From contig JBAZWO010000001.1 in the NCBI GenBank assembly GCA_041660305.1, positions 226,268 through 290,267 on the forward strand: a stretch of 64,000 bases of DNA. The letters run 5' to 3'. The translations under genes and the position numbers were made by a program. This document shows positions 1 through 64,000 of the stretch, piece by piece. The stretch's first letter is position 1, and the number at the start of each line of letters is the position of its first letter. The notes beneath the pieces are model-generated. The model saw only the letters and a list, made by a program, of their open reading frames with translations. It was not told the origin of the DNA and searched no databases. The stretch is from Patescibacteria group bacterium (lineage in GTDB: Bacteria > Patescibacteriota > Patescibacteriia > UBA9570).

Positions 1-435
1 GGCTGTTTTATTACGATAGGGTAAGTTAACCGTAATAACATCGAATATTTCATTATTATGCAGCTGAGCAAACAAATTTGAACAGCGCGCGTCAATAATA
101 TTAGCTACGCCATGTTTACGGGCGTTTTGGTTAGTGGCTTGTATCGCCGCCGGATTAATATCCACGGCCACTACCTGTTTAGCACCTTGGTTAGCGGCCA
201 TTATTGCAATCACGCCACAACCAGTACCAATATCCAAAACCCGTTCACCCGGATTAATAACAAATTTTTGCACCAGTAACATAGAATCCTCGTACGGCCA
301 AAACACATTTGGATACACTATAAATTTCTTGCCCAAATATTCAACTAGCGTACCATCGGCTGGAACGGAACGAAATTGTTTTTGTTTTATTTTTTGCAAG
401 CGTGTAATGTTGGCTAATTGCTTTTGAGTTAACAT
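1..435 (-). CDS. Class I SAM-dependent methyltransferase, HemK/PrmC-like small-domain type (N-terminal 145 codons; 3' end lies beyond the window start)
   Basis: Absent from the ORF track because it is truncated. Reverse translation from ATG 435-433 gives MLTQKQLANI...VLDIGTGCGVIAIMAA (GxGxG motif I)...DVITVNLPY (NPPY-like motif IV). The + ORF 134..427 is its antisense shadow. Confidence 0.7.
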   Translation of the reverse strand, partial: MLTQKQLANITRLQKIKQKQFRSVPADGTLVEYLGKKFIVYPNVFWPYEDSMLLVQKFVINPGERVLDIGTGCGVIAIMAANQGAKQVVAVDINPAAIQATNQNARKHGVANIIDARCSNLFAQLHNNEIFDVITVNLPYRNKTA

Positions 436-452
436 AAAATAAAAATAAATAA

Positions 453-1172
453 TTAAATAACTTGCTGTGAAATATTTATAAACTGTTTTAAACGTTCCGT
501 TTTAGGATAACTAAGTATAATACTAGTACCTTCTTCAACCACACTGCCTTGATCAAGAAAAATAATCTTACTACTAATTTTACTAACCAAATGCAAGGCG
601 TGACTGACAAAAATTATCCCCACACCTTGACTGGCAATCTGTTTTAGATGACTAAGAATATGATAAGCTTGTTCAATATCCAGCGCCGAAGTAATTTCAT
701 CCAACAAAAGATAAGCCGGTTTTAATAATAAAGCGCGTACTAACGCAGTTCTTTGCCGTTCACCCATTGATATTTCGTTTGGATAGCGCTCTAGCAACGT
801 ATTTAGTTTGAATAACTCCAGCATGTTTGTAAAATGTTTTTCATCGATCATGCCTTTTAATGGTAAGGTAATATTTTGTTTAATAGTTAAATGTGGCCAA
901 AGACATAGTTGCTGAAATACCATAGTTAAACGCGGGTACGGAAAAATGATTCGTTCAGCAGTTTTAATTGGAAATTTATAATGATGTTCGTTAATGATTA
1001 ATGATCCGGCATTGGAAAAATCCACTAAAGCAATGGCGCGTAACAAAGTGGTTTTGCCAGCACCACTTGGACCAATGATAGAAACGATTTCGCCACGCTG
1101 TAATACCAAAGAAATGTCTTTAATAATTATTTTATCGCCTATTTTTTTGGTAAGATTTGTTGCTTGCAACAT
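453..1172 (-). CDS. ABC transporter ATP-binding protein (polar amino-acid type)
   Basis: Walker A GPSGAGKTT, signature-like ISMGERQR, Walker B LLLDEITSALD. In an operon with a permease and a binding protein. Confidence 0.9.
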   Translation of the reverse strand: MLQATNLTKKIGDKIIIKDISLVLQRGEIVSIIGPSGAGKTTLLRAIALVDFSNAGSLIINEHHYKFPIKTAERIIFPYPRLTMVFQQLCLWPHLTIKQNITLPLKGMIDEKHFTNMLELFKLNTLLERYPNEISMGERQRTALVRALLLKPAYLLLDEITSALDIEQAYHILSHLKQIASQGVGIIFVSHALHLVSKISSKIIFLDQGSVVEEGTSIILSYPKTERLKQFINISQQVI

Positions 1173-1185
1173 ATTATATGTTAGA

Positions 1186-1854
1186 TTATGTTACAGAAAA
1201 ACTTCTGGTATATTTATTTTTTAACCAATACGCTGTTAAATTAAGTGGTAAACAAATGGCACAAAAAAATATCGCCAACGTAGTATAAGTTTCCACCGGT
1301 TTGTAGATAATTGAATTAATTCTTTGCGTCACTCGAAAAATTTCTTCAACTGAAATTAAACTGGAAAATATCGTAGCTTGTAACATGGCTACCTGTAAAA
1401 AAAGTAACTGCGGTAAAACCGCCCGTAACATTAATGGCCATTTTATTTTAATAAAAATTTCTAATTCATTTAGTCCGCTTACTTTACCAATAATTAAATA
1501 TTGTTGTTGAAATTCAGCTAGCGCTTCTTTTATAATCGTCGCCACAAAAATAATATTAATAAACGATAAAGCCAGCACCGCCGTAATAAATGGTTTAATT
1601 ACAATTCCTAACATTTCCTGTAATGGAAAATGCAACCAAAATAAAATTACTAAAATTGGAATACTAGTGATCAGAAACCAAAATAACCCAACCACATAAC
1701 CAGCGCTTTTATACTGCTGAGCGTACCAACCGACACATAACCCAATAGTTAAACCTACTGTCCATACTATAACCACCATACTTAAACTTACCAGCAGACC
1801 AGACCATAAACCTGCTTTATATTGCATAATAATTTGAACAACAGTACCTAACAT
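1186..1854 (-). CDS. Amino-acid ABC transporter permease
   Basis: 222-aa polytopic membrane protein located between the ABC ATPase and the family-3 binding protein. Confidence 0.8.
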   Translation of the reverse strand: MLGTVVQIIMQYKAGLWSGLLVSLSMVVIVWTVGLTIGLCVGWYAQQYKSAGYVVGLFWFLITSIPILVILFWLHFPLQEMLGIVIKPFITAVLALSFINIIFVATIIKEALAEFQQQYLIIGKVSGLNELEIFIKIKWPLMLRAVLPQLLFLQVAMLQATIFSSLISVEEIFRVTQRINSIIYKPVETYTTLAIFFCAICLPLNLTAYWLKNKYTRSFSVT

Positions 1855-1860
1855 GTTTTA

Positions 1861-2730
1861 TTAATATGGTAATGCATACGGTTTAACTACCGGATAAAAC
1901 GAACCTGGATATTTTTCATATTTTTTAAGTAGTCTATCTATTTCACCATCATTTAATAGCTCCTCCAATGCATTATTAATCATCGAGTTAAAACCAGCTT
2001 GATTTTTTGGTACCCCCATGGTGTTGCCAAAATATCTAATGGGATTATTTTTGGCAATATTTTTTACCGATCCAGGATTATTAGCCAAGAATTCTTCCGC
2101 AATCGCCGGCTGAGCGAAAGTAACATCTGCCTTCTGGGTTATTACATTAAGTAATAATTGAGCAACCGGCGTATCCTGCGATAAAGATAAAACTTTTACA
2201 TTTGGGAAGCTGGTTTGCGCTATTAAAGCTGACATTTCTCCATCAATAGTTGTTATAGTAATATTCTTACTGCTTATATCGGAAAAATTATTAAAACGAT
2301 TATCATCAAAACGCGTGTACACACCAATCGTGCTGTAATATAACGGAATTGTAAAATCAATTCGCTTGGCTCTAGTAGCGCTTGGCCATAAATCAGTAAC
2401 AATTATATCATAACGTCCTGCTTCTAACCCTTCAATCATTGTCCCCCAATTAGCTTCTTCCACCCAATTGATTTTAAGCCCAAGATTTTTTCCGGCCGCT
2501 TCCAACACGTCATAAAAAATACCAGACAATTGCCCAGTGTTAGGATCCTTTATTAAGGCTGGTGGATCCACCACATAACCGGCTCTTATTTCCCCTTTAG
2601 TTAAAACCGCAGACCAGGTATCTTTAATATCTTTAGTTTGACTGGTTTTTTCGATAAAAATTCTAGTACCAATAAATGAACTGGTCAAAGCTAGAACTAT
2701 TACCAATAAAATTATTTTTATATTACCCAT
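1861..2730 (-). CDS. ABC transporter substrate-binding protein (family 3 / polar amino acid)
   Basis: N-terminal signal/TM segment and bilobed SBP-like sequence (DIIVTDLW, RIDFTIPLY). Operon context supports the call. Confidence 0.8.
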   Translation of the reverse strand: MGNIKIILLVIVLALTSSFIGTRIFIEKTSQTKDIKDTWSAVLTKGEIRAGYVVDPPALIKDPNTGQLSGIFYDVLEAAGKNLGLKINWVEEANWGTMIEGLEAGRYDIIVTDLWPSATRAKRIDFTIPLYYSTIGVYTRFDDNRFNNFSDISSKNITITTIDGEMSALIAQTSFPNVKVLSLSQDTPVAQLLLNVITQKADVTFAQPAIAEEFLANNPGSVKNIAKNNPIRYFGNTMGVPKNQAGFNSMINNALEELLNDGEIDRLLKKYEKYPGSFYPVVKPYALPY

Positions 2731-2803
2731 AAACCTTTGTTTATTAACTATGCTTACTTGAATGAATATAAATACAGTCCTTTATTTTACACAATGCCTT
2801 TAT

Positions 2804-2890
2804 AGCGACGGCGCAGGTACAAAAAATGCTAGTTTTACCTAGCATTCATTGCCTAACACCGTTGTGGATAAGTTTTGCTAGCGACGGCGC
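2804..2890. repeat. Intergenic repeat unit A1: two AGCGACGGCGC boxes flanking a small hairpin/T-run and a TGTGGATAA box
   Basis: AGCGACGGCGC at 2804-2814 and GCGACGGCGC at 2881-2890. Hairpin ATGCTAG/CTAGCAT at about 2826-2846. TGTGGATAA at 2863-2871. The right 38 nt are nearly identical to 6374-6411. Confidence 0.8.
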
Positions 2891-2897
2891 TGAAAAT

Positions 2898-2966
2898 GTC
2901 TAGAACTATGATTTTTGTGATTTTATGATGGACTATGAAAAATCAAACTAAATCATAGTTCAAGAC
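2898..2966 (-). terminator. Long hairpin immediately after the stop codon of the 2966..3988 gene
   Basis: 17-nt arms GTCTAGAACTATGATTT (2898-2914) and AAATCATAGTTCAAGAC (2950-2966), one mismatch. On the - strand it is followed by AUUUUC. Confidence 0.5.
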
Positions 2967-3988
2967 TATTTAAATTTCACCAAATAACTAGCCACATCGT
3001 TTTCATTAACAATAACCAAAATAGATTCATCTTTTGTTTTAACAAAGCCACTTAAATAACTATTGCTATTATAGATAGAGGTGATTGTCTCATTATGGCT
3101 GTCCGTAAGCACACTGTAAGTATTGTCTGCATTAGTAACAGCAATATATAAAGCCTGTTTTGTACCGTAAATATTATTAATAGCTAATTGATTATCCAAT
3201 ATTTTTACCCAAGCAGCTTGCGGTTTTTTTTGCCAAATTGATTGTATATTATTATTAACAGTAGAGGTAATGTAAATAGCTTGATTAGCAGCCGCAATGG
3301 CTACTGCCCCACTACTATCAGTTAAATAATTACCACTCATTTTGTGCCATGATTTACCATCAGCTGAACGATACACTGCATTATTTACAACCATATACAG
3401 CCTTTTTGCAGTAGCCGCTATACTAGAAATTTGTTTTTCTTCCGGCAAACCTTTTACAATGGTATCTATACTTTCCCAATTTGTTCCGTTATTTGTTTTC
3501 CAGATACTACCATTGGCCATAGCCGCATATAAAGCTCCTTGATAACGCGCTAAACTAACAAATTGTAACGCTCCATCTTGTGTAACATTATCTATATTAA
3601 CCACCTGTTCAAACACAGTCGGGTCAGTACGCGATAAACGCCAAATTTCAGCTGAAGCTACATCCCAAGATAAATCATCGGCTCCTGTATCCGTACTAAG
3701 AACAACATAATCATAGCCTTTAAAAGGTACGGCTGTGGTTAAATCAAAGCGAGTTAAATAATTATCCGTACGCTGATAGGTTAAATTCGTTTCCTGCCAG
3801 CTATCTTTTTGCGTTGGTTGATTAGCTTGATAAAATTTTTCGCCTGATAGTATCATAGCCTTACCATCAGCCAATGGAAAATAAGTAATTAAATCATTAA
3901 ATACGGGACTAACTTGTTCAGCGGCATTGCTAGATAGTGGTATGAACAATGCTAACACTATAATAATTTTTGATACGGTTTTTAGCAT
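2966..3988 (-). CDS. Secreted Asp-box (BNR-like) repeat beta-propeller-type protein
   Basis: Signal peptide, then SxDxGxxW-like motifs (YRSADGKSWHK, WKTNNGTNWES). Paralogous in style to 4013..5098 and 26450..27601. Confidence 0.5.
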   Translation of the reverse strand: MLKTVSKIIIVLALFIPLSSNAAEQVSPVFNDLITYFPLADGKAMILSGEKFYQANQPTQKDSWQETNLTYQRTDNYLTRFDLTTAVPFKGYDYVVLSTDTGADDLSWDVASAEIWRLSRTDPTVFEQVVNIDNVTQDGALQFVSLARYQGALYAAMANGSIWKTNNGTNWESIDTIVKGLPEEKQISSIAATAKRLYMVVNNAVYRSADGKSWHKMSGNYLTDSSGAVAIAAANQAIYITSTVNNNIQSIWQKKPQAAWVKILDNQLAINNIYGTKQALYIAVTNADNTYSVLTDSHNETITSIYNSNSYLSGFVKTKDESILVIVNENDVASYLVKFK

Positions 3989-4012
3989 ATTATTATAAAT
4001 AACATTAATGTT

Positions 4013-5098
4013 TTAAAACTTCACTGTTACCGCTTCCGAACCGTTATTAGTATTTAATAAAACCTGAAACTTATGATTTAAGTGCAATACTGTATTGCCT
4101 CTACCAACCTGCTCCCAAGCCATGGCTTTATTCCAAGTAGAATCTGTATATTGATAGAGAGCCGTGCTGAGATTGGCTAAATTAGCTGAATTATATTCGG
4201 TGAGTAATAGCACAGGTTTCGCACCATTTTTGGCTAGCACGTCTACATCATAGCTTTTGGTATCGGTCCAAGCAAAACTACCGGTTTTATTCCAAGTAGC
4301 TAAATCGGCCGTAGCCCAAACAGTAGTAGCCGTACTATTTGTTGTTCCTAATAATAATTGCTTATTACTTTTAGCTAACACCGTAAATACTTCATTGTCT
4401 TGCGCGGCTGGAAAAGAACTTGCTGTAGTAAATAATTTTCCATCAGTAGAAGTAACTAATTGATAATCGTTATTAACTTGTAACACAATATTAAGCGTAT
4501 TTTTAAATGGCGTAATAGCAATAGGTAGCACAATAGATTCATTAGTATAGGGTGTAGTTACAGATTGTTCCTGTAACACATCTTTTTTTAGCATCCAATG
4601 GCTTAATGTATTATCTACATTAGAACTATATACCTGAATTTTGCCTTGGTATCTAGTTAATACTGCCTTACCGTAATAACCACCGTCGATTGTACTTATT
4701 TTTTTCCAAACGCTAGCCGCATTAATATTTCCTTCCCATAATTCAATATTCTGTCCGTTTACACCAACTGATAATAAAACGTACATTTTATCACTAAACC
4801 GTTTTAAATCTAACACTGTAGCAGGAGTAGCTGTAATATCATGCTTCGTTAATTCCTGCCATTTGCCAAAACCAGCATAATTTACAAATAATTTAATATA
4901 ACGCTCGCTGTTATTATCGCCAGCACTATAATTGATCATCGCTAAACCACCGTGTGGAATTGGTACTGAAAAAATGGCGCCCGAATTAGTGGTATTCTCA
5001 AATTGATCGATTGCCATGGTGGTAGCTTGACTAGCCACTGGTATTAAGCCAAGGCTAACTACTAAACTTACTATAAGAATTGAAAGATGTTTTTTCAT
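4013..5098 (-). CDS. Secreted repeat protein, probably beta-propeller-like (paralog family of 2966..3988)
   Basis: Signal peptide MKKHLSILIVSLVVSLGLIPVASQA and weak Asp-box-like motifs (VTSTDGKLF, WATADLATWNK). Confidence 0.4.
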   Translation of the reverse strand: MKKHLSILIVSLVVSLGLIPVASQATTMAIDQFENTTNSGAIFSVPIPHGGLAMINYSAGDNNSERYIKLFVNYAGFGKWQELTKHDITATPATVLDLKRFSDKMYVLLSVGVNGQNIELWEGNINAASVWKKISTIDGGYYGKAVLTRYQGKIQVYSSNVDNTLSHWMLKKDVLQEQSVTTPYTNESIVLPIAITPFKNTLNIVLQVNNDYQLVTSTDGKLFTTASSFPAAQDNEVFTVLAKSNKQLLLGTTNSTATTVWATADLATWNKTGSFAWTDTKSYDVDVLAKNGAKPVLLLTEYNSANLANLSTALYQYTDSTWNKAMAWEQVGRGNTVLHLNHKFQVLLNTNNGSEAVTVKF

Positions 5099-5157
5099 GG
5101 GTATATAAAATAAAGTGATTAAGAATTAAAATTATTATTTGATAAATTAATTATAAT

Positions 5158-5220
5158 ATAAAAAGAGGGAGTTGAGCAGAGGCGACACTATAGAAAATTT
5201 ATGTAGTATCGTCTCTGCTC
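5158..5220 (-). terminator. Hairpin terminator candidate downstream of the high-GC M23 gene
   Basis: GAGCAGAGGCGA (5174-5185) pairs with TCGTCTCTGCTC (5209-5220). A U-rich tract follows on the - strand after a short spacer. Confidence 0.5.
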
Positions 5221-5260
5221 GAAGAAAAGAACGTAGGCAGGCTTTTTTTGATAGGCTTGA

Positions 5261-6202
5261 TTACCGGCAACCCTCGGAGTTGAAATTGAAGCTGTATCCA
5301 GGTTGACCAGTAAAATTGTATCCGGCAAACTGGTTGCCGCAAACACTGTCGCCACTACCTGGCCACTTGCTGATAGGCAAATTCTCCTGACCAGAGAATG
5401 TTCCGCCGCTGGTACTGGTTGCGCGCAGCATTTCGATGTGAACATGGGCACCTGTGGAGCTGCCAGTGTTGCCCAGATAGCCAACGCCGCGTCCTTTAGC
5501 GATCCACCAACCCGGTACAACCATTGAAGAATCACGCATGTGCGCCAGCCGGTAATAGTAACGCTTGCCACTACCAGCATTACCACATTCTGCGATAATT
5601 TGGTTCCCATAGCTGGAGCTGTACGAAGTGTACTTTACCCAGCAGCTAGCCGGGGACTCGAGCAATTTTCCGGTTGTACCATTGGCCCAGTCCGTGGAGT
5701 AGTAGATAGACCCTGTGTGCTTGTAACAGCCGTAGCCACAGGTCATGGTGAAGGTTCCGCCGTCCATGGGCAAACGCCAGTTCCAGGGAAAGCTGTCGTA
5801 GGTGTTGGTTCCGGTACCCTGTGTGCCCTTGATAGTACCCTGCGAATTGTTGATGAAATCCAGAATGTTGTCGCCGGCCGGAGAACGAGCTTCGATGATG
5901 TCTCCGGTATGATCGTCGATATAAGTGACCAGGTACTTTTCTTCCACCTGCTCGATGAAGCCCCAGGTGGACATGGCCTCATTGGCCGAGATTACATAGG
6001 GCAACATGTCACTGTAGATCACCAGCTCCGGATTCACACCGACAGACAAGGCAATCGTCTCGGCATCTTCGAGAGAAATCATCCCCTCGACATCGTTCTG
6101 CAACTCAGTCTGAAACTCAGACGAGCTCTGATCACCACATCCGAAGAACATGGTAACCACAACCATCACACCAACCAACGTTTTCAACGAACGATCGCGC
6201 AT
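5261..6202 (-). CDS. High-GC lipoprotein precursor with a PepSY-like region and a C-terminal M23 (LytM-type) metallopeptidase domain
   Basis: GGAGG lies 5 nt upstream of the second ATG (6202). N-terminus MRDRSLKTLVGVMVVVTMFFGCG has a lipobox-like FFGC. M23 hallmarks YYYRLAHM...GNTGSSTGAHVHIE (HxH). Line 5761-5820 has 35/60 G+C. Confidence 0.8.
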   Translation of the reverse strand: MRDRSLKTLVGVMVVVTMFFGCGDQSSSEFQTELQNDVEGMISLEDAETIALSVGVNPELVIYSDMLPYVISANEAMSTWGFIEQVEEKYLVTYIDDHTGDIIEARSPAGDNILDFINNSQGTIKGTQGTGTNTYDSFPWNWRLPMDGGTFTMTCGYGCYKHTGSIYYSTDWANGTTGKLLESPASCWVKYTSYSSSYGNQIIAECGNAGSGKRYYYRLAHMRDSSMVVPGWWIAKGRGVGYLGNTGSSTGAHVHIEMLRATSTSGGTFSGQENLPISKWPGSGDSVCGNQFAGYNFTGQPGYSFNFNSEGCR

Positions 6203-6324
6203 GATAACCTCCATTTTCAGGTTGCGCGGTGATACCGTTACCTCCGTTCAAACCATCTGAAAGTAAGTAACCGTACCAACATGAATAGCATAAATAATAT
6301 CGTTATTTTTGAGAAGGGGTTTTT

Positions 6325-6411
6325 GGCGACGGCGCAACAACAAAAAACACCAGTTTCATCTGGTATTTATTAGCTAACACTGTTGTGGATAAGTTTTGCT
6401 AGCGACGGCGC
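6325..6411. repeat. Intergenic repeat unit A2 (GCGACGGCGC-bounded)
   Basis: GGCGACGGCGC at 6325-6335 and AGCGACGGCGC at 6401-6411. Hairpin ACCAG/CTGGT plus T-run on the - strand. TGTGGATAA at 6384-6392. Confidence 0.8.
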
Positions 6412-6664
6412 TAAAAACAGCACTTTCGCTGCCCTCCTTTGCCCCTACCTCTCAATGGCCGTAGAGAATATTAGTAAGGACTTAGGAGGACAACCCCACA
6501 TTAAAAACAGTAAATAACCATTTTATCGTGGAAAAAATAATAGATCACTCACCATCTATTTATGCCGTCCAACCCACCGCAGATAAACAGATTGTAAATG
6601 AGCCATTTTGGCGAAAGTGCGCTACCATTTTGCAGATATCTTTTATTTTATTCAAGAGCATTTT

Positions 6665-6751
6665 AGCGACGGCGCTAGGCTAATTTTGAACATAATAATC
6701 AATTTTATCAGGGTTAACACCGTTGTGTATAACTTTTTGTAGCGACGGCGC
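6665..6751. repeat. Intergenic repeat unit A3 (GCGACGGCGC-bounded), abutting the ssb stop codon
   Basis: AGCGACGGCGC at 6665-6675 and 6741-6751. The box here is degenerate (TGTGTATAA). The last base overlaps the ssb TAG. Confidence 0.75.
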
Positions 6752-7116
6752 TAAAATGGCTCTTCGGTAATTTCTTGCACTGTTTCGGTTGGTTTAGAAC
6801 TTAATAACATTAATCGCTCAGCGATAATGTCGGTAAAATAGTGCATTTTACCATCTTTATCTTCAGCGTTACGATACACTACCCTACCTTCCACTAATAC
6901 CTTGTCTCCTTTGTGCACATACTGCTTCATAATTTCAGATAATTTTCCCCAACCTACAATGGAATGAAACTCGGCTTTTTCTTTAGTTTCTTTGCTAGGA
7001 TTTTTCCAAATCCGATTGGTAGCTAGATGAAAATTAGTTACAGTAGTTTTATTTACCGTCCGCTGTTCTGGATCTTTAGCCACATGACCAATTAATAAAA
7101 TACGATTTAAATCCAT
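6751..7116 (-). CDS. ssb: Single-stranded DNA-binding protein
   Basis: OB-fold N-terminus MDLNRILLIGHVAKDPEQR...FHSIVGWGKLSE and an acidic C-terminal tail ending EEPF. Confidence 0.9.
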   Translation of the reverse strand: MDLNRILLIGHVAKDPEQRTVNKTTVTNFHLATNRIWKNPSKETKEKAEFHSIVGWGKLSEIMKQYVHKGDKVLVEGRVVYRNAEDKDGKMHYFTDIIAERLMLLSSKPTETVQEITEEPF

Positions 7117-7155
7117 AGAAATAATAATTAAACAAATAAAATAATAGCAGTTGAG

Positions 7156-7185
7156 TAGATACTAATGAGCGCTCATTAGTATCTA
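7156..7185. promoter_or_regulatory. Perfect 30-bp palindrome in the ssb upstream region
   Basis: TAGATACTAATGAGC|GCTCATTAGTATCTA. It is followed by a 10-bp stem, GAACCATAAC (7198-7207) with GTTATGGTTC (7262-7271). Confidence 0.6.
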
Positions 7186-7353
7186 AATACAACTGTTGAA
7201 CCATAACCGAGGATGGAACCTAACCATTTATATAGGCAATTGAGCGCTCACCTACACATCTGTTATGGTTCACTGAATTGTTAATACTGCATCATTACTA
7301 CTATTGTGGCCGCGGCAATTATTTGTCACAACAATCGTGATGACACAGTGCTT

Positions 7354-7388
7354 AGAAAAATAAAAACGCCCAAAGTTGGTTGGACGTT
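7354..7388 (-). terminator. Rho-independent terminator of the 7456..7998 gene
   Basis: The - strand reads AACGUCCAA-loop-UUGGGCGUU followed by UUUUUAUUUUU. Confidence 0.7.
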
Positions 7389-7455
7389 CTTTACTTTTCA
7401 CATGTAGTATAGCAAATATTTTATTCTCGTCAAGTGCTGTGCAGCTACTTCTGTG

Positions 7456-7998
7456 CTACTCCAAATAACATTGGTACTCTTTATCTGCTGCTATAATTTG
7501 TTTTAATAATGCACGCATTTGTTCGGCTTTATTAACATTATGCTGCCGAGCTAACCACTCTAAATATTGCTCTAGGGCTGGGGTTAATCGTAATGTAAAT
7601 TTAATCGTTGGAGCTTCAGCAATAGACACTGTTCGATCGATGGTTAATAAAAACGCCTGCACAATTTGTTCTAAGGTACGTTCTGAATAACTTTTTACTA
7701 AAATAGAGCGCGGTATATTTTTTTTCGATAAATGCGCTAACATAGCCCGTGGTACATTGTGTTTAGAGTATAAACATAAAGTTGGTTTCTGGAGAATAAT
7801 AGCCTGCGCTAATAAATAATGCATTTCCGGAGTTGGCTGGGTAATTTCTAGAATAATTCCATGCACACGTTCTAAAGTATTAGAAGCAAACTCATGATAC
7901 GACACTATCCCAACCTGCTCATGTTGCCACACTACAATATTAGCTCTTTTTAACAAGTGTGTAACTGTTGCTAGCTGGTTAGAGACAAAGATAATCAT
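7456..7998 (-). CDS. Hypothetical protein with a C-terminal ribbon-helix-helix-like segment
   Basis: 180-aa ORF. The C-terminal IKFTLRLTPALEQYLEWLARQHNVNKAEQMRALLKQ resembles a CopG/RHH fold. I did not recognise the N-terminal domain. Confidence 0.35.
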   Translation of the reverse strand: MIIFVSNQLATVTHLLKRANIVVWQHEQVGIVSYHEFASNTLERVHGIILEITQPTPEMHYLLAQAIILQKPTLCLYSKHNVPRAMLAHLSKKNIPRSILVKSYSERTLEQIVQAFLLTIDRTVSIAEAPTIKFTLRLTPALEQYLEWLARQHNVNKAEQMRALLKQIIAADKEYQCYLE

Positions 7999-8002
7999 AT
8001 AT

Positions 8003-8962
8003 TTATAATTCTTTTTGCAACCATTGTTTAAAATCAGCTAGTGTGGTAGTAACTCCTAACCCAACCATAATTTTAGTAATAGTTGAAATTAGTGTTAATT
8101 GTTGAGCAATTATTATATTATTTGGTAATTTACCTGAATAATTCTTGGTACATAAAATTACTGGAATATTAGTAGGTAATGTTAAATGAGTTAATGTGGC
8201 TGGATTAATTAAGCCTGTTAACACTAAGGCTTTAACGTTACTAGCTACGTTAATAACTGGCTGAGTTGGTAATAAAGTAATCACTTGCACTGCTTCAACA
8301 AACTTTGGATACAATTGTGGCACCTGTTTAGTACGCTTCGATACAACTGATAATAAATTAACATTAAATTGTATTTGAGCCACTGGTAGTTCTGGCCAAC
8401 TAACAAACGGCTCAATACTAAATGATTTAGCATCTATAGCGCTAGTGGCTCGTACAATAATTGTGCCATAAGCTAAAAATACTCCGCTGCAATTTAACGT
8501 AGCCAACTGTATCCCTGTGATTAAATTAGTACGTAATTGCATTTCATTGGCTACTGGTTTATTTTTTTCTAGTTGTGTTGGCTTAGGTAAAACAGTGCCA
8601 GTAAAAATAATTGGTTTCCCTAAATTTTTCAACAAATGACTTAATAAATTAGCAATATACAGTGCTGCTGAACAATCGTGCAACACAACAAAACCATCAT
8701 AATTTTGATAGTGTTTAATAATAGCTTGACCAATACTACTAGCCAAACTCCAAGTTACAGCAACAGGCTCCACCTGATTGAGGATAATAAGATCTGCTTC
8801 GGCCATGAATTGCAGATCGAGATATTCGGTTAATAGGGTGGTAGCTCGTTTGGCAGAAAATGGTTCGGTAAATTGCACTCCGCCAGCATAGAGCACTAGG
8901 ACGCGCTGTTGTTTCGCGCTAAACATGGCTACATAGTAACGTATTAGTTTTATTTTGTCCAA
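8003..8962 (-). CDS. L-asparaginase/glutaminase-fold protein with both catalytic threonine motifs replaced
   Basis: Matches the asparaginase layout: DGFVVLHDCSAALYIANLL...GKPIIFTGT, GVFLAYGTIIVRA. It has YAGGVQF in place of TGGTI and HDCSA in place of HGTDT. It overlaps murF by 13 nt. Confidence 0.5.
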   Translation of the reverse strand: MDKIKLIRYYVAMFSAKQQRVLVLYAGGVQFTEPFSAKRATTLLTEYLDLQFMAEADLIILNQVEPVAVTWSLASSIGQAIIKHYQNYDGFVVLHDCSAALYIANLLSHLLKNLGKPIIFTGTVLPKPTQLEKNKPVANEMQLRTNLITGIQLATLNCSGVFLAYGTIIVRATSAIDAKSFSIEPFVSWPELPVAQIQFNVNLLSVVSKRTKQVPQLYPKFVEAVQVITLLPTQPVINVASNVKALVLTGLINPATLTHLTLPTNIPVILCTKNYSGKLPNNIIIAQQLTLISTITKIMVGLGVTTTLADFKQWLQKEL

Positions 8963-10257
8963 CTACCGTATTGGCGCGCCAATAATTTAGTAGCTTGCTC
9001 GGGATGTTCCATTAAGGCTTGGGCTATTTTTTCTAGGCGCATGGCTTGGGAGCCTTTCATTAAAACAATATCTTGTGGTGCTAATATATTAGTGAGCTTA
9101 CTAATTAACTCGGCTGGTGTTTTGCAAATAGCAATGGCTGTGGCTGGCAAACCGGCATCCAGTGCCGCTATGGCAATACTCTCCGCTTTATCACCTAACG
9201 TAAAGAGATAATCTATTTTTAATTCGGCTACTCGTTTACCAATTAACGTATGGGCGCGCTTTGATTGACTGCCTAATTCTTCCATATTACCTAAACAAGC
9301 TATTTTTTTACCAGTCGTAGTAAGTTGTGCTAACACATTAAGCGCCTCGCGCATAGCGGCTGGTGACGCGTTATAAGTATCATCTAATATTAATGTATTA
9401 TTAATTCCAGAAATTAAGCATAACCGACCCGGCGGAGCTTGATAACTTTGCAGTGCTTTTGTCATGTCTACAAAATTTAATTCGTATACCAACCCCACCG
9501 CAATGGCAAACATAGCCGCGTACACCGCTGGCAGACCAACCACATTCGGCACAAAACAAGGTACCGTATTGCCTTGATAACGAAGCTTAAATCTTAAACC
9601 GCTAACAACGTGAGACGTATTAGTTTTTGGCCATACCGAATAATCAATATCCAGCGCTTGTAAATCCGCTGGCTCGGCTTTAAGTGAAAATGATAAGGTG
9701 CGACACTTTAATTTTGGTACAACATCTTGCACATATGGTTCATCCAAATTTAAAATTGCCCAATTATTTTTAGTTAAATGTTTTAACATGATTAATTTTT
9801 CTTGGGCTAATTGGTCTACGTCTTTAAAAAAAGCTAAATGTGCCGGTTGATCACCAATACATGTAACCATGCCAATACGCGCCGGTGCTAATTGAGTTAA
9901 ATATTTAATATCACCTGGATGATCAGCTCCCATTTCTAATATTAATATTTTTGGATACGTTAATGGCAATAAGCCATAAACCAGACCACGCATAATTACG
10001 CCTAACCAACGTAATGGATTTTTTCCACCGGCCTTACTGCCAATAATAGTGAGCGGCACGCCTAATTCATTATTATAATTAAAGCTGCTCATGCGCACCG
10101 AATAATAATTAGATAATACTGCGGCTATGGCGGTTTTGGTAGAAGTTTTTCCAACACTACCAGTAATACCGATAATTTCTGGTTGCTGTCGCCATAACAC
10201 CAGTTTAGCCAACCAATAAAGCATGCTTTGTAATATTTTACTAATTACTTGTTTCAT
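8950..10257 (-). CDS. murF: UDP-N-acetylmuramoyl-tripeptide--D-alanyl-D-alanine ligase (Mur ligase family)
   Basis: P-loop GITGSVGKTSTK and three-domain Mur ligase length. Sits directly after ftsI in the dcw cluster. Confidence 0.8.
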   Translation of the reverse strand: MKQVISKILQSMLYWLAKLVLWRQQPEIIGITGSVGKTSTKTAIAAVLSNYYSVRMSSFNYNNELGVPLTIIGSKAGGKNPLRWLGVIMRGLVYGLLPLTYPKILILEMGADHPGDIKYLTQLAPARIGMVTCIGDQPAHLAFFKDVDQLAQEKLIMLKHLTKNNWAILNLDEPYVQDVVPKLKCRTLSFSLKAEPADLQALDIDYSVWPKTNTSHVVSGLRFKLRYQGNTVPCFVPNVVGLPAVYAAMFAIAVGLVYELNFVDMTKALQSYQAPPGRLCLISGINNTLILDDTYNASPAAMREALNVLAQLTTTGKKIACLGNMEELGSQSKRAHTLIGKRVAELKIDYLFTLGDKAESIAIAALDAGLPATAIAICKTPAELISKLTNILAPQDIVLMKGSQAMRLEKIAQALMEHPEQATKLLARQYGSWTK

Positions 10258-11998
10258 CTGGCGGTAATTGATAATAATTTACTAAATATTGGGCAATGTC
10301 TTTCCATAATGGTACTACTGAACCTTCGGCCCATTCGGTACTTGGTTCACTTAACTTAGTTAACAATATAAATTGCGGATTATTCACAGGAAAACCAAGA
10401 AAAGTATCATTATGTCGATATTGATCATAACCACTATTAGTTGCTATTTGCGCTGTGCCGGTTTTTCCACCCATTAAATAACCGGCCATTTGCGCATTTT
10501 TATGTTCTTTATTTACCACACTAATTAACATTGCTCCAATTAAACGAGCCGTATTAGCTGATACTACTTGGCGTACCGCTGTTGGTTGGGTAATAATTTC
10601 GGTTTTTTCGCTGGTAATTTGTTTTTGCACTACATACGGTTTCATTAATAAACCCTGGTTAGCCAAAGCTGCATAAGCCGAAATTAATTGAATAGGTGTT
10701 ACGGTAATACCCTGACCAAATGAAGCGTTGGCCGAATAAATATCGCGCAATTCGGCTAACTGAGAAATATCACCGGCTTGTTCACCAGCTAAATCAATAC
10801 CGGTTAATTCACCAAAACCAAAATTATTAATATATTGATATAATGTTTCGTTGCCTAATAATTGGGCTACATGAATTGAACCAGTGTTGAGTGATTTTTC
10901 TAATACTTGCGTCATGGTTTGTGTACCATAGGCTTTGCCGTCGGAATTACGAATTGGTTTCGGCCAACCATTTACTTTTACCTGCCCCGCGTCTTGATAA
11001 GTTGAATTCGGCATAATTAAGCCACGATCAATCCCAGCTGCTAACGTGAATGTTTTAAATACTGAACCAGCTTCATAAGGCTTGCCAACCGCCGCATTAA
11101 TAAAAACATCAATATCAGTAACCTGATTATAATTATTTGGATCAAAACTAGGATAGTTACACATGGCTAAAATAGCCCCAGTAGCCGGATTAAGAACAAT
11201 AACCGTACCACCCTTGGCTGCAAATTTTTCAGCACTGGCTTGTAATTTTTCACAAGCAAAAAATTGTAAATTTTTATCGATAGTTAACACTAAGTCATTG
11301 CCACTAATCGCTGGCGTAATGGCAGCATCACCTAATGTTAATACTTGTCCTAAACCGCCTCTTTCCGCATTAAGTTGCCCATTTTTACCATGTAATACAG
11401 TATTATAGTAACTCTCCAAACCATATTGTCCTACTCGTTCATTATCAGCATAGCCAAAGTAACCAGTTAAGTGTGCTGTATAAGCACTATCTGGATAATA
11501 ACGCCAATCTTCATAACTAAACTTAATAGCTGATTGAACATCTGGCAAAGCAACGCTTTTAATAGCATCTACTACTTCGGTTGGTACGCGCTTTTTTAAA
11601 GTTTCGTTTGGATCATTAGTTTTGTTTAAATGTGCTAGTAACTCTTCCACCGGTTCTTGTAATAATGGCGATAATGCTTGTGCTAAAGCCGGCGCATCCT
11701 TCACGTGTACTGGTTCAGCATGTACTTCTGCCAACGTTTTATTCACCACAATCATGTATTGTTGATTCAGACTATATTTATCCTGTACATAAATTTCTCC
11801 ACGCCGTGGATAGATTTCTTCGTAGATTTTTCTGCTATCACTAGCTAAGGCCACATAATAACCATGATCTAATAACTGTAAATCAGCTAAACGGAGAATA
11901 ATAATACCAGCTAATAACATAAACCCCCAGCGCACTAGGTCAACTCGCTGCCAAGATAATTTAAATTTGGTACGTTGCGCTGGTTTGTGCCATTTCAT
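10241..11998 (-). CDS. ftsI: Penicillin-binding protein, class B transpeptidase (FtsI/PBP2 type)
   Basis: N-terminal TM segment and the SxxK (SVFK), SxN (SLN) and KTG (GKTGTA) motifs. dcw context. Confidence 0.9.
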   Translation of the reverse strand: MKWHKPAQRTKFKLSWQRVDLVRWGFMLLAGIIILRLADLQLLDHGYYVALASDSRKIYEEIYPRRGEIYVQDKYSLNQQYMIVVNKTLAEVHAEPVHVKDAPALAQALSPLLQEPVEELLAHLNKTNDPNETLKKRVPTEVVDAIKSVALPDVQSAIKFSYEDWRYYPDSAYTAHLTGYFGYADNERVGQYGLESYYNTVLHGKNGQLNAERGGLGQVLTLGDAAITPAISGNDLVLTIDKNLQFFACEKLQASAEKFAAKGGTVIVLNPATGAILAMCNYPSFDPNNYNQVTDIDVFINAAVGKPYEAGSVFKTFTLAAGIDRGLIMPNSTYQDAGQVKVNGWPKPIRNSDGKAYGTQTMTQVLEKSLNTGSIHVAQLLGNETLYQYINNFGFGELTGIDLAGEQAGDISQLAELRDIYSANASFGQGITVTPIQLISAYAALANQGLLMKPYVVQKQITSEKTEIITQPTAVRQVVSANTARLIGAMLISVVNKEHKNAQMAGYLMGGKTGTAQIATNSGYDQYRHNDTFLGFPVNNPQFILLTKLSEPSTEWAEGSVVPLWKDIAQYLVNYYQLPPDETSN

Positions 11999-12351
11999 TG
12001 TAGTAATGCCACAGCAGCATTGGTAGCTGGCAAATATTCAACTTTAGTAGTAGGGATCAGCTGACTTTGCTCACGAGCTACTAAACTAAGTCGTTGTAAT
12101 GATAACGCTTCAGCAGTATCTAACTGTAAATTTTGTTGTTGTGCCTGTAATACAGCTACTTCTTTCAGTAAGGAGTTTAAATGAAAAGTGCTGGCTGTAC
12201 CAGAATTAACTAAGCGCATATAACTAAAGCTCATTCCTAATAATACAACTAATAACACGCCGTTGGTAACAAAATAATTACGTATTTTAAACGGTTGTGT
12301 TTGTTTACGATGTTGTAATTTTTTATTAGTTAAACAAGTGAGTTTGGTCAT
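11995..12351 (-). CDS. ftsL: Cell-division protein FtsL-like (bitopic, coiled coil)
   Basis: 118 aa with a single TM segment and a heptad-like region. Sits between rsmH and ftsI. Confidence 0.6.
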   Translation of the reverse strand: MTKLTCLTNKKLQHRKQTQPFKIRNYFVTNGVLLVVLLGMSFSYMRLVNSGTASTFHLNSLLKEVAVLQAQQQNLQLDTAEALSLQRLSLVAREQSQLIPTTKVEYLPATNAAVALLQ

Positions 12352-13283
12352 ATTTTTTCTATCACCCGTAGTAAGGCACTGTGGGCTTGGGCATTACGGT
12401 TTATTTCTGCAACCGTAGGTTTAATAGGACGGGTAGTAATTAAACGGACACTAGCCTGCTGTGTACAGATACAAACTGGTACATCAGGCGCACAAATACA
12501 ATTACGAGCGGCTGCTTTAAATGTCTGTTTTACTATCCTATCTTCTAGCGAGTGAAACGTAATTACCGCTAATCGTCCACCAGGAGATAAGATAGAAATA
12601 ATATCTTGTAAAATAGCTGGCAACCAATCTAATTCTTGATTAACCGCTATGCGCAAAGCTTGAAACGTTCGTGCTGCCAAATGATGCACTGACTTTACCG
12701 AACCATGTTTTACTAGCCATAAACAATCTAATAAATCTTGTACTATGCGAAACCGTTTGGTTTTACGCCACTGTACAATCGTTCTAGCCAACACCCTAGC
12801 TTGTGGTTCTTCGCCGTATTCACGCAGTATTCTACATAATTCTCGCTCAGCCGTGTCATTTAACAGTGTGCTGGCTAAAATAATTTGGCGCTGATCCATC
12901 CGCATATCTAATACATCATTTGGCTGTTGAAAAGAAAAGCCTCTGTTTGGTGCATGTAATTGCCACAACGACACCCCTAAATCCAGTAAAGCTGCCTCTA
13001 TTTTAGTAATGTATTTGGTAACATTACGAATGTTATCATGTTTGACAATGAGCTGATTCGACTGATATTGCTTACCAAGTGTTTGCTGCACTTGTTGTAT
13101 CGCGGCCGCATCTTGATCGAAGCCTATTAACTGACCACCTGGCATAATTTGCTGCAAAATAGCAGCCGCATGACCACCACCGCCTAACGTACCATCCAAT
13201 ACTGTTAGGCCTGGCTTTAGTTGCAATGCCTCTAGCACTTCGTGAAGTAATACGGGCACATGATAAACAGCTGGTTGCGACAT
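12348..13283 (-). CDS. rsmH: 16S rRNA (cytosine1402-N4)-methyltransferase
   Basis: YHVPVLLHEVLEAL, DGTLGGGGHA and FHSLEDRIVK motifs. Follows mraZ. Confidence 0.9.
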   Translation of the reverse strand: MSQPAVYHVPVLLHEVLEALQLKPGLTVLDGTLGGGGHAAAILQQIMPGGQLIGFDQDAAAIQQVQQTLGKQYQSNQLIVKHDNIRNVTKYITKIEAALLDLGVSLWQLHAPNRGFSFQQPNDVLDMRMDQRQIILASTLLNDTAERELCRILREYGEEPQARVLARTIVQWRKTKRFRIVQDLLDCLWLVKHGSVKSVHHLAARTFQALRIAVNQELDWLPAILQDIISILSPGGRLAVITFHSLEDRIVKQTFKAAARNCICAPDVPVCICTQQASVRLITTRPIKPTVAEINRNAQAHSALLRVIEKI

Positions 13284-13368
13284 AGTTTTCTAGAAAAATT
13301 GATCTAGGTTTAAAGATCAACAGCGTGAGATGAGCGAGCATGTTCACCCCACCTTGTTGTATCTTCAA

Positions 13369-13800
13369 TTACACTCCTAATTCCCCCAATGCCTCAGCAA
13401 TATCGCCACTATCTTTTTCTGTAGCTGTTTTATAATTCTGCCAAGCCGTTTCATCCCAAATTTCTAAACGATTAAACAACCCAGCAATTACCACTTTTTT
13501 ATTAAGCGTAGCGTATTCACGTAAATATTCCGGCACAATCACTCGGCCTTGTTTATCCATTTCACAATCCATCGCCCCAGCTAACATTAACCGAGCAAAA
13601 GCTCGCGTATTGGCTTTAGAAATCGGTAAATTAGCTAGTTTTTCCGCCAATTTTTTCCACTCTTCAAACGTATAGACAAATAAACAATGATCTAATCCGC
13701 GCGTTACTACCGCGCCGGTTTTTAAAACATCACGAAACTTAATTGGTATAGCCAACCGGTTCTTATCATCAATTGTATGCGCATATTCCCCAATAAACAT
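13369..13800 (-). CDS. mraZ: Transcriptional regulator MraZ
   Basis: MFIGEYAHTIDDKNRLAIPIKFR and a second DKQGRVIVPEYLR repeat (double SpoVT/AbrB-like). Confidence 0.9.
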   Translation of the reverse strand: MFIGEYAHTIDDKNRLAIPIKFRDVLKTGAVVTRGLDHCLFVYTFEEWKKLAEKLANLPISKANTRAFARLMLAGAMDCEMDKQGRVIVPEYLREYATLNKKVVIAGLFNRLEIWDETAWQNYKTATEKDSGDIAEALGELGV

Positions 13801-13834
13801 TATTTTATCTATTATTAGTTAATAAAAAAAATTG

Positions 13835-13874
13835 TTATCCACAGTTTAGCTATCTTATCCCCACATTTATCCAC
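13835..13874 (-). promoter_or_regulatory. Direct repeats GTGGATAA / GTGGGGATAA / GTGGATAA upstream of mraZ (candidate MraZ operator; the sequence equals a DnaA-box TTATCCACA)
   Basis: + strand TTATCCACA 13835-13843, TTATCCCCACA 13855-13865, TTATCCAC 13867-13874. Two of the GTGG cores are 10 nt apart. An 8-bp IR, AGTGGTAT/ATACCACT, lies at 13887-13905. Confidence 0.5.
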
Positions 13875-13927
13875 TTTTTAGCACTGTAGTGGTATTATAT
13901 ACCACTTTTATTTATATGTAAACCACA

Positions 13928-14100
13928 TACCTCTATCCCCAACCCTTTCCCCTAATAACCTACCTCACCTCCCAACCTCCTCTCCTCAAAGGAGAGGAGG
14001 AGAAAAAATTTTATTACAAAATTCCCCTCTCCTGAGAGGAGAGGGGTGCCCGGAGGGCGGGGTGAGGTAGGTTGCTCGGAGAGAGGGGGTTGGGGATGAG
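13928..14100. repeat. Nested pyrimidine/purine palindromic element, copy B1
   Basis: Starts TACCTCTATCCCCAACCCTTTCCCCTAA and ends GGGGGTTGGGGATGAG. Inner hairpins CCTCTCCTCaaaGGAGAGG and CCCCTCTCCtgagaGGAGAGGGG. CCTACCTCACC pairs with GGTGAGGTAGG. Ends 3 nt from the kinase stop codon. Confidence 0.85.
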
Positions 14101-14103
14101 ATG

Positions 14104-15768
14104 TTATTTCTTCAATTTCGTAACCGGCAAATGTATATTAAAAGCACTACCTTTACCTAAAGCTGAAACAAAATCAATATACCCATGATGTTTTTCAATA
14201 ATATTATGTACAATATATAAGCCCAAACCAGAACCAGTCGGTTCTAAACTAGTAGCTTCTTTACCACGATAAAATTTAACAAAGATTTTTTCTTGTGTTT
14301 CCGGAGACATGCCAATACCCATATCTTTAATACTTAACACTACTTCTTTCTTTTTGTTAATTAAATTAATAGTAACCGTACTACCAGCCGCAGAATATTT
14401 TACAGCGTTTTCAATTAAATTTTGAATCGCTAGCTTCATTTTTTGTGGATCAATCGCTAATAACGGCAGCTCTGTTGGTGGTGTGTAATTTAGTTTAATC
14501 TGTTTACGTTGAGCTGTAATATTACAGCTATCTAAGACTTGCTGGACTAATTCTACTAAAGACCGATCAATAAATTGGTACATAAACTTACCCTCTTCAA
14601 TTTCGGAAATATCTAATAAATTATTTACAATTTCAATTACTTCATTATTTCGTTCGTAACCTTTTTTTAATAAATCTTTTTGTTTGTTTTGTAAGGGGCC
14701 ACCATCACCATCTAATAACAATTTAAATAACCATTTTAAAGTAGATAACGGTGTACGTAATTGATGCGCTGCTACGGAAATAAAATCTGATTTCACTTCA
14801 TCTAAATCACGTTCCCGCGTAATATCATGTAACACCACCAAACAACCTAATTTACGACGACTAACATCATGAATTGGAATTACCGTAACTTGCAACACAG
14901 TACGATTACCAGTAGCCGGAGTAATTATAATATCTTCAGTTTGTGTCCGTTTTTTAGTAAGAGCTTGGTTAATATATAGTATCACTGGATGTAAAGACCG
15001 TTCAAAATAATGTAAATGTAAAAAATTAGTAAACTGATATTTAGTATTTAATTGTAGTATTTTATGTGCATAAGGATTAATGATTAATACTTTGCCAACT
15101 GGATCTAATAAAATAATCCCGTCCATTAAACTATTAATTAAGGTAATAACTTTATCACGCTCGGCTATTACTTCTTGTTCCCGTGATCGAATAATATTAC
15201 TAATAAACGAAGCAAAAAAAGCCGTAAAAATAAAGATTAACACTACTGTAGAGGTATTGTGTAGTGTCACACTAAAATTACGAAAAAAACCCGGATCATA
15301 TCCATAGCGCCAAATATGTGGTATCGCGCCATAATACTCTAACGCTATCACTCCGACATATAATGAAACTGTAAATAATGTTAATAAAATAGTTTCAATT
15401 TCCGTTAACAAAATAATGGCCATAAAAATACTAGTGAAATAAAACAAAAACGATAAACTTTCTACACCACCAGTAGCATAAAGCATAATCGTAACTAATA
15501 ACTGATCTAACACTACTTGCAAAATACTAGTAATGTGCAAAGCTCGCTCGGATAACTGTTTTGGATCTTTACGTAAATAAAAATAAAAAATACTGTTATA
15601 ACCATAAGATACAGCTAGCAATAAAAATATTTTTAAATCAAACCGTGCCACCCCAATGGCTTTCTGAATCAAACCTAATACCACAATACCAGCATGCATA
15701 AACCACCGACTAGTTACAATATACTGCAAGGTTTTAATGCGCTTTAATTTAGTATCTTGGGAAATCAT
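14104..15768 (-). CDS. Sensor histidine kinase (multi-TM N-terminus, PAS-like, HisKA, HATPase_c)
   Basis: H-box SVAAHQLRTPLS, N-box NLIENAVKYS, G-box GSGLGLYIV. About 6 predicted TM helices. Confidence 0.85.
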   Translation of the reverse strand: MISQDTKLKRIKTLQYIVTSRWFMHAGIVVLGLIQKAIGVARFDLKIFLLLAVSYGYNSIFYFYLRKDPKQLSERALHITSILQVVLDQLLVTIMLYATGGVESLSFLFYFTSIFMAIILLTEIETILLTLFTVSLYVGVIALEYYGAIPHIWRYGYDPGFFRNFSVTLHNTSTVVLIFIFTAFFASFISNIIRSREQEVIAERDKVITLINSLMDGIILLDPVGKVLIINPYAHKILQLNTKYQFTNFLHLHYFERSLHPVILYINQALTKKRTQTEDIIITPATGNRTVLQVTVIPIHDVSRRKLGCLVVLHDITRERDLDEVKSDFISVAAHQLRTPLSTLKWLFKLLLDGDGGPLQNKQKDLLKKGYERNNEVIEIVNNLLDISEIEEGKFMYQFIDRSLVELVQQVLDSCNITAQRKQIKLNYTPPTELPLLAIDPQKMKLAIQNLIENAVKYSAAGSTVTINLINKKKEVVLSIKDMGIGMSPETQEKIFVKFYRGKEATSLEPTGSGLGLYIVHNIIEKHHGYIDFVSALGKGSAFNIHLPVTKLKK

Positions 15769-16139
15769 AAAGTAATATTAGGTAATGCTGAATAATGTGG
15801 TGTAATATATCCGACCCTGCCTGGTAAACCTACTAATTGCTGCTTATCACTCAATGGTTGGGTAATTTCTGTAAGTTGACAGGCTTGACTATATGTTAAA
15901 GCATTAAAAATAACTACTAAACAACGAATTAATGAAAATGATTTGGCCTGATTAACTAATATAATATGCTGAATTGGTTGATGCTGAATAATAGTATGTA
16001 ATACTAATAACAATTGATCAATGCGCGGTTGCTTTAACATTATCTGTTTGGCGTTAGCTAAATTATTTGGAACTCCAAACCAAAATTCCACTTGATTATT
16101 TGTTGCCGGATTACAATAAAGATAGTTTTGTGTAGTCAT
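15765..16139 (-). CDS. Hypothetical protein
   Basis: 124-aa ORF, coupled to both neighbours by 4-nt and 1-nt overlaps. No motif recognised. Confidence 0.4.
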   Translation of the reverse strand: MTTQNYLYCNPATNNQVEFWFGVPNNLANAKQIMLKQPRIDQLLLVLHTIIQHQPIQHIILVNQAKSFSLIRCLVVIFNALTYSQACQLTEITQPLSDKQQLVGLPGRVGYITPHYSALPNITL

Positions 16140-16789
16140 TAACTTAATAGCTGATGTACGGCTGTTATCATACCACTAAAAGATGCTCTTTGCCTACTAG
16201 CTTGGCTTGGTAATCTTACACTATTTGGCAACACTCCAGGTGTTAAATAATTAACTGTAATATATGTCTGTGCCAACAACTTAGCCCATGATTTGGTTAA
16301 AATAATCACGCCTGTTTTAGCAATAAAATACGGTACGGTATAACGCTTGGCCGCTAATTGCTCTGCACCGGCACAGCTAATATTAATAATCCGGCCAGCT
16401 TGGCTTTTTTTTAATAACGGTACTGCCTGTTTGGTACATAACGCTACCGAAAATAAATTCGATGCTAACACTGTTTGCCAGTCTTGTAACGTAAGTTTAG
16501 ATAATAATTGATAACTACCTAACTCCCCTACATTATTAATGAGGACGTCTAATTTACCGTATTGTTTTTTTATGCTGTTAAATAATTGTTTAACTTCTGC
16601 TTCTTTAGTAAGATCGGCTGATAATATTATCGACTGTGGGGTATAATGTTTTACTTGTGTTAACACTTGCTGTGCTGCTACAACACTAGTGCGATAATGA
16701 ACAATAATAGTATAACCCTGTTTAGCCAGCGCCAGCGCTAATGTTTTACCTAGCCCTTTAGCACTACCCGTAATTAACGCTACTGGCAT
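16139..16789 (-). CDS. Short-chain dehydrogenase/reductase (SDR)
   Basis: TGSAKGLGK (TGxxxGxG), NNVG, YFIAK (YxxxK). Confidence 0.8.
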   Translation of the reverse strand: MPVALITGSAKGLGKTLALALAKQGYTIIVHYRTSVVAAQQVLTQVKHYTPQSIILSADLTKEAEVKQLFNSIKKQYGKLDVLINNVGELGSYQLLSKLTLQDWQTVLASNLFSVALCTKQAVPLLKKSQAGRIINISCAGAEQLAAKRYTVPYFIAKTGVIILTKSWAKLLAQTYITVNYLTPGVLPNSVRLPSQASRQRASFSGMITAVHQLLS

Positions 16790-16792
16790 ATA

Positions 16793-19087
16793 TTATTTTG
16801 CCCCATAATCCACAATTGGCACTGCTCCATTGTTATCGGATATGCCATAACCACGATTTAACTTAGCAGTTTGACCATCTGGATTAACTATTTTTACCTG
16901 ATAATAACCGGTTTTCATGTCACCAAAAGGAATTACTACACTTAATTCAGTGCTGGAATTAACATAGGTTTTATTAGCTTTGTGTGAACCAAAATATACT
17001 ACTGTACCATAGCGAAAATTACTGCCTAATACTTGTAAGGCTTTTGTTTCGCCAGACTGTCCGGTATATATGTTTTCATTAGGATTAACTGCTGTAATAC
17101 CAGGTGCCGGATCGGCATACGGTGCCACTCCTTTTACATCAATAATTCTAATTTGATCATTGCGATTATCGGCCACTAACAATTTATTCTTTCCGGCAAT
17201 CATGCCCATCGGACCACTAAATTCCGCTTGTTTAGCCGTACCATTGCGATAGCCAATATTGCCAGATCCACTCACTAATTTAGTTACTTTTAAATTTAAA
17301 TCTAATAATCGTACGCGTTGACTGCCGGCTTCTGTAACATAAAGCTTTTTACCGCGCCGGGCGATAGTATCGGGATACGAAAACCGACTAGAACTAAATA
17401 ACCCTTCGGCATAACCAGCTAAGCCATTACCGGCTACTGTAGTTACTTTACCATTAGCTAAATTAAGCCGCCGAACCACATGATTATCACGATCGGTAAT
17501 ATATAATTTAGTCACGTCTTTATTTGCTACCATAGACCAGGGTGTATTAAACCGTGCCGCTTCCCCTACTCCATTTACTAAGCCAGATTGTTGTGGTTTT
17601 CCGGCCACTAATGCTGTAACACCAGTAGCGATATTCACTTTGCGGATTACTTCGTTGCCGGCGTCGGCTACATATAAATATTTCTCATCGGCTGACAACA
17701 CAATCCCGGCCGGTTGATTGAAATAAGCACAGCCAGATTTTGCTGCTGTAAACTCATCCAAACACGCTTTTCCTTCCGCGTAACCATTGTTTTTATTGCC
17801 ATTGCCATTAATCATGCCAGCGCCCGTTAAATAAGAAACGTAACCAGTGGCTACATCCACTACTCGAATACGATGGTTCCAACGATCAGCTACATATAAT
17901 GTGGTACCGGCTTTGTTCACTGCTAAACTAGCTGGCGAAGAAAACCGGGCTCGATCTGGCCTACCTTCACGATAATTATCTACACTACTAGCTGTAATAT
18001 AATGTAATTCTTTGGTTTTCCGATTAATTTTTTTAATTTTATTATTCTCAATAAAATAAACCCACTGTCCGGTTTTCACCATAGCTACTGGCCGACCTAA
18101 TAATTGTTTGGCATCATTATTTTGAAAACGTTCCGCCCCGGCATAAATTTCATTATCATTGGAATCTGCCACGCTAAATCGATGAATTGTACCGATACCA
18201 TAATTAGCTACATAAAGCTGTTCATTTAAATACGTTAGCCCGGCTGGAAAATTAATCGACACCATGTTCACATCGGAAGCTAATAACGACACAGTGCAAG
18301 TAGTTAAATCTATCTGACGCACATAATCATCAAAGCCGTTGCCATCACTAACAAATAATTTATCTGATCCATTACTAGTAATGCCCCAAATGTTATTAAA
18401 TTTTGCCTCTGTACAAGTACCGTCTTTGTTACCACTCACACCGGTACCGGCTAAAACAGATTTTGTTCCAGTAGTTAAATTAACCTGTACAATCTGATAA
18501 GAGCCGCTGTTGGCAATATAAGCGCTGTTATCAATAATAGTTAGTTTCTTTGGTGCATTTAAATCGCTCACTATTGTAGTAACATTACCGCCCGTGCTGG
18601 CTACTTTTTTTAAAGCGTTATTACCGGTATCTAAAAACAACACAGCGTTACCATATAAGGCCACGCCTTCTGGTTTGTTTAAATTATTAGCTAACACCGT
18701 AGCCGTTCCGGCCTGAATTTTTTCAATGGCATTGTTATCTTTATCTGCCACAAATAAATCACCGGCGCTATTAATAGCCACTCCGGCCGGATATGCTAAT
18801 TCCCCGGTACCACTACCATAAGAACCAGTACCATACACCGTAGATGCCGTACCAGCCGTATCAATCTTTCTAATCACGTTATTATAAGTATCCGCAATAA
18901 AAAAATTACCAGCGCTATCATGCGTAATATCTTCAGGAAAATCAAGGTACATTTCAGCTCGGTTATACCCATCGCCCCAATACACTTGGCTAACCCAGGT
19001 AGTAGTATCGCCATAGGTGGCCAATGTAGCTATAGGCGAGCCCAATACTAAACTTATTACCAAATAGCGCGCAAATTTTGTTACCAT
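16793..19087 (-). CDS. Secreted NHL-repeat beta-propeller protein with a C-terminal IPT/TIG-like domain
   Basis: Signal peptide and many NHL-like units (PAGVAINSAGDLFVADKDNNAIEKI and similar). The C-terminus is Ig-like (ITAVNPN...LQVLGSNF...YFG). Confidence 0.75.
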   Translation of the reverse strand: MVTKFARYLVISLVLGSPIATLATYGDTTTWVSQVYWGDGYNRAEMYLDFPEDITHDSAGNFFIADTYNNVIRKIDTAGTASTVYGTGSYGSGTGELAYPAGVAINSAGDLFVADKDNNAIEKIQAGTATVLANNLNKPEGVALYGNAVLFLDTGNNALKKVASTGGNVTTIVSDLNAPKKLTIIDNSAYIANSGSYQIVQVNLTTGTKSVLAGTGVSGNKDGTCTEAKFNNIWGITSNGSDKLFVSDGNGFDDYVRQIDLTTCTVSLLASDVNMVSINFPAGLTYLNEQLYVANYGIGTIHRFSVADSNDNEIYAGAERFQNNDAKQLLGRPVAMVKTGQWVYFIENNKIKKINRKTKELHYITASSVDNYREGRPDRARFSSPASLAVNKAGTTLYVADRWNHRIRVVDVATGYVSYLTGAGMINGNGNKNNGYAEGKACLDEFTAAKSGCAYFNQPAGIVLSADEKYLYVADAGNEVIRKVNIATGVTALVAGKPQQSGLVNGVGEAARFNTPWSMVANKDVTKLYITDRDNHVVRRLNLANGKVTTVAGNGLAGYAEGLFSSSRFSYPDTIARRGKKLYVTEAGSQRVRLLDLNLKVTKLVSGSGNIGYRNGTAKQAEFSGPMGMIAGKNKLLVADNRNDQIRIIDVKGVAPYADPAPGITAVNPNENIYTGQSGETKALQVLGSNFRYGTVVYFGSHKANKTYVNSSTELSVVIPFGDMKTGYYQVKIVNPDGQTAKLNRGYGISDNNGAVPIVDYGAK

Positions 19088-19166
19088 ATAAATCCTCCGG
19101 TTAATAGATTAATAAATTAAAATTGATACTTATATAATACGATATTTATTACTTGTGAACAAGGTA

Positions 19167-19271
19167 CTACCTCTATCCCCAACCCTTTCCCCTAATCAGG
19201 GGAAAGGGAGTAATGCAATTTTAATTTTTCCCCCTCTCCTGGATAGGAGAGGGGGTTAGGGGGAGAGGTAG
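19167..19271. repeat. Nested pyrimidine/purine palindromic element, copy B2
   Basis: CTACCTCTATCCCCAACCCTTTCCCCTAA...; hairpins CCCTTTCCCCtaatcaGGGGAAAGGG and CCCCCTCTCCtggataGGAGAGGGGG; right end GGGGGAGAGGTAG. Confidence 0.85.
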
Positions 19272-19284
19272 TTTTAATCTATAA

Positions 19285-21300
19285 TCATTCCAGGCTTAAT
19301 TCAAATTGTCCAACTTGTGACCAATCTGTTTCAGACAGTACCGTGATATTGTAAGCACTAATAATATAAAGATAATCGTTAATGTATAATGCACGCTTAC
19401 TGTTTATATCACTTAAGGCTTTCTTTAGCTCTAGTTTATTATTTGCATACGAGAAGACATAACCACCTTTGGTGCCAGGAATAAAAAATACTTGCTGTTT
19501 ACTATCTAGTAAGAAACCATGGTGATTAGTTAATAAATCAGAGCTGTATTCACTTAAATTATAATGATCAGCTTCCACTGGATTAGCTGGATCCGTAACA
19601 TCAAATAATGACAACTTTACCGCCCCAGCCTCTTTACCTACGCCTAACACCAGCGTATCCGTAATAGGATGTAAATACGAAGAATAACCAGGAATTTTTA
19701 ATTCCCCTACTTTTTTTGGTGCCGCTGGATTGGTTAAATCGAACACAAAAAACGGATCGGTTTGTTTGAAGGTAACTAAATAACCCTTGTTGCCAAGAAA
19801 CCGTGCCGAATAAATTTTTTCATCATTACCTAAATTTTCCACACTACCTAATTGCTGTAAATTAGTATCCAACACATATAAATCATTAGTTTGTTCTATC
19901 TGGCCACTTGGTAAATCAAACAGATCATTAACATTACTACCACCAATTGTTGTGGCTAAACGTAAATTGCCTTGATACTCATCTAGCGAAAATTGATTGA
20001 GTAAAGTACCTGGTACATTGGCTGTAGCCGTAATGGTTAAATCAGTTAACTGCACTTTTGTAAGGGCTGTAGTAACTAATTCACGCTGATGAGCGGTAAA
20101 AAAATCCTGCCCTCGATTGGTTAATTCCGTTTCTAGCGTTAAGCGCTCAGCACTGGATAAACTATTGGTATATTTATTTAAAATCGTGCCTAATTCCATC
20201 ATTTTAGTAGCCGCCGACAAATCATATCCAGCTACTTGCTGTAAATGTTTTGTAACATCATCTGGCAACAAATCTATCACTGTTGCGTTTAAAAAATCCA
20301 CTATTAACATTGCCATATCTGCTGGAAAGGCCGTGGTTAAATATAAATTATCGGCTGATTGATACAAAACAATGTTATTTGGTGAACCAACGAACGATAA
20401 CTTTTTTTGTGTTTCACCCGTGCTAGGATTTATTTTTAACACCGTAAACGTAGTATCAGTCTCTGTAGCCACTATTGGATGATAAATATCAAAACAATTA
20501 ACCTCTATATTTTTTTCAGCCAGTGTAGCTGGTGTAAACGGACAAGGCTTGCTTTCATTAATCACCGAGCGAGTAATTAAATAAAGCGTGTTATTAGCTA
20601 ACCGAGCTGATTCATATTCTGTCTGCTCGGCCAACTTCATTTGCCACACTTGTTTTGGCGTAGCTGGATTGGCTACATCGTAAGCCGTAATCACTTGATT
20701 AGACAATACAATTAAGGTGTTATCATTTAATAATAAATTACCACTATCTGTTATCGTGCTAGCTAATACTGGGTTAGTAGGTGGCAATGTTGTAATTACT
20801 TTAGTAGCGTTTTCGCCAGTTACGCTGCGTTGATAATAAGGATAAGTAGAATATAATTCTGATAAAAATAAATTTGTCCCATCGGTTTTTACCATATCCG
20901 GTTCATCCACGCCAGTTACTTGCACGTTCGTTTCCGATACTCGTTCTACGGTTTGTTTAACTTGTTCTGCGGAACCAAGGGCCAGGTCATCTGTAGTTGC
21001 GCCAGTACTAGTAGTATTGGCATCAAACGTAACAGATTCAGCAAAAGATGACTGAACATCAAATGAACTAGCAGCATTGATAGCAGTCGCTTTAGCTAAA
21101 TAAGCCTTAAAATCATCAATCGAAGTAAACGCAGTTAATTGTGTATTAGTTTCAGTTAACGCAGTTGCGCTATTATTATTGTTACTATTAATAGTATTGT
21201 CAGCCGGCTTAATTTTATAAAAATACAATACTGCTAAATTAGAAAATGTTAACAATAACACCCCACCAATAAGCAGGGTGATAAGTAATTTGTGTTTCAT
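19285..21300 (-). CDS. Secreted beta-propeller-domain protein (resembles the Beta_propel/PF09826 family)
   Basis: N-terminal TM/signal segment and the motif SETNVQVTGVDEPDMVKTDG, which I recognise as typical of that family. Confidence 0.55.
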   Translation of the reverse strand: MKHKLLITLLIGGVLLLTFSNLAVLYFYKIKPADNTINSNNNNSATALTETNTQLTAFTSIDDFKAYLAKATAINAASSFDVQSSFAESVTFDANTTSTGATTDDLALGSAEQVKQTVERVSETNVQVTGVDEPDMVKTDGTNLFLSELYSTYPYYQRSVTGENATKVITTLPPTNPVLASTITDSGNLLLNDNTLIVLSNQVITAYDVANPATPKQVWQMKLAEQTEYESARLANNTLYLITRSVINESKPCPFTPATLAEKNIEVNCFDIYHPIVATETDTTFTVLKINPSTGETQKKLSFVGSPNNIVLYQSADNLYLTTAFPADMAMLIVDFLNATVIDLLPDDVTKHLQQVAGYDLSAATKMMELGTILNKYTNSLSSAERLTLETELTNRGQDFFTAHQRELVTTALTKVQLTDLTITATANVPGTLLNQFSLDEYQGNLRLATTIGGSNVNDLFDLPSGQIEQTNDLYVLDTNLQQLGSVENLGNDEKIYSARFLGNKGYLVTFKQTDPFFVFDLTNPAAPKKVGELKIPGYSSYLHPITDTLVLGVGKEAGAVKLSLFDVTDPANPVEADHYNLSEYSSDLLTNHHGFLLDSKQQVFFIPGTKGGYVFSYANNKLELKKALSDINSKRALYINDYLYIISAYNITVLSETDWSQVGQFELSLE

Positions 21301-21333
21301 ATAAAAAAATTAAGCCTAAAATTAAAATGCTAA

Positions 21334-22314
21334 TTAATTTGACACACAAAATACCTTGGCCGTATCGGCACAATCTACTTGGGTGGGGTGATTACCCTTG
21401 GCTGTAATAGCAGGACTGGTCGACCAACTGGCATCGTATAATTTATCATTATCACTCTGTAATACAGCGTGATCGGTTTCTAATGTAGCGGTAAACACAT
21501 AAGCTGTTTTATCACTCGATACGTAATATACATAATCGCTATTGCCTATTGGTGGATAAGTAATGTTCGTCAGGTACTTATCTAATACCTTCCCTAATTC
21601 TTCCCAGCTACTGGCCGAAGGATATGTGCCTGTGTCGCTGTAGTACAATTCTACGGCACTTTGTAATTGTTTCAAATCAGAAACTTGTTTGGTATCACGC
21701 GCTGTTACTACCGCTGGAAATTTACTTGGATTGCTATTTGTAATATTGTTTGTACTAGTACTATTATTAGCTGTGCTAGTGCCGTCAGTTAATTGTTGTT
21801 TAATATCACCAAATAAATCGTTTACCAGCTCATCAATATTTTTAATGCCAACAATTTTCCAAGTGCGCTGCTGGGTTTGTTGTAGTTGTAATATTATTGT
21901 GCGCTCTGCACCAGTAATAGTGCAATAAGCAAAACTATCTGCTTGTGTGCACACTAACTTTTTTCTTAATAACACATCTGACCAAGTGATATTATTAAAC
22001 GATGACAACAAGCCAGTTTGCGAACTATTAGTTTGCAATGAAGTAGTGATTAATTTTGGTAACAATTTTTCCGCTAACCCACCTAATATTGGCGCCTTAT
22101 CAGACACCTGTTTTATTACTACCGTAGTAATCTGTTCAGCTAACACATCCACATCTACATATTGTTTTACCGTTTCCACATCTTGCCGCTGATACGCCTG
22201 CTTTAATTGCCACAACGAATATTCCGGCCGACCCATGATAATATAAATCAAGGCTCCGGCGCTTAAAGCTAACACTAATAAAATGCTGCCTAAAATAATA
22301 AGTAGTTTTTTCAT
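21334..22314 (-). CDS. Membrane-anchored protein with a C-terminal pilin/pseudopilin-like domain
   Basis: N-terminal TM segment. The C-terminal ARDTKQVSDLKQLQSAVELYYSDTGTYPS resembles the conserved stretch after the pilin N-terminal helix. Confidence 0.4.
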   Translation of the reverse strand: MKKLLIILGSILLVLALSAGALIYIIMGRPEYSLWQLKQAYQRQDVETVKQYVDVDVLAEQITTVVIKQVSDKAPILGGLAEKLLPKLITTSLQTNSSQTGLLSSFNNITWSDVLLRKKLVCTQADSFAYCTITGAERTIILQLQQTQQRTWKIVGIKNIDELVNDLFGDIKQQLTDGTSTANNSTSTNNITNSNPSKFPAVVTARDTKQVSDLKQLQSAVELYYSDTGTYPSASSWEELGKVLDKYLTNITYPPIGNSDYVYYVSSDKTAYVFTATLETDHAVLQSDNDKLYDASWSTSPAITAKGNHPTQVDCADTAKVFCVSN

Positions 22315-22327
22315 AAAATTAAATAAT

Positions 22328-23176
22328 TTAGGCGGCCATTGCTTGAGCTTCTGGCTGAGCTTGCCTTTGTATATTCTCTAAGCTTACTAATAATCCATAT
22401 GCTTCGCTTTGTAATGCCATTGAAGCTGGATATTGTTTTTGTAATACTTCTGTACTACTAGATAAATCACTATAATCATTTGGTCTTAATAATTCACTTA
22501 AAACTTGAGGTTCTGCTGTGATTAAATCTGACAACTCATTCATAGCTACTCGCGCTTCAGGAGCTGTTTTAGCTAACTTAATTTCATTACAATAATTTTT
22601 AAATAAATATTCTTGAAATGAACTAGCTGAATTTTCTTTTTTCATAATAAATTCAGCTATACGACCTTTTAACTTTAAATAATTAGCTAATAAATCCACA
22701 CTCACATCTTTAATAAAACGCGGATCTTGATTCATTCTTTTTATTTCTTCAATTCGTTGATCTAAATAGTCATTAGCTTGCTGCCAAGATTCTATACTTT
22801 TAATTCGTGCTATGGAATCCATTTCTTTTATATTATCAAATAAACTAGCTGGTGTTGTTGGTAATTTAATAGTTGCGGCCTCCATTCTTGCCCTTCTGGG
22901 GGTTTCTTCTGGGATTTCATTTTTTCGTGCACCAGATTGCCTAGCTGAGTCTTCCACTGGATAAGATCGTGTTGGTTCTACTCGTTCCGTTTGCGCTGTA
23001 GCTAATTCCGGTTTAGACCGAACAGTTGGAACTTCAGGTTGTGGAACAATGCGTAATGACTCACGAGACGATAGCTGTCGTTCCGTTTGTGCTGTTACTT
23101 GTTCTGTTGCAGCTTCAGGATCTACTTCTTGTTCTTGCCGTCTTGTAATGACAGTCATTTCTCTTAGGTTTTGCAT
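22328..23176 (-). CDS. Hypothetical protein (disordered, charged N-terminus)
   Basis: 282-aa ORF with no recognisable motif. Confidence 0.4.
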   Translation of the reverse strand: MQNLREMTVITRRQEQEVDPEAATEQVTAQTERQLSSRESLRIVPQPEVPTVRSKPELATAQTERVEPTRSYPVEDSARQSGARKNEIPEETPRRARMEAATIKLPTTPASLFDNIKEMDSIARIKSIESWQQANDYLDQRIEEIKRMNQDPRFIKDVSVDLLANYLKLKGRIAEFIMKKENSASSFQEYLFKNYCNEIKLAKTAPEARVAMNELSDLITAEPQVLSELLRPNDYSDLSSSTEVLQKQYPASMALQSEAYGLLVSLENIQRQAQPEAQAMAA

Positions 23177-23234
23177 AATTTTATTTAAAAAATGATTAAT
23201 TTATTTGATTGAAAGTATTATTTAATATACCAAA

Positions 23235-24164
23235 TTATTTTACATTTGTCAAATAATTTTTTAGGTGGCTCATGGACGCAAACCGTTTAGTTTTATCAAC
23301 TTGCGTCATTATCTTAATCGCCTGTTGCAATATCATTTCCTGATTATTTTTCGGTTGGGGAAATAAATAATATTTTAACGTTTCCCCACTGGCTACGGCT
23401 TGAGCGATTTCTTTAGACGTGCGCTCACGTTCTTTACCATCTTGGCCTATTTCATAACGCGCACTAATTAAATGACCATAGGTTAACGTGGCAATTAAAG
23501 CGCCGAGTGAATAAATATCTGCTCGAGCATCGACGGGTTCACCGGTAACGTGTTCGAACGAAATAAATTGCATAGTACCCGTAATTAACGCTGGCTTACG
23601 AAACGGTTTATTTAAAGCTGTATTTAAAATTGGCCGTTGCGCCGCGCCCCAATCTACAATGTATAGTTCCCGTTGCTGATTGAGCATTAAGTTGCTGGCT
23701 TTAATATCACAGTGTACTACTCCCCGAGCATGGACTTGTTCAAAAATAATCGCTGCTCGTTTGAGTAACTCTAGCGCATCACTAATTAATAAACGCTGTT
23801 GCTGATGTTGTTTACGCCATTGTGCCAAATCAATACCGTTAATCTGCTCCAAAATAATGGCAATGTATTCTTGTTCATCATTAATCGGCAAACGCGTTAC
23901 CCCATAATATTTTGGCACACCGGTAACCCCTAATAAACAATGTAACGTATTAGCTTCGTGTAACAAATCACTTTTGGTATCCACGCCCAAGGCTAAACTA
24001 TACCCCTTGGCCAACGGATGTGATAACTTAATAGCTATCGGCTGCTGAGTAGCTATTAATTTTCCGGCCACAATATTACCTTGGTGACCGGGATGAATAA
24101 TCTGGTCGGGATAAATAATAACCTGTTCTCCATTGGCACAGGTTGTTGTATATGTTTTAGACAT
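23235..24164 (-). CDS. Serine/threonine protein kinase-like protein
   Basis: IAIKL (VAIK-like), HCDIKASNLML (HRD-type catalytic loop) and DWG in place of DFG. Confidence 0.7.
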   Translation of the reverse strand: MSKTYTTTCANGEQVIIYPDQIIHPGHQGNIVAGKLIATQQPIAIKLSHPLAKGYSLALGVDTKSDLLHEANTLHCLLGVTGVPKYYGVTRLPINDEQEYIAIILEQINGIDLAQWRKQHQQQRLLISDALELLKRAAIIFEQVHARGVVHCDIKASNLMLNQQRELYIVDWGAAQRPILNTALNKPFRKPALITGTMQFISFEHVTGEPVDARADIYSLGALIATLTYGHLISARYEIGQDGKERERTSKEIAQAVASGETLKYYLFPQPKNNQEMILQQAIKIMTQVDKTKRFASMSHLKNYLTNVK

Positions 24165-24201
24165 AACTATATTAATAGTAAATCACAAATTACTCCCGAC
24201 G

Positions 24202-24762
24202 TTAAGCTAATCTAACCCCCGGGTTAAACCCGGGGGTTAGATAAAGAAGTTTTTTTCGCTGCTTATAATCTGGTATTGTTTTTGCCACTAACTGCCAAAA
24301 ATTTTTTCCATGATTCATTTCTGGCACATGGCACAATTCATGTACAATAATATAATCCGCTAATTCGGTTGGCAATTTTATAAGGCGATAATTAAAATTA
24401 AGGTTACCATGCCTTGAACAACTCCCCCAGCGGGTGTGTTGATTACGAATGGCTATTTTTTTATAAGTGAAATGATAATACTGATTAAAAAACGTTAACC
24501 GGTCTTGCACTAATTTACGCGCTACTGCTTTATGCTTTAAATAATCAGCCTGATTTCCGGAATGTAATAACGGTAACGGCCGGCTAGTTTGTTGAGCAAT
24601 TTTTTGCTTAATCCAAGCTTGGTGAGTAGCGATGAATAGCTTAATTCTCCAATTACCAATACGATACGGTACCGTAACCACACACCGACCGGTAGGATAA
24701 ACCGTAATGCGCATACGCTTAACTTGTTTACTGCGTTTTATTTCCATAAAATTTTGAATCAC
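24202..24762 (-). CDS. YgjP/DUF45-type (M48-like, SprT-like) metallopeptidase
   Basis: HELCHVPEMNHGKNFW (HExxH...H). The track start is GTG and a later ATG is possible. The 3' end runs through the GC palindrome CTAACCCCCGGGTT/AACCCGGGGGTTAG. Confidence 0.75.
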   Translation of the reverse strand: MIQNFMEIKRSKQVKRMRITVYPTGRCVVTVPYRIGNWRIKLFIATHQAWIKQKIAQQTSRPLPLLHSGNQADYLKHKAVARKLVQDRLTFFNQYYHFTYKKIAIRNQHTRWGSCSRHGNLNFNYRLIKLPTELADYIIVHELCHVPEMNHGKNFWQLVAKTIPDYKQRKKLLYLTPGFNPGVRLA

Positions 24763-24906
24763 AGATAATTCTGATAAATGCTGATGACACTGATAAATAC
24801 AAATTTAATTAATTGCATTATCTGCCCGCCTAGCTCGCCTCGATTCGGCGAAGCGGGCCGGCGAGGCTGGTGTCATCATGAATTATATCAGTGTAATCTG
24901 TGATTC
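24756..24906. repeat. About 150-bp imperfect palindrome with AT-rich CTGAT-motif arms and a GC-rich core
   Basis: The ends are GAATCACAGAT...TGATGACAC (24756-24790) and GTGTCATCA...ATCTGTGATTC (24870-24906). The core is GCCTCG...CGAGGC. Arm motifs recur at 62038-62090. Confidence 0.7.
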
Positions 24907-24916
24907 TACAATTTAA

Positions 24917-26365
24917 TTAACGTAGTGATTCCAAATCCAACGTCTCCGTAATATTTAATTGCTCCACAAACTCTTGATCGTGACTGACTAAAATAATAGC
25001 GCCATTAAATTTGTTGAGCGCTTTGGCAATAACCGGTAAATGCCGAAAATTAATGTGATTTGTGGGTTCATCCAGAATTAATAAGCCTGGTTTTTGCAAC
25101 ATAAAACGGGCATAACAGAGCAGTCCCTTTTGCCCTTCGGATAACGAACCAATGGGATGATGCAACAACTCTGAATTAAGTAAAAAGTGAGCCGCCGCGG
25201 CATAGAGATCTTGATCGATTTCTTTTAATTGTACAGCTCGCAACGCGGCAAAAGCGGTTTGATCGAACACTAATCCGGAAAAATCTTGGCGATAATATCC
25301 TACTCGCACATCTTCGCCAATCACTAAGCCAGCTTCTTTCTGACTAGCTAACTTTTCTAGTAACGTAGTTTTACCAATGCCGTTTGGCCCAGTAATCCGT
25401 AAACATTCTCCACGGCGTAACACAATATCTACCGTTTTGCGCATCGGTTTATCGTGTTGCATCATGGTTACCGCTTGAATCCGCACTACCGGATTAGCCA
25501 CCTCTTGCGCCTGAATAATAAATGGCCGAATGGTTTTATCTTCTTGGCGCACGTTCACTACTTCTGATTCAGCTTCTTCAATTTGTTCTTTCATTTTACT
25601 GGCTAATTTGCGCATCTTGCCGCCTTTATGGGAAAAAAAGTTCACTTTCTCTTTGCGGTCGATAATCTGTTTCTGCAAACGAGCATTTTGCCGTTGTTCA
25701 CGTTCTATTTGAGCGCTAATTTCTTCTACTACAACAAAATAATTCCCCACATATTGCTGTACTTTATGAGTAAACACATCTAAATGTAGCACGCCTTCGG
25801 TAAACGTATTTAAAAAGCCGGCGTCATGCGAAATCACCAGCACGGTTTTAGGATATTCCAATAAAAATTGCGTCAGATGATCAATCCCTTGTGTATCTAA
25901 ATTATTCGTCGGCTCATCTAATAATAAAATATCCGGATTCTGAATCAGCGCCTGCGCTAATAACAACCTGGCCTGTTGACCACCGGATAACTGTTTTAAT
26001 GTTCTATCTAATGGCACGTTTAAATGCACTACATCTAGAACCTGCGTAATTCTACGATCCAAATCGTACATTTTTTTATCGAACGCTGTAGCAAAATAAT
26101 CGCGTACGGTTAATACTAAATAATCACGCGCCAACACTTGTTTGGCAATGCCAATAGTAGCGCCTGGCTTAATATGAATATTACCTGTTTCCGGTTTTAG
26201 TTCGCCGGTAATCATTTTAAATATAGTGCTCTTGCCGGCGCCATTTTGACCCATGATGGTAATTTTAGCCTGTTCCCGAACCGAAAAATCCGCTTCATTT
26301 AAAATGATCTTCTTACTACTATATTGATAGGATGCTTGATTAAAACGAATGGCGATATCACTCAT
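24917..26365 (-). CDS. ABC-F family ATPase (two ABC domains, no TM)
   Basis: Two Walker A motifs (GQNGAGKST, GPNGIGKTT) and two signatures (LSGGQQ, LSEGQK), with a charged linker. I prefer the internal ATG at 26365 (MSDIAIRF) over the track start at 26431. Confidence 0.85.
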   Translation of the reverse strand: MSDIAIRFNQASYQYSSKKIILNEADFSVREQAKITIMGQNGAGKSTIFKMITGELKPETGNIHIKPGATIGIAKQVLARDYLVLTVRDYFATAFDKKMYDLDRRITQVLDVVHLNVPLDRTLKQLSGGQQARLLLAQALIQNPDILLLDEPTNNLDTQGIDHLTQFLLEYPKTVLVISHDAGFLNTFTEGVLHLDVFTHKVQQYVGNYFVVVEEISAQIEREQRQNARLQKQIIDRKEKVNFFSHKGGKMRKLASKMKEQIEEAESEVVNVRQEDKTIRPFIIQAQEVANPVVRIQAVTMMQHDKPMRKTVDIVLRRGECLRITGPNGIGKTTLLEKLASQKEAGLVIGEDVRVGYYRQDFSGLVFDQTAFAALRAVQLKEIDQDLYAAAAHFLLNSELLHHPIGSLSEGQKGLLCYARFMLQKPGLLILDEPTNHINFRHLPVIAKALNKFNGAIILVSHDQEFVEQLNITETLDLESLR

Positions 26366-26449
26366 AAAAAATAAGCCTGGATAATACCCAGACAGCTGTA
26401 TTAGAGTAATGGATTTTAGGAAGGGAGTCAAATTGCTGGAAAGCTCACT

Positions 26450-27601
26450 CTATTTAAAAGTAAACGCCTTGGCAGTACTGCCATATACATAAAATGTATT
26501 CTTACCAATTAAAATAGCGTCCACATATTTCGGACCAGCACTAGGATCGCCTAAATAAGCTTCTGAAATACGCTCTACTTGGTTGGTGTTTTGGCCAATT
26601 CTAAACATGTAACCGCTAGGATACGTGGAAAAATATAAATATTTCGCCTTATCATCCTTGGTTTTTCTGGCGAAAATAGTAACTGCTTCTTCGCTGGTTA
26701 TGCCTATATCGATTTCTTCCCAACCATATAACGTAGGCTCTTGGCTACGAAACAGTTTAGTAAAATTTGTACTGGTAAACATATTCGTACCAAATGTAGC
26801 CATGTACAAATAACCGTTAAACTCAACTAAATTAGTACCGTAACCATTTAGCCAAATGTTAAATGGTAACTTTGTCCAATGTTCGCCATCACTGGTACGA
26901 TACAGGCTGGCATTACCAGTAACAATATATAAATAGGGCATTTTGCCCCCAGAGCTATTAGTATGATTAATTACCGCCGCGCTAACTATGCCCGGCGCTT
27001 GCATATATTCAGAAAATTTCTGCACCGTCCACTCCCCTGTTTTGCCGGTATCCGATACAAACATTCTGGCGCCACTACCACCGTCATCAATGTCATTTTC
27101 AGTAAACGCGTAAATTTTATTATTGAACGACAAAATATGATTAATCACATCGTTGTTTTTTGAATCTAACCCATCGGCAATCACCCTCTGCCAACTCTCC
27201 CCGTTACTAGAGCGGTACACATTAGCGCCGGAGCCTATGTTAGCGGCCGCTACATAAATGTGCTTATTATCGTTATTATTAGTCCACACCGTAGCACTAG
27301 TAATATCGCTATCGCCATCATAACCAAACGAACCATTGGTTTGTTCCCACTTAATGCCATCACTCGAGTTCACCAGGCCAAATGCCCGGCCACCATCTAC
27401 GCTTTTACCAGACCCAGAAAACGCGTAAAATTTATCATTAAATTTTTGGATTAACGTAAAAAAACAGCTCACGTTTCCGGTAATATCCAACGGTACATTT
27501 TTCCAAGTAAACACATTGTCGGTAGCCGCTTGGCTAAGCAACGGCATAAATAAAAACAAACTCATTAAACTAACTTTTAGTAAATAATTACGTTGTTTCA
27601 T
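26450..27601 (-). CDS. Secreted Asp-box (BNR-like) repeat beta-propeller-type protein
   Basis: Signal peptide, then YRSSNGESWQRV, YRTSDGEHWTKL and NSSDGIKWEQT. Confidence 0.55.
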   Translation of the reverse strand: MKQRNYLLKVSLMSLFLFMPLLSQAATDNVFTWKNVPLDITGNVSCFFTLIQKFNDKFYAFSGSGKSVDGGRAFGLVNSSDGIKWEQTNGSFGYDGDSDITSATVWTNNNDNKHIYVAAANIGSGANVYRSSNGESWQRVIADGLDSKNNDVINHILSFNNKIYAFTENDIDDGGSGARMFVSDTGKTGEWTVQKFSEYMQAPGIVSAAVINHTNSSGGKMPYLYIVTGNASLYRTSDGEHWTKLPFNIWLNGYGTNLVEFNGYLYMATFGTNMFTSTNFTKLFRSQEPTLYGWEEIDIGITSEEAVTIFARKTKDDKAKYLYFSTYPSGYMFRIGQNTNQVERISEAYLGDPSAGPKYVDAILIGKNTFYVYGSTAKAFTFK

Positions 27602-27763
27602 AAGCCTTATTTAACCAAAAAAATATCTTTTGGTCAAAAAAAATCAGGCTTATAGCGCTGGGTTATCCAGTAATCTACAAAAGTAGAAATTGAATATTGG
27701 TATGTTAAAATTCGAAAAATGTCCGCAATGTGATTCCAATGAAGTATATATAAATGTGCTCTA

Positions 27764-28291
27764 TTAAATTTTATTTAGTTCGGTTTCGGCTCGTTTAGCA
27801 AAATCTATCAGCCTGGCCACTTCTTTTGTCGTTAAACTGCGCGGCTTGGTATCTTTAATACAAAATACTCCAATATTTACACCGTCCTTACTATACAATG
27901 AAGCACCAGCGTAAAAACGGATATACGGTTTGTCTATAACCATGGGGTTGTTTTTAAAACGATCATCTTTTAAGGTGTCCTCAACAAAAAATAAAACTCT
28001 AGACATCATCGCGTGTGCGCAAAAAGAAATTTCACGGGGAGCTTCATTAATATCTAAACCTTGGCAGGATTTATACCATTCTCGCTTATCATCAATGATT
28101 GTGATGGTGGATATTGGAACATTAAGTGCTTTGGTTGCTTCGCGAGTAATAATATCAAATCGTTCTTCTGGCTTGGTATCTAAAATACCAAGTTCCATTA
28201 TTTTTTTAAGTCGTTCTTTTTCGTTTTCTGGAATTGGCGCTGATTGCATACTGTTTGTTTTAATAAATAAATTTGTATTAGTAACTATCAT
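27764..28291 (-). CDS. Stand-alone GAF-domain protein
   Basis: PENEKERLKKIMELGILDTKPEERFD...SFCAHAM...DDRFKNNP...IRFYAGASL matches the common GAF pattern. The true start may be the internal M (MQSAP). Confidence 0.75.
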   Translation of the reverse strand: MIVTNTNLFIKTNSMQSAPIPENEKERLKKIMELGILDTKPEERFDIITREATKALNVPISTITIIDDKREWYKSCQGLDINEAPREISFCAHAMMSRVLFFVEDTLKDDRFKNNPMVIDKPYIRFYAGASLYSKDGVNIGVFCIKDTKPRSLTTKEVARLIDFAKRAETELNKI

Positions 28292-28403
28292 TTCGCTTAA
28301 ACACCTATATTATAGCACATCTCTAGCCAAGCTTTATAATTGACGTAAAAATATTTGCAGTTAATATTAATTTTGTATGCCTAATCATTCTAAAAAAAAT
28401 AAT

Positions 28404-29384
28404 TTAAAATTTTACCGCATTAAAAAAGTAACCAATAATCATAATTCCAATGGTGGTAACCACCACAAAAGCGGTTAATAATTGCCAGTTCATGGCTTTT
28501 TTAAGAATGAGCAAACCCGGAATAGATAACGTAACGGTGCCAGTCATGAACGCTAACGCCGTACCTAATGGCACACCTTTATTTGTCAGCGCTTCTATCA
28601 CTGGAATAACGCTAACAGAGTTGGCATATAGAGGCAACCCCATTACTGTGGCCAGTGGCACTGTCCACCAGTGCTGAACGGCTAAATAGGTTTCTACAAT
28701 ATCTCTGGGCACAAACCCATGAATAATAGCGCCTAAACCAACGCCCAACACCACATACGGAAAAATGCTTTTGGATATATGAAGCGCATCCTGCCACCAA
28801 ATAGCTAATCTTTTTTTCAGCGGTATAGTTTTACCTTTATTTTCTTTCAGCGCTGATTGCTGGGTTTTGAATTGCAAAAAAGCCGGATTCACATGCTTAT
28901 CCATATTTAATTTTTGCATGACCATTCCAGCTAAAACACTAATAATGATGCCTAAAATATTATATGTTAATGTCATTTTAATACCAAAGATAGAAGGAAA
29001 AATAAACAATGAAGCTTCATTTACTAACGGCGAGGCGATTAAAAATGCAAAGGTTACGCCCAAGGGTATGCCGGCACTCACAAAACCAATAAATAATGGA
29101 ATAGAAGAACACGAACAAAACGGAGTAACTACGCCTAATAACGCCGCCAATACATAATCCAAACCATACCACTGACGCTTCGTTAAAATATCTCGCACTT
29201 TTTCAATGGGAAAATAGTAGCGAGTAATGGCCATAATGAAATTAATCACTACCAGTAATAAACCAATTTTGATGACATCGTAAATAAAAAAATTAATGGC
29301 CGCGCCCCAATATTGATTAGTAATATTCAGCCATTGATAGGTAATCAAATCGGCCAAAAGCTGAATGGGTTTAAATATATCCAT
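28404..29384 (-). CDS. ArsP/YraQ-type permease (PF03773-like)
   Basis: Polytopic membrane protein with the characteristic VTPFCSCSSIPLFIGF motif. Confidence 0.7.
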   Translation of the reverse strand: MDIFKPIQLLADLITYQWLNITNQYWGAAINFFIYDVIKIGLLLVVINFIMAITRYYFPIEKVRDILTKRQWYGLDYVLAALLGVVTPFCSCSSIPLFIGFVSAGIPLGVTFAFLIASPLVNEASLFIFPSIFGIKMTLTYNILGIIISVLAGMVMQKLNMDKHVNPAFLQFKTQQSALKENKGKTIPLKKRLAIWWQDALHISKSIFPYVVLGVGLGAIIHGFVPRDIVETYLAVQHWWTVPLATVMGLPLYANSVSVIPVIEALTNKGVPLGTALAFMTGTVTLSIPGLLILKKAMNWQLLTAFVVVTTIGIMIIGYFFNAVKF

Positions 29385-29619
29385 TTAAAGCTTCTTTTAT
29401 TTCTTTAATATTATGACCACCGGTTAATGCTACTTTTCCGTTCACAACCAACGCAGGGGTCGTCAATATTCCCATTTCAATTATTTTAGTAACGTCAGTA
29501 ATATATTCTACTGCCGCATTAATATGTAATTCTTTTGCCGCTGTTTTAGTTGATTCGTACAAACTTTTGCACTTGGCACAACCGGAACCGAACACTTGAA
29601 TGTTTATGTTATTGTTCAT
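29371..29619 (-). CDS. Small thioredoxin-fold protein (redox-active disulfide protein 2 type)
   Basis: 82 aa with GSGCAKCKSL (CxxC) and TPALVVNGKV. It overlaps the permease gene, as is usual for this gene pair. Confidence 0.75.
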   Translation of the reverse strand: MNNNINIQVFGSGCAKCKSLYESTKTAAKELHINAAVEYITDVTKIIEMGILTTPALVVNGKVALTGGHNIKEIKEALNGYI

Positions 29620-29716
29620 AAATAAGTTGAGTACTTAAGGTTGATATGGTTTTAGCTTTTATTTAATTTTAATCTAGTATAGCTCAAAAATACACTAAAA
29701 TAAAGGCTGTAACTAT

Positions 29717-29850
29717 GGTTTCACCCCGTTCAGCTACATAGCCTACTATAATTTTTACCATTGTAAACCTTTTTGTAAACTTAATTGTAAACTGCGTCAC
29801 CAATTTAAAAAACACGCCCTAAGGCAGCGATGAAGGTGCTACTTTAACAA
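29717..29850 (-). pseudogene. Remnant of a Fic locus: 3'-terminal codons fused directly to the Fic upstream region (almost the whole CDS is deleted)
   Basis: 29717-29744 GGTTTCACCCCGTTCAGCTACATAGCCT matches 42627-42654, the Fic C-terminus (24/28 by eye). 29761-29792 carries the same triple TTGTAAAC array as 43653-43684. The downstream CCTAAGGC is also shared. Confidence 0.65.
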
Positions 29851-29962
29851 ACTCATCAAAAATACAATCGGATAAAGCACTTTGGCAATACCATTAAATG
29901 ATACTGGTGTTTTAAATACAACGGGATCTTTTTTATATAAAGCAGTGTCCAATTATAAATTA

Positions 29963-32281
29963 TCACTCTTCCCTTGATTTTAAGCCCTCTACCAGATCTA
30001 ATTTTTCAATTTTATTTCGAGCGTTTAACAACACGATACCAATAATGCTAATAAGTAAAATTAATGAATATAAATAACTACTAAAATAAATATTGTTAAT
30101 CATTTCAAATGAGTCAGTTGAAAATGCATTATTTACGGTAAGTAATACTAAGTTGCCAAATAAAAAACCAAATGGAATAGCAATTGACATTTGCCATAAT
30201 AATTCTTTTGCATACGCTAACAATATTTCTTTAGTGCCATAACCCATAACTTTCAATACCACAAACTCATAATTTCTGGATAGTAAGTTAACACTAGAAA
30301 TAGAATAAAGCACGGCAACACCCAAAACAATGGCGAAAAAAATAAGAATATAAATATATACTTTGAAAACATCCAACATTTTAATGAGATTTTTTTCGTC
30401 TTCCGATTTAGAAATAACTGATAGTACCTCTGGCTGTTTCTCGATATTCGACTTCACTATTTCAGAATTACTATTAATCTTAGCAAACACAGCATTGTAA
30501 TAGATAGTGGGCAGGCGAAATTTCTCTTTAGCAAAGTTAAAAGTTCCTAAAGCATAAAAACCAGTCGTTTGATTGGTAATATCTGAGATAGTAACCGTAG
30601 CATCGATAGTTTTATCGGATGTAGAGATTTGTATAGAATCGCCAACCTCAACATTGAGCATTCTGGCGAAGTAGCGCGGGATAGCAATTCCATTTTTAAT
30701 GTTTGCCGCATTACCAGAAATATTATTAATTTGATGAGTTGAATAAAAATCATCAGATAGAAACAGCGTGATATTTTTACTACTCGTACCATTCTCTATT
30801 TTAACAGGTAAAAGCAGCGTTTTTTTAGATTCCTTAATATTTTGATTATTGAGAAAAGACATCTCTTGAGTATAAGGAGTGTTATCAAGATAAATAGCCA
30901 AATCGTATTGAGCAACTTTTGCATAATAACCAGTAATAATTTCATTAAATGTATCCATAAAACCAAATGAAAATACCGCCAAAGTAATAGTGGCGATCAT
31001 ACCCAACACTGCAGCCCAAAATCTTCCATAGTTGCGTAAAGCTGTCTTCATGGCATAGCGGCTATTGAATGACAATCGACGCCACAAGAAAGTTTTTTGC
31101 ACAAAAATATCTTTACCATTTTTTGGTTTCTCCGCATGCATTGCCTCGGCTGGATTAATAGACAACACTTCTCGAATAGCAAGGCAGTTTGCGCTGACGC
31201 AAACGAACAAAGATACAATTGCCGGAATAAACCAATAATGATAAATAATCTGATAATGAAATTCAGGGACTTCAAACATTTCTTTGAATAAATTTAAAAT
31301 CACAGGACCAATAGAGAAGGAAAGGACAATGCCTAGAATAATGCCAACACCAGCTACAATACACGCATATTTTGTATACATCCAAAAAATATCTCTATCT
31401 TTTAGTCCTAATGCCTTCATAATGCCAATTTGTCTTCGATCGTGCAAAATATTTCTTTTTTGAACGACCAAAATGACAATTCCAGCAATAAAAAAGAATA
31501 CAATAGGGAAAATATAAGAGAAGGTGCTTAATTGCTGTAGATCATCCTTGTAGAAACTATAACTAAGAAAGTCTTCACGCTGAATTTCCTCACTAATTTT
31601 AGTTTGTCCGATAGCTATTTTTATTTTTGAGATAACCGTTTTTTGATCCCGCTTGCCATTAAAAGTAATCAAAATCTCATTAAAATTATCATGTTTTCCA
31701 AAAAAATTTGGTCGTACAACAACCGCTCCAAAATCTTTTGGATCTGCCATTGGCGTAATGATATTCTTAGCTAAGTAGACATATTCCGGTGAAGCTATTA
31801 ACCCAGAAATTTTGAGATCATATTCTTTACTGGCAAGCGTAAACTGAATCTTGTCGCCAGTTTTTAAACTATTAGCCTCAGCATATTTTTTGAGTAACGC
31901 ACATTCATTATCATCATTTGGTAGTTTGCCATCGTAAAGATATGGAATATTTATTTTTGGAGTAAGTGATGGTAGAGAAATGACTCGGAGTGTTACTTCA
32001 TCATTTTTACCATCTGCCACCATGCGGCCGGCTACTTCTTTAATGCCTTCAATTTCTTTAATCTTTTGTATATCCTCTGCTGTAAATGATAGACCATAGA
32101 AAACATAATCAGCCAATGAATAATCAGTATAATATTTTTCCGAAGCGATTTGATAATTTTGAGTAATGGTTTTTAATACGACGTAAAATCCAACAGCTAC
32201 CATAACGATTACAACAACTGACAAAAAAGAACCTAGCTGATTCTTTATTTGGCGATATAAAATTTTATTTGGCGTTTTCAT
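29963..32281 (-). CDS. FtsX/MacB-type ABC transporter permease (two FtsX modules)
   Basis: 772 aa with large extracytoplasmic loops and two 4-TM modules. Adjacent to a MacB/LolD-type ATPase. Confidence 0.8.
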   Translation of the reverse strand: MKTPNKILYRQIKNQLGSFLSVVVIVMVAVGFYVVLKTITQNYQIASEKYYTDYSLADYVFYGLSFTAEDIQKIKEIEGIKEVAGRMVADGKNDEVTLRVISLPSLTPKINIPYLYDGKLPNDDNECALLKKYAEANSLKTGDKIQFTLASKEYDLKISGLIASPEYVYLAKNIITPMADPKDFGAVVVRPNFFGKHDNFNEILITFNGKRDQKTVISKIKIAIGQTKISEEIQREDFLSYSFYKDDLQQLSTFSYIFPIVFFFIAGIVILVVQKRNILHDRRQIGIMKALGLKDRDIFWMYTKYACIVAGVGIILGIVLSFSIGPVILNLFKEMFEVPEFHYQIIYHYWFIPAIVSLFVCVSANCLAIREVLSINPAEAMHAEKPKNGKDIFVQKTFLWRRLSFNSRYAMKTALRNYGRFWAAVLGMIATITLAVFSFGFMDTFNEIITGYYAKVAQYDLAIYLDNTPYTQEMSFLNNQNIKESKKTLLLPVKIENGTSSKNITLFLSDDFYSTHQINNISGNAANIKNGIAIPRYFARMLNVEVGDSIQISTSDKTIDATVTISDITNQTTGFYALGTFNFAKEKFRLPTIYYNAVFAKINSNSEIVKSNIEKQPEVLSVISKSEDEKNLIKMLDVFKVYIYILIFFAIVLGVAVLYSISSVNLLSRNYEFVVLKVMGYGTKEILLAYAKELLWQMSIAIPFGFLFGNLVLLTVNNAFSTDSFEMINNIYFSSYLYSLILLISIIGIVLLNARNKIEKLDLVEGLKSREE

Positions 32282-32282
32282 T

Positions 32283-32987
32283 TTACCATTTTACCTTAGT
32301 AGGCTTTAACGGTTCTTTATTCTTATAAATTTCGACTACTTGGCCACTTTTCATTTTGATTACAAAATCGGCTATTTTAGCAATATCTTGATTATGGGTA
32401 ATAACAATGACTGATGTTATTCCATCTTCATGAATATGGTGTAAAACTTCTAATACATTGATGCCCGTTTTATAATCTAAAGCACCGGTTGGTTCATCAC
32501 AAAGTAATACTTCAGGATTTTTTGCCAGAGCTCGAGCAATCGAAATGCGTTGTTGTTCTCCGCCAGACAGTTCGCTTGGATAATGGTGCAAACGATGATC
32601 TAATTTCACTAACTGCAAAGTTTGTTTTGCTTGAATTTTCGGAAATTTCGCAATTTCTGTTGAAAATTCTACATTTTCTAATGCTGTTAAATTGGGCAGG
32701 AGATTATAAGACTGAAACACGAATCCAATATGTTTCTTCCTGTAATTCGTTAGCTCTTTGCGATTATAATTTGTAATTTTTTTATTTTTAAATAATACTT
32801 CACCAGCAGTCGGCTGATCCATGCCTCCTAATATATTTAACAAAGTACTCTTGCCTGAACCACTAGCACCCAAGATTACTATGAATTGGCCTTGAGGAAT
32901 TTCTAAATTAATATGGTCTAACGCTACCACCTTTGCTTCCTTCTCGCCAAAAATTTTAGTTACATTTTTTATTGTGTATAAAACCAT
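32283..32987 (-). CDS. ABC transporter ATP-binding protein (MacB/LolD type)
   Basis: [31 protein letters not shown]. Confidence 0.9.
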
Positions 32988-33289
32988 TTTTCTATTATAG
33001 CTAACTTAATTTACAATAACAATAGTTAGATCTTCCTCATTTCTATTTTCCCATAAAGAGGATCTTGACTAAAAAAATTTATTACTAATTGCATTATAAT
33101 TTTTCAATTTAACAATTTTAATTTTCCCAAAAATTTTTCTTGGATCAAAAATAACAAACAAAATAATTAGCAAAATTATCATTATAATACTAGCATCAAT
33201 ACCAAACCAGCCACCGGTAATAAAATTGTTACCAATTAAATCAGTATAATAAATTGATTGGGTAGCATGTTCACCATACACTGGCAAAC

Positions 33290-33931
33290 CTAAAAAATAC
33301 CACATTGTAAATTCCAACCAATATGTGCACCAATGACCAACCAAAGATTATGCCATTTCAACATTACTAATGCTAAAATTGCTGCCCAAATAGTATGACT
33401 TAAAATTCCTAAAACATTAAAACCGGCACTTGGTATATGAATAAGACCAAACATGATAGAGGTAGTTAAAAGCGCTGTAATACGACTATAACTTTTTGCA
33501 AAGAGATGTAAAAAATAACCTCGAAAAATAATTTCTTCTACTGTACTTCTGATTAAAGTTGCAACCATAAGAAGAAGCAAAGGCATTGTTGCCCAGGTAT
33601 TTAATTGTATATTTGCCAAACCAAAAAAATACAAAATTAAAGTCACAAAAATAACAATCGCTGTACTGGCAAAAAAACCAATTAAAATATTAAGTGCTAT
33701 TTTTTTGCTAGAAAACCCCATTTGGGAAAGTGGCTCTTTTTCAAATTTTTTCCAAAAAATAACTGCCACTAAAGCACCATAAATAAAACTAAACAAAGCT
33801 ACTTCTGCTGGTACTTGATTGGTTCTTAAAACTAGCCTGGCTATTACAAAAATAATCGGTAAAGATAGAAGCCAAACAATTAAAAATGTAATAATTTTAC
33901 GTATTGGTGTTTTAATAAAAATATGAAACAT
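33290..33931 (-). CDS. CPBP (CAAX-type) intramembrane glutamic protease; probably continues into ORF 33069..33344 through a homopolymer frameshift
   Basis: EEIIFRGY, FGLIH and HIGWN motifs. The stop lies in a T6 run (A6 on the + strand, 33292-33297). One extra T would extend the frame into another TM-rich 85 aa. Confidence 0.75.
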   Translation of the reverse strand: MFHIFIKTPIRKIITFLIVWLLSLPIIFVIARLVLRTNQVPAEVALFSFIYGALVAVIFWKKFEKEPLSQMGFSSKKIALNILIGFFASTAIVIFVTLILYFFGLANIQLNTWATMPLLLLMVATLIRSTVEEIIFRGYFLHLFAKSYSRITALLTTSIMFGLIHIPSAGFNVLGILSHTIWAAILALVMLKWHNLWLVIGAHIGWNLQCGIF

Positions 33932-34025
33932 TTGATAATTATTTTATTTCATCAAAAATTGTATTTACCGACTCAACAACTAACTCTGGTTGGTCTAAAT
34001 GCATTTTTTGAAAAGTTATGTTTGA

Positions 34026-34075
34026 CTGACTACTTACGATGAAATTCGAACTTATTTTACCAACAATTTTAAGAT
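34026..34075. repeat. Copy of the CTGACTACTTACGAYGAAATTCGAAC repeat (P motif)
   Basis: 34026-34051 matches 45805-45831 and 43777-43802. The similarity continues for about 25 nt (CTTATTTTACCAACAATTTTAAG). Confidence 0.7.
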
Positions 34076-34087
34076 TTGAATATGCTA

Positions 34088-35239
34088 CTATTCTCCGACA
34101 ACTATTAGCTTTGGTATTCCCTTAGCCAAATCTGTTTCTGGATTAGTGAGATCGTGAATCGCTGAAACAAGTAAATCAGCGTTATACCGATACTGTTCGC
34201 CGTAGTGCGTGCCAGGATCATGGGTAATAAAATTATCACCATCATAACCTATAATTATGATCATGTGATAATACGGACCGCCGTTTTTATAATGTGGATT
34301 GTTGAGCGCCTTACCCAATACTGGCACTATTACTGGTTTACCGGCATTGAGTAATTGTTTAATGTGAATAACACTCACGTCATCCGACACTACGGCTGGT
34401 ATACCAATATAATCACGCGCCGTGCGAGCCGTAAGTTCGGCCGAAGTATCTTCATCAAAACCATATGCTTGCCTCTCCCAATTTACGATATTAATAATCT
34501 CCTGATCAGCTTGATCGGGCGTTAACACTGTACCGAGATAGTAGTGGCTAAGCATGACTAAAATAGCTTCCTCACAAGCTTCATTATATGGCGCTCCCCA
34601 ATTATTCAATGGCGCTTGAACTGTAAATGGTACGTTAAGCATTACCCGTCCGGCATAATTATAACTATACTCATCCACTAAGCTTTGCTGTTTGGTAAAT
34701 AACTTAACTTCACCATTAACTGCGCCCCAAACATTAACGGCGGTTCTATTATAAAATCGTTTTGTTTGACCGGGTAGCAGTAAAGTATTTTTTTTAATGC
34801 GCAATTGATTATTTCCTCCATCAGTAACCGACCAGCCCCGTAAAGATTGTGGTAATTGACCTAAGTTTTTTATAGTCACAAATTCTTTTGCATCTGGTTT
34901 ATTACTACGCTGGTGTAAAGCAATAATTTCAATATTTGGCTGTATACTAAGAAATTGCTGATTACTGATCCCTATGCCTTGATCAATTATTACTTGCCAG
35001 GCTTCTTCCGGAGTATGACTAGCGTAAGGATTGCCCAGCGCCTGTAAAATAGCTAAGGCATGTTTGGGTCGTCCGAGATAATATCGCCGCTGATCCAATG
35101 GATTAACATACCAGGCCTCACCGTGCGCCTCAACTTGCAGAAAAATATGGCCGGCGGTTTGCGCTCTGGTAGTAATTGGAAACATAGTCACTAGACTAAC
35201 GATAATATATAACCAAACGATATTGTAGTTTTTGTGCAT
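34088..35239 (-). CDS. Secreted protein with a lamin-tail-like domain and a C39-like (Peptidase_C39_2-type) cysteine peptidase domain
   Basis: Signal peptide. LTD-like FVTIKNLGQLPQSLRGWSVTD. C39-like pattern QAPLNNWGAPYNEACEEAILVM...HMIIIIGYDGDNFITHDPG. Confidence 0.6.
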   Translation of the reverse strand: MHKNYNIVWLYIIVSLVTMFPITTRAQTAGHIFLQVEAHGEAWYVNPLDQRRYYLGRPKHALAILQALGNPYASHTPEEAWQVIIDQGIGISNQQFLSIQPNIEIIALHQRSNKPDAKEFVTIKNLGQLPQSLRGWSVTDGGNNQLRIKKNTLLLPGQTKRFYNRTAVNVWGAVNGEVKLFTKQQSLVDEYSYNYAGRVMLNVPFTVQAPLNNWGAPYNEACEEAILVMLSHYYLGTVLTPDQADQEIINIVNWERQAYGFDEDTSAELTARTARDYIGIPAVVSDDVSVIHIKQLLNAGKPVIVPVLGKALNNPHYKNGGPYYHMIIIIGYDGDNFITHDPGTHYGEQYRYNADLLVSAIHDLTNPETDLAKGIPKLIVVGE

Positions 35240-35257
35240 TATTTTTTTACAGATTAT

Positions 35258-35773
35258 TTACTCTATGAGTGAAAAAGTTTGTATAATATCATTCACTTCT
35301 TTTTGAATATTAACATTTTGCTCTGCCATATCAGGATAACCTGCATAATCACCGCTGCCTGAATAATAATAACTATAAGTCGAATTTTCTGTTAAGTATG
35401 TCTGCGGATAGTCTATCACGGCCGAATCAGTCTTATCTTCATTTTTTACGATTTGAATTTGAATATAGCGTGCAGAATCATTTTCTGCCGTTAATCGAAC
35501 AGTTTTGTAGATTTTTGAACCTGATTCTACCTTTTCTTGAACAGCTCCCCAATTAGTAGGAAATACCAAAGAAAATCCATACGTTGAGTTTTTATATTCC
35601 CCCAAACTAGATACTGGCTCTGTCGTACTTTCCTCTGGCGCTGGAGTGGTGGTATTAGTGTTAGTTGGCGCTGTATTCACAGGTAAATTAGTATTTTGCT
35701 CTGTAGTGCATCCAGCTCCAATCAGGGTAACTAATCCTACCAGGCCGGTAATGAGATACGTTTTTTTGTGCAT
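35258..35773 (-). CDS. Lipoprotein, paralog family 1 of 3
   Basis: I prefer the start MHKKTYLITGLVGLVTLIGAGCT at 35773. It shares a near-identical domain with 35790..37250. Confidence 0.7.
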   Translation of the reverse strand: MHKKTYLITGLVGLVTLIGAGCTTEQNTNLPVNTAPTNTNTTTPAPEESTTEPVSSLGEYKNSTYGFSLVFPTNWGAVQEKVESGSKIYKTVRLTAENDSARYIQIQIVKNEDKTDSAVIDYPQTYLTENSTYSYYYSGSGDYAGYPDMAEQNVNIQKEVNDIIQTFSLIE

Positions 35774-35789
35774 AGATATGTTACTTACT

Positions 35790-37250
35790 TTATTGATTCC
35801 TAAATTTATCTGCAAAACTATTAACCAGCGCAGTTAAGTCTTTCCTAGTTTCCTCACTTGTAACTGGATTATAGCTAGCACTAAACCAATACCGGCTACC
35901 AGCTGAAGCACCTTGGATAATATATGCCTCATGACCCTGTGTATTATCACCCCTACTATAATTATATTTCACTGCGTTATAACCATTAATATCCAGTATC
36001 TCATAATCATCATAGTTATTGATATCAGTTCCTTCTACGCCATCTGCTGGAAAATAGATCTTTTCAGCATAAGTTTTGGCCCAAGCCACTAGATCACTTT
36101 TATCCTCAGAAGCTTTATATTCAGTGATACTAATTCCAGTAGTACTCGTAGCGGCTTTAGGATCGCTAGATTCAATCGATAACATAACTGCCTCTAGTGT
36201 GTCCACGCCTTCTAATTCTACATTATCCATTGCATCATTTAAACTATATTTCCCCGGATACTCAATGATAAAATTATCACTATCATAAGTGATTAAACCA
36301 GTATTCAATTTTAAGCTTGGTTCAACCACTTTTTTCACTTCGTCACAGCCAATAGGTTGTTTGGAGCCATCAGCACGTCCGCTGCCACATGAACTTTCAA
36401 ACAGAAGCCAATCTTTATTAAGCATTTTTGGATAGTTGCCTTCACCTGCCGCACATATATCAAAGTCTCTCTTGAATTGGTCAGCAGAAGTGTAACCAGC
36501 TTTGTTGGGTAATAGAGTAACCACAAAAGTGTCAGCTTTTTGGATTGCGTCTAAGTACTGAAAACTGTAGATTATTTTTGTTGTACCGCTAAATTTTGCA
36601 ACCAATTCATCGAAGTATAGGAGGGCGATACCGGCTTCTTGTTCGGTCCCGCATTCATCTGCGTTGGCTTTTAACTGCTCGGCAGTATAATCAAATGGGG
36701 CTGTCGTTTTTGAAACTGACGCATTAACGCCAGTAGTTGAATAAGACAGGGGTTCAGTTGATTCGTCTGTCAGAGAAAATGTTTTGCTGATTTCCTTTAC
36801 TTCTTTTTGAATATCAAAATATTTTTGTTCTTCCATATCAGGATAACCAGCATAATCACCGCTGCCTGAATAATAATAACTATAAGTCGAATTTTCTGTT
36901 AAGTATGTTTGCGGATAATCTATTACAGCCGGATCAGTCTTATCTTCACTTTTTACGACCTGAATTTTAATAAATCGAGCCGAGTCGTCTTCTGCTGATA
37001 ATTGAATAGAAGCGTTGATTTTTCCACCATTTTCTTGTCTTTCTTTTATTGTTCCCCAACTTTCAGGAAATACCAAAGAGAATCCATACGCTGAGTTTTT
37101 ATATTTGTATTGATTTGTTTCAGAAACTGATGTGTCTGCTCCTGTTTCTGTGGCAAGGCTGGTGTTGGTAGTTTGTTCTGTAGTGCATCCGGCTCCAAGC
37201 AGGATAAATAATCCTACCAGGCCGGTGATGAGATACGTTTTTTTGTTCAT
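35790..37250 (-). CDS. Lipoprotein, paralog family 2 of 3
   Basis: MNKKTYLITGLVGLFILLGAGCT. Nucleotides 36834-36957 match 35327-35450 with about 7 mismatches in 124 nt. Confidence 0.7.
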   Translation of the reverse strand: MNKKTYLITGLVGLFILLGAGCTTEQTTNTSLATETGADTSVSETNQYKYKNSAYGFSLVFPESWGTIKERQENGGKINASIQLSAEDDSARFIKIQVVKSEDKTDPAVIDYPQTYLTENSTYSYYYSGSGDYAGYPDMEEQKYFDIQKEVKEISKTFSLTDESTEPLSYSTTGVNASVSKTTAPFDYTAEQLKANADECGTEQEAGIALLYFDELVAKFSGTTKIIYSFQYLDAIQKADTFVVTLLPNKAGYTSADQFKRDFDICAAGEGNYPKMLNKDWLLFESSCGSGRADGSKQPIGCDEVKKVVEPSLKLNTGLITYDSDNFIIEYPGKYSLNDAMDNVELEGVDTLEAVMLSIESSDPKAATSTTGISITEYKASEDKSDLVAWAKTYAEKIYFPADGVEGTDINNYDDYEILDINGYNAVKYNYSRGDNTQGHEAYIIQGASAGSRYWFSASYNPVTSEETRKDLTALVNSFADKFRNQ

Positions 37251-37303
37251 AGATGTATTTAGTTTAATTGTCTTATTGTAGAGTCTGCTTAATTGTTGAT
37301 TGA

Positions 37304-38620
37304 CTATTCTGCTATAGAATGTGAGTATTCTATGCCATACATCATATCATTCAACAAGTCTGTTTTTGATCGAAACGATTGTTCGTCAGTATCATTTACA
37401 ATTATCGTAAGATAATACTGTCGTGGTTCAGTATCACCAAGCATAGTATCTTTAAAAGGAATAATATAATGACTAAAATAGCGTGTAGTGGATGTGCCAT
37501 CTACTGTTGTATGTTCTATTTCACCTTCATACTTCATTGCTGGCATGCCATCTACACTCACAGATTGAACACTAAATTGATTCTCTTTGAGCGAGGTATC
37601 ATTCGGAGAAGTATACGGCCAATATGGATTATCTAATGCGGATTTATTGTAACCTTCTTTGTTCATAAAATTAATACACGAAAAGCACGGAGGTGCTATT
37701 TCTCCTCCCCGGTCTGCTGTGTAAGCATAATCTTTTGAATAGATTGTAAAACTGGGTGTACGTGGTTCCGCAGTAGCAAATTCTATATCATATGCCTCTC
37801 CGGTTATTTGTGCCTGTTCATCGTCATATAAATCTTCATGTTTTTTGTGTAAAGATATAGCACCCCATTTTCCATCTGCGCAGAGTGTAAACGGAACACC
37901 GGGTATTCCTATACGTCGGAGATTAGTACTGGCTGCTGAACAGGGAGTTTCTGGATCACGTTGAGCGGTTAGTTTTGCAGCAGCAACCAGGGAATGATCG
38001 ACTGTATTCTCTCTGTTCATTCGTTCAATAACGATATAACCGGTTTTCTGATTTCCCACAAATGGCATTTCTTTTGGAGCAGTAATATAGTCAAACTCCT
38101 TTTGGCGAAAATAATCCTGTAAATCTCCAATAATTGGACTAATATACACATACTCTTGATTCAACGCATCATTGGCTCTTAGAATACCAAGAGTATACAC
38201 CTCATTTTCTTTCAAAGTAGGTAAAGCGTCCAGAATCGAGCTTGGAAAGTACAGTGAATGCGTATACCCTGTTCGCATATTGCGTTCATAATCATCAATC
38301 ATAAAATGGTAATCATATGCATTCAAAGTACCGATATTTTTTTCAGAAACGAGTAATACCATGTCGCCGACATGGGTTGGAGATTCACTTTCTATAGCAC
38401 CTTTCTTACTCGGACTAAGCTGCTCAGGATAGGTTGGCTGAATAGGAGGATCCACTTTTACTGCTTGCGCCATAATAGTACCGACCTCTGTAGAGAAAGA
38501 TATTTCATTCTGGGGGGAGTTAGTTTGTGATGTGGTTGTCTGTTCTGATTTAGTGCATCCGGCTCCAAGCAGGCTAACTAATCCTACCAGGCCGGTGATG
38601 AGATACGTTTTTTTGTTCAT
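37304..38620 (-). CDS. Lipoprotein, paralog family 3 of 3
   Basis: MNKKTYLITGLVGLVSLLGAGCT. The 5' end and leader (38563-38640) are nearly identical to 37183-37262. Confidence 0.7.
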   Translation of the reverse strand: MNKKTYLITGLVGLVSLLGAGCTKSEQTTTSQTNSPQNEISFSTEVGTIMAQAVKVDPPIQPTYPEQLSPSKKGAIESESPTHVGDMVLLVSEKNIGTLNAYDYHFMIDDYERNMRTGYTHSLYFPSSILDALPTLKENEVYTLGILRANDALNQEYVYISPIIGDLQDYFRQKEFDYITAPKEMPFVGNQKTGYIVIERMNRENTVDHSLVAAAKLTAQRDPETPCSAASTNLRRIGIPGVPFTLCADGKWGAISLHKKHEDLYDDEQAQITGEAYDIEFATAEPRTPSFTIYSKDYAYTADRGGEIAPPCFSCINFMNKEGYNKSALDNPYWPYTSPNDTSLKENQFSVQSVSVDGMPAMKYEGEIEHTTVDGTSTTRYFSHYIIPFKDTMLGDTEPRQYYLTIIVNDTDEQSFRSKTDLLNDMMYGIEYSHSIAE

Positions 38621-38644
38621 AGATGTATTAGGTTAGTGCGCTTG

Positions 38645-38965
38645 TTATTGCGTCTGCTTAATTGTTGTAATAACCGCTTGGACAAATGGATTGCCGTGTT
38701 TCAGTTTGGGAAAAATTTTTTTCCCGGCCCGTTCCTTTTGTAATAGATTGGCATGTTCTAAAATTTTGATATGTTGCGATGCTAACGGTAGGGAAATCTT
38801 CAAAATGTGTGCAATATCGCCAACAGTCAGTTCAGGCTGTTCCACCAGCAGGCGGAAAATTCGGTAACGATTCACATCACTTAGTACTTTAAAGGCCGCG
38901 GCCATGTTTTTATCGATTTTACTGAATACTTTACGATTTTTTAGAATAGCTTTTTGGTTGAGCAT
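38645..38965 (-). CDS. ArsR/SmtB-family winged-helix regulator (no cysteines)
   Basis: FKVLSDVNRYRIFRLLVEQPELTVGDIAHILKISLPLASQHIKILEHANLL. Lacks metal-sensing Cys motifs. Divergent from the high-GC cassette array. Confidence 0.8.
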   Translation of the reverse strand: MLNQKAILKNRKVFSKIDKNMAAAFKVLSDVNRYRIFRLLVEQPELTVGDIAHILKISLPLASQHIKILEHANLLQKERAGKKIFPKLKHGNPFVQAVITTIKQTQ

Positions 38966-39071
38966 ATAATAAATTATTAAAAATATTAGTTAAATACTTG
39001 TTTATATGTTTATATATATACCATCACGATTAATCCGTCAATAGCTATTCGTCCATTACCAGAAAAAATAC

Positions 39072-39101
39072 TTGACTTTATTTAGCAGGCGTGGTTACTA
39101 T
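39072..39101 (+). promoter_or_regulatory. Sigma-70-like promoter in front of leader copy 1
   Basis: TTGACT (39072-39077), an 18-nt spacer, then TACTAT (39096-39101). The same TACTAT precedes leader copy 2 (39783-39788). Confidence 0.6.
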
Positions 39102-39254
39102 GTGGTTCGCTCTTTGAAAAAAAAGATGCATTCAAGTCTAAATTATAAATTTTAATAATCTATATTTTAGATCTGAGTGCATCGCTTCGCTAATATTTAG
39201 CAAAGTACAGATGCGTCAGGCAAAGGCCCACTTTGGGCAAAAAAGGAGAGGACG
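39102..39254 (+). promoter_or_regulatory. Conserved cassette leader, copy 1 (153 nt, structured)
   Basis: GTGGTTCGCTCTTTGAAA... Hairpin 1 39125-39183, hairpin 2 39185-39205, hairpin 3 39226-39238, SD GGAG 39245-39248. Line 39121-39180 has 13/60 G+C. Confidence 0.8.
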
Positions 39255-39593
39255 ATGAAGAACTCATTGTTGGTTAGTTTTTCGATGTTGGTGTTTGGTT
39301 GTTTCATGGGGTGCCTGCCGGATGTTCCTTTGGAGGAAGGAAGTCCAACTCCAGATGCTGAAGTCGGGTGTTATACCGACGACGACAGAGACGGATACAT
39401 CTCCGCCGCATGCGGGTACGGGACGGAGAGTCCCGACTGCGACGATGGCGACCCCAACGTGAACCCCGGCGTCACAGAGATCTGCGGCGACGGAATTGAC
39501 AATAACTGCGGGGGAATGATTGATGAGGATTGCCCTAGCCCCGCCGTCGTTGACGAAATTTCTTTAGGGGAGGAGATCAACGAAGGGCTTTGA
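39255..39593 (+). CDS. High-GC small lipoprotein precursor with one Cys-rich MopE-like (putative metal-binding) repeat
   Basis: SD plus ATG. MKNSLLVSFSMLVFGCFMGC, then DDDRDGY...DCDDGDPNVNPGVTEICGDGIDNNCGGMIDE. Confidence 0.75.
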   Translation: MKNSLLVSFSMLVFGCFMGCLPDVPLEEGSPTPDAEVGCYTDDDRDGYISAACGYGTESPDCDDGDPNVNPGVTEICGDGIDNNCGGMIDEDCPSPAVVDEISLGEEINEGL

Positions 39594-39788
39594 GCCTTTC
39601 GTGAAAAAAGCGAGCAAGCGCTCGCGTCTCATAAGAGATAGCTCTGGATACTCCAGAGGCGGAATGAGAATAATGAGACTTACTTGCAAATGCAAAATCT
39701 TGTTCTTCGTTCTTGTGCACGTAAACTTTGTTGCGTGCAGAAGAACAGAAATAACCCAATCAAGGGTTGTTTCTATCACGGTTACTAT

Positions 39789-39941
39789 GTGTTTCGCTCT
39801 TTGAAATAAAGATGCATTCAAGTCTAAATTATAAATTTTAATAATCTATATTTTAGATCTGAGTGCATCGCTTTACTGAATTTTTGGTAAAGTACGGATG
39901 CATCAGGCAGGAGCCCGATTATTGGGCCAAAAGGAGATGGG
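39789..39941 (+). promoter_or_regulatory. Conserved cassette leader, copy 2
   Basis: Identical to copy 1 through hairpin 1. Hairpin 2 has a diverged sequence but keeps its pairing. Hairpin 3 is GCCCGATTATTGGGC. Confidence 0.8.
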
Positions 39942-40628
39942 ATGAGAAATTTACTAGTCGCGGTTCTTGGTTTTTTGTTTCTTGTTGCCGGATTTTTTTT
40001 CATCGGCTGCGGGCCGATGGAAGAAGATGACGATTGTTCGGCTGCGTATAGCAGCGCTACGCCAGTGACGGACGACTGGCGGCCGGAGACAGAGGTCATC
40101 CTAGATGATGTCCTCTGGATTAGCCAGGCACCGCCGTCTTTGGATTGTGGCCCCACCACACTGGAGATGGCGTGGGCGTTTTTGGATGGAGAAATTCCAA
40201 CGTACGATCCAGGCGTCATTGATATAATGGCATGGATGGATGAACACGTCGATACATATGATAACGGGGGTCTGACAAATATGGTTGAGTTGGCGTACAC
40301 CAGCTTGTGGTATTTACAGCTCCCAGCGGAGGCATTCGGAGATGATCTCTGTATATCGATCGGCGGGTTGGAGGGGTTATACAATGAACTCCTGCTTGGA
40401 AAGCCAGTAGGATTCTCAAGCTATGGGCAAGAGGCTAATGCCTCAACGGCCGAAATGACGGCCGATGGAACAGGCCATGCTATGCTCCTTGTGGGCATGA
40501 CACCCACTGAAATCGTGGTGCACGACTCTAGTCAAAGCTCTGATTTTGGAGCTTATCGCCGCTTCAGTATCGAGAGTTTCGACCGAGTTGGTTGGAATTC
40601 TCACGGCGGGGTGAGGTTTATGCCGTAG
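39942..40628 (+). CDS. High-GC lipoprotein precursor with a C39-like papain-fold cysteine peptidase domain
   Basis: MRNLLVAVLGFLFLVAGFFFIGCG. SQAPPSLDCGPTTLEMAWAFLDG fits Q...CG..(L)xM, and GHAMLLVGMTPTEIVVHDS fits His...Asp. Confidence 0.65.
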   Translation: MRNLLVAVLGFLFLVAGFFFIGCGPMEEDDDCSAAYSSATPVTDDWRPETEVILDDVLWISQAPPSLDCGPTTLEMAWAFLDGEIPTYDPGVIDIMAWMDEHVDTYDNGGLTNMVELAYTSLWYLQLPAEAFGDDLCISIGGLEGLYNELLLGKPVGFSSYGQEANASTAEMTADGTGHAMLLVGMTPTEIVVHDSSQSSDFGAYRRFSIESFDRVGWNSHGGVRFMP

Positions 40629-40664
40629 TCCCAAAGCTCTCGTCAACCTTGACGAGGCAGAATC

Positions 40665-40880
40665 AAAACGCTGGAGCTCTGAAAGTCTAAACACTTTCAT
40701 CTCCACTAATTTCTAGGGCACAGAAAAGTGGTTCGCTCTTTAAAAATAAAGATGCATTCAAGTCTAAGTTATAGATTTTAATAATCTATATCTTAGATCT
40801 GAGTGCATCGCTTCGCTAATATTTAGCAAAGTACAGATGCATCAGGCAGAGGCCCAATCATTGGGTCAAAAGGAGAAGAG
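40665..40880 (+). promoter_or_regulatory. Conserved cassette leader, copy 3 (core 40728-40880) with a 63-nt 5' extension shared with copy 4
   Basis: The extension AAAACGCTGGAGCTCTGAAAGTCTAAACACTTTCATCTCCACTAATTTCTAGGGCACAGAAAA contains the hairpin GGAG..GAAAGT/ACTTTC..CTCC. Confidence 0.8.
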
Positions 40881-41498
40881 ATGAGAAATTTATTTGGTTT
40901 TTGTTTTGTTGTTAGTTTTTTATTTTTTTTCGGTTGTTTGGAGGACGTCCCCACGGGTTGTGAGGATTCCACTACACCGTGCCCGATGGAGGTGCCAACA
41001 CCCCTGCCCGGGTGTGTGGCGTCCCCGATCTCAGGGGACGAGCTCCTGAGTTTCTTCCCTGAGTGGGAAGGAACCGCGAAGTTTGTATCGATATATGAAG
41101 AATGTTCCGGAGACTGCTCCGGGACTTTCACTTTCCAGTCGGGAGTGTTCCCAGGTCAAACGGATGGAAATGCCTCTATAAGCATGGAGGGCTCGTTCGG
41201 AGACATGTCTTCTTGCGATGGGGGCTACCTGCCGTTAACCGCAACTTTTGATAGTTGTGGAGGTATGATGGCGAAAGGAGATTTCGGGGCTTTTGGGACC
41301 ATTTATTTAGAGGGTCAGTTTGCTGAAGAGGAGACCACTTTAGAGTGGTCTAGTAATGGGTGGGGGGATGGGGAGGATATTAATTTCCTCTACCTCCGCA
41401 TAGATTACGAAGACGATTGGATCGTCTCGACCACCACGAGACAAGATCAAAATGACGAGGTAGTGTGGGAGGAGTCATGGGACTCCGGCTGTAATTAA
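40881..41498 (+). CDS. High-GC lipoprotein precursor, unknown function
   Basis: SD plus ATG. MRNLFGFCFVVSFLFFFGC. Cys-containing 205-aa product with no recognised domain. Confidence 0.6.
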   Translation: MRNLFGFCFVVSFLFFFGCLEDVPTGCEDSTTPCPMEVPTPLPGCVASPISGDELLSFFPEWEGTAKFVSIYEECSGDCSGTFTFQSGVFPGQTDGNASISMEGSFGDMSSCDGGYLPLTATFDSCGGMMAKGDFGAFGTIYLEGQFAEEETTLEWSSNGWGDGEDINFLYLRIDYEDDWIVSTTTRQDQNDEVVWEESWDSGCN

Positions 41499-41638
41499 AA
41501 AACCCCACAACGCTTTTGTCTCCGTTTGAGCGATCGGCGGTATAGCCGATAACAAATGGAGAGCCGCCGCGGCGGAGCAGACTGCCGCAACAAACCATAT
41601 TTTTTCTGTCACCTGCGAAGGTAGGGAAAAATTGGTTA

Positions 41639-41850
41639 AAAAACGATGGAGCTCTGAAAGTTTAAACACTTTCATCTCCACTAATTTCTAGGGCACAGAA
41701 AAGTGGTTTGCTCTTTGAAATAAAGATGCATTCAAGTCTAAGTTATAAATTTTAATAATCTATATTTTAGATCTGAGTGCATCGCTTCGCTAATATTTAG
41801 CAAAGTACAGATGCATCAGGCAAAGGCCCACTTTAGGCAAAAAGGAGAAG
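41639..41850 (+). promoter_or_regulatory. Conserved cassette leader, copy 4 (core 41703-41850) with the shared 5' extension
   Basis: Near-identical to copy 3 in the extension and to copy 1 in the core. Confidence 0.8.
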
Positions 41851-42480
41851 ATGATGAAAAATGTAGCACTGGTCGTTGGCTTTCTGCTGGTTGCCGGAAT
41901 GGTGTTCTTTTTCTTCGGTTGTGGCGCTTACGGAGAGGATGACGATTCCACTGATTCCACCGCTACGCCAGGTGAGTGTGTTGAGGGGGAGACGGAGGAG
42001 TTAGCAGATCTGTGGCATCCGGATAGGGACACCGATGGCTTCGGTGCGGAGGACGGGGTAATCCTCTCCTGTACCCAACCTGTCGGTTACGTCGCCGACA
42101 ACACCGACTGCGATGACGCCGACGCCACGGTCTATCCCGGCGCGACCGAGGTCTGTGACGGGAAGGACAACGACTGCGATGGCGCGATCGATGAAGGCTT
42201 CGATACGGACGCAGACGCAGACGGATACACCGTCTGCACTGACTGCGACGACGATGACCCGGCTGTTGGCGACCCACCTACCTGGTATGAGGACGCCGAC
42301 GACGACGGGTACACACAACCTTTTAATGGGGTCAAGTCGTGTACCCGGCCCGAGGAAGGCTGGGTGATTGGGTCTGAAGAAGCCGACTGCAACAAGGGTG
42401 ACGCCAGCGTCTACCCTGGCGCCCCTGAGATCTACGACGGGAAGGACAATGACTGCGACGGCGAAATTGATGAGGGTTGA
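41851..42480 (+). CDS. High-GC lipoprotein precursor with tandem Cys-rich MopE-like (putative metal-binding) repeats
   Basis: MMKNVALVVGFLLVAGMVFFFFGCG. Repeats DCDDADATVYPGATEVCDGKDNDCDGAIDEG and DCNKGDASVYPGAPEIYDGKDNDCDGEIDEG. Line 42121-42180 has 39/60 G+C. Confidence 0.75.
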   Translation: MMKNVALVVGFLLVAGMVFFFFGCGAYGEDDDSTDSTATPGECVEGETEELADLWHPDRDTDGFGAEDGVILSCTQPVGYVADNTDCDDADATVYPGATEVCDGKDNDCDGAIDEGFDTDADADGYTVCTDCDDDDPAVGDPPTWYEDADDDGYTQPFNGVKSCTRPEEGWVIGSEEADCNKGDASVYPGAPEIYDGKDNDCDGEIDEG

Positions 42481-42514
42481 TGTCTACGTAAAGTAGGTAT
42501 TAGCTCTCGTAGCT

Positions 42515-42551
42515 CTCGCTTAGAACATAGTGTTCCAAGCGAGATTTTTTT
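42515..42551 (+). terminator. Rho-independent terminator closing the cassette array
   Basis: CTCGCTTAGAACAtagTGTTCCAAGCGAG followed by ATTTTTTT. Confidence 0.8.
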
Positions 42552-42599
42552 AAAATAATATCGGTCGTATAATCCTACTAAATAAAGCTTTCCGTATAG

Positions 42600-43622
42600 T
42601 TACAACAAAACATAATATCGTCCTTTAGTTTCACCTCGTTCAGCCGCATAGCCTTTTTGGACTAAGGCACTTAATAAGCGGTGGGCATACTGGCGAGATA
42701 CATGAAACTCTCGTTCAATATCACTAGCCGTTAATTGTTGCCGTTGCTGTAGTAATGCATAAGCAACTTGCTCTTTATTGGATAATCTTTGAGCAACATT
42801 TACGTGTTGAATAGCTTGCTCTGCTTTAGTTAAAGCGCTTTGTAAGGAATACCGAACTCCAGCTGTAAAATATTCTAACCAAGTTGTTTTATCTCCACTA
42901 TCGGCAGTATGTAAGCTATCTGAATATTCTTTACGATTCACATCATACCAATCATCCAACACGAAATATTTATTAATTTCGTAGTTATGCTGTAATAAAA
43001 TTAAAGCGGTTAATAATCTACATGTCCGGCCGTTACCATCAATAAAAGGATGTAGATAAACAAATTCGTGATGAAATATTCCGGCCGTTAAAATTGTTGG
43101 CACGTTAGCAGTGTCTTCTAACCATGAAAATAATTGTTGCAACGCTATTATAATTTTTACCGCTGAATGATAAGGCGGTTCATGTTTTACATGAAGTATA
43201 AGTTTCCCATTAACTTGCCTGCGTTTGCCAACTACAATACGTTTATTACGAATCGTGCCGGCAATATCATTATTTACTCCAACTAATAATTGTTGATGCA
43301 CGCTTAATAAATATTCAAGGTTAAGTGATTTTTTTACATCTTGGGATAAATTACGTAAAATATCAAAATAGTTACGCACTTCTTTTTCATCACGATTCAC
43401 TGGCACGCGTTCATCTAGCAACAAATTCGTTACTTCCGGTAACGATAATGAATTTCCTTCAATACTATTGGAGATATAAGCCGATTGAATTAAATTATCA
43501 CGTTCTAAGTTGAGCTGTAGTTTCTTTGGCAAACGCAAACTTTCCAACCGACCATACAAACGCTCTATTTTCGTTAAATTCTGTAATAACGTAGAAGTTA
43601 ACGTATAATTTGGTTTGAACAT
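42600..43622 (-). CDS. Fic-family protein (AMPylase-type) with a C-terminal winged-helix domain
   Basis: Fic motif HPFIDGNGRTCR. C-terminal wHTH-like LTASDIEREFHVSRQYAHRLLSALVQKGY. Confidence 0.9.
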   Translation of the reverse strand: MFKPNYTLTSTLLQNLTKIERLYGRLESLRLPKKLQLNLERDNLIQSAYISNSIEGNSLSLPEVTNLLLDERVPVNRDEKEVRNYFDILRNLSQDVKKSLNLEYLLSVHQQLLVGVNNDIAGTIRNKRIVVGKRRQVNGKLILHVKHEPPYHSAVKIIIALQQLFSWLEDTANVPTILTAGIFHHEFVYLHPFIDGNGRTCRLLTALILLQHNYEINKYFVLDDWYDVNRKEYSDSLHTADSGDKTTWLEYFTAGVRYSLQSALTKAEQAIQHVNVAQRLSNKEQVAYALLQQRQQLTASDIEREFHVSRQYAHRLLSALVQKGYAAERGETKGRYYVLL

Positions 43623-43652
43623 ATAATCTAACTATAGCACAAAAATAAATAA

Positions 43653-43684
43653 TTGTAAACCTTTTTGTAAACTTAATCGTAAAC
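43653..43684 (-). promoter_or_regulatory. Three direct TTGTAAAC repeats at a 12-nt period upstream of Fic (candidate operator)
   Basis: TTGTAAAC 43653-43660, TTGTAAAC 43665-43672, TCGTAAAC 43677-43684. They start 31 nt upstream of the Fic start codon. Confidence 0.5.
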
Positions 43685-43705
43685 TATATGTCAGATTTAA
43701 AAGCG

Positions 43706-43873
43706 CTCCTAAGGCTATAGCTCTGAGCGAGTTCGAACTAATGAGCGGAAGCGAATTGTGAGAACGAGTCGAAGAGCCGACTACTTACGACGAAATTCGA
43801 ACATTTTTTACTCAATACCCGAATGCCAATTAAGCGCGGCGGAAGGAGGGGTGCGGGGAGGAATTCCGCCGCG
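43706..43873. repeat. Composite repeat R' (L-like segment, P motif, purine mirror loop closed by a GC stem)
   Basis: L-like segment 43706-43777 (...GAGCGAG...AGTCGAAGAGC). P motif CGACTACTTACGACGAAATTCGAAC 43778-43802. Hairpin CGCGGCGG (43835-43842) with CCGCCGCG (43866-43873), 10 nt downstream of the racemase stop. Confidence 0.7.
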
Positions 43874-43882
43874 AGCCGCGCG

Positions 43883-44584
43883 TTAGACTCTGTAATCTAA
43901 ATACTTTTTGATAGTTTCCTCTGCTAGAGCCTCACTGGAATCAATTATTGTAAAACCTTTCATAGTTTTTACTATTTTAGTTATGTCGGTGCATGCAATG
44001 ATAATAGTATCGATTTCCTCTTCTTTTAAATATTTTGATAATTTTTTAGTGATAGTTGAAAGTTTATCGTTTTTCTCGCCATTTTTAACACTTTGGATTA
44101 AGTTATTAACCTCTTTTTGCCATTCTTCTTTAAGAACTATTTCTATGTTTTGTTTTTTTATTCCTTTTTGATAAATGTTCGCATCAATTGTTGTTCTTGC
44201 GGCAAAAAGAGCCACTCTTTGGGACGTTTTATTCAGTTTTTTTATGGTTGAATCAATAATGTTTAAAAGAGGTGTTTTTATACAATTTTGCAGATTATCA
44301 AAATATTTGTGTGCTGAATTGCATGGTATTGATATGAAATCAACGCCTGTACTTTCTAGTTTCTGAAGTCCTTTGCGAATGGTTGATTCCATTTCTTTGT
44401 CATCTATTGTTTGATTTACGTAAAAAGGTGTTGGCAATGAATATATTATAATATGTGGAAAATCGATATCATTGCGTGCACCATATTGCTTTTGACATTG
44501 TTCAATTACAAGATCAAGAAATGGAGAAGTTGATTTTGGTCCCATTCCAGCGAGAATTCCGATGATTATTTTTTTATTGGGCAT
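43883..44584 (-). CDS. Aspartate/glutamate racemase-family protein
   Basis: GILAGMGPKST and IPCNSAHKYF (first catalytic-Cys motif), plus IIACTD (second Cys). Confidence 0.8.
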   Translation of the reverse strand: MPNKKIIIGILAGMGPKSTSPFLDLVIEQCQKQYGARNDIDFPHIIIYSLPTPFYVNQTIDDKEMESTIRKGLQKLESTGVDFISIPCNSAHKYFDNLQNCIKTPLLNIIDSTIKKLNKTSQRVALFAARTTIDANIYQKGIKKQNIEIVLKEEWQKEVNNLIQSVKNGEKNDKLSTITKKLSKYLKEEEIDTIIIACTDITKIVKTMKGFTIIDSSEALAEETIKKYLDYRV

Positions 44585-44846
44585 ATCTGTATTTAGATTA
44601 TGGCGCTCTACAGTTGTTTTTTACTTTACTTAAATTTCAGTTTTGTTTTTCCACAACGTTCAATTGACAAGATATGTTAAAAGTATATACTAGCTCTAAA
44701 TCCTATGCAATATAGCTTTACCAGCCAAAATAATAATAATCAAAATAACCACTTCCAACGGCTGGCCATGTTTTAATAACATATAAATCTCTAACTTACT
44801 TAAAGATGCAAACCAGCCAAACAGCTGGATTTTTTAATTTTATTAA

Positions 44847-45080
44847 CTAACTTATTCTATTTATGAAACAAGTTACAAAACAACTCGTAAAATGGATGAA
44901 CGTCATATGGACAAGTCCGCTTATGAAATATATCTTGATTTGGCCAAAGAGAAACTAATTCCGCAAACCGCTGGTGCTGGTTTTGGCTTACAGCGCTTAC
45001 TGCGCTATTTAACGGGTATTCGCACCATGGAACAAGTTGTATTATTTCCACGCTCACCTCGCGAACCAATTATCTTTTAA
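44847..45080 (+). pseudogene. C-terminal fragment of a class II aminoacyl-tRNA-synthetase-like gene (AsnRS/AspRS/AsnA-like motif 3)
   Basis: The open frame ends ...YLDLAKEKLIPQTAGAGFGLQRLLRYLTGIRTMEQVVLFPRSPR (motif 3 GxGxGxxR and FPR). There is no catalytic core upstream, and a stop lies at 44844-44846. Confidence 0.65.
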
Positions 45081-45096
45081 CGAAATATCTTAACTT

Positions 45097-45705
45097 ATGT
45101 CTATATTCATTTCTTTATTCATTATTGGCTTTACAGCCGCGGCTCTACCTGGTGCCGTACAAACTACAGTGTTTTTATCTACGCTTCAAGGCAAAACAAA
45201 AGAAGGAATTAAAGTAGCTCTCGGGGCCGCACTCATGGATGGAATTTATCTTTTTCTGGCCTATTATGGAATAGTTGAATTTATCACCAAATTTACAGCT
45301 ATTAAAATAATTATCGGGCTATTTGGTTTTGGTTATATGCTGTGGTTGGGCATTACTGGATTAAAGGCTGGGTTACATAAAAATACAGAAAAAAATGATA
45401 AAATTATTCATCGCGGTTTCTTTAGCGGCGTCTTACTTGTATTATTACATATTCCTACCCTGCTCTACTTTATTGGTGTGGCAGGTAGTGTGTTTCATGA
45501 TCGTATTTCCCTGCTTACCGTTGTGCTGGGCGGATTCAGTCTATTCGTTGGTGCAATTCTATGTTTTTTGGTTGTAGTCTTAATTGCTTGGTTAAGCAAA
45601 CATTACGGTAAAGCAGGATTGATTAAATGCTTACACCTTGCCTCTGCAACAGTGTTAATTGCTTTTGCAATAAAATTATTGGTTGATCTTATAAAATTAA
45701 TGTAA
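45097..45705 (+). CDS. LysE/RhtB-family amino-acid exporter
   Basis: 202 aa, about 6 TM helices. The N-terminus FIIGFTAAALPGAVQ is typical of the family. Confidence 0.7.
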   Translation: MSIFISLFIIGFTAAALPGAVQTTVFLSTLQGKTKEGIKVALGAALMDGIYLFLAYYGIVEFITKFTAIKIIIGLFGFGYMLWLGITGLKAGLHKNTEKNDKIIHRGFFSGVLLVLLHIPTLLYFIGVAGSVFHDRISLLTVVLGGFSLFVGAILCFLVVVLIAWLSKHYGKAGLIKCLHLASATVLIAFAIKLLVDLIKLM

Positions 45706-45744
45706 CTAAAAAAATCCCCTTGCAGTGTGTTGTGGAAAAAGAAC

Positions 45745-45927
45745 GATCAAACAAGGGCTACAGCCCTGAGCGAGGAAGGAACGCAGTGAGTGACGAGTCG
45801 AAGGGCTGACTACTTACGACGAAATTCGAACTTATTATACCCAAAATTCAAGTGAAACAGAATAGGGCGCGGCGGGCAAAAAGGAAGGGGGTTTCGGGGG
45901 AAGGAATTTTTGCCCGTTTTTTCTCTT
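45745..45927. repeat. Composite repeat R (L segment, P motif, terminator hairpin)
   Basis: L segment 45745-45806 is about 80% identical by eye to 47442-47505. P motif 45807-45831. Hairpin CGGGCAAAAA (45873-45882) with TTTTTGCCCG (45907-45916), then T6. The loop is the mirror repeat GGAAGGGGG..GGGGGAAGG. Confidence 0.8.
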
Positions 45928-45948
45928 GATGAATCAGCAAGTTTATTT

Positions 45949-46632
45949 TTAATCTTTAAATGTATATCTATTAGTAAATATCAAAAATCCTAACCAGGCA
46001 TTGCCAAGGCCTATCCCAGCGTAACCAAGAGTGGCAAATTTAGCTGGAGTGAACAAGGCTGTTCCAATTATTAAACCACCCATAATAAATAATCCTCCTA
46101 TTAATTTAGGAAATATTCTAGAGCGCATAATGTAACTCCCCCACAGTGCGTACGTTATAATCAGGAGAAAAAAACCAATGATAATGATTATTGGTGCCAT
46201 GCCTAATAAATTATTTTGAAAAATAACTTCAAATAAATTTTCTGAATGTTGATTTGTTTGTTGAACGGGATCATATTTAGCAAGAATTGTATTTGTAAAA
46301 CCATCAACGAATAACAAGCCACCGTATAAAGCTTGTGTAAAAAGAACGAGTACAAAAGCAAACAACAAACCTTTTTTATAGTTATTTTTTGCTATCGTAA
46401 AAAAAGTAGCGATAATCGGAAAAATGAGTAATAATGAACAAACTCCACCAAGAACATGCGCTTCTGCATGAGCAGAACTTCTGACAATAATACTGGCTGC
46501 ATCACGACCACCATGCAAGAAAAATTGGTAAAAAGGCAGAATGATACCAGGTATGATTCCTATCACGGCAAGATAGCGAATGATTTTATTAATGAGAGTC
46601 TCTTGATTAAGAATGTTATTTTTTGAAGTCAT
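45949..46632 (-). CDS. Polytopic membrane protein, unknown function
   Basis: 227 aa with about 6 hydrophobic helices. Downstream of marR in the same orientation. Confidence 0.5.
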   Translation of the reverse strand: MTSKNNILNQETLINKIIRYLAVIGIIPGIILPFYQFFLHGGRDAASIIVRSSAHAEAHVLGGVCSLLLIFPIIATFFTIAKNNYKKGLLFAFVLVLFTQALYGGLLFVDGFTNTILAKYDPVQQTNQHSENLFEVIFQNNLLGMAPIIIIIGFFLLIITYALWGSYIMRSRIFPKLIGGLFIMGGLIIGTALFTPAKFATLGYAGIGLGNAWLGFLIFTNRYTFKD

Positions 46633-46803
46633 AAAAAATATCTATTTATTCTGTTTATATAATTTATATACATTCATTACAAGAAAAGTATTATATGTTG
46701 GCAGGCGGTTGTTATTTTGTGTGTTTAGAATGAATCATTTTTATGAGTTTATATACTGGCCAAAAGATGAGTAAGGGAAGTAATAGGATATGCATAATTG
46801 TAA

Positions 46804-47229
46804 TTATTTTTGATTAAACATTTTATCAAATAATCCTAATAATATATCTTGTTCATTTACACTTAATGGCTTAAGCAATTCTTGATAGAGTTCTGAGTGT
46901 TTCTTTTTCATCAGGCGGTAAATTTTTTCTCCTACTGGAGCCATAGTAATGTAGATTACTCTTCGATCTTGTGTTGAATTAATACGTTTTACCAAACGTT
47001 TTGTAACAAGTTTATCAACAATAATTGACGCATTGCTTATTGAAAGCTGAAGAGCATTAGCTATATCATTCATCTTTTTCTCTCCATGTTGTCCAATAAA
47101 ATAGATAATACGAAATTCCTGAATATTTATATCATAAGGCACAAGGTTGAGGATGGCAGACTCATTTTTACTTAAATAAGAGAATAGAGCATGTATATAG
47201 TAATCGAGCTTGTTTGTAGTAGTATTCAT
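46804..47229 (-). CDS. MarR-family transcriptional regulator
   Basis: 141 aa with a winged HTH (KMNDIANALQLSISNASIIVDKLVTKRLVKRINSTQDRR). Confidence 0.85.
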   Translation of the reverse strand: MNTTTNKLDYYIHALFSYLSKNESAILNLVPYDINIQEFRIIYFIGQHGEKKMNDIANALQLSISNASIIVDKLVTKRLVKRINSTQDRRVIYITMAPVGEKIYRLMKKKHSELYQELLKPLSVNEQDILLGLFDKMFNQK

Positions 47230-47282
47230 ATACTTTAAATTTTAAACTATTTAAAGTATAAACCTTTTTACAATTTTGTCAA
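47229..47282 (-). promoter_or_regulatory. marR promoter with an overlapping perfect 11-bp inverted repeat (candidate MarR operator)
   Basis: On the - strand: TTGACA (47282-47277), a 16-nt spacer, then TATACT (47260-47255). IR TATACTTTAAA (47229-47239) with TTTAAAGTATA (47250-47260). Confidence 0.65.
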
Positions 47283-47317
47283 GAGCTAGCGACTATCATT
47301 GTTCTAATGCACGAGAA

Positions 47318-47349
47318 AAGAGAAAAAACGGGCAAAAATTCCTTCCCCC
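47318..47349. repeat. Inverted copy of a 32-nt segment of repeat R
   Basis: AAGAGAAAAAACGGGCAAAAATTCCTTCCCCC is the exact reverse complement of 45896-45927, checked base by base. Confidence 0.9.
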
Positions 47350-47441
47350 TTTACTTCTTTCAACCGCTCAAAACGAACACCTTCTAGCCAACAGCTTGAG
47401 TTTTTCTTTATCGCCATTGATTAAAGCTTCTTTTTTGGCAC

Positions 47442-47505
47442 GATCAAACAAGGGGCTATAGCCCCGAGCGAAAAACGAACACAGTGAGTTTTTCAGTCGA
47501 AGGGC
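47442..47505. repeat. L segment of the composite repeat, immediately 3' of tRNA-Gln
   Basis: GATCAAACAAGGGGCTATAGCCCCGAGCGAAAAACGAACACAGTGAGTTTTTCAGTCGAAGGGC. It contains the palindrome GGGGCTATAGCCCC and the stem GAAAAAC/GTTTTTC. Confidence 0.75.
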
Positions 47506-47575
47506 TGGGTCGGTAGGATTCGAACCTACGATGACGGGGCCAGAACCCGTTGCCTTACCACTTGGCTACGACCCA
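47505..47575 (-). tRNA. tRNA-Gln (anticodon CUG), CCA not encoded
   Basis: Manual fold. Acceptor UGGGUCG/CGACCCA with U1-A72. D arm GCCA-AGUGGUA-AGGC. Anticodon stem ACGGG/CCCGU with loop UUCUGGC. T arm GUAGG-UUCGAAU-CCUAC. Discriminator G. Confidence 0.85.
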
Positions 47576-47631
47576 ATAGCTTCAGTAATATAACGTCTTT
47601 TATTAAGCCTGTAAAGACTAGAAACAAAAAC

Positions 47632-48930
47632 TTAAGAACCAAGTGGCAAACGACAAGTAAAAGTAGTACCCTCCCCTAAAGTAGAAGCTACTTTGATATC
47701 ACCATTATGTTGTTCCATAATATTTTTTACAATAAACAAACCTAAACCAGAACCTTCTGTTTGCGTTTTTTTGGATTGTTCAGAACGAAAAAATTTGGTA
47801 AATAATTTATCTTGATCCTCTCTAGTCATACCAATACCAGTATCTTGTACCCTAATTTCTACCGTCTGTTGTGCTTTTTTATTAATTAATAAACTAATCT
47901 TTCCATTGGCTGGGGTAAATTTTATAGCATTACTAATTAAATTAGTAAATACGATAGCAATTTTTTTACGATCTGCATTAATCATAATAACACCACCCTG
48001 TTCGGTATTTGTATGAAGCTTAATTTGTTTACGCTCACATAATAATTTCAAATCAACCAGCACTTCATTCACTAGTTCTACTAAATTAAAATCACTGTAA
48101 CTATACTCCATTTTCCCTTCTTCAATACTAGAAGCATCTAACAAATCATTCACTAACTTAATCATATGCTCGTTAGTATGAAAAGCTTTAGTTAAAAATG
48201 AACGTTGTTCTTCTGGTTTGGTAAAATCACCATCTAAAACCATTTTTAGTATCCATTTAATTACCGATAATGGCGTGCGTAATTGATGTGAAGCCACCGA
48301 AACAAATTCTGATTTTAAAGCATCAATATGTTTTTGCCGATCTTCCATGGCAATACTTTCTAGCGCAATGGTCATAGAATTGGCGTACACTTGTAAAAAT
48401 TCCATATCGGCTAAACTTAAATGTTCATAAGGATGATTAATACCACCAATTAACACACCATATTTTTTATCACGCACCATCAACGGTAGTACCGCTAACG
48501 AAGTTACTCCTAATAATTCTGCTAGTTGTTTTTGTGCTGGTACCGCCACAACACTATTAAGCACAAACAAAGCTGTATTACTATGATACACTTGTTTAAC
48601 TAAAGTATGTTGCCGCACCTTGGCTAAAGCTGGAATAGATTGATAACCATACTCAATACCAACTTTAAATGGTGGCCGATTCAATAAAATTAAGGCTATT
48701 GAAAAATTTAAATCCACTACTAACCCTTTGGCAAAAGCTTCTAAAATTTCCGGCTGCCCATAACAACAGCGTGTTTGATTAATAATGGTTTGGAGCACAC
48801 GCAACTGATTAACTTGCTGATTTAAGCGATCATTGGTTTCAGCTAAAGCCAAATCTTTTTGAATTAGTAAGCTAGCTATACGTTGTTGCTCTTGCAACAC
48901 ATCTGTTATCGGCTCCATAACTTGCTTCAT
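47632..48930 (-). CDS. Cytoplasmic sensor histidine kinase with a GAF-like input domain
   Basis: H-box SVASHQLRTPLS, N-box NLISNAIKFT, G-box GSGLGLFIV. No TM helices. Confidence 0.85.
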   Translation of the reverse strand: MKQVMEPITDVLQEQQRIASLLIQKDLALAETNDRLNQQVNQLRVLQTIINQTRCCYGQPEILEAFAKGLVVDLNFSIALILLNRPPFKVGIEYGYQSIPALAKVRQHTLVKQVYHSNTALFVLNSVVAVPAQKQLAELLGVTSLAVLPLMVRDKKYGVLIGGINHPYEHLSLADMEFLQVYANSMTIALESIAMEDRQKHIDALKSEFVSVASHQLRTPLSVIKWILKMVLDGDFTKPEEQRSFLTKAFHTNEHMIKLVNDLLDASSIEEGKMEYSYSDFNLVELVNEVLVDLKLLCERKQIKLHTNTEQGGVIMINADRKKIAIVFTNLISNAIKFTPANGKISLLINKKAQQTVEIRVQDTGIGMTREDQDKLFTKFFRSEQSKKTQTEGSGLGLFIVKNIMEQHNGDIKVASTLGEGTTFTCRLPLGS

Positions 48931-48941
48931 ATAAATTAAGC

Positions 48942-50150
48942 TTATTCACCAAAGCCTAAAATAACTACCGTTTCATTACAAAACTCTGAATGCCGCGCCA
49001 AAGATTGTTGCTCATCACAAAAATCAATCGGCGCTTGTTCACCGTAAGTATAAAAACCAATCATTTGTACATCACGGCCTAATACTTCACGAATAGCGGC
49101 AATTTCTACTTTAGCATCTTGTGCCAACACTTTATTACGAGCAATACAATTAAAAATAATTGCCGTGGTAATTTTTTTGCCACCACGTTGTTGAATACCT
49201 ACTAAGCATTGCTGCGCTGCTAAACGCGCCGCCGCAATAGCTTCATCCTTTCCCCCAATCATTAAACGAATTTCGGCCTGTTTTGGCACAGTAGCTGCGC
49301 AGGTAATGGCTCCCTTATTATCCACACTAAATGGGGCACGTAATAAATATTCTTGTGCCGTATCATTTACTTTAATACCTAATGGATAGGTAATGGCTAT
49401 ACGCGCAAACGGCGAAGTAGTAATATCAACTACTTGTTTACCAAATAATTCCTCATAAATGTTTATGGCTGGCTGATCATCTATTTCTAAAATAGTTGCT
49501 CCTTGTACTTTAGTTACTCGATGTAATCTACCAATCGGCTTCCAACCATGTCGTACACCAATGCCAAATTTTACATCACCAGACATTAACGTGCCTACTA
49601 CTGCTCCAGAATGTACTTGTTGATTAAAATATTGATAAGTTTCTTTAAATAAAAAATCATCACCGGCCGCTCCGCCGGCCATTAAAAATTGTGTACCAAA
49701 CACGGTTTGCACGCCTCGCACAATGTCTGCACCATCTCCTTTCAAGCCATCCGGTAGCACCATAGCTACTTTTCCTTGGGTAGTTTGCTGAATTAATGAT
49801 TCGGCAAATTGTTTCCCAGCCAAAAACGCGTTTTTTTCAATAGCTAAACCAGCTCCAATATTAAACGTTACCGTATCAGCCGCTAATAACATCACTACTA
49901 CCGATTTATTACTTGGTCCAGTAGTAATAATCTCTCCAGCTGAAGAGCAACCAACTAATGGTACTTCCCCTGTAACTGAACGAACTCCAGCCAACATAGC
50001 TACTTGATTAAATACTACCGAAGAAAACACTATGACTAAATTAGCGGTTTTACCATGTAAGCCAGTCAAGGCCTCTTGTGCTGCCTGTTGGCCAGCTCTG
50101 TGAGCATTAATATTTTTTGAGTGCCCCACACTAGAAAAAAAGTAAGCCAT
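48942..50150 (-). CDS. FIST-domain signal-transduction protein (FIST_N + FIST_C)
   Basis: 402 aa. The overall pattern is typical of FIST proteins (...LVIVFSS..., GCSSAGEI, GFYTYGEQAP). Directly upstream of the kinase. Confidence 0.65.
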   Translation of the reverse strand: MAYFFSSVGHSKNINAHRAGQQAAQEALTGLHGKTANLVIVFSSVVFNQVAMLAGVRSVTGEVPLVGCSSAGEIITTGPSNKSVVVMLLAADTVTFNIGAGLAIEKNAFLAGKQFAESLIQQTTQGKVAMVLPDGLKGDGADIVRGVQTVFGTQFLMAGGAAGDDFLFKETYQYFNQQVHSGAVVGTLMSGDVKFGIGVRHGWKPIGRLHRVTKVQGATILEIDDQPAINIYEELFGKQVVDITTSPFARIAITYPLGIKVNDTAQEYLLRAPFSVDNKGAITCAATVPKQAEIRLMIGGKDEAIAAARLAAQQCLVGIQQRGGKKITTAIIFNCIARNKVLAQDAKVEIAAIREVLGRDVQMIGFYTYGEQAPIDFCDEQQSLARHSEFCNETVVILGFGE

Positions 50151-50158
50151 AGTAAAAA

Positions 50159-51712
50159 TTATTTTACTGACACACTATTAAAAGTAGCTGCTGCCAAATT
50201 CCAAACATTATCCGCTTCTGGTGCTGCTACCATGGTTAAATTATCCGAAGAAATGTTATTCATGGTAGTAATATCTACAGTATACTGTTCCCCTACGGTG
50301 CATTGTAATACAAATACTTGCTGAGTAACCTGCTGTATAGCTTGTTCAATAATACGTAAATTTTCTGCGGTCATTAAACGTTCACGATGAAAATCATAGC
50401 GCACACCTAACATTAAAATATTAGGTTTATAAACATTAACTACTTTAGCTACCGATAATGTCATAGCTAAAGCATGATTAACTTGCTTAACTGCCGTAAT
50501 AATGGCTGACCAATGTTGTTTTATATTAGCTAATTTAGTACTATCAGGTTCCTGTTTAGTATTAATGGTTATTTGTGCTGGTAATGGTTTATTAAATACT
50601 GAAGCTGTTATAACTGGTTTAGCTGGCGAATTAACTATAGAATTAACTGCCGGTTGAGCTGTACACCAACTTAACCCAGCTACTTCTAAGGGCAGCGCGG
50701 CCACTGGTAAATCTGCTAACCGATAAGGCACTGTTAATAATAAATCAATCAGTGCCACCATTTCTTTGGTAGTGGTACGTTGCATTAACGTTACTAAACG
50801 TTGCTGTGTCTCTGCATGAATGTCTAGTTCTGCAAAATGTGTAATTGATTGATCAATAGTATATAACATACCTTGACGCAACACTTCTAACAAAGTCTGC
50901 TGTAATTCTTTTAACTGTGCTCCCGCTTGGAGTGCACTGTGTAAGCTTTGTAAATATTGTTGCGCTTGACGCTGTAATAAACACTCAGCTAATGCTATGG
51001 CGCTACCTAAATCTGCCCGCGGAATAATTAGTTCAGCCTGAGCCATGGTAATACGCTCACCTTCTAAAGTTAATACCTGCCCTAATAAACTTTCTGCATC
51101 ACGCATAGCCCCACCAGCACGCTGTGCAATCCGTTCTAATACTTCTTCATCTACTAATTTTTGCTCGGCCACACAAATAGTACGCAAACGTTGTACTATA
51201 GTATTTAAAGGAATAACATGAAAATCAAAACGCTGACAACGTGATACTACTGTAGCTGGCACCCGATGCACTTCGGTAGTAGCTAAAATAAAAATCACAT
51301 GCTCGGGTGGTTCTTCTAATATTTTTAGTAAGGCATTAAACGCCGACCCAGATAACATATGCACCTCATCAATAATAAATACTTTGTATTTTAACTGACT
51401 AGGTACCACATACGCATTTTGAATAATATTTTCTCGCACATTATCTACCCCAGTGTGACTAGCCGCATCAATTTCAATAATATCTAACACCGAACTATTA
51501 ACTGGTAGTTTTTCTAAGCCGGCACTATTAATCGCTTTAGCAAATAAACGTGCCATAGTGGTTTTACCAACGCCCCGTGGACCAGAAAATAAATAGGCGT
51601 GGGCTATATTCCCTTGTTTAATTTCATTAGTTAACGTGGTAACAATATGTTGTTGATCCACTACTTCAGCAAACGATGTAGGACGATATTTTCGATACAG
51701 CGCCAGTGTCAT
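50159..51712 (-). CDS. dnaX: DNA polymerase III subunit gamma/tau
   Basis: YRPTSFAEVVDQQH, GPRGVGKTT, DEVHMLS, and SRCQRF (sensor 1 region). Confidence 0.9.
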   Translation of the reverse strand: MTLALYRKYRPTSFAEVVDQQHIVTTLTNEIKQGNIAHAYLFSGPRGVGKTTMARLFAKAINSAGLEKLPVNSSVLDIIEIDAASHTGVDNVRENIIQNAYVVPSQLKYKVFIIDEVHMLSGSAFNALLKILEEPPEHVIFILATTEVHRVPATVVSRCQRFDFHVIPLNTIVQRLRTICVAEQKLVDEEVLERIAQRAGGAMRDAESLLGQVLTLEGERITMAQAELIIPRADLGSAIALAECLLQRQAQQYLQSLHSALQAGAQLKELQQTLLEVLRQGMLYTIDQSITHFAELDIHAETQQRLVTLMQRTTTKEMVALIDLLLTVPYRLADLPVAALPLEVAGLSWCTAQPAVNSIVNSPAKPVITASVFNKPLPAQITINTKQEPDSTKLANIKQHWSAIITAVKQVNHALAMTLSVAKVVNVYKPNILMLGVRYDFHRERLMTAENLRIIEQAIQQVTQQVFVLQCTVGEQYTVDITTMNNISSDNLTMVAAPEADNVWNLAAATFNSVSVK

Positions 51713-51717
51713 GCGTT

Positions 51718-52374
51718 TTAACTAGTTAATTCAGCTTCTGCACCATTACTTAACTCGCTAGCCACTCCGCTAGTTAATTCTGCGTCACTACCGTCGGTTA
51801 ACAATGTTGCGTTAGTATTATTACTGTGAATAACATTTTCTACCGCTGCCCAGGTACTATTACCGTCTTTTGGTGTTAAAATGACTACTTCATTACCCGG
51901 CTGTCCTTTAAAATAAGTAACCGAAGCCATAATTACCCGATACGAACGTTGTTCTACTACTACATGATAATCACCGGTGGTTTGATTTTGTTCTAATACA
52001 CCTACTAAACGTTTCCGTTCTACTGGGCCAATTTGTTTATAAACAAACGAACCATCTTGACGAACAGTTAATTTTAATAAATCCCCCTCTACTAATTTAG
52101 ATTTGGATACATAATTAGCCGGAATAGCAAATATTTTTCCTTCTGCCGAAACCATGTTTTGGCCGTTAAATACCCCTTCAATAACTTGCACATTACCTTC
52201 AAATTGTTCTTTTTGTTGCTGCTCTTTTCCGTCTTCAGCTGTAGTAGTGATATCCAAACCACTTGGCTTATAATTTAGGCTAATTTCAGATAAAATTCTC
52301 CGCGCTTGACTAAGTTGTGTAGCCGCGTTATCTAACGCTTGTTGCATTAAAATAATTTTGTTTTCTTGTTCCAT
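51718..52374 (-). CDS. Hypothetical protein
   Basis: 218-aa ORF between dnaX and the VirD4-like ATPase. No motif recognised. Confidence 0.4.
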   Translation of the reverse strand: MEQENKIILMQQALDNAATQLSQARRILSEISLNYKPSGLDITTTAEDGKEQQQKEQFEGNVQVIEGVFNGQNMVSAEGKIFAIPANYVSKSKLVEGDLLKLTVRQDGSFVYKQIGPVERKRLVGVLEQNQTTGDYHVVVEQRSYRVIMASVTYFKGQPGNEVVILTPKDGNSTWAAVENVIHSNNTNATLLTDGSDAELTSGVASELSNGAEAELTS

Positions 52375-52409
52375 AGAACCAGCATTATAACATAAACTAG
52401 CAAATCAAG

Positions 52410-54977
52410 CTAGAAAAACGCGTCTGGACCAGTTAGTTCAGCTCCGCCTGCTAAATTATTCAGTTTTCCTCGTTCAATTACTTCAGCTTCAACGATGGCC
52501 CGATCTCGACCATGTTTTAAGCGTGATAATTGCTTAATTTGTTCAGCTAATTTTACATTACCAGCTGGTGGCATAACTGTGCGCATATTAAACGGCCGAC
52601 AAGTAGTATTATCAATTAATAATTTAATATTAGCTGTGTATTTATCTACGTTAATAACATCGTTTTCATTAAACACTGGTGCTAATTCTTTTGCGATCAT
52701 CTCGGCATCTTCTACACCAATGCGGAAGGCTATTTTGGTGCCAACGTTACCAAAGACAGCATCACGAATTTGCGTATTGTTATCTTTTACTAACTGATTA
52801 ATATATTGATGAGCTAAAATCATATTCAAACGATATTTACGCGCTTCAGACAAAATTGTAGCAATGGAATCGGTAGTGTAGTTTTGAAACTCATCAACAT
52901 AGGTGTAAAAATCTTTACGTTGCTCTTGTGGCATACTAGCCCGCGCCATGGCCGCCATCTGAATTTTAGACACCATAATTAAACCAAGTAATGAACTATT
53001 AACTTCGCCAATGGATCCTTTGGACAAATTCACTAATAATATTTTCCGATTATCCATGATTTCCCGCACATTAAAGCCTGAACGAGCCTGCCCAACGATA
53101 TTGCGCATCATATCGTTAGTTAAAAACCGGCCAATTTTGGAAATAACGTACGATAACATGTCGGCCGCTTGTTGCCCAGCTTGTGATTGCTCATATTCTT
53201 GTTGCCAGAAATTCTTTACCATTAAGTTTTTTACTTTTTTTAACTTATCTTTACGAAATTTAGCATCGGTAAACATGCGTGGAATTTCAATTAAGGTAGC
53301 GCCTGATTCTTTATCTTCCATTAAAGCCAACATAGCGTTACGCATGTAATGTTCAAACATTGGACCAATCATTTCCTGACCGAATAACTTATAAAAAATT
53401 GCTACCATTTCTTGCACGGCAAAATCTTTTTGCTCATTAGTTTCGTATTCCAACATGTTCAAACCCACTGGCCGTTCAATATCGCTCGGTGAGAACACTA
53501 CTACATCATCGGCTCGTTCTTTTGGTATCCGCTCTAACACATCTTGTACTAAATCGCCGTGTGGATCAATCACACACACACCTTCACCATTTTTAATATC
53601 TTGCACGGCCAAACTGGACAACAATACCGATTTACCAGAACCGGTTTGCCCAATAACATATAAGTGCCGCTGACGATCAGCTCGTTTTATTTTCACTGGT
53701 GTAACCATGCCCCGATACTCCACTTCTCCTAAAGTAACGCCTTCTTTTGGCATATTAAATGGCGGCGCAGCTTTTTTGGCTAATAACCAACGAATGTTTG
53801 GTGTTTCGGTGGTTGGTAATGGCATGTGATACAAAGTGGTTATTTCCTTGGTATTCAAAATAAAACTTCCTTTTTCATCAAACGTTCGATAAATAAAATG
53901 CTGAATTTCTTTTTTACTGGTAGTTGGTTTAGTGGCAATAAATTCATTAGCATAGAGTGTACCGGAATATTGAGCAAACGAACCAAGAATGGATTGCATT
54001 TTATTTTCCGCGATTGCTTTATTAGCAGCCGATACAATAATCCTAATATTTACATCAAAGCCTGGACTAGCGGCTTTTTCCTCAAAACCTTTCACCATTT
54101 CTTCTTCCATTGGTGATAAACGATATTCTCGCTCGGTACGTAAATCTATGCCTTGCTCACGTTTAGCTCGATTTTTCATGTACATGTATTTAAAACTAAT
54201 CCAAAATCGATAAAAAACATTGCCAAATAATTCGGCTTTAGCCTGCTCATATTTTTTACCTTGTTGCATTACTTGAGCAATGCGCGCTGGTTTACGCGCC
54301 CAATTAGTTAATGCTGGCCGAATAACAAATTGAATCGCCGCTCCTTCATGTTTTTCAAATTTCGATAATACATTGGTTAATGAGTTTAACGGATCTACTT
54401 CTAATTTATTGTAAATCAAAATAGGATATTCATATGGTTTTTTTAATTTAATTCGAGAACTAACCACTACACCATTGGGTTCAAAAATATTATAGTCATC
54501 CACTTGTTCAATAACCGCGCTATTATATTGAGCATGAAACTGTTGCTCAAAAAAACGCCGTAAATAAAACGGCACCGCCGCATAAAATGTGATTAATTGA
54601 TCTTTATCAGCTACTAATTCTAAACTAATATGATCATTTCGCCCTAATAGCCATTGTTCAAATTTGCGATACGGCCGAATAGAAGCCACGGCCGAATAAA
54701 ATGCCTCAATAATACCTATCCGCGCTTCTTCGGTTGGTTTGCGGTAGGAATCGTTCTGACTTTGTTGTTCTTTTAAATCTTCTTTCGAAACACGAATAAA
54801 TAAAATTACTTTACGAAAACTCTCTTTTTCTTCAATCCAACGATGAATTAAACGCCGGGCTATCATCAGCCAACCTACCAACAAAATTGTACTAACTAAA
54901 CCGTAAGTTAAGCTAGCCACTAACGGATCAGCTAAATACCCCAGACCTAATTTTAATAATTCAAAAATAAACCCCAT
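52410..54977 (-). CDS. Membrane-anchored VirD4/TraG/TraD-like (type IV coupling protein-like) P-loop ATPase
   Basis: N-terminal TM helices, Walker A GQTGSGKS, Walker B-like YVDEFQNY. The C-terminal half resembles TraD/VirD4. I did not recognise the roughly 430-aa N-terminal region. Confidence 0.6.
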   Translation of the reverse strand: MGFIFELLKLGLGYLADPLVASLTYGLVSTILLVGWLMIARRLIHRWIEEKESFRKVILFIRVSKEDLKEQQSQNDSYRKPTEEARIGIIEAFYSAVASIRPYRKFEQWLLGRNDHISLELVADKDQLITFYAAVPFYLRRFFEQQFHAQYNSAVIEQVDDYNIFEPNGVVVSSRIKLKKPYEYPILIYNKLEVDPLNSLTNVLSKFEKHEGAAIQFVIRPALTNWARKPARIAQVMQQGKKYEQAKAELFGNVFYRFWISFKYMYMKNRAKREQGIDLRTEREYRLSPMEEEMVKGFEEKAASPGFDVNIRIIVSAANKAIAENKMQSILGSFAQYSGTLYANEFIATKPTTSKKEIQHFIYRTFDEKGSFILNTKEITTLYHMPLPTTETPNIRWLLAKKAAPPFNMPKEGVTLGEVEYRGMVTPVKIKRADRQRHLYVIGQTGSGKSVLLSSLAVQDIKNGEGVCVIDPHGDLVQDVLERIPKERADDVVVFSPSDIERPVGLNMLEYETNEQKDFAVQEMVAIFYKLFGQEMIGPMFEHYMRNAMLALMEDKESGATLIEIPRMFTDAKFRKDKLKKVKNLMVKNFWQQEYEQSQAGQQAADMLSYVISKIGRFLTNDMMRNIVGQARSGFNVREIMDNRKILLVNLSKGSIGEVNSSLLGLIMVSKIQMAAMARASMPQEQRKDFYTYVDEFQNYTTDSIATILSEARKYRLNMILAHQYINQLVKDNNTQIRDAVFGNVGTKIAFRIGVEDAEMIAKELAPVFNENDVINVDKYTANIKLLIDNTTCRPFNMRTVMPPAGNVKLAEQIKQLSRLKHGRDRAIVEAEVIERGKLNNLAGGAELTGPDAFF

Positions 54978-54987
54978 GTTAAATAAA

Positions 54988-55575
54988 TTATTTTGAATGT
55001 TTACGTCTAGTATAATTTAGTAATTCTTCCGCTTTAATCTTAGCAGATTGTTCCAAAAAAAACCTATTTACTCCAGGAATTATCTTCAACCAAGCTCGAA
55101 TTAAACCTAATACCTTTTTTACCGTAAACGTAAACTTATCTACCATGTCCACAATTCTTTTAGCCACCTCTTCGCCTCTTTTTTTAAATTTGGCCTGCTG
55201 TTGCGGCGTCATTTTTTCAAACATTGGCTCTAAATCTTTAGCCATGATCTGTTCAATATCTTTTAGTTCCTGCGTTTTTTCATTAGTAACCACCACAGCA
55301 TCTTTAGCAGTAGAGCGTTTAATTACATAAGGCGATTCTTCTGGACGATCTTCTTGAACTTGCTTGTATTTTTCTAAAGCTTGCTCTACTGGACGTATTT
55401 GCTCTGGAGCAGCTGGAACTTCCGGCTGTAAAGTTTGCACTGGCTCCACTTTTGCTAGTTTTTCCGAAGATTCTGTAGCAGATTGATCAAGCTGTTTTTC
55501 TAATTGCTGCACGGTATGCAACAAATTTTCACTAGCCCCCTCCTTGGTTGTATGACTGATTTTATTGCTGGCCAT
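54988..55575 (-). CDS. Hypothetical charged protein
   Basis: The track ORF starts at a TTG (55584). The ATG at 55575 (MASNKISH) is more plausible. No motif recognised. Confidence 0.4.
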   Translation of the reverse strand: MASNKISHTTKEGASENLLHTVQQLEKQLDQSATESSEKLAKVEPVQTLQPEVPAAPEQIRPVEQALEKYKQVQEDRPEESPYVIKRSTAKDAVVVTNEKTQELKDIEQIMAKDLEPMFEKMTPQQQAKFKKRGEEVAKRIVDMVDKFTFTVKKVLGLIRAWLKIIPGVNRFFLEQSAKIKAEELLNYTRRKHSK

Positions 55576-55615
55576 TTGTAACAAATTATACCATATTTTT
55601 TAAATAAATTCAATT

Positions 55616-55690
55616 TGGTGCCCTCGAGAGGAATCGAACCTCTATTGCAAGTTCCGGAAACTTATGTCCTATCCATTGAACGACGAGGGC
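55616..55690 (-). tRNA. tRNA-Arg (anticodon CCG), CCA encoded
   Basis: Manual fold. Acceptor GCCCUCG/CGAGGGC. D arm GUUC-AAUGGAUA-GGAC. Anticodon stem UAAGU/ACUUG with loop UUCCGGA. T arm AGAGG-UUCGAUU-CCUCU. Ends A-CCA. Confidence 0.85.
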
Positions 55691-55745
55691 TTGCTTTCAG
55701 CATCATATCGAGAATTACTATTTCAAGCAACTATCCTACTAAGCC

Positions 55746-55771
55746 AAGAGGCGCTTGGTTAAGCGCCTCTT
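55746..55771. terminator. Strong hairpin between the RRM gene and tRNA-Arg
   Basis: AAGAGGCGCTTggttAAGCGCCTCTT. The U-rich flank is clearer on the + strand than on the - strand. Confidence 0.55.
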
Positions 55772-55799
55772 TAGAATATATTGCTAATTGAATAACAAT

Positions 55800-56108
55800 T
55801 TAGTAATCGCGACCACCACCATTGCCACCGCGGTTAAAACCACCACTGCGTGGGCGATCTTCTTTTGGTCTAGCTTCGTTTACCTTCAAACGACGACCAT
55901 CTAATTCTTGACCATCCCACATTTGAATAGCAGCTTGTGCAGCTTCATCTGTAGTTAGTTCTACGAAACCAAATCCTTTAGAACGACCAGTCATACGATC
56001 CATAATGATCGTAGCTGATTCTACTGGACCAGCCTGTTCAAAGGCTGCTTTTAAACCGTCTTGGGTAGTATTATATGAAATACCACCTACATATAGCTTT
56101 TTCGCCAT
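55800..56108 (-). CDS. RRM-type RNA-binding protein with a C-terminal RGG tail
   Basis: RNP2 KLYVGGISY, RNP1 KGFGFVEL, tail RSGGFNRGGNGGGRDY. Confidence 0.9.
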   Translation of the reverse strand: MAKKLYVGGISYNTTQDGLKAAFEQAGPVESATIIMDRMTGRSKGFGFVELTTDEAAQAAIQMWDGQELDGRRLKVNEARPKEDRPRSGGFNRGGNGGGRDY

Positions 56109-56356
56109 AAATCCTTACCTAACTAATAATTAACTTGTAGAACATCGCGTTTTTGTTAACACGCATCTACAGTACTTAACTATACTACTTAACTATATTT
56201 TTGGCAATAGGGACGACTATAAAATCAAAATAGTTATCTGATGTAATCACTTCATAACTAGCATTATCATAGCTACTTTTTTAGATGATCGTTAACGATT
56301 AATCATAAATAGAGTGCATTGCGCTCACCTAAATTATATTTTTACTATACGAAAAT

Positions 56357-58153
56357 TCAAACAAGCAACCCGAATAATTTAACAAATAACCAAGAAATAA
56401 TTAAAAATAAAACTGAAAAAACCGGAATAAAAACAAACTTCATTTTATCTTTTGGCTGCAATGACCAGGTTGAATAATCAGCTTTTTTTAACTGTTCAAA
56501 TAATCGTTTATCTTCTGGTTTTATTCTAATAATTATAAAACCTATTATTATAGCGGCCATTGGCACACAACCAGAAAAAAACAAACTAATAAGCGCGGAT
56601 ATAACTTCTGGTGAATTAATCAGTTTGTTAAATATAATGAAAAACAAGAAAAAGTTAACTAATAAATATGGTATAAAAATGATAAATAAAATAGTAGCCG
56701 CTATTTTTTTCTTTAAATACCCTTGTTGTTTGAATGTTGTAATGATTGGTTCAACATTTAAATTTTTATTTTTTGTACCAACAAAAATAATCGTTACTAA
56801 CAAACCAAATAAAGACAGTAAATTAGCCAAGCCAATTAACCCAAGCTTAATGGGTTGTCTTCTTAAATATTTGAAGCTTATCAAGCCAGCTAAAATTCCG
56901 GCTAACATTGAACTTAGTGTTAGAAAAACACTTATTACAAAACCTGAATTGTTTATAAAAAAAGTAGCAATATATGTTTTAGCAGGCGCTCGCGTTCTTA
57001 ACCATAAATCATCGGTAAAAAATTTTGCCGGTGCATTAATATCTATTTTAGTGTATTTAATGTTGATATCTACTCCATTATAAAAATTTTTTAAATCGCC
57101 AGCTGAATCAATATTACCGTTAATGTAATAGTTAGTTGTTGTGTAATATTTTATGTCTTGAAAAATTTTTGGAGTAACATGGCCAATTACTTTAATTGAT
57201 GCTGGAATAGTTTTGCTGCCATAAACACTGGTTGGTAGTAATGGAAAATAGAGTTCTTTTGTGGGAAAGGTTACAAACACTCCTTTTTGATTAATAGGGT
57301 TAGATTTTATATTCGTGGCTGTAATTATTGCTGGATTATTTTGAACAACCAACATTAATTCCTGCAACACCGTGCTGCCCTGTGAAGATTTTAAATAATC
57401 TATTGAATTTTTAGCTATATTAAATCCAGGATACTTTTTTTTCATGCTAAGCACTACCTTATAAAAATTAGGGTAGTGAAAATAATTTTCCAGATTATTT
57501 TTAAAATCTTCAACTGAAATTATTTTTTTCGAAGTTTTTATCCATGAAACCACAAATGAATACTCTTGACCAATATAATTATCTAACACTGGAATTGCGC
57601 CATCTTCAATTTTTAAACCTTTATCTTTTAAATAATTATACAAACCATCGGCTGTTTTGGCAGTGATAATTTCGGTAGTAACACCTTCTTTTTCTAAATG
57701 TTCATAAACTTTAATATCATTTTTAGGTGCATCAAGAGCGCCACCAAAGTGCAGCAAGTTATCATTTACATAAAAAGGTATGGTATATAATTGCGTTGTT
57801 TGTAATAAATTATAACCCGCAGAAAGCTTAGCCTGGGCTGTCTTAGAAACATCGTCTCCATGTAATTCTGGTAAATATTTTACCACATCAATAACTACTT
57901 TATTTGGATCAGCCGGAACAGGAAAAAACCAAACCATATCATTGCTGCTTTCTTCATAACCAATACTAATAATCATTTTTTGCAGTCCATTCTCATAATT
58001 AATAAATGCCTGCTGACTGCTTTCATTGGCATAATCCCATTGATCTGAATAAGGTTTGGATTCTATTAATGCTCCATCTGCTAAAACTTGTTTTGGAATA
58101 AAAATAAATACACTCAGAACTAAAAAAAACCGTGTCATAAATATTTCTTTCAT
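56357..58153 (-). CDS. Large membrane protein with an N-terminal extracytoplasmic domain (possibly DUF2330-like)
   Basis: Signal/TM segment. QQAFINYENGLQKMIISI...MVWFFPVPADP resembles the DUF2330 pattern as I remember it. The C-terminal half has multiple TM helices. Confidence 0.4.
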   Translation of the reverse strand: MKEIFMTRFFLVLSVFIFIPKQVLADGALIESKPYSDQWDYANESSQQAFINYENGLQKMIISIGYEESSNDMVWFFPVPADPNKVVIDVVKYLPELHGDDVSKTAQAKLSAGYNLLQTTQLYTIPFYVNDNLLHFGGALDAPKNDIKVYEHLEKEGVTTEIITAKTADGLYNYLKDKGLKIEDGAIPVLDNYIGQEYSFVVSWIKTSKKIISVEDFKNNLENYFHYPNFYKVVLSMKKKYPGFNIAKNSIDYLKSSQGSTVLQELMLVVQNNPAIITATNIKSNPINQKGVFVTFPTKELYFPLLPTSVYGSKTIPASIKVIGHVTPKIFQDIKYYTTTNYYINGNIDSAGDLKNFYNGVDINIKYTKIDINAPAKFFTDDLWLRTRAPAKTYIATFFINNSGFVISVFLTLSSMLAGILAGLISFKYLRRQPIKLGLIGLANLLSLFGLLVTIIFVGTKNKNLNVEPIITTFKQQGYLKKKIAATILFIIFIPYLLVNFFLFFIIFNKLINSPEVISALISLFFSGCVPMAAIIIGFIIIRIKPEDKRLFEQLKKADYSTWSLQPKDKMKFVFIPVFSVLFLIISWLFVKLFGLLV

Positions 58154-58189
58154 AATAACATTTTATTATTCATTTATTTTTATATTTTA

Positions 58190-60682
58190 CTATTTTTTTA
58201 GCAAGAACCAATGATAAAACATTATTTTTACTAGCTGTACCAAAATTAAATAAATAAACACTAACCCCCCTAGTGCTAATAACATGGCTAACGATAACGA
58301 AGCAAATTGCATCCACTTACCTACTATAATATAAGGAATAACCCAGCCAATTACCACTGCCAGCAATGTACTAATAAATAATAACCGACTAGGCGAGCTT
58401 TGTAAAAATGGAATTTTTCTGGTGCGAATAACATAGATAACCAGTGTTTGTGTGGCTAAAGATTCCATGAACCAAGCGGTTTGAAATTGTGGGATAGACG
58501 GCTGAAACCAAAACCACATTACACCAAAAGTTAAAAAATCAAACAATGAACTAACCGGGCCAAACACAACCATGTATTTACGAATAAATTTCATGTCCCA
58601 CTTTAATGGTTTTTTAATATCTTGTGCATCCACTTTATCGGTAGACAACGTAAACTGTGAAATATCGTATAACAGATTATTTAATAAAATTTGTGAGGGT
58701 AGCATTGGAAAAAACGGTAAAAATAATGATAACCCCGTCATGGAAAACATGTTACCAAAATTGGAACTCAATCCCATCATGATATATTTCATGGTATTTT
58801 GAAACGTTTTCCGCCCTTCTACCACACCATCTTTTAGCACCAATAAACTTTTCTTTAATAAAATTACATCGGCGGTTTCTTTAGCCACGTCCACCGCGTT
58901 ATTTACCGAAATTCCCACATCGGCCGCTTTCAGAGCCGGCGCATCGTTAATACCGTCGCCAATATACGCCACTACATTGTTGGCCTGTTTTAAATTAATA
59001 ATAATCCGCTCTTTTTGAGCCGGATTAATACGCGCAAAAACAGTAGTTTCACTAACCACTGTTTGTAATTGAATATCATTTAATGCATCAACGTCTTTAC
59101 CTAACATAATCTTTTGCACAGATAATCCAATGTCGCTGCAAATTTTCTTGGTGAGCAACTCGTTATCGCCGGTAATTATTTTTACCGCAATGCCTAGCTC
59201 CTGTAATTCCTGTACCGCTTTAGCGGCCGTATCTTTCGGCGGATCATAAAACGCCACAAAGCCCATGAATGTTAAATCGTGTTCTTCTGTTTTACTATAA
59301 CTACCCGTTTGCGCTTGAATGTTGCGATAAGCCACCCCTAACACCCTAAAACCATCTTGGCTTAAATTGTTAAATTGTTCGTGTAGAATTTTAACCGTAG
59401 CATTATCCAACACCTTAACTTGCTCTCCTTTTTTATAAGTGGTACAGACAGAAAAAATATCTTCCGGTGCGCCTTTGGTTAATAATAGGTGCTTTTGTTG
59501 GCATTGCACCACAATGGAAGAGCGGCGGCGCACAAAATCAAACGGAATTTCGTCTATTTTTTTATATAGCTTAACATTTAAATGTTTGAATAATTTAATA
59601 GCGCTATCTAGCGGCGTACTAATGCCGGTGTGAAACAAGCTGGTAAGATACGCGTATAACAAAACCGGTTCGGATGTATTACCAAATCCATCAATATGCT
59701 TAACCAACGCGATTCTATCTTCCGTTAACGTGCCGGTTTTATCGGTACATAATACATTAGTGCTACCTAAATTTTGAATAGCGGATAATTTTTTTACAAT
59801 CACGTCTTTTTTAGACATGCGCAGAGAACCATGGCTTAAACCAAGTGCAATCACAATTGGCAATAATTCCGGAGTTAGCCCAATGGCTACGGCTAACGCA
59901 AAAATAAACGATTCCATTATGCCCTGCTGTTTAAAAGCATTCACCGCAAACACTACAATAACCAACACAAAAATTACCCGCAAAATAAGATAACTGAATT
60001 TTTTAATGCCTTTTTCAAAATCCGTTTCGGATTTATCAGTAGATAACCGTTGGGCAATATCGCCAAATTGTGTGCGGCTACCAGTTAAGGCTATTTCTAC
60101 CGTGGCATAACCAGTTACTACGCTGCTGCCCATGACTACGCTATCATTGCGTTCGGCTACCGGCTTTAAATTAACTAAAGCATTATTATTAATTACAGCC
60201 GCTTTTTCCACTGGAAACGATTCTCCGGTTAACGCCGATTGATTCACAAAAAAATCATCCGCTTCCCTAACCCAACCATCCGCCGGTACCACATCACCGG
60301 CACTTAACAAAATAATATCGCCCGGCACAATGGCTTTGATGGGAATTTCTAGCTCTTTCCCATCACGCCGCACCGTAGCGGTAACAGTAACTTTAGCAAT
60401 CAAACTAGCTACCGCTTTTTCGGATTTACTTGTATTCACAAAATCTAATAACGCCGACACAAACACCATTACTAAAATAATAGCCGCGTCTATCCGTTCA
60501 CCCATGAACATGGAAATAACCGAAGCGCCAATTAAAATAAGTAGCAATGGATTGGCAAATGTTTTAAAAAACGCCGCCGCCGGCTTCATTTTTTTACGTT
60601 TAGCCAAGGTATTTTCGCCATACTGCTCTAAACGTTGCTGTACTTCAGCACTAGTTAAGCCAGAATATTGTTCTTTAGCCAT
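58190..60682 (-). CDS. mgtA: P-type ATPase, MgtA-like (Mg2+-importing type)
   Basis: DKTGTLT, TGDN, GDGINDAPALKAADVGI. TM4 TPELLPIVI resembles the MgtA PEMLP motif rather than the Ca-ATPase PEGLP. I prefer the start MAKEQY at 60682. Confidence 0.75.
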   Translation of the reverse strand: MAKEQYSGLTSAEVQQRLEQYGENTLAKRKKMKPAAAFFKTFANPLLLILIGASVISMFMGERIDAAIILVMVFVSALLDFVNTSKSEKAVASLIAKVTVTATVRRDGKELEIPIKAIVPGDIILLSAGDVVPADGWVREADDFFVNQSALTGESFPVEKAAVINNNALVNLKPVAERNDSVVMGSSVVTGYATVEIALTGSRTQFGDIAQRLSTDKSETDFEKGIKKFSYLILRVIFVLVIVVFAVNAFKQQGIMESFIFALAVAIGLTPELLPIVIALGLSHGSLRMSKKDVIVKKLSAIQNLGSTNVLCTDKTGTLTEDRIALVKHIDGFGNTSEPVLLYAYLTSLFHTGISTPLDSAIKLFKHLNVKLYKKIDEIPFDFVRRRSSIVVQCQQKHLLLTKGAPEDIFSVCTTYKKGEQVKVLDNATVKILHEQFNNLSQDGFRVLGVAYRNIQAQTGSYSKTEEHDLTFMGFVAFYDPPKDTAAKAVQELQELGIAVKIITGDNELLTKKICSDIGLSVQKIMLGKDVDALNDIQLQTVVSETTVFARINPAQKERIIINLKQANNVVAYIGDGINDAPALKAADVGISVNNAVDVAKETADVILLKKSLLVLKDGVVEGRKTFQNTMKYIMMGLSSNFGNMFSMTGLSLFLPFFPMLPSQILLNNLLYDISQFTLSTDKVDAQDIKKPLKWDMKFIRKYMVVFGPVSSLFDFLTFGVMWFWFQPSIPQFQTAWFMESLATQTLVIYVIRTRKIPFLQSSPSRLLFISTLLAVVIGWVIPYIIVGKWMQFASLSLAMLLALGGLVFIYLILVQLVKIMFYHWFLLKK

Positions 60683-60730
60683 AATTACTCTATATTTTAC
60701 CACAAAAATGGCTTGCTGTCAAAAAAAATT

Positions 60731-60881
60731 CTACCTCTATCCCCGACCCTTTCCCCTAAACATCCTACCTCACTCCCCCTACCCCCTCTCTCCTCTGAGG
60801 AGAGAGGGGGAATTAAATATTAATTTTATTTTCTCCCTTCTTCCCTGTGGCCGCGGGGAAGAAGAACTGGAGATGAAGTAG
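60731..60881. repeat. Nested pyrimidine/purine palindromic element, copy B3 (in the divergent mgtA / DHS-like promoter region)
   Basis: CTACCTCTATCCCCGACCCTTTCCCCTAA...CCTACCTCAC. Hairpins CCCCCTCTCTCCTCTgaGGAGAGAGGGGG and CTTCTTCCC..GGGGAAGAAG. Confidence 0.8.
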
Positions 60882-60928
60882 AAAGTTTAGTATTGTTATA
60901 AAAACATATATCATATAAAATAAGCTTT

Positions 60929-62035
60929 ATGAAACAATCCACATTAAAAAAACTATCTCCTAACTTACGCAAGCACATTGTCATGCAAACTGGTGCCAGC
61001 ACTAAACTAGGCACGCTTACTAGTAAAGTTAAAAAGAGCGGCACGCCGGTGGCCACGTTCGCGGAACAAACCTTAAACCACTGCAATGCCGGCAGCACGT
61101 TGCAAGCAGCGTTGTGGTTAAAAGAACATTTAAAAAATGGTGGAAAATTGGTAGTAACTATTTCTGGAGCGTTGAGCTCGTTTCAAGTGGGTGTAATGTT
61201 AGCTGAATTGATTCGCCAAAATAAAGTGCACTTAATTTCCGCCACCGGTGCTAACCACGAAGAATCCTATTACCGCTACGTGGCTCATTCGCACTATGCT
61301 TACATTCCGCGTTACACAGAATTAACTCCGGAACAAGAAGCCGAATTGCGCGATGCCGGTTTACGCCGCATTACCGATACGTTTTTACCAGAAGACGAAA
61401 GCGTGCGCATTATGGAACCTCATTTATTAAAAATGTGGCAAACGGCGCAAAAAAATAATGAGCGCTATTTTCCACACGAGTATTTCCGCCGGCTTTTTTC
61501 TGAAAAACTCATTCAGCCAGATGCCCAGGCTAATCCGGCTGATTGTTGGACACTAGCCGCTTACGAAAAAAACATTCCTATTGTAGTACCCGGTTTTGAA
61601 GATTCCACCATGGGCAACATTTTTGCCAGCTATACCTATGCCGGAAAATACCGCCAAGATAAAACAGTAGTGCTAGATCCTAAAATAATGAAAACCGGCA
61701 TAGAATATTTTACTTGGCTATACGATTGGTACATGGCCGAATCTAAAAAACACCCCATTGCCTTTTTGCAATTAGGTGGTGGTATTGCCGCTGATTTCCC
61801 TATTTGCGTTGTGCCGTCTTTGAAACACGATTTAGGCCTGCATAATAAAGTGCGCGATTGGGCCGGTTTTATCGAAATCGGCTCATCGCCTATGTCGTTC
61901 GGCTCTTATTCCGGCGCCGGCGGTAAAGAAAAAATCACTTGGGATAAATTATCCACTAAGAGTTATTACCAAATTATTCAAAGCGATGTAACCGTAGTAT
62001 TCCCCTGGATGGCGGCTATACTATTGGGATTGTAG
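60929..62035 (+). CDS. Deoxyhypusine synthase-like protein
   Basis: VVTISGALSSFQVGVMLAELIRQNKVHLISATGANHEES and ...LQLGGGIAADFPI match the DHS-family layout as I remember it. Confidence 0.65.
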   Translation: MKQSTLKKLSPNLRKHIVMQTGASTKLGTLTSKVKKSGTPVATFAEQTLNHCNAGSTLQAALWLKEHLKNGGKLVVTISGALSSFQVGVMLAELIRQNKVHLISATGANHEESYYRYVAHSHYAYIPRYTELTPEQEAELRDAGLRRITDTFLPEDESVRIMEPHLLKMWQTAQKNNERYFPHEYFRRLFSEKLIQPDAQANPADCWTLAAYEKNIPIVVPGFEDSTMGNIFASYTYAGKYRQDKTVVLDPKIMKTGIEYFTWLYDWYMAESKKHPIAFLQLGGGIAADFPICVVPSLKHDLGLHNKVRDWAGFIEIGSSPMSFGSYSGAGGKEKITWDKLSTKSYYQIIQSDVTVVFPWMAAILLGL

Positions 62036-62037
62036 AA

Positions 62038-62090
62038 ACACTGATGACACAGATTAATTCTGATGTCACTGATAAAATACAAAATTCACG
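62038..62090. repeat. CTGAT-motif repeat related to the arms of the 24756-24906 palindrome
   Basis: CTGATGACACAGATTAATTCTGATGTCACTGATAAAATACAAAATT shares CACAGAT(T)AATTCTGAT and CACTGATAAA(A)TACAAA(A)TT with 24759-24807. Confidence 0.6.
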
Positions 62091-62102
62091 TTAAATATGC
62101 TC

Positions 62103-63491
62103 CTATTTTTTGAATTCCTCCAAAACACGCCTTAATTTTGCAATAACGCCGGCGGCTAAAAACCCGCTTTCCTTTACTATTCCTTCTAATGAAGCGGCAA
62201 TAGCTTTTTTATCGCCCTGCCGAGCTGTTTTTTCTTCTGCTAATTGCCGTTGAGCGCTGTTGAGTTCTGTTGTTAATGTATTATTATCAACCTTTAATGT
62301 ATCATTATCAGTATTAGCGGCTCTTAAATCATTGCTTATTCTTGTACGATCTGTCCGTAAAATTCCTAGCTGTTCTACGGCGTCTTGCAATCGTGCTTCT
62401 AAACCTGTTTTCAGATCTATTTTATCGCGTTTTGCTTGTTCAAGAGCCTCAACAAGATTTTCTCTAGTCATTAAGTTTGGCGGCAATTCCGTTATGCCGG
62501 CAACCGGCCGTTCGGCATATTTTCGAAATTCTTTTACCCGCTTATTAAAATCGGCCTGTGCTACCGCTGAAGTTTCACCACCGGGTGCAACCGCGAATAC
62601 ATTACCGTCTCTGGCTGTTTCAAACTTCCAACTTAGCTTTTCAAATGCTGGAAAATATGATTTAGATAATACGCCTTTTTGATGCAGCCCATAATTATCT
62701 ATGCGGTCATGTACATTTGGATCAATGGCATTTTTCACCGCTCTGGCCGCTAGAGCATCCTTAATCATTGCTGGATCTACTAAAACACTTCCTTCACGAA
62801 CATACCACACTATATCACGATTAACGTTATTCATAGAAAAGTGTTCATTTAAACTCGGTCTACCATTTTCTTTCACGCCTTCATAAACAACGGCTAATGG
62901 TTCAAAACTATCATTCTGAACCTGTGATACAAGTGTATCACCGAACACGGCTAGATTCTTAATCACTCGCATGGCTAATGAATCAGCGTGTTCATTTGTT
63001 AATAAATCTTTTACCGTTTTTTGTCCTATTATGTTTCCTTCTGCCCGCACACTAGCTAACTCGTTTAAACAAGTATATATTTCTTGTAAAACTGATTGTA
63101 ACTGTTCCAAAGTAGCATCTTGTAAAGTGTCGCGGATAATACGTTCATGCAAACCGGCCGTAACCCGCCCTACTCGCACATTTTTAGTTAATTTTTCTAC
63201 TTCTTTTTTATTTTCTCCACTCCTATAACTATTACTTTGTACTTCATCGATATATTTTTGTCTTGTCTCTCCTGACTCAACTTGTACTAAATTCTGCGTC
63301 GTCCAACGTTCATAATGCCCATTCACGGCCTGCACAATAGCGCTCAATTCATGTTCTCTAGGATCCGTTTCGACCTCTGTTTCACCAGCTAGACCATCTT
63401 GCTCTTGTTGATGTTCTTGTCCCAAACCACCTTCACTACCCCCCCCTCTTAGGTTTGTTTCCAAATGTGATCCTCTTGGTTCTTGTGCCAT
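62103..63491 (-). CDS. Hypothetical protein (disordered N-terminus, C-terminal coiled coil)
   Basis: 462-aa ORF. The last ~100 aa have heptad character. No catalytic motif recognised. Confidence 0.4.
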   Translation of the reverse strand: MAQEPRGSHLETNLRGGGSEGGLGQEHQQEQDGLAGETEVETDPREHELSAIVQAVNGHYERWTTQNLVQVESGETRQKYIDEVQSNSYRSGENKKEVEKLTKNVRVGRVTAGLHERIIRDTLQDATLEQLQSVLQEIYTCLNELASVRAEGNIIGQKTVKDLLTNEHADSLAMRVIKNLAVFGDTLVSQVQNDSFEPLAVVYEGVKENGRPSLNEHFSMNNVNRDIVWYVREGSVLVDPAMIKDALAARAVKNAIDPNVHDRIDNYGLHQKGVLSKSYFPAFEKLSWKFETARDGNVFAVAPGGETSAVAQADFNKRVKEFRKYAERPVAGITELPPNLMTRENLVEALEQAKRDKIDLKTGLEARLQDAVEQLGILRTDRTRISNDLRAANTDNDTLKVDNNTLTTELNSAQRQLAEEKTARQGDKKAIAASLEGIVKESGFLAAGVIAKLRRVLEEFKK

Positions 63492-63628
63492 AAAATAATA
63501 ATAATAATAATAATTAAGGAAATAATACTCTAATTATACCTAATTTTTGGTTTTTGTCAAGGTTTTTTGTAAGTTTTTTTTCAAAGCGACGCCACAATGG
63601 TGTTTCCGTGGCTGGCGGATTTTAAGCT

Positions 63629-64000
63629 CTATTCCAATGCTTGTAATAAAGCTTTATTAAAGTAAATAGTGTATTTTTTCACTTTGAATTTCTTTAACAC
63701 TTTTTTCTTTTCTAAAAAATCAAAATATTGTGCTACTGTTTTACGATTCATATGTAAAACTTTACTAGCATGTTTTTGATTATAAAATGGATTAGAGACT
63801 AAATAATCAATCATACTATATAATGAAGCGCGTTTTGCTTTAGTAGTTAGCATTATTTTAAGCTCTGCTTCGATGTTTTTTAATTGTAATAGTCTATTAA
63901 TTGTATCAAGTGCTTGTGTTTCAACCGCTTGTAAAATAAAAAGGATCCAGTTTTTCCATTGCCGCTGTTCGGTAATTTCACGCAATAAATGATAATACTC
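63629..64000 (-). CDS. C-terminal part of a second Fic-family-like protein (the gene continues beyond the window end)
   Basis: The frame stays open to position 64000 (EYYHLLREITEQRQWKNWILFILQAV...), matching the region after the Fic core plus a wHTH (KVLHMNRKTVAQYFDFLEKKKVL). The Fic motif itself would lie outside the window. Confidence 0.55.
   Translation of the reverse strand, partial: EYYHLLREITEQRQWKNWILFILQAVETQALDTINRLLQLKNIEAELKIMLTTKAKRASLYSMIDYLVSNPFYNQKHASKVLHMNRKTVAQYFDFLEKKKVLKKFKVKKYTIYFNKALLQALE

Follow-up and report, generated by a model that had tools for sequence, protein, structure and literature searches.

Characterised M23 peptidases of the LytM type carry SH3b, LysM or coiled-coil modules, and activation of amidases is a known role of degenerate LytM domains. 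The M23A beta-lytic proteases and LasA, found in Lysobacter, Achromobacter and Pseudomonas, are secreted, disulfide-containing, bacteriolytic enzymes that serve as weapons of predatory or competitive bacteria; their first zinc-binding His stands well upstream of the Asp, outside HxxxD, they have long propeptides and they are no lipoproteins. Patescibacteria live attached to other bacteria, and to our knowledge the mechanism by which they breach or remodel the wall of a partner is largely unknown. An ORF-sized anomaly in G+C content is usually read as the result of a recent horizontal transfer.

We analysed a stretch of 64,000 nucleotides from a Patescibacteria contig (the window), in which a GC-rich gene encodes an M23 lipoprotein (Table 1). 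Like the horizontally transferred genes and islands of Patescibacteria (PMC12455944), it appears to be an accessory gene of unusual composition within the reduced genome of an epibiont, but the atypia here is confined to one ORF, recurs at conserved positions and looks non-transient. As in the predatory CPR bacterium Vampirococcus (PMC8080830), the product would be a secreted peptidoglycan hydrolase, plausibly directed at the wall of a host. On our preferred reading, to which we give a probability of roughly 0.6, the gene encodes a surface-anchored M23 endopeptidase of high-GC ancestry and is a long-standing accessory gene whose G+C content has been maintained or renewed.

Table 1. Positions of the M23 lipoprotein gene, its flanking elements and the cassette array in the window.
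Feature	Positions	Strand	Basis and remarks
CDS of M23 lipoprotein, 313 aa, stop codon included	5261..6202	-	ORF list; Pfam PF01551; GC3 0.63
Shine-Dalgarno GGAGG, 5 nt upstream of ATG at 6202	6208..6212	-	Read from sequence
Signal peptide and lipobox (MRDRSLKTLVGVMVVVTMFFG|C, Cys22)	6137..6202	-	Lipobox pattern scan; Cys invariant in family alignment
N-terminal alpha/beta domain, residues 35-125	5828..6100	-	AF2 pLDDT 90; no Pfam match
M23 catalytic core, residues 176-260	5423..5677	-	Pfam; family alignment; PDB sequence alignments; Foldseek
Terminator-like hairpin, 17-bp stem	5174..5222	-	Fold -23.7 kcal/mol, z = -4.7; unique in window
Secreted 361-aa protein, host composition	4013..5098	-	GC3 0.27; no Pfam match; BLASTP to L010
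Structured repeat unit upstream of M23 gene	6303..6417	.	Pattern scan, folding; L012 counterpart
Second repeat unit, abutting ssb stop codon	6643..6757	.	Pattern scan, folding
Third repeat unit, downstream of 340-aa gene	2782..2896	.	80% identity to 6303-6417 copy; exact 31-mer in common
Four other GC-rich lipoprotein ORFs (cassette array)	39255..42480	+	Composition class and signal style as M23

The length of the M23 lipoprotein was counted from the second ATG, and the protein is 100% identical to an NCBI protein from a Patescibacteria MAG. The preliminary description of this DNA had given it as a single minus-strand gene with its own Shine-Dalgarno sequence and hairpin terminator and without the leader of the cassettes; the ORF list, direct reading and folding agreed with the former, and the M23 leader was found to be unrelated to the cassette leader. 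That description had also spoken of an island of about 58% G+C. A GC-rich ORF does stand amid AT-rich flanks, but 58% is a local peak (100-nt windows peak at 0.55-0.60), and the ORF overall has a G+C content of 0.52. Its GC3 of 0.63 compares with 0.18-0.43 across 53 host-type ORFs, and the only GC3 outliers in the 64 kb are this ORF and the four cassette ORFs (0.53-0.66), so that the gene is compositionally foreign in the way of the cassettes. In the codon-usage check proposed earlier, the M23 gene correlated with genes from a high-GC genome (r = 0.51) and was unlike the host (r = -0.10). An antisense ORF at 5540-6232 was rejected as a gene, since the first positions of its codons lie opposite the third positions of the M23 gene; these are poor in A, and the high GC3 thus makes stop codons rare in that frame. 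Rfam searches of the window, of the locus at a relaxed threshold and of seven homologous loci returned only two tRNAs and chance-level matches, and the leaders are therefore not a known riboswitch.

The N-terminus (MRDRSLK-TLVGVMVVVTMFFG-C) has a positively charged n-region, a hydrophobic h-region and the lipobox Cys within the first 40 residues, and MRDRSLKTLVGVMVVVTMFFGC (signal …TMFFGC) matches a PROSITE-type lipobox pattern. In all family members inspected, bar the distant P0012, a signal peptide is present and ends in a Cys of lipobox type. Phe stands at -2/-3 of this Cys in 5/5 GC-rich ORFs (M23 and the four cassettes), and the three native lipoproteins in the pattern scan have LxGAGC. 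The FFGCG signal style that had been proposed as a link between M23 and cassette proteins is thus common to them, but it is no donor mark: the lipoboxes of the homologues read AGC, VAC, IAC, TGC and similar, including both from high-GC genomes, so the FFGC style arose in this lineage.

The assignment of the C-terminal part to an M23 domain was confirmed by a PF01551 match above the gathering score (42 bits against a cut-off of 28.7, E = 1e-10) and by a fold match to LytM-type enzymes. PDB profile matches were Csd, ShyA, lysostaphin and LytM. With a predicted full-length AF2 model of moderate quality (pLDDT 55), Foldseek returned 42 PDB matches at E <= 1e-3, the top-ranked all being M23 domains, and LytM, lysostaphin, zoocin A and ShyA were matched at E = 1e-5 to 1e-4. 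In the alignment of 11 sequences, Asp171, His221 and His253-x-His255 were invariant, in or adjoining the M23 core, and in the PDB sequence alignments H253-V-H255 aligned with the HxH of Csd and TagE chains. The HxxxD zinc motif reads YxxxD throughout the family, with Asp171 invariant and Tyr four residues upstream, and a His is present 6-11 residues upstream of Asp171 in every member; given YxxxD for HxxxD, catalysis by the lipoprotein is not assured. The protein shares with LytM, lysostaphin, zoocin A and ShyA the PF01551 domain, the fold, the Asp, the catalytic His, the HxH and (as predicted here) secretion, whereas it differs from them in having YxxxD and a more distant upstream His, in six or seven Cys conserved across the family alignment, in a lipid anchor and in a novel N-terminal domain. 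As in LasA and the beta-lytic proteases, a His stands upstream of the Asp, and the His-Asp spacing of 6-11 residues differs from theirs; no sequence or structure match of the lipoprotein to LasA or a beta-lytic protease was obtained.

The N-terminal domain was predicted as a helix packed onto a four-stranded sheet. Its sole suggestive fold match, 5boi, is the C-terminal domain of YpeB (prob 0.95, E = 0.3), a region that consists of PepSY domains, and Pfam gave no match on residues 35-125, PepSY included. By this one weak structure match the domain is possibly PepSY-like. Its position directly N-terminal to the lytic domain is reminiscent of YpeB with SleB and of M4 propeptides, and it may, speculatively, act as an inhibitor that keeps the M23 enzyme latent.

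The family is very small: a search of 5.8 billion proteins found 12 members, and one of 1.84 billion representatives about 14 full-length clusters. Clusters at 90% added only the same genes, called with other starts, from two MAGs of one organism. Family scans of metagenome and viral contigs yielded no confirmed relatives, so nothing points to a phage as the vehicle. Most of the members found lie in Patescibacteria-type loci with partly conserved neighbours, among which L010, L011, L013, L007 and L012 are metagenome contigs whose sole link to Patescibacteria is synteny with, or similarity to, labelled loci. The M23 gene has the same PGK-side position in L001, L010, L011 and L013, and a partner gene, X, adjoins it in L001, L007, L008, L011 and L013. 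In L010 a 360-aa gene directly downstream of the M23 homologue, as in the window, is homologous to the 361-aa gene (28% over 306 aa, E = 4e-41, BLASTP). The closest relative, L012 (58% identity to the window M23, dS about 1.2), has a homologous repeat unit at the same position upstream of M23 and keeps the terminator stem sequence beside the gene. These L012 flanks, the downstream partner in L010 and the PGK-side loci argue against the earlier proposal that this genome had acquired the gene alone. The gene was probably at this locus already in relatives, together with the upstream repeat, terminator and downstream partner, and because these flanks and this partner were already there it would be a long-standing accessory gene and no recent solitary import. 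L011 and L013 are fully syntenic, with 87% identity for PGK and 77% for M23. The dN/dS was 0.15-0.33 for M23 versus 0.05 for PGK; in L008 a GC-rich CHAP hydrolase gene adjoins the M23 homologue. Judged by this higher dN/dS and the CHAP neighbour, the M23 gene is accessory and fast-evolving. The four-taxon congruence of M23 and PGK relationships is weak evidence that it may have descended vertically.

In 8/8 Patescibacteria-type loci the GC3 of M23 was above that of the neighbours, by about 0.3 in seven and about 0.09 in one (M23/neighbours: window 0.63/0.28, L001 0.80/0.50, L010 0.97/0.70, L011 0.75/0.42, L013 0.83/0.50, L008 0.85/0.40, L007 0.51/0.42; L012 M23 0.84, with non-coding flanks of 0.43-0.44 G+C). 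In the neighbour genes of L011 and L013 the synonymous S/W states were 79-105% saturated and NG86 dS was 1.6 or undefined, and both M23 copies retained about +0.33 GC3; the pair L001 and L010 likewise retained the excess beside saturated neighbours. Saturation of synonymous S/W states was rejected as proof of stationarity, since independent decay from an all-GC ancestor yields an equal mismatch fraction, and the bound on neutral decay is that of a simple two-state model. Homologues of native composition were found in Myxococcota and in a 72%-GC MAG, both nesting inside the family tree; there the L008/L007 clade has the Myxococcota protein P0009 as its sister, at 100% bootstrap, and the clade of the window includes P0005. 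A high-GC, Myxococcota-like ancestry of the M23 gene is most likely from this tree, from these compositions and from the correlations of its codon table and RSCU.

The GC-rich codons of the gene are either maintained or repeatedly renewed. It is conceivable, with odds somewhat below even, that the GC-rich synonymous usage is no fading mark of transfer but is stationary and specific to the gene, withstanding strong mutation pressure towards AT; such a state would perhaps cover Cys-rich secreted lipoprotein genes more widely, including the four cassettes and the CHAP gene of L008. If true, selection would be acting on synonymous sites; it might favour mRNA stability, for instance, or a slow or conditional translation brought about by rare codons, or escape from AU-targeting nucleases. 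The M23 gene is a natural test case, as its GC anomaly recurs in syntenic orthologues beside saturated neighbours. If this persistence holds up, composition-based calls of horizontal transfer in reduced genomes need a caveat, and strong synonymous-site selection would act in organisms thought to be weakly selected.

The cassette array is no part of the M23 unit. A common donor pool with separate acquisition had been suggested, and this was upheld in part: composition and the arrangement in L002 favour the common pool, but the solitary import and the lipobox mark did not stand. In L002, the 72%-GC MAG, an M23 homologue (53% identical) directly adjoins a MopE-repeat gene. For cassette 4 no better match than this gene was found (47% over 156 aa, E = 5e-25), and cassette 1 matched it too. 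This adjacency gives some support to a high-GC source common to M23 and the cassettes. The homologue search found only itself for cassette 2, and for cassette 3 nothing, itself included. A native source of cassette 2, the host C39_2 gene at 34088-35239, was rejected, since the two have only 23% identity (E = 0.01).

Two alternatives concern the origin of the GC-rich segment. Joining of a high-GC fragment to a Patescibacteria contig during assembly or binning would account for the abrupt GC step and for the shared contig ends, two of which stop at 5196 and two start at 6411, the latter break being due to the exact 31-mer repeat. However, an NCBI MAG contig equals window 16202..5196, and Logan contigs equal 6411..2862 and 6411..5196, each at 100% identity; the ssb-side and 361-aa-gene-side junctions are thus spanned by assemblies of different samples, and NCBI, JGI and Logan assemblies show an equal ORF-sized GC step at seven further loci. 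With both junctions reproduced at 100% identity by three independent assemblies, the GC-rich island is no assembly artefact, and a chimera is extremely improbable. We also regard as rather improbable a recent single capture from the donor of the cassettes, with the GC excess unameliorated and the FFGC lipobox arriving with the gene. It would fit the cassette-like GC3 (0.63 versus 0.28), the Leu codons, which look half-ameliorated (CTG 0.38, TTG 0.50), the adjoining M23 and MopE genes of L002 and the Phe-rich lipobox of all five GC-rich ORFs, but L012 has the same repeat and terminator despite 58% protein identity and a dS of about 1.2, the downstream partner is kept in L010, lipoboxes differ among orthologues, the GC3 excess outlasts synonymous saturation of the neighbours in syntenic orthologue pairs, and the scan of 29 window ORFs turned up no recombinase, integrase or transposase.

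The other alternative concerns function. As a housekeeping factor for the cell's own wall, the protein would be an endopeptidase acting in division or remodelling, or else a catalytically inactive LytM amidase activator of the EnvC/NlpD type, which would suit the non-canonical YxxxD motif and the presence of EnvC and DipM among the PDB matches; DD-endopeptidases in CPR genomes have been reported both for use on prey and for remodelling the cell's own wall (PMC8080830). We consider this unlikely, as the family is tiny, patchy and far from universal in Patescibacteria, Asp171, His221 and His253-x-His255 are invariant, the dN/dS of M23 exceeds that of its neighbours, six or seven conserved Cys accompany a lipid anchor, a coiled-coil segment was noticed in neither the family alignment nor the model, Myxococcota also have homologues, and in L008 the neighbouring gene encodes a CHAP hydrolase. 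As a surface-anchored M23 endopeptidase, our preferred reading, the lipoprotein would be a Sec substrate that carries a lipid on Cys22 and is exposed at the cell surface, where the putative zinc endopeptidase would cut peptide cross-links of peptidoglycan, more probably in the wall of the colonised bacterium than in that of the epibiont. This rare, fast-evolving lipoprotein, shared with predatory Myxococcota, would be a concrete candidate for the partner-wall interface.

The repeat unit upstream of the M23 gene has near-palindromic ends, TTTT(A/G)GCGACGGCGC…, which base-pair with each other; it contains TTATCCACA and on the minus strand forms a terminator-like hairpin followed by a T-run. Two GCGACGGCGC-bounded repeats had been described and are present at 6326-6411 and 6666-6751, but a third at 2805-2890 had been overlooked. 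An integron/attC reading was rejected, as the ends are TTTTAGCGACGGCGC and by eye lack R''/R' core sites (RYYYAAC … GTTRRRY), and as the ORFs scanned include no recombinase. A DnaA-box reading of TTATCCACA was also set aside as unproven: exact copies occur at 13835 and 49318 too, there is no GC-skew switch and the genes are all on one strand. When metagenomes were scanned for the flanking repeat (GCCGTCGC N2-3 CAAAACTTATCCACA), there were 0 matches, and hence no closer relatives or empty sites. The GCGACGGCGC pattern scan gave 10 matches at <=1 mismatch, 6/10 of them exact, against about 1 expected by chance.

The window is AT-rich (G+C 0.37) and carries almost all of its genes on the - strand. 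The ORF of the M23 peptidase lipoprotein has a G+C of 0.52 and a GC3 of 0.63, while the GC3 of the 53 host-type ORFs ranged from 0.18 to 0.43; the only outliers were this ORF and the four lipoprotein ORFs of the cassette array (39255-42480; GC3 0.53-0.66). The observation of a single GC-rich gene with its own GGAGG and hairpin was confirmed by ORF, GC3 and fold-energy analysis, and the 58% G+C of the preliminary description applied to a local maximum (0.55-0.60 in 100-nt windows), not to the whole ORF. Codon usage resembled a diluted high-GC table, with Leu TTA at 0/16 (host 0.60) and a preference for ATC, AAG, GAG and CAG. Taken alone, such a table would fit a transfer under amelioration. The genes adjoining M23 (X in homologous loci, described below, and the window's 361-aa gene) were of host composition.

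Features of the M23 gene, matching contigs and homologous loci (GC3 columns: M23 gene and its neighbours)
Feature	Sequence	Position	Strand	GC3 M23	GC3 neighbours	Remark
M23 gene	window	5261-6202	-	0.63	0.28	313 aa counted from second ATG
GGAGG	window	6208-6212	-			5 nt upstream of second ATG
Hairpin after M23 gene	window	5174-5222				17-bp stem; -23.7 kcal/mol, z = -4.7
L004, NCBI contig of second MAG	window	16202..5196				crosses ssb-repeat-M23 junction
L005, Logan contig from SRR18595301	window	6411..2862				crosses M23-to-downstream-genes junction
L006, Logan contig from SRR6484324	window	6411..5196
X after M23 homologue	L001	9248-10003		0.80	0.50
X after M23 homologue	L007	2712-3446		0.51	0.42
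X after M23 homologue	L008 (Ca. Kerfeldbacteria)	6961-7677		0.85	0.40
X after M23 homologue	L011	7111-7665		0.75	0.42
X after M23 homologue	L013	7070-7624		0.83	0.50
M23 homologue	L010			0.97	0.70
M23 homologue	L012			0.84		no gene adjacent; flanks (non-coding) 0.43-0.44 G+C
P0009	100-kb Myxococcota contig					75% G+C
P0005	44-kb contig, NCBI label Alphaproteobacteria					72% G+C

An assembly artefact as the origin of the island was refuted by three other assemblies (L004, L005 and L006), which match the window at 100% identity and between them cross both junctions. In addition, NCBI lists a protein with 100% identity to the M23 lipoprotein, encoded on a 491,640-bp contig of a "Patescibacteria group bacterium" MAG. 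The contig breaks at 6411 fall on an exact 31-mer common to two repeat copies. L004 (NCBI MAG) and L006 (Logan) both stop at exactly base 5196, in the loop of the hairpin following the gene; no repeat within the window accounts for these breaks, which may reflect heterogeneity in the population or a point of recombination.

The M23 family is very small: searches found 12 members in a set of 5.8 billion proteins and about 14 full-length clusters in one of 1.84 billion representatives. DNA context was recovered for most members. In L001 (NCBI Patescibacteria) and the unlabelled metagenome contigs L010, L011 and L013, the M23 gene is divergent from a PGK glycolysis operon; PGK identities were 66 to 87%, and M23 identities grouped in the same way, ((L001, L010), (L011, L013)). 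The homologue is followed in L001, L007, L008, L011 and L013 by X, a secreted protein (184-251 aa) that lacks a Pfam match and has no copy in the window; X may be a functional partner or immunity protein. In L010 it is followed by a homologue (E = 4e-41) of the window's 361-aa gene (4013-5098), the gene directly after M23. The closest relative of the window protein (58% identical), on the metagenome contig L012, shares with it the upstream repeat GCCGTCGC…CAAAACTTATCCACA…GCGCCGTCGC and the terminator stem GCAGAGGCG…CGCCTCTGC. The M23 neighbourhood therefore predates the present genome, and the proposal of a solitary, separately acquired gene was not borne out. Only two homologues, P0009 and P0005, lie in genuinely high-GC genomes; both nest inside the M23 tree, where P0009 and the L008/L007 clade are sister groups (bootstrap 100%). 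The regions upstream of M23 in L011 (5616-6000) and L013 (5672-6000) contain conserved blocks, e.g. CCACCCCGT.AG.AGATC.T.GGTGTC.ACCC…TCTTCTGGCGCAAGTCAGA, suggesting a structured 5' leader; no Rfam match was found for them.

M23 GC3 exceeded that of the neighbours in every Patescibacteria-type locus. Along L001 11000-17053, G+C falls from ~0.48 to ~0.35 inside one contig, so L001 is a compositional mosaic and its "host GC" is uncertain. Whether one recent import and subsequent neutral decay could account for this was evaluated on L011 and L013, which are orthologous and fully syntenic. The synonymous S/W state of their neighbour genes was 79-105% saturated (NG86 dS 1.6 or undefined), and both M23 copies retain about +0.33 GC3. 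Our two-state decay model, assuming an ancestral GC3 of 1.0 at the L011/L013 split, allowed at most ~0.59-0.68 for L011 (observed 0.75) and ~0.65-0.72 for L013 (observed 0.83). Divergence is deeper between L001 and L010 and between the two clades; in these comparisons PGK was saturated and the M23 excess was still present. Since the observed M23 GC3 surpasses the model maxima beside saturated neighbours, a single recent import fails as a family-wide account; either the GC-rich codons are maintained, or the copies are repeatedly renewed at the same loci. S/W mismatch saturation was dropped as a test between these two because an all-GC ancestor with independent decay yields the same value.

M23 enzymes are well known, and the novelty of the protein itself is its undescribed domain combination. 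HGT and genomic islands have already been documented in Patescibacteria (PMC12455944). The unusual point here is an ORF-sized GC anomaly persisting in orthologues at conserved positions.

The proposal that the M23 gene and the cassettes came from the same donor pool was partly supported: a foreign ancestry stands, and a common source is possible. All five GC-rich ORFs belong to an identical composition class, and each lipoprotein they encode has Phe at positions -2/-3 relative to its lipobox Cys; the native lipoproteins, three paralogues, carry LxGAGC. The FFGC lipobox did not hold as a donor mark, since M23 orthologues carry AGC, VAC, IAC, TGC or FGC, and this style therefore arose within the window's lineage. 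In codon usage, cassettes 2 and 3 correlated poorly with M23, and the M23 leader was unrelated to the cassette leader, as had been stated. In L002, a 72%-GC MAG, the M23 homologue adjoins a MopE-repeat gene that best matches cassette 4 (47%/156 aa, E = 5e-25) and also matches cassette 1; this adjacency is suggestive only, because MopE repeats are highly stereotyped. No homologues of cassettes 2 and 3 were found for comparison, cassette 3 was absent from a 15-billion-protein collection, and no integrase or transposase was present among the 29 window ORFs scanned.

In the array itself (39040-42500), a conserved AT-rich leader (~130-210 nt; 69-95% identical) lies ahead of each of the four ORFs; it extends to GGAG/ATG and holds a long imperfect palindrome (GATGCATTCAAGTCTAA…TTAGATCTGAGTGCATC). 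Promoter-like TTGACT-17-TACTAT boxes lie upstream of cassette 1. The genes flanking the array encode an ArsR/HTH protein (38645-38965) and a Fic protein (42600-43622), and no recombinase was found. Directly upstream lies a native AT-rich secretome cluster (34088-38620) with a C39_2 + LTD protein (34088-35239) and the three LxGAGC lipoproteins (35258-38620).

The M23 domain assigned earlier was verified by a Pfam Peptidase_M23 match (42 bits; cut-off 28.7). The N-terminus matched the lipoprotein pattern in a pattern scan, and every inspected member except the distant P0012 has a signal peptide with a lipobox-type Cys at its end. Lipobox Cys22, Asp171, His221 and His253-x-His255 are invariant in the family alignment, which also has six or seven conserved Cys. 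Catalytic competence is graded likely only, because YxxxD stands in place of the canonical HxxxD and the His is found 6-11 residues upstream. An AF2 model computed from 11 members of the family was of moderate confidence (pLDDT 55), and every Foldseek match to it was an M23 enzyme (ShyA, zoocin A, lysostaphin, LytM, EnpA, Csd). For residues 35-125, a domain of helix, four strands and helix was predicted with confidence (pLDDT 90). It has no Pfam match, and its sole suggestive structural match was the YpeB C-terminal domain (prob 0.95, E = 0.3), which consists of PepSY domains.

The protein would be exported by Sec, lipidated at Cys22 and displayed on the membrane's outer face, where it would cleave peptidoglycan cross-links in a zinc-dependent manner; the N-domain may, speculatively, act as an intramolecular inhibitor. 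The M23 gene is most likely accessory, with a product that acts on or against a partner bacterium, and not a housekeeping factor of division, given its patchy distribution, Myxococcota homologues, many Cys, dN/dS of 0.15-0.33 versus 0.05 for PGK, and the GC-rich CHAP hydrolase gene adjoining the L008 homologue. Secreted hydrolases have been proposed to act on the partner bacterium in the CPR predator Vampirococcus (PMC8080830). In L008 (Ca. Kerfeldbacteria AQU-08), two further GC3-rich genes lie by the M23 homologue (3957-5600 and 7811-8302; GC3 0.74 and 0.76 vs ~0.4), one encoding a wall hydrolase that has a CHAP domain and FG-GAP repeats; GC-rich hydrolase genes thus cluster in a second Patescibacteria genome.

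The GCGACGGCGC-bounded repeats by M23 proved real in a pattern scan (10 matches with <=1 mismatch versus ~1 by chance, 6/10 exact), and a third unit at 2782-2896 had been missed beside the two described. The units are ~100 nt each, with near-palindromic ends (TTTTAGCGnCGnCGCTAAAA) that pair mutually (z ~ -3) and with one TTATCCACA or TTATACACA inside. Two of the three (6303-6417 and 2782-2896) form a terminator-type hairpin followed by a T-run on the - (coding) strand, and 6643-6757 has only a weak equivalent. Two units sit just after genes (ssb and a 340-aa gene), and one precedes M23 by ~100 nt, a position also seen in L012. We interpret these lineage-specific repeats as structured intergenic elements of a terminator or insulator type; attC sites were rejected, and no evidence for DnaA sites was found in them.

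Other repeated motifs were also observed in the window. Three TTATCCACA-like boxes lie inside 40 nt upstream of mraZ (13835-13875). A 41-nt motif (…CTACCTCTATCCCCAACCCTTTCCCCTAA…), G-rich on the - strand, occurs at 13918-13958, 19158-19198 and 60722-60762, just upstream of three - strand genes (mraZ, 764-aa and 837-aa), and may be a shared 5' leader or regulatory site. An intergenic 51-nt repeat (29760-29810 and 43652-43702; 84% identical) contains three operator-like TTGTAAAC units, and members of a 52-nt repeat family (…GACTACTTACGAYGAAATTCGAAC…) occur close to the ends of genes at 34013-34064, 43764-43815 and 45793-45844.

Follow-up and report, generated by a model that had tools for sequence, protein, structure and literature searches.

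A probable decayed array of serine recombinase elements beside a tRNA-Gln gene in a Patescibacteria genome

Modules and repeats of the accessory region

The window analyzed here is a stretch of 64,000 nucleotides from the genome of a Patescibacteria group bacterium. It contains an accessory region that abuts a tRNA-Gln(CTG) gene on the negative strand. The initial annotation had placed this gene at 47505-47575; Rfam matched these coordinates (66.9 bits), and ARAGORN gave 47502-47576. The region had also been described as four modules delimited by same-orientation repeats, here termed L and P. The gene content of all four was as described, and the repeats bound three of them (E1 to E3), whereas the module of CPBP plus an ABC pair has no demonstrable outer P copy. 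The features, named according to the reading developed below, are as follows.

29760-29826, positive strand: partial L43 copy, 84-97% identical to 43652-43720, the distal part of extended L43
34026-34079, positive strand: P'34, putative half-site, shortened tail LTTYDEIRTYFTNNFKI and stop
34080-43651: E1 cargo; C39-like peptidase, three paralogous lipoproteins, ArsR, four high-GC lipoprotein genes and Fic
43652-43779, positive strand: extended L43, apparently what is left of a recombinase 3' end, about 40 codons
43780-43882, positive strand: P'43, putative half-site, tail ..TTYDEIRTFFTQYPNAN with stop at 43831-43833, and terminator stem GCGGCGGAA/TTCCGCCGC
43883-45744: E2 cargo; racemase, aaRS-like pseudogene and LysE
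43883-44584, negative strand: Asp/Glu racemase (E2)
about 44603-45080: class II aaRS-like pseudogene (E2)
45097-45705, positive strand: LysE (E2)
45745-45808, positive strand: L45, apparent P-type arm relic fused to P'45, 82% identical to L47
45809-45927, positive strand: P'45, putative 23-nt half-site, remaining recombinase C-terminal tail (..TTYDEIRTYYTQNSSETE, stop at 45863-45865) and intrinsic terminator (45866-45927; stem CGGGCAAAAA/TTTTTGCCCG, then a T run)
45940-47306, negative strand: E3 cargo; MarR regulator and membrane protein
45949-46632, negative strand: DUF4386-like membrane protein (E3)
46804-47229, negative strand: MarR regulator (E3)
47318-47349, negative strand: inverted half-terminator, a perfect 32-nt copy of the P45 terminator's distal half (45896-45927; E 4e-13)
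47350-47441: 92-nt spacer between the probable deletion scar and L47
47442-47507, positive strand: L47, apparent recombinase 3'-end relic (P-type arm) joined to the tRNA gene

P was found at the three sites where it had been noted, all in one orientation (34027-34051, previously given as 34026-34051; 43778-43802; and 45807-45831), with zero matches expected from shuffles. A degenerate trace proposed at 29838-29848 proved to be at chance level, with an equally good alignment in 608 of 1,000 shuffles. The repeat exceeds its first description. On the positive strand, about 35 further conserved bases lie 3' of P and are followed by a GC-rich stem-loop (43834-43882 and 45866-45927) whose stems covary. 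P'34 has neither an L arm nor a GC-rich terminator and is read as the outermost junction of the array.

The identity between L47 (47442-47505) and L45 (45745-45806), estimated by eye at about 80%, was 82% (53/65) in a formal alignment. The more diverged copy at 43706-43777 (L43) was likewise recovered, with 64% identity to L45 and 58% to L47, and all three pairwise scores far exceeded 300 shuffles. L43 reaches further upstream, to 43652, and the distal part of this extended copy now overlaps the promoter-like region of the Fic gene. No P follows the partial copy at 29760-29826, whose membership in the array is uncertain.

Recombinases of related genomes and relics in the window

On the positive strand, P codes for ..L-TTYDEIRT[YFH][YF].. 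and then a stop in 13 of 13 distinct instances, which come from the window and from three or more further Kerfeldbacteria genomes. Several differences among the instances are synonymous (ACT/ACG/ACA, TCA/TCG, AGT/AGC and GAC/GAT). No recombinase gene had been seen in the window, and none emerged here: the 50 window open reading frames (ORFs) scanned with Pfam contained no recombinase, integrase or transposase domain, Phage_integrase-type domains included, and a large serine recombinase (LSR) profile had no match in the six-frame translation. A protein combining Resolvase, Recombinase and zinc-ribbon domains, as expected of an LSR, is thus not encoded in the window, but is encoded at the related loci L009/L012, L004, L015 and L016. 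The window therefore holds only relics of LSR elements.

Intact recombinases of 500-520 aa were found on related Kerfeldbacteria and other CPR (Patescibacteria) contigs. Their frame continues directly into a tRNA complement (Gln-TTG or Asn-GTT), and the tail is found detached at the opposite end of the element. At L009/L012 and L004, a 522-aa protein with Pfam Resolvase, Recombinase and Zn_ribbon_recom domains enters the complement of tRNA-Gln(TTG) (..EKIPELL/GKRDSNPRMPG; the slash marks the junction). An adjacent 68-aa relic, ..EKLPWL/LTTYDEIRTHFTKYSSAME and a stop, is 75% identical to recombinase residues 452-496. L012 keeps the full order of tRNA, recombinase, cargo and P, with a second P, oriented as the recombinase, 5.2 kb from the tRNA. 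Among the best 120 homologues, 46 have tRNA read-through ends (DSNP/DSNQ/GFEP..), 43 stop at the junction and 15 have free tails in agreement with that of the window (for example, WLS/LLNEIRTFYQMNPDQ). The recombinase in relatives sits exactly where an integration model predicts. Since its frame enters the tRNA complement and its tail lies at the far end, attP is placed inside the recombinase 3' end, with P as the P' half-site.

We regard the identity of P as a recombinase tail as established: it comprises roughly the final 18 codons (L-TTYDEIRTYF...stop) of an LSR gene, with the terminator next, and appears to serve also as the P' half-site of the element. In a database of 5.8 billion proteins, none of full length ended in TTYDEIRT, so for this exact subfamily the link between tail and recombinase rests on relics and related tails. 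L is evidently the P-type arm, a brief remnant of where the recombinase gene ends at its 3' side. At L015, a tRNA-Gln(CTG) gene is followed by an 85-nt inverted copy (95%) of the recombinase 3' end, homologous to L47, and the L47 region GGGGCTATAGCCCC corresponds to the codons of '..RGEAPSEA..' in intact recombinases. Extended L43 is one frame with a single TGA: LNRKLYVRFKSAPKAIALSEFELMSGSEL, the stop, then ERVEEP/TTYDEIRT. Against this, the brevity and frameshifts of the L arms preclude a significant protein match, extended L43 coming closest (tblastn E 0.04), and no recombinase remnant longer than L was detectable in the window. At L017, which counts against the integration model, other DNA adjoins the same recombinase 12 nt upstream of the junction.

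Two of the modules recur elsewhere. Window positions 45940-47306 (MarR and the membrane protein) share 95.1% nucleotide identity with positions 9039-10405 of array M1 in another Kerfeldbacteria genome, where the segment is bordered by P and L/P. Positions 44603-45212, in the aaRS/LysE module, are 82-90% identical to L005/L010, beside a P43-type tail; at those loci the aaRS-like gene is uninterrupted, at 308 aa, and no racemase is present. The similarity to other genomes begins and ends beside P and L copies. The database contained no dnaX product more than 60% identical to that of the window.

Attachment-site geometry and alternative readings

The similarity between P and the tRNA gene ends after 47507, and ATTCGAAC, a motif common to P and the tRNA 3' end, begins 11 nt from there. 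AT[TC]CGAAC starts at +16 in 7/7 P' sites and at +11 in 4/4 tRNA ends (Gln-CTG twice, Gln-TTG and Asn-GTT). The shared motif is thus about 5 bp nearer the crossover in attB than in attP, which is the offset known for LSRs: in LI integrase the ZD motif lies at 16-24 in attP and at 11-19 in attB (PMC3783163). We suggest that the T-arm sequence ATTCGAAC is the recognition motif, its distance from the crossover being 5 bp shorter in the tRNA than in P', that it may be read by the ZD (zinc-ribbon) domain, and that the final ~20 nt of tRNA-Gln(CTG) would be the B' half-site of attB.

P is not a displaced fragment of the target tRNA. As had been suspected, the alignment between the two is confined to GTTCGAAT and CAG with a 5-nt gap between them; P encodes a recombinase tail, and the recombinase is of the serine rather than the tyrosine type. 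The initial annotation had counted this mismatch and the missing recombinase as objections to serial integration. Both facts stand, but the serine recombinase in relatives resolves them as objections.

LSRs catalyze recombination between att sites through a 2-bp staggered crossover. The expected hybrid borders, attL (B/P') and attR (P/B'), were found and are complete in L012, where an x/P' junction lies at about 12003 and the recombinase P arm meets the tRNA at 6830. The identical 21 nt that precede both the tRNA and the second P in L012, left of the junction, are unusual for LSR sites and make the crossover position approximate. The window junctions L47/tRNA, L45/P', L43/P' and x/P'34 appear to agree with the hybrid-site pattern.

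The region from 34.0 to 47.6 kb is therefore probably a decayed tandem array of at least three LSR-integrated elements at the 3' end of tRNA-Gln(CTG): E1 (34.08-43.65 kb), E2 (43.88-45.74 kb) and E3 (45.94-47.31 kb). Insertion would be by LSRs of a CPR-wide family that places attP in the final ~20 codons of the recombinase gene. As P' half-site, ACTACTTACGAYGAAATTCGAAC would also encode the native C-terminal tail (TTYDEIRT..), with the terminator of the gene next, and attB would be the tRNA gene end plus its trailer. Integration would spare the tRNA, set the P-type arm (L) beside it and leave the tail and terminator (P) stranded at the opposite end of the element. With every further integration at the tRNA, earlier elements would shift outward and internal L/P' junctions would arise. 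The recombinase genes would since have been deleted, which would leave the array immobile unless the genome encodes a cognate recombinase elsewhere.

E3 would retain a scar of this loss. The inverted half-terminator at 47318-47349 probably marks a deletion that removed the recombinase, the tail and the first terminator half, in agreement with the layout in relatives, where cargo lies between inverted tail-plus-terminator copies. The spacer at 47350-47441 may occupy the place of the recombinase promoter and 5' end in intact L015. The earlier proposal of serial integration at a tRNA-proximal att site held in its core, as comparative evidence marks the repeats as module borders, whereas we infer the order and seriality of the integrations, their occurrence in this lineage and the acceptance of the L/tRNA site as a target by the recombinase.

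Several observations count against this reading. The outer end of the array is ill-defined because P34 has no left L arm and the 29.8-kb copy has no P. Three independent assemblies of the source organism are 100% identical across the region and so give no sign of current mobility. To our knowledge, canonical LSRs recombine attP with attB only, and serial insertion beside an L arm requires attP x (L/B').

The last two points also weigh on an unlikely alternative, in which the modules are recombinase-less cassettes, each with a complete attP-like site (L/P' and terminator), taken up and released at the tRNA by a recombinase acting in trans from elsewhere, as an integron-like or CIME-like (cis-mobilizable element) array. 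In its favor, the L arms are alike in length, within defined limits (64-126 nt), and do not end at random deletion points, and every intact relative keeps a second, inverted attP-like copy within the element. Array M1, which spans 16 kb and lacks both a recombinase and a tRNA, has four or more P-bounded modules, and E3, tRNA-proximal in the window, is internal there. The scar in E3, however, agrees with the loss of a resident recombinase, and no trans-acting recombinase was identified for the source genome.

It is quite improbable that the L/P' copies mark no module borders but are pseudogene remains of recombinase 3' ends, scattered through duplication or homologous recombination, with cargo acquired by other routes. 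The partial L copy at 29.8 kb and the inverted fragment at 47318-47349 are pieces that were moved or duplicated, and P34 has no L arm; yet all three P copies share one orientation, convergent with the tRNA, as integration predicts, cross-genome similarity respects the P and L copies, and the element order is intact in L012. We give very little credence to P and L as ordinary intergenic regulatory repeats (a negative-strand promoter with a conserved leader, or portable terminators) unrelated to recombination: TATAAT/TAAAAT-like hexamers precede P on the negative strand, L hairpins score terminator-like (that of L47 also for the tRNA, on the negative strand) and the GC-rich stem-loops are plausible terminators, but positive-strand variation follows a coding pattern with a conserved stop, the same tail is joined to recombinase 3' ends in relatives, negative-strand transcripts fold no better than shuffles (z -0.1 to -1.7) and no Rfam family matched.

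Two further classes were rejected. A tyrosine-integrase island of the Islander type does not fit, as no tyrosine integrase was found in the 50 ORFs scanned and relatives carry serine recombinases. In integrons and CALINs, cassettes lie between attC sites, whose single strands fold as imperfect palindromes, and IntI, a tyrosine recombinase, is present or close by; here the L/P' strands fold no better than shuffles, no IntI was found, and the sites are asymmetric and partly coding.

Comparison with known systems and implications

The CPR recombinases share the Resolvase, Recombinase and Zn_ribbon domain set of phage large serine integrases (A118/LI, Bxb1 and phiC31), with a weak but specific match to the A118 integrase C-terminal domain, although they are at most 31% identical to any phage record. 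Both groups have short att sites with little attP-attB identity and a motif 5 bp closer to the center in attB (PMC3783163). Unlike the phage enzymes, the CPR family appears to use a tRNA gene 3' end as attB and an attP inside the recombinase ORF, and its elements carry a second, inverted attP-like copy. According to a standard reference, serine integrases do not target tRNA genes (PMC4383910), and a limited literature search found no later report of ones that do.

SSV-type tyrosine integrases of archaeal viruses and plasmids also have attP within the integrase ORF, so that the integrase gene is split or altered when the element enters a tRNA gene, with a detached piece left at the other end (PMC7253208). 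The likeness extends to the ORFs that read through the junction and the free tails described above. It is an analogy only, because those enzymes belong to the tyrosine family, whereas the relatives here carry Resolvase, Recombinase and Zn_ribbon_recom domains. The SSV-type gene is cut into two large pseudogene halves and its attP holds a copy of a tRNA segment; in the CPR family the exchange is limited to about 18 codons at the C-terminal end and does not require a tRNA copy.

Staphylococcal SCC composite islands at rlmH are serial tandem elements inserted by the CcrAB/CcrC LSRs, with short same-orientation repeats between them, and some members (pseudo-SCC) lack recombinase genes. They differ in that the target is a protein-coding gene 3' end and the recombinase genes are internal, without an att site. 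ICE/CIME accretion likewise produces array units without an integrase. Tandem arrays are also recorded among the tRNA-anchored islands in Islander (PMC4383910). Such arrays resemble the window in their tRNA 3'-end anchor, with the newest unit nearest the tRNA and older, decayed, integrase-less units outward, but they involve tyrosine integrases and repeats that are displaced tRNA fragments, whereas the window repeat is the recombinase gene's own tail.

More tentatively, CPR bacteria may harbor a large undescribed class of LSRs with four linked properties: targeting through a T-arm motif, attP in the ORF, a second inverted attP-like site and target regeneration. If so, use of the universally conserved tRNA T-arm as the motif would make many tRNA genes targetable, and integration would swap the enzyme's C-terminal tail. 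Inverted copies of the recombinase 3' end would then lie on both sides of its gene, and inverted tail-plus-terminator copies on both sides of the cargo. The second site would permit two integration states or flipping between a tRNA-complement fusion and the native tail, a built-in directionality switch. Regeneration of a usable target at the tRNA would yield integron-like cassette arrays, that of the window included.

The proposed array would explain an integrase-less accessory region of a Patescibacteria genome, and it points to a family of thousands of recombinases that has apparently gone undescribed. LSRs make do with short sites and require no host factors, and a conserved tRNA-end attB could yield integration tools for hard-to-manipulate CPR bacteria and perhaps other organisms. 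For CPR genomes, a recombinase ORF running into a tRNA complement and a detached IRT-type tail would mark the two ends of an element, a rule for islands that finders relying on tRNA fragments would miss.

Repeats beside the tRNA gene

The repeats found next to the tRNA-Gln(CTG) gene (47502-47576, - strand) are genuine remnants left by site-specific integration. The 25-nt repeat P, listed three times in the initial annotation, occurs at 34027-34051 (P34), 43778-43802 (P43) and 45807-45831 (P45) in a single orientation, with no copy expected in shuffled sequence. The arm repeat L had been put at about 80% identity. L45 and L47 are 82% identical, and L43, which carries a 13-nt insertion, is 58-64% identical to the other two; all scores are far above those of shuffled controls. 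A further trace of P proposed at 29838-29848 is indistinguishable from chance; a real copy of 43652-43720 does lie next to it, at 29760-29826. The reported absence of a recombinase held for all 50 ORFs searched with Pfam and for a six-frame translation searched with a large serine recombinase (LSR) profile.

The low-GC (about 36%) source genome belongs to the Patescibacteria (CPR), near Candidatus Kerfeldbacteria. Two further assemblies agree with the window at 100% identity, an ENA contig over 19 kb and a Logan contig over 1.45 kb. No DnaX more than 60% identical to that of the window was found in other genomes when a collection of 5.8 billion proteins was searched. An exact 22-mer of P is nevertheless present in three other Kerfeldbacteria MAGs and several metagenome contigs, giving 13 distinct instances with those of the window; the IMG/VR viral contigs contained no copy.

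Read in the direction of the tRNA, the conserved part lies upstream of P and ends abruptly right after GTAGTCAG. On the + strand, P reads as the end of an ORF, L-TTYDEIRT-[Y/F/H]-[Y/F]-T.., with a conserved stop followed by a GC-rich stem-loop carrying a run of T. Several of the differences among the copies are synonymous (ACT/ACG/ACA, TCA/TCG, AGT/AGC and GAC/GAT). Since the frames containing P are open for just 18-100 codons, they are detached gene ends.

Other readings of P were considered. Its resemblance to a degenerate tRNA 3' half requires a 5-nt gap and covers 11 shared positions only; we reinterpreted it as att-site geometry. On the - strand, P was first read as a promoter with a conserved leader, or as a small RNA in which a conserved 5' handle precedes a terminator. 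Both readings were rejected in view of the + strand frame, the conserved stop, the synonymous variation and folding no better than that of shuffles. The sharp end of conservation after GTAGTCAG had prompted comparison with an IS200/IS605 right end or a guide-RNA scaffold, a reading abandoned since TnpB/IscB genes are absent from the surroundings and a recombinase tail explains the boundary. At its gathering threshold Rfam returned only the two tRNAs, and relaxing E to 5 added nothing above noise. An integron attC site was rejected because the sites are asymmetric and partly coding, their strands fold no better than shuffles, and no IntI was found.

A recombinase gene at the tRNA in relatives

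In two loci from other genomes (L004, and L009, whose sequence is the same as L012), a 522-aa protein with Resolvase, Recombinase and Zn_ribbon_recom domains adjoins an opposite-strand tRNA-Gln(TTG). Its frame enters the tRNA complement, with ..AVAGTELVDLEKIPELL before the junction and GKRDSNPRMPGPKPGALPLG after it. Just upstream lies a divergent 68-codon relic that copies the last 45 codons of the gene at 75% identity and goes on as ..EKLPWL and, past the junction, LTTYDEIRTHFTKYSSAME-stop. L012 has a second P in the orientation of the recombinase, 5.2 kb from the tRNA, and an identical 21 nt (GAAAAAATTCCTGAGTTGCTG) precedes both the tRNA complement and this second P.

The recombinase family comprised 7,830 hits at E <= 1e-20. 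Among the best 120 (54-100% identical), 46 had tRNA-complement ends (DSNP, DSNQ, DSNL or GFEP), 43 had a stop at the junction, and 15 had free tails, such as WLS followed by LLNEIRTFYQMNPDQ or LLDKIRTFFRENPDADF and WLR followed by ILNEIRTFFKENPEQE, which match the window tail DEIRT[YF][YF]..N... The protein database contained no full-length recombinase with the exact TTYDEIRT tail. From the read-through, the relics and the free tails, we infer that attP lies within the 3' end of the recombinase gene, and that P is both the P' half-site of attP and the code for the native C-terminal tail. Integration would swap this tail for tRNA-encoded residues and leave the tail and terminator stranded at the far end of the element. 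Such a double constraint, as protein tail and as binding site, would account for the constancy of P among genomes with DnaX proteins at most 60% identical to that of the window.

The recombinase is a distant LSR: it matches the C-terminal domain of the A118/LI integrase at E 3e-4, and its identity to any phage record is at most 31%. No account of this CPR family was found in the open-access literature.

The origin of L is indicated by L015, a locus from a different CPR lineage. There, tRNA-Gln(CTG) adjoins an inverted repeat, 85 nt long and 95% identical, of the 3' end of the recombinase gene itself, beyond which an intact recombinase (P0177) with its native tail reads away from the tRNA. L47 aligns with this relic, its hairpin GGGGCTATAGCCCC corresponding to GGGGCTTCGCCCC, which codes for ..RGEAP.. 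in the intact gene. The frame of an extended L43, interrupted by a single stop, reads LNRKLYVRFKSAPKAI...ERVEEP and then TTYDEIRT across the junction; it is collinear with ..ERKVFVEYKNPWKLL...TNWL and SLLDKIRT of P0177 at E 0.04, which alone is not significant. Neither tblastn nor a 110-sequence profile detected recombinase remnants in the window, and the C-terminal fragments of the 120 homologues gave a single collinear, non-significant match at 43672-43830. L is thus best read as a short relic of the recombinase 3' end, the P-type arm, and not as a repeat of the tRNA trailer. Its hairpins are also terminator-like for the tRNA, a role that could be the reason for their retention.

The stems of the terminators at 45866-45927, 43834-43882 and about 4230-4290 of L015 covary between copies. 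Their loops are large, purine-rich mirror repeats (GGAAGGGGGTTTCGGGGGAAGG, GGAGGGGTGCGGGGAGG), a style kept in distant lineages; they could form G-quadruplexes or triplexes, or have a role beyond termination.

Site geometry and inverted repeats

The motif AT[TC]CGAAC starts 16 nt past the junction in all seven P' sites examined (three in the window, one each in L012 and L016, two in L015) and 11 nt past it in each of the four tRNA ends (window Gln-CTG, L012 Gln-TTG, L015 Gln-CTG and L016 Asn-GTT). At the att sites of the Listeria LI integrase, the motif for the zinc-ribbon domain spans positions 16-24 of attP and 11-19 of attB, where it thus lies 5 bp nearer the centre (PMC3783163). That P and the tRNA share only ATTCGAAC and GGCTG, previously remarked upon, is the pattern expected of a serine integrase. 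The sequences diverge at the last three tRNA nucleotides (..CAG-3'), so the tRNA gene remains whole without requiring a copy of it. The reconstructed attP spans about 60 bp centred on the joint between ..GAGTTGCTG and ACTACTTACGACGAAATTCGAAC; by eye, no convincing dyad symmetry was seen between the L and P' arms.

Inverted copies of the gene's own 3' end (85-147 nt, 90-97% identity) flank the recombinase gene body in all four recombinase-bearing loci, and in L012 and L015 the tail and terminator stand in inverted orientation on either side of the cargo (175-218 nt, 85-98% identity). One state, seen in L012, L004 and L016, has the recombinase fused to the tRNA, with the tail on the relic; in the other, seen in L015, the relic adjoins the tRNA and the recombinase retains its tail. 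These two states differ by inversion of the recombinase gene or, put another way, by which of two inverted attP-like sites the same circle used to integrate. That they form a functional switch is speculation.

L017 (Ga0208373_1044587), from another sample, carries a recombinase 100% identical over 1,971 nt to that of L012, but after ..GAAAAAATT a different sequence replaces the tRNA, joined 12 nt upstream of the junction. Compared with L012 6839-8809 and 11759-11802, the opposite end of the cargo adjoins the relic, as seen in flanks of which about 100 nt and 44 nt are available. This arrangement suggests cargo inversion and an alternative junction in natural populations. Given the 21-nt identity left of the L012 junction and the alternative joint of L017, the crossover position is not fixed exactly.

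A probable array of modules at the tRNA

Outward from the tRNA, in descending coordinates, the window reads as follows.

tRNA-Gln joined to L47
92-nt spacer
47318-47349, distal half of the P45 terminator repeated in inverted orientation (perfect, 32 nt, E 4e-13)
MarR and membrane protein
terminator and P'45 joined to L45
LysE, aaRS-like pseudogene and racemase
terminator and P'43 joined to extended L43
Fic through C39
P'34 joined to unrelated flank

Repeated insertion at the tRNA would yield the internal junctions of L with P' seen here. The first unit fits the L015 state after a deletion of the recombinase, the tail and half of the terminator. To our knowledge, canonical LSRs do not recombine attP with a hybrid site of L and B'. 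The serial integration originally proposed for four modules fits three. At the outer end, P34 lacks an L arm, and no P accompanies the 29.8-kb L fragment; the CPBP/ABC module is therefore not established as a unit.

Two modules recur elsewhere. Window positions 45940-47306 (MarR and membrane protein) are 95.1% identical to 9039-10405 of M1, located on the 86-kb metagenome contig Ga0208373_1000327, which matches the Kerfeldbacteria RIFOXYC2_FULL_38_9 scaffold MHKJ01000030 at 97-100%. The M1 copy has a P on one side and a junction of L with P on the other; its array, with at least four P copies, contains neither a tRNA nor a recombinase in the 27 kb examined. Positions 44603-45212 have a counterpart of 82-90% identity in RIFCSPLOWO2_02_FULL_42_19, beside a tail and terminator of the P43 type; that copy has an intact class II aaRS-like gene of 308 aa and lacks the racemase. 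Similarity between genomes starts and stops at the repeats and is far above that due between such distant genomes. Beside the intact aaRS-like gene in the relative's copy of this module, L005 383-2109 contains an IS200-like Y1 transposase ORF of 121 aa and a transposase-like ORF of 405 aa, both putative and recognised by sequence only.

Several other features were observed within and around the island. Four + strand lipoprotein genes with 48% GC lie at 39000-42500 in the Fic-to-C39 module, two with MopE-type metal-binding motifs and one C39-like. Each is preceded by a copy of one AT-rich block of ~140-190 nt ending at the ribosome-binding site; three copies are 88-95% identical and the remaining one 69%. 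The set looks like a secreted-protein multigene family with one promoter and leader cassette. At 35258-38634, three tandem paralogous lipoprotein genes have a common signal peptide and N-terminal region (D2, D4 and D18; 76-87%) and different C-terminal parts. An 855-aa VirD4/TraG-type coupling-protein homologue (TrwB_AAD_bind, T4SS-DNA_transf, TraG-D_C) is encoded at 52410-54977, between dnaX and tRNA-Arg(CCG) and two genes from the side of the island. The histidine-kinase gene flanking tRNA-Gln (47632-48930) has a paralogue 33.5 kb away at 14104-15768, 73-74% identical in nucleotides over stretches of about 100 nt (D5, D6). Three copies of a C-rich motif of 41 nt, TACCTCTATCCCCAACCCTTTCCCCTAA (G-rich on the - strand), lie at 13918-13958, 19158-19198 and 60722-60762, about 20-120 nt upstream of the - strand gene starts of mraZ, an NHL-repeat protein and a P-type ATPase; the motif may serve these genes as a common regulatory or leader element.

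Among known systems, SCC composite islands are the closest analogue of tandem arrays in which some members lack a recombinase. The closest mechanistic relatives of the CPR recombinase are the phage LSRs, and the closest analogue for an att site within an ORF is provided by the SSV-type tyrosine integrases (PMC7253208). The window can be read as a fossil, yet it brings to light a variant, apparently undescribed, of an element type already known.

Follow-up and report, generated by a model that had tools for sequence, protein, structure and literature searches.

We found that a tandem array of four plus-strand lipoprotein genes (39255-42480) on the chromosome of a member of the Patescibacteria (CPR), an ultra-small bacterium, carries in front of every gene a copy of one leader that is predicted to fold as RNA and to pair with the Shine-Dalgarno (SD) region. 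The reading we favour, and hold with about even confidence, is that the array is a strain-specific hypervariable surface-lipoprotein locus, in which the leader acts as an RNA-level control module and was spread by recombination between 5' modules. Positions are those of the window, the whole 64-kb stretch of DNA analyzed. All features claimed in an initial annotation of this DNA were located at the coordinates it gave, including the four ORFs behind a common leader, and Pfam agreed with its MopE-like, C39-like and unknown payloads and with its ArsR (divergent) and Fic (convergent) neighbours.

38645..38965, minus strand: ArsR/SmtB-family HTH regulator, divergent from the array (Pfam HTH_5/HTH_20; NCBIfam HTH_metalloreg)
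39046..39050, no strand: approximate left boundary of the strain-specific segment, where homology to the closest strain (L005) stops, read by eye
39255..39593, plus strand: ORF1, 112-aa lipoprotein with one MopE-like Cys repeat (PF11617), GC3 0.62 (ORF call, Pfam)
39942..40628, plus strand: ORF2, 228-aa lipoprotein with a C39-like peptidase (Peptidase_C39_2, PF13529), GC3 0.54 (ORF call, Pfam)
40881..41498, plus strand: ORF3, 205-aa Cys-rich lipoprotein, fold unknown, GC3 0.53 (ORF call)
41851..42480, plus strand: ORF4, 209-aa lipoprotein with tandem MopE-like repeats (PF11617), GC3 0.66 (ORF call, Pfam)
5261..6214, minus strand: fifth GC-rich lipoprotein gene, located apart from the array and encoding an M23 peptidoglycan hydrolase with an FFGC lipobox, GC3 0.63

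The GC3 values of ORF1-4 stood far above the native mean of 0.285 (sd 0.054, maximum 0.43, n=48), with z-scores of 4.5-7.0 against these 48 other ORFs, and the codon-usage log-scores of the outlier ORFs had z-scores of -4.7 to -8.2. The fifth gene was a compositional outlier too, as had been claimed for five high-GC ORFs; its upstream region is different and holds no leader copy. Earlier G+C counts for lines of leader, ORF and host coding sequence (13/60, 39/60 and 23/60) were exact. However, the flip in composition does not always fall at the start codon: over the first 15 codons GC3 was 0.60 in ORF1 and 0.53 in ORF4, but 0.27 in ORF2 and 0.07 in ORF3, and the signal peptides of the latter two use host-like codons. 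The payloads, described as mutually unrelated, do fall into different Pfam families, with no match for ORF3 in the Pfam search, but ORF1 and ORF4 are related via their MopE repeats. The signal peptides of the four products are only loosely alike. A GGAG had been placed 5-8 nt before each start; in ORF4 the first ATG lies 3 nt past it, and the second ATG (41854), 6 nt past it, is the likelier start, which would give a product of 208 aa.

The four payload genes appear to have been horizontally acquired or to be otherwise compositionally alien. In the closest strain, L005, whose ArsR is 98% identical, the array is absent beside ArsR, where ~600 nt of a 1,445-nt contig are visible. ORF2 and ORF3 are essentially without homologues: among 5.8 billion protein clusters the only homologue cluster of ORF2 was ORF2 itself, and ORF3 has a single remote homologue, P0005 (GC3 0.63), encoded on a GC-rich contig (L004). 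Distribution and this GC-rich relative support the claim of foreign genes, but homologue searches found no donor lineage and we therefore infer horizontal transfer from composition and distribution only.

It is possible, at a real though minority probability, that leaders and ORFs were imported together as an island from a donor with GC-rich coding and AT-rich intergenic DNA, in which case a change of composition at the start codons would be usual for that donor and not a junction made in the host. L004 has such a pattern, with intergenic GC of 0.27-0.56 (0.41 overall) and its own strongly folded 200-nt leader (z = -9.5), the 5' CCUCU of which is able to pair with the SD; furthermore, the spacers between the cassettes are of intermediate GC (0.43-0.46), and the strain-specific DNA begins (~39046) upstream of the leader 1 promoter. 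However, the L004 leader has no sequence or covariance-model similarity to the array leader, and the signal-peptide codons of ORF2 and ORF3 are those of the host. Moreover, homology between P0005 and ORF3 starts only past the ORF3 signal peptide, which is AT-rich, the lipobox Cys of P0005 aligning with Cys27 of ORF3 on its 3' side; this suggests that a host-like 5' module was fused to a foreign mature part. The leader had been called AT-rich, which is true of its long hairpin (GC 0.24) but not of the whole leader, whose GC of 0.34-0.37 equals that of host intergenic DNA (0.35). This composition fits a host origin and also fits AT-rich intergenic DNA of a GC-richer donor, and the leaders could have come along with the genes.

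The leader is a 149-154-nt repeat, and its copies (L1-L4) and the elements around them are as follows.

39072..39101, plus strand: sigma-70-like promoter TTGACT-18-TACTAT directly 5' of leader 1 (promoter scan)
39102..39254, plus strand: leader copy 1; anti-SD GCUCUUU 39109-39115, long hairpin 39125-39183, second hairpin 39184-39206, conserved junction 39205-39222, SD AAGGAG 39243-39248
39594..39787, plus strand: spacer 1, GC 0.43, hairpins present, ending in a -10-like TACTAT common with leader 1
39788..39941, plus strand: leader copy 2; anti-SD 39796-39802, long hairpin 39811-39869, SD 39931-39936
40665..40727, plus strand: 63-nt extension common to cassettes 3 and 4, copy 1, 95% identity, hairpin GGAGCUCUGAAAGU..ACUUUCAUCUCC
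40728..40880, plus strand: leader copy 3; anti-SD 40735-40741, long hairpin 40751-40809, SD 40870-40875
41640..41701, plus strand: 63-nt extension, copy 2 (repeat comparison)
41702..41850, plus strand: leader copy 4; anti-SD 41710-41716, long hairpin 41725-41783, SD 41842-41847
42515..42551, plus strand: sole canonical intrinsic terminator of the array, after ORF4, 11-bp stem with one mismatch, then AUUUUUUU

Pairwise identity among the copies, which start at 39102, 39788, 40728 and 41702, is 85.4-93.5%, and an invariant 19-mer and an invariant 21-mer each occur exactly four times (expected 0.04 and 0.00). Extra upstream sequence is common to pairs of copies, a further 63 nt in L3 and L4 and CGGTTACTATGTG in L1 and L2. 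The leader search proposed in the initial annotation placed copies at the array only: the remainder of the window and the related loci gave none, and nor did scanning genome, metagenome and viral collections for exact patterns.

Leader 1 had a predicted folding energy of -52.6 kcal/mol compared to -31.0±4.0 for shuffles (z = -5.4), and in every copy the plus strand was more stable than the minus strand by 4-12 kcal/mol. All four copies shared a consensus fold of 47 pairs, several of them conserved G-U pairs, with 99.5% of cells paired compared to 29-45% when the partners were slid. In this predicted fold the 5' GCUCUUU pairs with the SD/start region, and the junction closed by this pairing holds an AU-rich hairpin of 25 bp. 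The predicted probability of pairing between the SD and the 5' end at 37 C was 0.95, 0.92, 0.35 and 0.67 for L1-L4, and long-range (>100 nt) SD pairing was 0.94, 0.95, 0.30 and 0.52 compared to a mean of 0.06 for 48 native genes. In L3 the closing helix is predicted to slip to the GAGAAGAG spacer, leaving the SD largely free. Two pairs showed compensatory changes, one in the long hairpin (A-U to G-C by way of G-U) and one in hairpin 2 (G-C to A-U); nine of the ~10 core substitutions among the copies were transitions, and those in helices were either compensated or yielded G-U pairs. An in-silico temperature series of the leader showed no thermometer-like melting.

The fold might have no regulatory role: a single ancestral lipoprotein gene would have had the leader as its ordinary promoter and UTR, and recent tandem duplication and gene conversion would have carried it along. 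We consider this unlikely. It would account for the similarity of the copies even within loops and junction A-runs, which could simply mean recent copying, and it is consistent with the weak, non-significant covariation, whose observed score was reached by 57/500 shuffles with four paralogous copies from one population as input; the native neighbours, too, share a 5' module, one without a long UTR. However, the folding z-score, the strand bias in every copy, the substitution pattern and an SD pairing far above the native background all argue against it, and the payloads belong to different families and are not divergent duplicates.

A riboswitch appears improbable. Here the junction would be an aptamer whose ligand stabilises or opens the SD-containing closing helix, forming a new class for surface and metal-binding lipoproteins. 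In its favour, that helix encloses a 4-5-way junction in which one single-stranded stretch, GUACRGAUGCRUCAGGCA, is invariant, and two payloads carry putative metal-binding MopE repeats. However, none of 4227 Rfam families matched by sequence or by covariance model, even at E<=5, and no search yielded a leader homologue that would point to a conserved binding core. Furthermore, a near-perfect AU-rich hairpin of such length and variable A-run junctions are atypical of aptamers.

The signals flanking the cassettes bear on how the leader would work. Leader homology starts ~1-7 nt 3' of the TACTAT -10 box of leader 1, placing the beginning of the leader at the predicted transcription start (+1). 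This box is present in copies 1 and 2 only, and no promoter was predicted for L3 or L4. None of the spacers of the array has a plus-strand terminator, spacer 1 being without a T-run terminator on that strand; the one after ORF4 was missed in a strict scan because of its stem mismatch. The fold from +1, the restriction of the -10 box to two copies and the single terminator after ORF4 together make it most likely that the leader is an RNA-level control module, not a DNA capture site. In a presumably co-transcribed array, it would serve gene 1 as its 5' UTR and each of genes 2-4 as an intercistronic leader. In vivo, the 5' segment (GCUCUUU and the adjoining 4-6 nt) would pair with the SD/start region ~130 nt downstream and occlude the SD, the closed junction carrying the long hairpin and two or three short ones. 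Since the fold would sequester the SD before each gene, the four cistrons would come under one common translational and/or stability control. To relieve it, something would have to open or cut the structure, for example a protein, a ligand or RNase III acting on the long hairpin.

The initial annotation had proposed instead a cassette array behind a reusable expression or recombination module. At the DNA level, the repeat would then be a site where a recombinase inserts or shuffles ORFs of foreign origin, comparable to integrons and shufflons. The array does look like a row of cassettes whose homology begins and ends abruptly, an imperfect palindrome of 59 nt lies inside the repeat and the locus differs among strains; even so, we regard DNA-level capture as very improbable. 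No integrase, transposase, invertase or other recombinase domain was recognisable in any ORF of at least 120 aa in the window, in line with the annotation's own statement on integrases and transposases. Each repeat precedes its ORF and takes in the SD, which attC sites do not, and the G-U positions of the palindrome pair on the plus strand as RNA only. Furthermore, all copies are direct repeats and inversion switching is therefore impossible. The idea of a reusable module survives, inasmuch as all four genes sit behind copies of one 5' module, but that of a capture module is not supported: the repeat starts at the predicted +1, and its 5' end is predicted to sequester the SD. The native lipoprotein genes also offer a within-genome comparator.

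35258..38620, minus strand: three native AT-rich lipoprotein genes with their own common 5' module (short UTR and signal peptide)

These genes have ~125 nt of 5' module in common at 93-97% identity before unrelated payloads; they differ between strains, and L005 has their signal peptide on another payload. Because these genes, which lie across ArsR from the array, have the same design, special capture machinery is not needed, and plain homologous recombination explains the shared modules. Within the array, informative leader sites group the copies 12|34 upstream and 14|23 near the SD, while N-terminal peptide motifs group them 13|24 (GC-L-x-DVP vs FFxGCG..EDDD). Under the favoured reading, leader copies would have spread and been kept alike by duplication and by exchange between 5' modules through homologous recombination or gene conversion, and the same process would act on the native genes. 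The history of the locus is probably one of ordinary recombination in a hypervariable surface-lipoprotein locus. An assembly artefact, a chimera with GC-rich fragments of another organism joined into an AT-rich contig via repeats, is most improbable: although the source is a metagenome and ~150-nt repeats can mislead assemblers, the array is 100% identical in three assemblies of the same Patescibacteria population (the window's 491-kb contig, NCBI MAG contig JBAYKG010000004.1 and an independent MEGAHIT contig from ENA ERZ27249449), both outer junctions are unique sequence free of repeats, and the contigs in question end at native lipoprotein repeats with the array interior unbroken.

The initial annotation recognised no described system with this layout; however, the layout is known elsewhere, and it is the leader fold that we put forward as an undescribed candidate RNA motif. 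In the vpma locus of Mycoplasma agalactiae and the vsp locus of M. bovis, clustered lipoprotein genes have conserved 5' UTR and signal-peptide regions and no significant homology in the remaining coding sequence (PMC2268961). These, too, are strain-variable loci of reduced-genome, host-dependent bacteria, but they switch by means of a neighbouring tyrosine recombinase (Xer1/Mbr) and recombination sites within the 5' UTR, with genes facing both ways and only one promoter, whereas the array is co-oriented without a recombinase. Its conserved part is the ~150-nt folded leader with predicted SD occlusion, with signal peptides loosely similar, and its payloads are compositionally alien to the genome. 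In the UHB (upstream-homology-box) family of Borrelia burgdorferi, erp/ospE/ospF, promoter and upstream sequences are alike and surface proteins differ (PMC7002432). The UHB genes are dispersed on cp32 prophage plasmids, unlike the tandem, chromosomal array; they lack its composition contrast, and their common region is a promoter/operator not known as an SD-sequestering folded RNA. Akins and colleagues reportedly described, in 1999, some members in which nothing but the upstream box and the leader peptide is shared, the mature parts being unrelated. Integrons require an intI integrase, attI and an attC at the 3' end of each promoterless cassette. The array resembles them in its single direction, its unrelated ORFs, often foreign in integrons, and the structured repeat recurring between them, but it is without an integrase and its repeat is 5' of the ORF with the SD inside. 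Structured 5' leaders that control translation include translational riboswitches, the RNase III-activated E. coli adhE leader and the 5' stabiliser stem-loops of surface-protein mRNAs. Likewise, the array has a long 5' UTR with, in the predicted structure, an upstream segment paired with the RBS and a long hairpin suiting RNase III; it differs in lacking an Rfam match and in having four copies in one gene cluster. Finally, groundwater Patescibacteria are reported to carry genomic islands and transferred genes by the hundred, which account for as much as 13% of genome length, with transfers mostly within Patescibacteria and not recent (PMC12455944). The array segment is similarly atypical in composition and strain-specific, but it shows a large GC3 shift, and neither a donor nor a mobility gene was seen.

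The regulator beside the array is itself conserved across Patescibacteria (203 homologues, 65-83% identity), and one further element lies in its promoter region.

38987..39004, no strand: TAGTTAAATACTTGTTTA motif, sole exact match in the window

This motif is absent from the four leaders. It is kept 5' of ArsR orthologues, the same motif occurring in three related loci (L005, L006 and L013), and is a probable ArsR operator.

In the reading that we favour, and hold with about even confidence, the array is a strain-specific hypervariable surface-lipoprotein locus in which alien payloads are carried on copies of a leader that occludes the Shine-Dalgarno (SD) sequence, and these copies have undergone recombination. 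Each alien payload would be wired to one copy of a structured RNA leader; the leader would occlude the ribosome-binding site via a predicted long-range closing helix, and its copies would have been spread and homogenised by recombination. The four + strand ORFs lie where the initial annotation had placed them, and the same sequence precedes each, as it had claimed:

39102 (+), start of leader copy 1 (L1)
39255-39593 (+), ORF1, GC3 0.62, signal motif MKNS..VFGC/FMGC
39788 (+), start of leader copy 2 (L2)
39942-40628 (+), ORF2, GC3 0.54, signal motif MRNL..FIGC
40728 (+), start of leader copy 3 (L3)
40881-41498 (+), ORF3, GC3 0.53, signal motif MRNL..FFGC
41702 (+), start of leader copy 4 (L4)
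41851-42480 (+), ORF4, GC3 0.66, signal motif MMKN..FFGC; the second ATG, at 41854, is probably its start

The GC3 and codon-usage distances that the initial annotation had proposed to compute both mark the array ORFs as outliers: against 48 other ORFs of the window (GC3 0.285±0.054, highest value 0.43), they reach z = 4.5-7.0, and a leave-one-out codon-usage log-score against the 48 native ORFs gives z = -4.7 to -8.2. The G+C counts cited for individual sequence lines proved exact on recount. Composition was said to flip at the start codon, which holds for ORF1 and ORF4 (at or before the start), whereas in ORF2 and ORF3 the change falls at the lipobox, the first 15 codons having a GC3 of 0.27 in ORF2 and 0.07 in ORF3. 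The leader had been described as AT-rich; its long hairpin is extremely so, whereas the whole leader, with a GC of 0.34-0.37, equals host intergenic DNA (mean 0.35). The 3' spacers of the array have a GC of 0.43-0.46.

On inspection of the translations, all four products carry the expected lipoprotein signals, namely a basic n-region, a hydrophobic core and a lipobox Cys within the first ~25 residues. These signal peptides are alike in type, with a basic N-terminus, an F/L-rich core and an xFGC motif, and a fifth GC-rich gene of the window (ORF5) also ends its signal in ..FFGC. The mature parts are generally unrelated to one another, as had been proposed, except that ORF1 and ORF4 both carry MopE repeats; among the payloads are a peptidase and repeat proteins that are rich in Cys and putatively bind metal. 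Searches of PHROGs and NCBIfam with the four array ORFs gave no match.

We also asked where the payloads come from. Among 5.8 billion protein clusters, the sole match to ORF2 was its own cluster, and a comparison with the PDB gave no relative at E<=1. The idea that ORF2 arose by recoding of a paralogue, the native C39_2 protein encoded at 34088-35239, was rejected, the two being only 23% identical, a family-level similarity. For ORF3, a word-based search gave no match, an AlphaFold single-sequence model was unusable (pLDDT 38), and an exhaustive HMMER search of 1.84 billion representatives returned ORF3 itself and one remote homologue, P0005 (E = 1.5e-4; 39% identity over 97 aa), encoded on a 1.2-kb JGI contig (L004). 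The two genes on L004 each have a GC3 near 0.63, while its intergenic region of 510 nt has a GC of 0.41. P0005 has a conventional lipobox, LVAGC, the Cys of which aligns with Cys27 of ORF3, downstream of the AT-rich FFGC signal peptide of ORF3; because of this alignment, the comparison suggests that ORF3 is a host-like 5' module fused to a foreign mature part. The P0005 gene has an AT-rich, very strongly folded 200-nt leader of its own (L004 430-655; MFE -94.9 kcal/mol, z = -9.5), the 5' CCUCU of which has two alternative predicted partners, a nearby GAGGAGG and the real SD, as in a possible three-part switch; its architecture is analogous to that of the array leader, with no detectable homology between them. 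For the MopE repeats, many IMG/VR contigs gave matches of 30-38% identity, all confined to the repeat itself.

The surroundings of the array were compared with those of related strains. The divergent ArsR-type regulator is 65-83% identical across Magasanikbacteria, Uhrbacteria, Peregrinibacteria and other Patescibacteria. In the closest available strain (L005), whose ArsR is 98% identical, homology spans the ArsR promoter and stops near 39046, beyond which a Cdd1-like gene and a 70-aa gene stand in place of the array; the more distant relatives L006/L007 and L010-L012 also lack it. Thus, the array is absent from the same site in close relatives, the closest being represented by a 1.4-kb contig. 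In L013 (ArsR 76% identical), a single MopE-repeat lipoprotein gene adjoins the ArsR orthologue (900-1600; GC 0.58 vs about 0.45 nearby), and its promoter palindrome TAGTTAAGTAAGTGTTTAACTA resembles a motif conserved upstream of ArsR genes, which hints that ArsR may control MopE lipoproteins. In the window this motif occurs once, at 38987-39004, and in none of the leaders, and the long palindrome of the leaders was on this ground rejected as an ArsR operator. Since the motif is absent from the leaders, a regulatory connection of ArsR with leader 1, though possible, is unsupported, and the repeat does not owe its existence to ArsR. Several GC-rich palindromic repeats, e.g. GGCCCCTCGACTCCACTTCGTTCCACTCGGGGC, lie upstream of the ArsR orthologue in an AT-rich relative (L006/L007 1-300).

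Import of the whole island from a donor, leaders included, is a possible alternative to which we give limited credence, and it would not conflict with the functional model. Patescibacteria commonly carry genomic islands (PMC12455944), and the array has both the atypical composition and codon usage of a horizontally acquired island and the absence from related strains described here. Neither of the further marks of such an island, an identifiable donor lineage or mobility genes, was found: the searches with ORF2, ORF3 and the MopE repeats gave no nameable donor, and no mobility genes were detected. The surrounding genes (mraZ, mraW, PBP, Mur ligase, SSB, DNA pol III tau and a T4SS coupling protein) are a chromosomal context.

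The four leader copies are 85.4-93.5% identical in pairwise comparison, and their invariant 19- and 21-mers occur exactly four times each in 64 kb, against 0.04 and 0.00 occurrences expected. Leader 1 folds as RNA at -52.6 kcal/mol, compared to -31.0±4.0 kcal/mol for dinucleotide shuffles (z = -5.4), and a single predicted consensus structure fits all four copies. Elements of this consensus fold are as follows:

closing helix, pairing 5' GCUCUUU with the AAGGAG SD
25-bp AU-rich hairpin, 39125-39183 in copy 1
9-bp hairpin
small 3-bp hairpin
GC hairpin directly 5' of the A-rich SD region

In the individual folds, the closing helix is lengthened by 4-6 pairs towards the start codon, and the sequence of this extension varies by copy (GUUC:GGAC in L1, GUUU:AGAU in L4). 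Standard pairs occupy 99.5% of pair cells, compared to 29-45% after partners were slid by 1-3 columns, and compensatory double changes occur at two pairs of the consensus fold. Covariation support for the fold is weak, because only four related paralogous sequences are available and 57 of 500 shuffles equalled the score. In every leader copy the + strand folds 4-12 kcal/mol better than the - strand, a bias to be expected if the element is an RNA containing G-U pairs, but not if it is a DNA palindrome. Pairing of the SD with the 5' 25 nt has a predicted probability of 0.95 in L1, 0.92 in L2, 0.35 in L3, where the anti-SD shifts onto the GAGAAGAG spacer in the predicted fold, and 0.67 in L4; long-range SD pairing of this kind has a predicted mean of 0.06 among 48 native genes. 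The structure might be opened by a protein, by a ligand or by RNase III cutting within the 25-bp hairpin.

Three specific mechanisms were considered and rejected. An RNA thermometer does not fit the in silico behaviour of L1, where the SD-paired probability is still 0.99 to 0.86 across 10-55 C; L2 and L4 follow a non-monotonic trend with temperature. The vlp genes of M. hyorhinis undergo phase variation through a poly(A) tract; here, the three assemblies agree on the A8 run of L1, and in L2-L4 other bases break it up. Finally, a 15-codon uORF (39215-39258, 39902-39945 and 40841-40884) starts in the conserved GAUGCRUCAGG of leaders 1-3, and its UGA overlaps the main AUG (AUGA). As a leader peptide it was dismissed: it has no SD, L4 does not keep the frame and the leaders do not count as independent evidence, so that the uORF is probably due to chance.

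The arrangement of transcription signals was then analysed. A predicted sigma-70-like promoter, TTGACT-18-TACTAT, lies at 39072-39101, and the homology common to the four copies starts directly 3' of its -10 box; L1 and L2 also have the -10 in common (CGGTTACTATGTG). In L3 and L4 the common upstream part is instead a hairpin-bearing extension of 63 nt, and promoter prediction gave none for these two copies. No + strand intrinsic terminator was found in the three array spacers, and one canonical terminator lies 3' of ORF4, at 42515-42551. Most simply, the genes would be transcribed as one or two mRNAs, with the repeat acting first as 5' UTR and further on as intercistronic leader. This layout points again to an RNA-level role of the repeat. 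That the repeats are passive UTR copies, devoid of any regulatory role, is in our view unlikely: the weak covariation is compatible with it, and the stable fold and predicted SD pairing argue for a role. Were the leader a mere by-product of duplication, the locus would still exemplify, outside pathogens, the combination of a shared 5' module with variable payloads known from mycoplasmas and Borrelia.

To return to the hypervariable lipoprotein locus that we favour, the exchange it implies has a counterpart in the native lipoprotein genes next to the array. Three AT-rich genes of this kind lie downstream of ArsR on the - strand (35258-38620; starts at 38620, 37250 and 35773). The first two have ~45 nt of upstream sequence in common, and ~80 nt of signal-peptide coding sequence are shared at 93-97% nt identity, after which the genes are unrelated; together this gives a 5' module of ~125 nt (UTR + signal peptide). 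In L005, the gene after ArsR (955-1443) has the same signal peptide and a payload of the second/third native type, a payload swap that, judged from sequence, is the expected product of recombination between direct 5' modules. Contigs L002 and L003 break at the native lipoprotein genes. In the array, the few informative leader sites are mosaic, grouping copies as 12|34 upstream and as 14|23 around the last hairpin and SD, and peptide motifs after the lipobox group as 13|24. Because of this sharing among native genes, the L005 swap and the mosaic array sites, sharing and exchange of 5' modules appears as a general property of this genome's lipoprotein genes, for which homologous recombination would suffice.

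Patescibacteria live attached to other cells and rely on surface proteins; to our knowledge, almost nothing is known of how they regulate or diversify these. Here, alien, fast-turnover lipoprotein genes are each preceded by a copy of the same strongly folded leader, whose predicted effect is to mask the SD. The locus is a compact, testable case of foreign genes becoming expressible in a very AT-rich host. Should the leader prove to exert control, few if any lineage-specific cis-regulatory RNAs would have been proposed before it in CPR bacteria.

The search for further leader copies that the initial annotation had proposed was run on the window, related loci and sequence collections, and yielded no copy beyond the array. 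A covariance model built from the four copies (R1), run with filters off, recovered those four as its sole matches in the whole window, and it found nothing in 8 related loci and 25 viral MopE loci. Two exact patterns, one taken from the outer arms of the long hairpin and one from the invariant junction, gave one chance match within an ffh gene in GTDB species genomes and zero matches in JGI metagenomes and IMG/VR; such scans demand an exact match and miss diverged relatives, and the window's own genome is not among the collections scanned. The whole array had no blastn match in phage and plasmid collections. The leader is a candidate RNA motif that has not been described before, and its known occurrence is so far confined to one population. 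A more far-reaching version, which we regard as rather improbable, is that the ~150-nt element represents an undescribed class of portable cis-regulatory RNA in CPR, ligand-controlled or processing-activated, which would supply SD occlusion and regulated expression and also serve as a recombination landing pad for installing, exchanging and losing foreign surface-protein genes. If so, it would be a recombinase-free, leader-mediated cassette system that remodels the cell surface of an episymbiont. A true riboswitch is improbable: the SD-occluding fold would suit one, and membership of a described class entails a match to a curated aptamer model, of which there was none. Rfam 15 gave no leader match at the gathering threshold, and at E<=5 only chance miRNA/sRNA matches far below threshold on 38900-42600.

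We further compared the array with described cassette and lipoprotein systems. The initial annotation had read the cassette-array layout as capture, and a DNA-level capture site is highly improbable. In line with its claim, no integrase was found: Pfam scans of window ORFs >=120 aa in 64 kb, about a dozen of which lack any Pfam match, gave no integrase, transposase, invertase or recombinase domain. An integron has an intI tyrosine-recombinase gene beside the array and an attC at the 3' end of each promoterless cassette, and neither was present; here, in contrast, the repeat lies 5' of each ORF and ends in SD + ATG, and a plain terminator follows the last ORF. Array genes and repeats are all direct. 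Hence the defining features of integrons and of invertible vsp/vpma loci are absent, because there is no recombinase and the repeats are direct, 5' of the ORFs and SD-containing. The further view that no described system with this layout could be recognised did not hold. Mycoplasma vpma/vsp loci (PMC2268961) and Borrelia upstream-homology-box (UHB) lipoprotein genes (PMC7002432) both combine a conserved 5' module with an unrelated mature protein, so that the shared 5' module with variable payload is a design already known, and by analogy these are the closest known systems. Like vsp/vpma, the array has 5' UTRs that are 85-94% identical, signal peptides of the same type and mature parts that are unrelated except for ORF1/ORF4; unlike vsp/vpma, which have an adjacent site-specific recombinase and invertible orientation, it has no recombinase and is all direct. 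In layout it also resembles the Borrelia genes, where different lipoprotein genes carry a common upstream box (and leader peptide), an analogy at the level of layout, but these are on cp32-type prophage plasmids, whereas the array is chromosomal. Recombinase-driven inversion in vpma/vsp and prophage plasmids in UHB are the respective mechanisms, and neither system is known to have a folded SD-sequestering leader or a contrast in composition.

An assembly chimera is very unlikely, because other contigs carry the array with identical sequence, their ends fall outside it and its two outer junctions lie in unique sequence. The organism is a Patescibacteria MAG, and database records place both ORF2 and the ArsR protein on a 491,640-nt contig (NCBI and JGI/IMG), on GCA_041664685.1 contig JBAYKG010000004.1 and on ENA ERZ27249449 contig k141_353398; the latter two are 100% identical to the window in DNA over 38966-41000 and in protein for ORF3 and ORF4, and terminate in upstream native lipoprotein paralogues, not within the array.

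Several further features of the window were recorded. The fifth outlier, at 5261-6214 (-), has a GC3 of 0.63, encodes an FFGC-lipobox lipoprotein with an M23 peptidoglycan hydrolase domain and stands alone between a gene of unknown function and ssb; its start region is predicted to lie within a local hairpin, its upstream region is different and the R1 scan of the window found no leader copy there. Two of the three - strand copies of a ~95-nt intergenic element (2785-2905, 6306-6426 and 6646-6766) lie upstream of this gene and one upstream of an ABC-transporter binding-protein gene. The element consists, in order, of the palindrome TAGCGCCGTCGCTA, AAAACTTATCCACAACGGTGTTAGC, which contains the DnaA-box-like TTATCCACA, a T-run hairpin and then GCGCCGTCGCYA again, exactly 76 nt after the first; its motif has 6 matches vs 0.15 expected. 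The convergent Fic-HTH gene (42600-43622, -) has a host-like GC3 of 0.26 and a strong match to phrog_5978 (phage, unknown function; E = 2.9e-48). The publicly annotated version of this locus assigns a tRNA-synt_2 (class II aaRS) Pfam match to a 62-aa ORF at 44892-45080 (+), probably what is left of a gene. About 10 kb from the array, 52410-54977 (-) encodes a type IV secretion coupling protein (TrwB/VirD4-like), and tRNA genes lie at 47505-47575 and 55619-55690.
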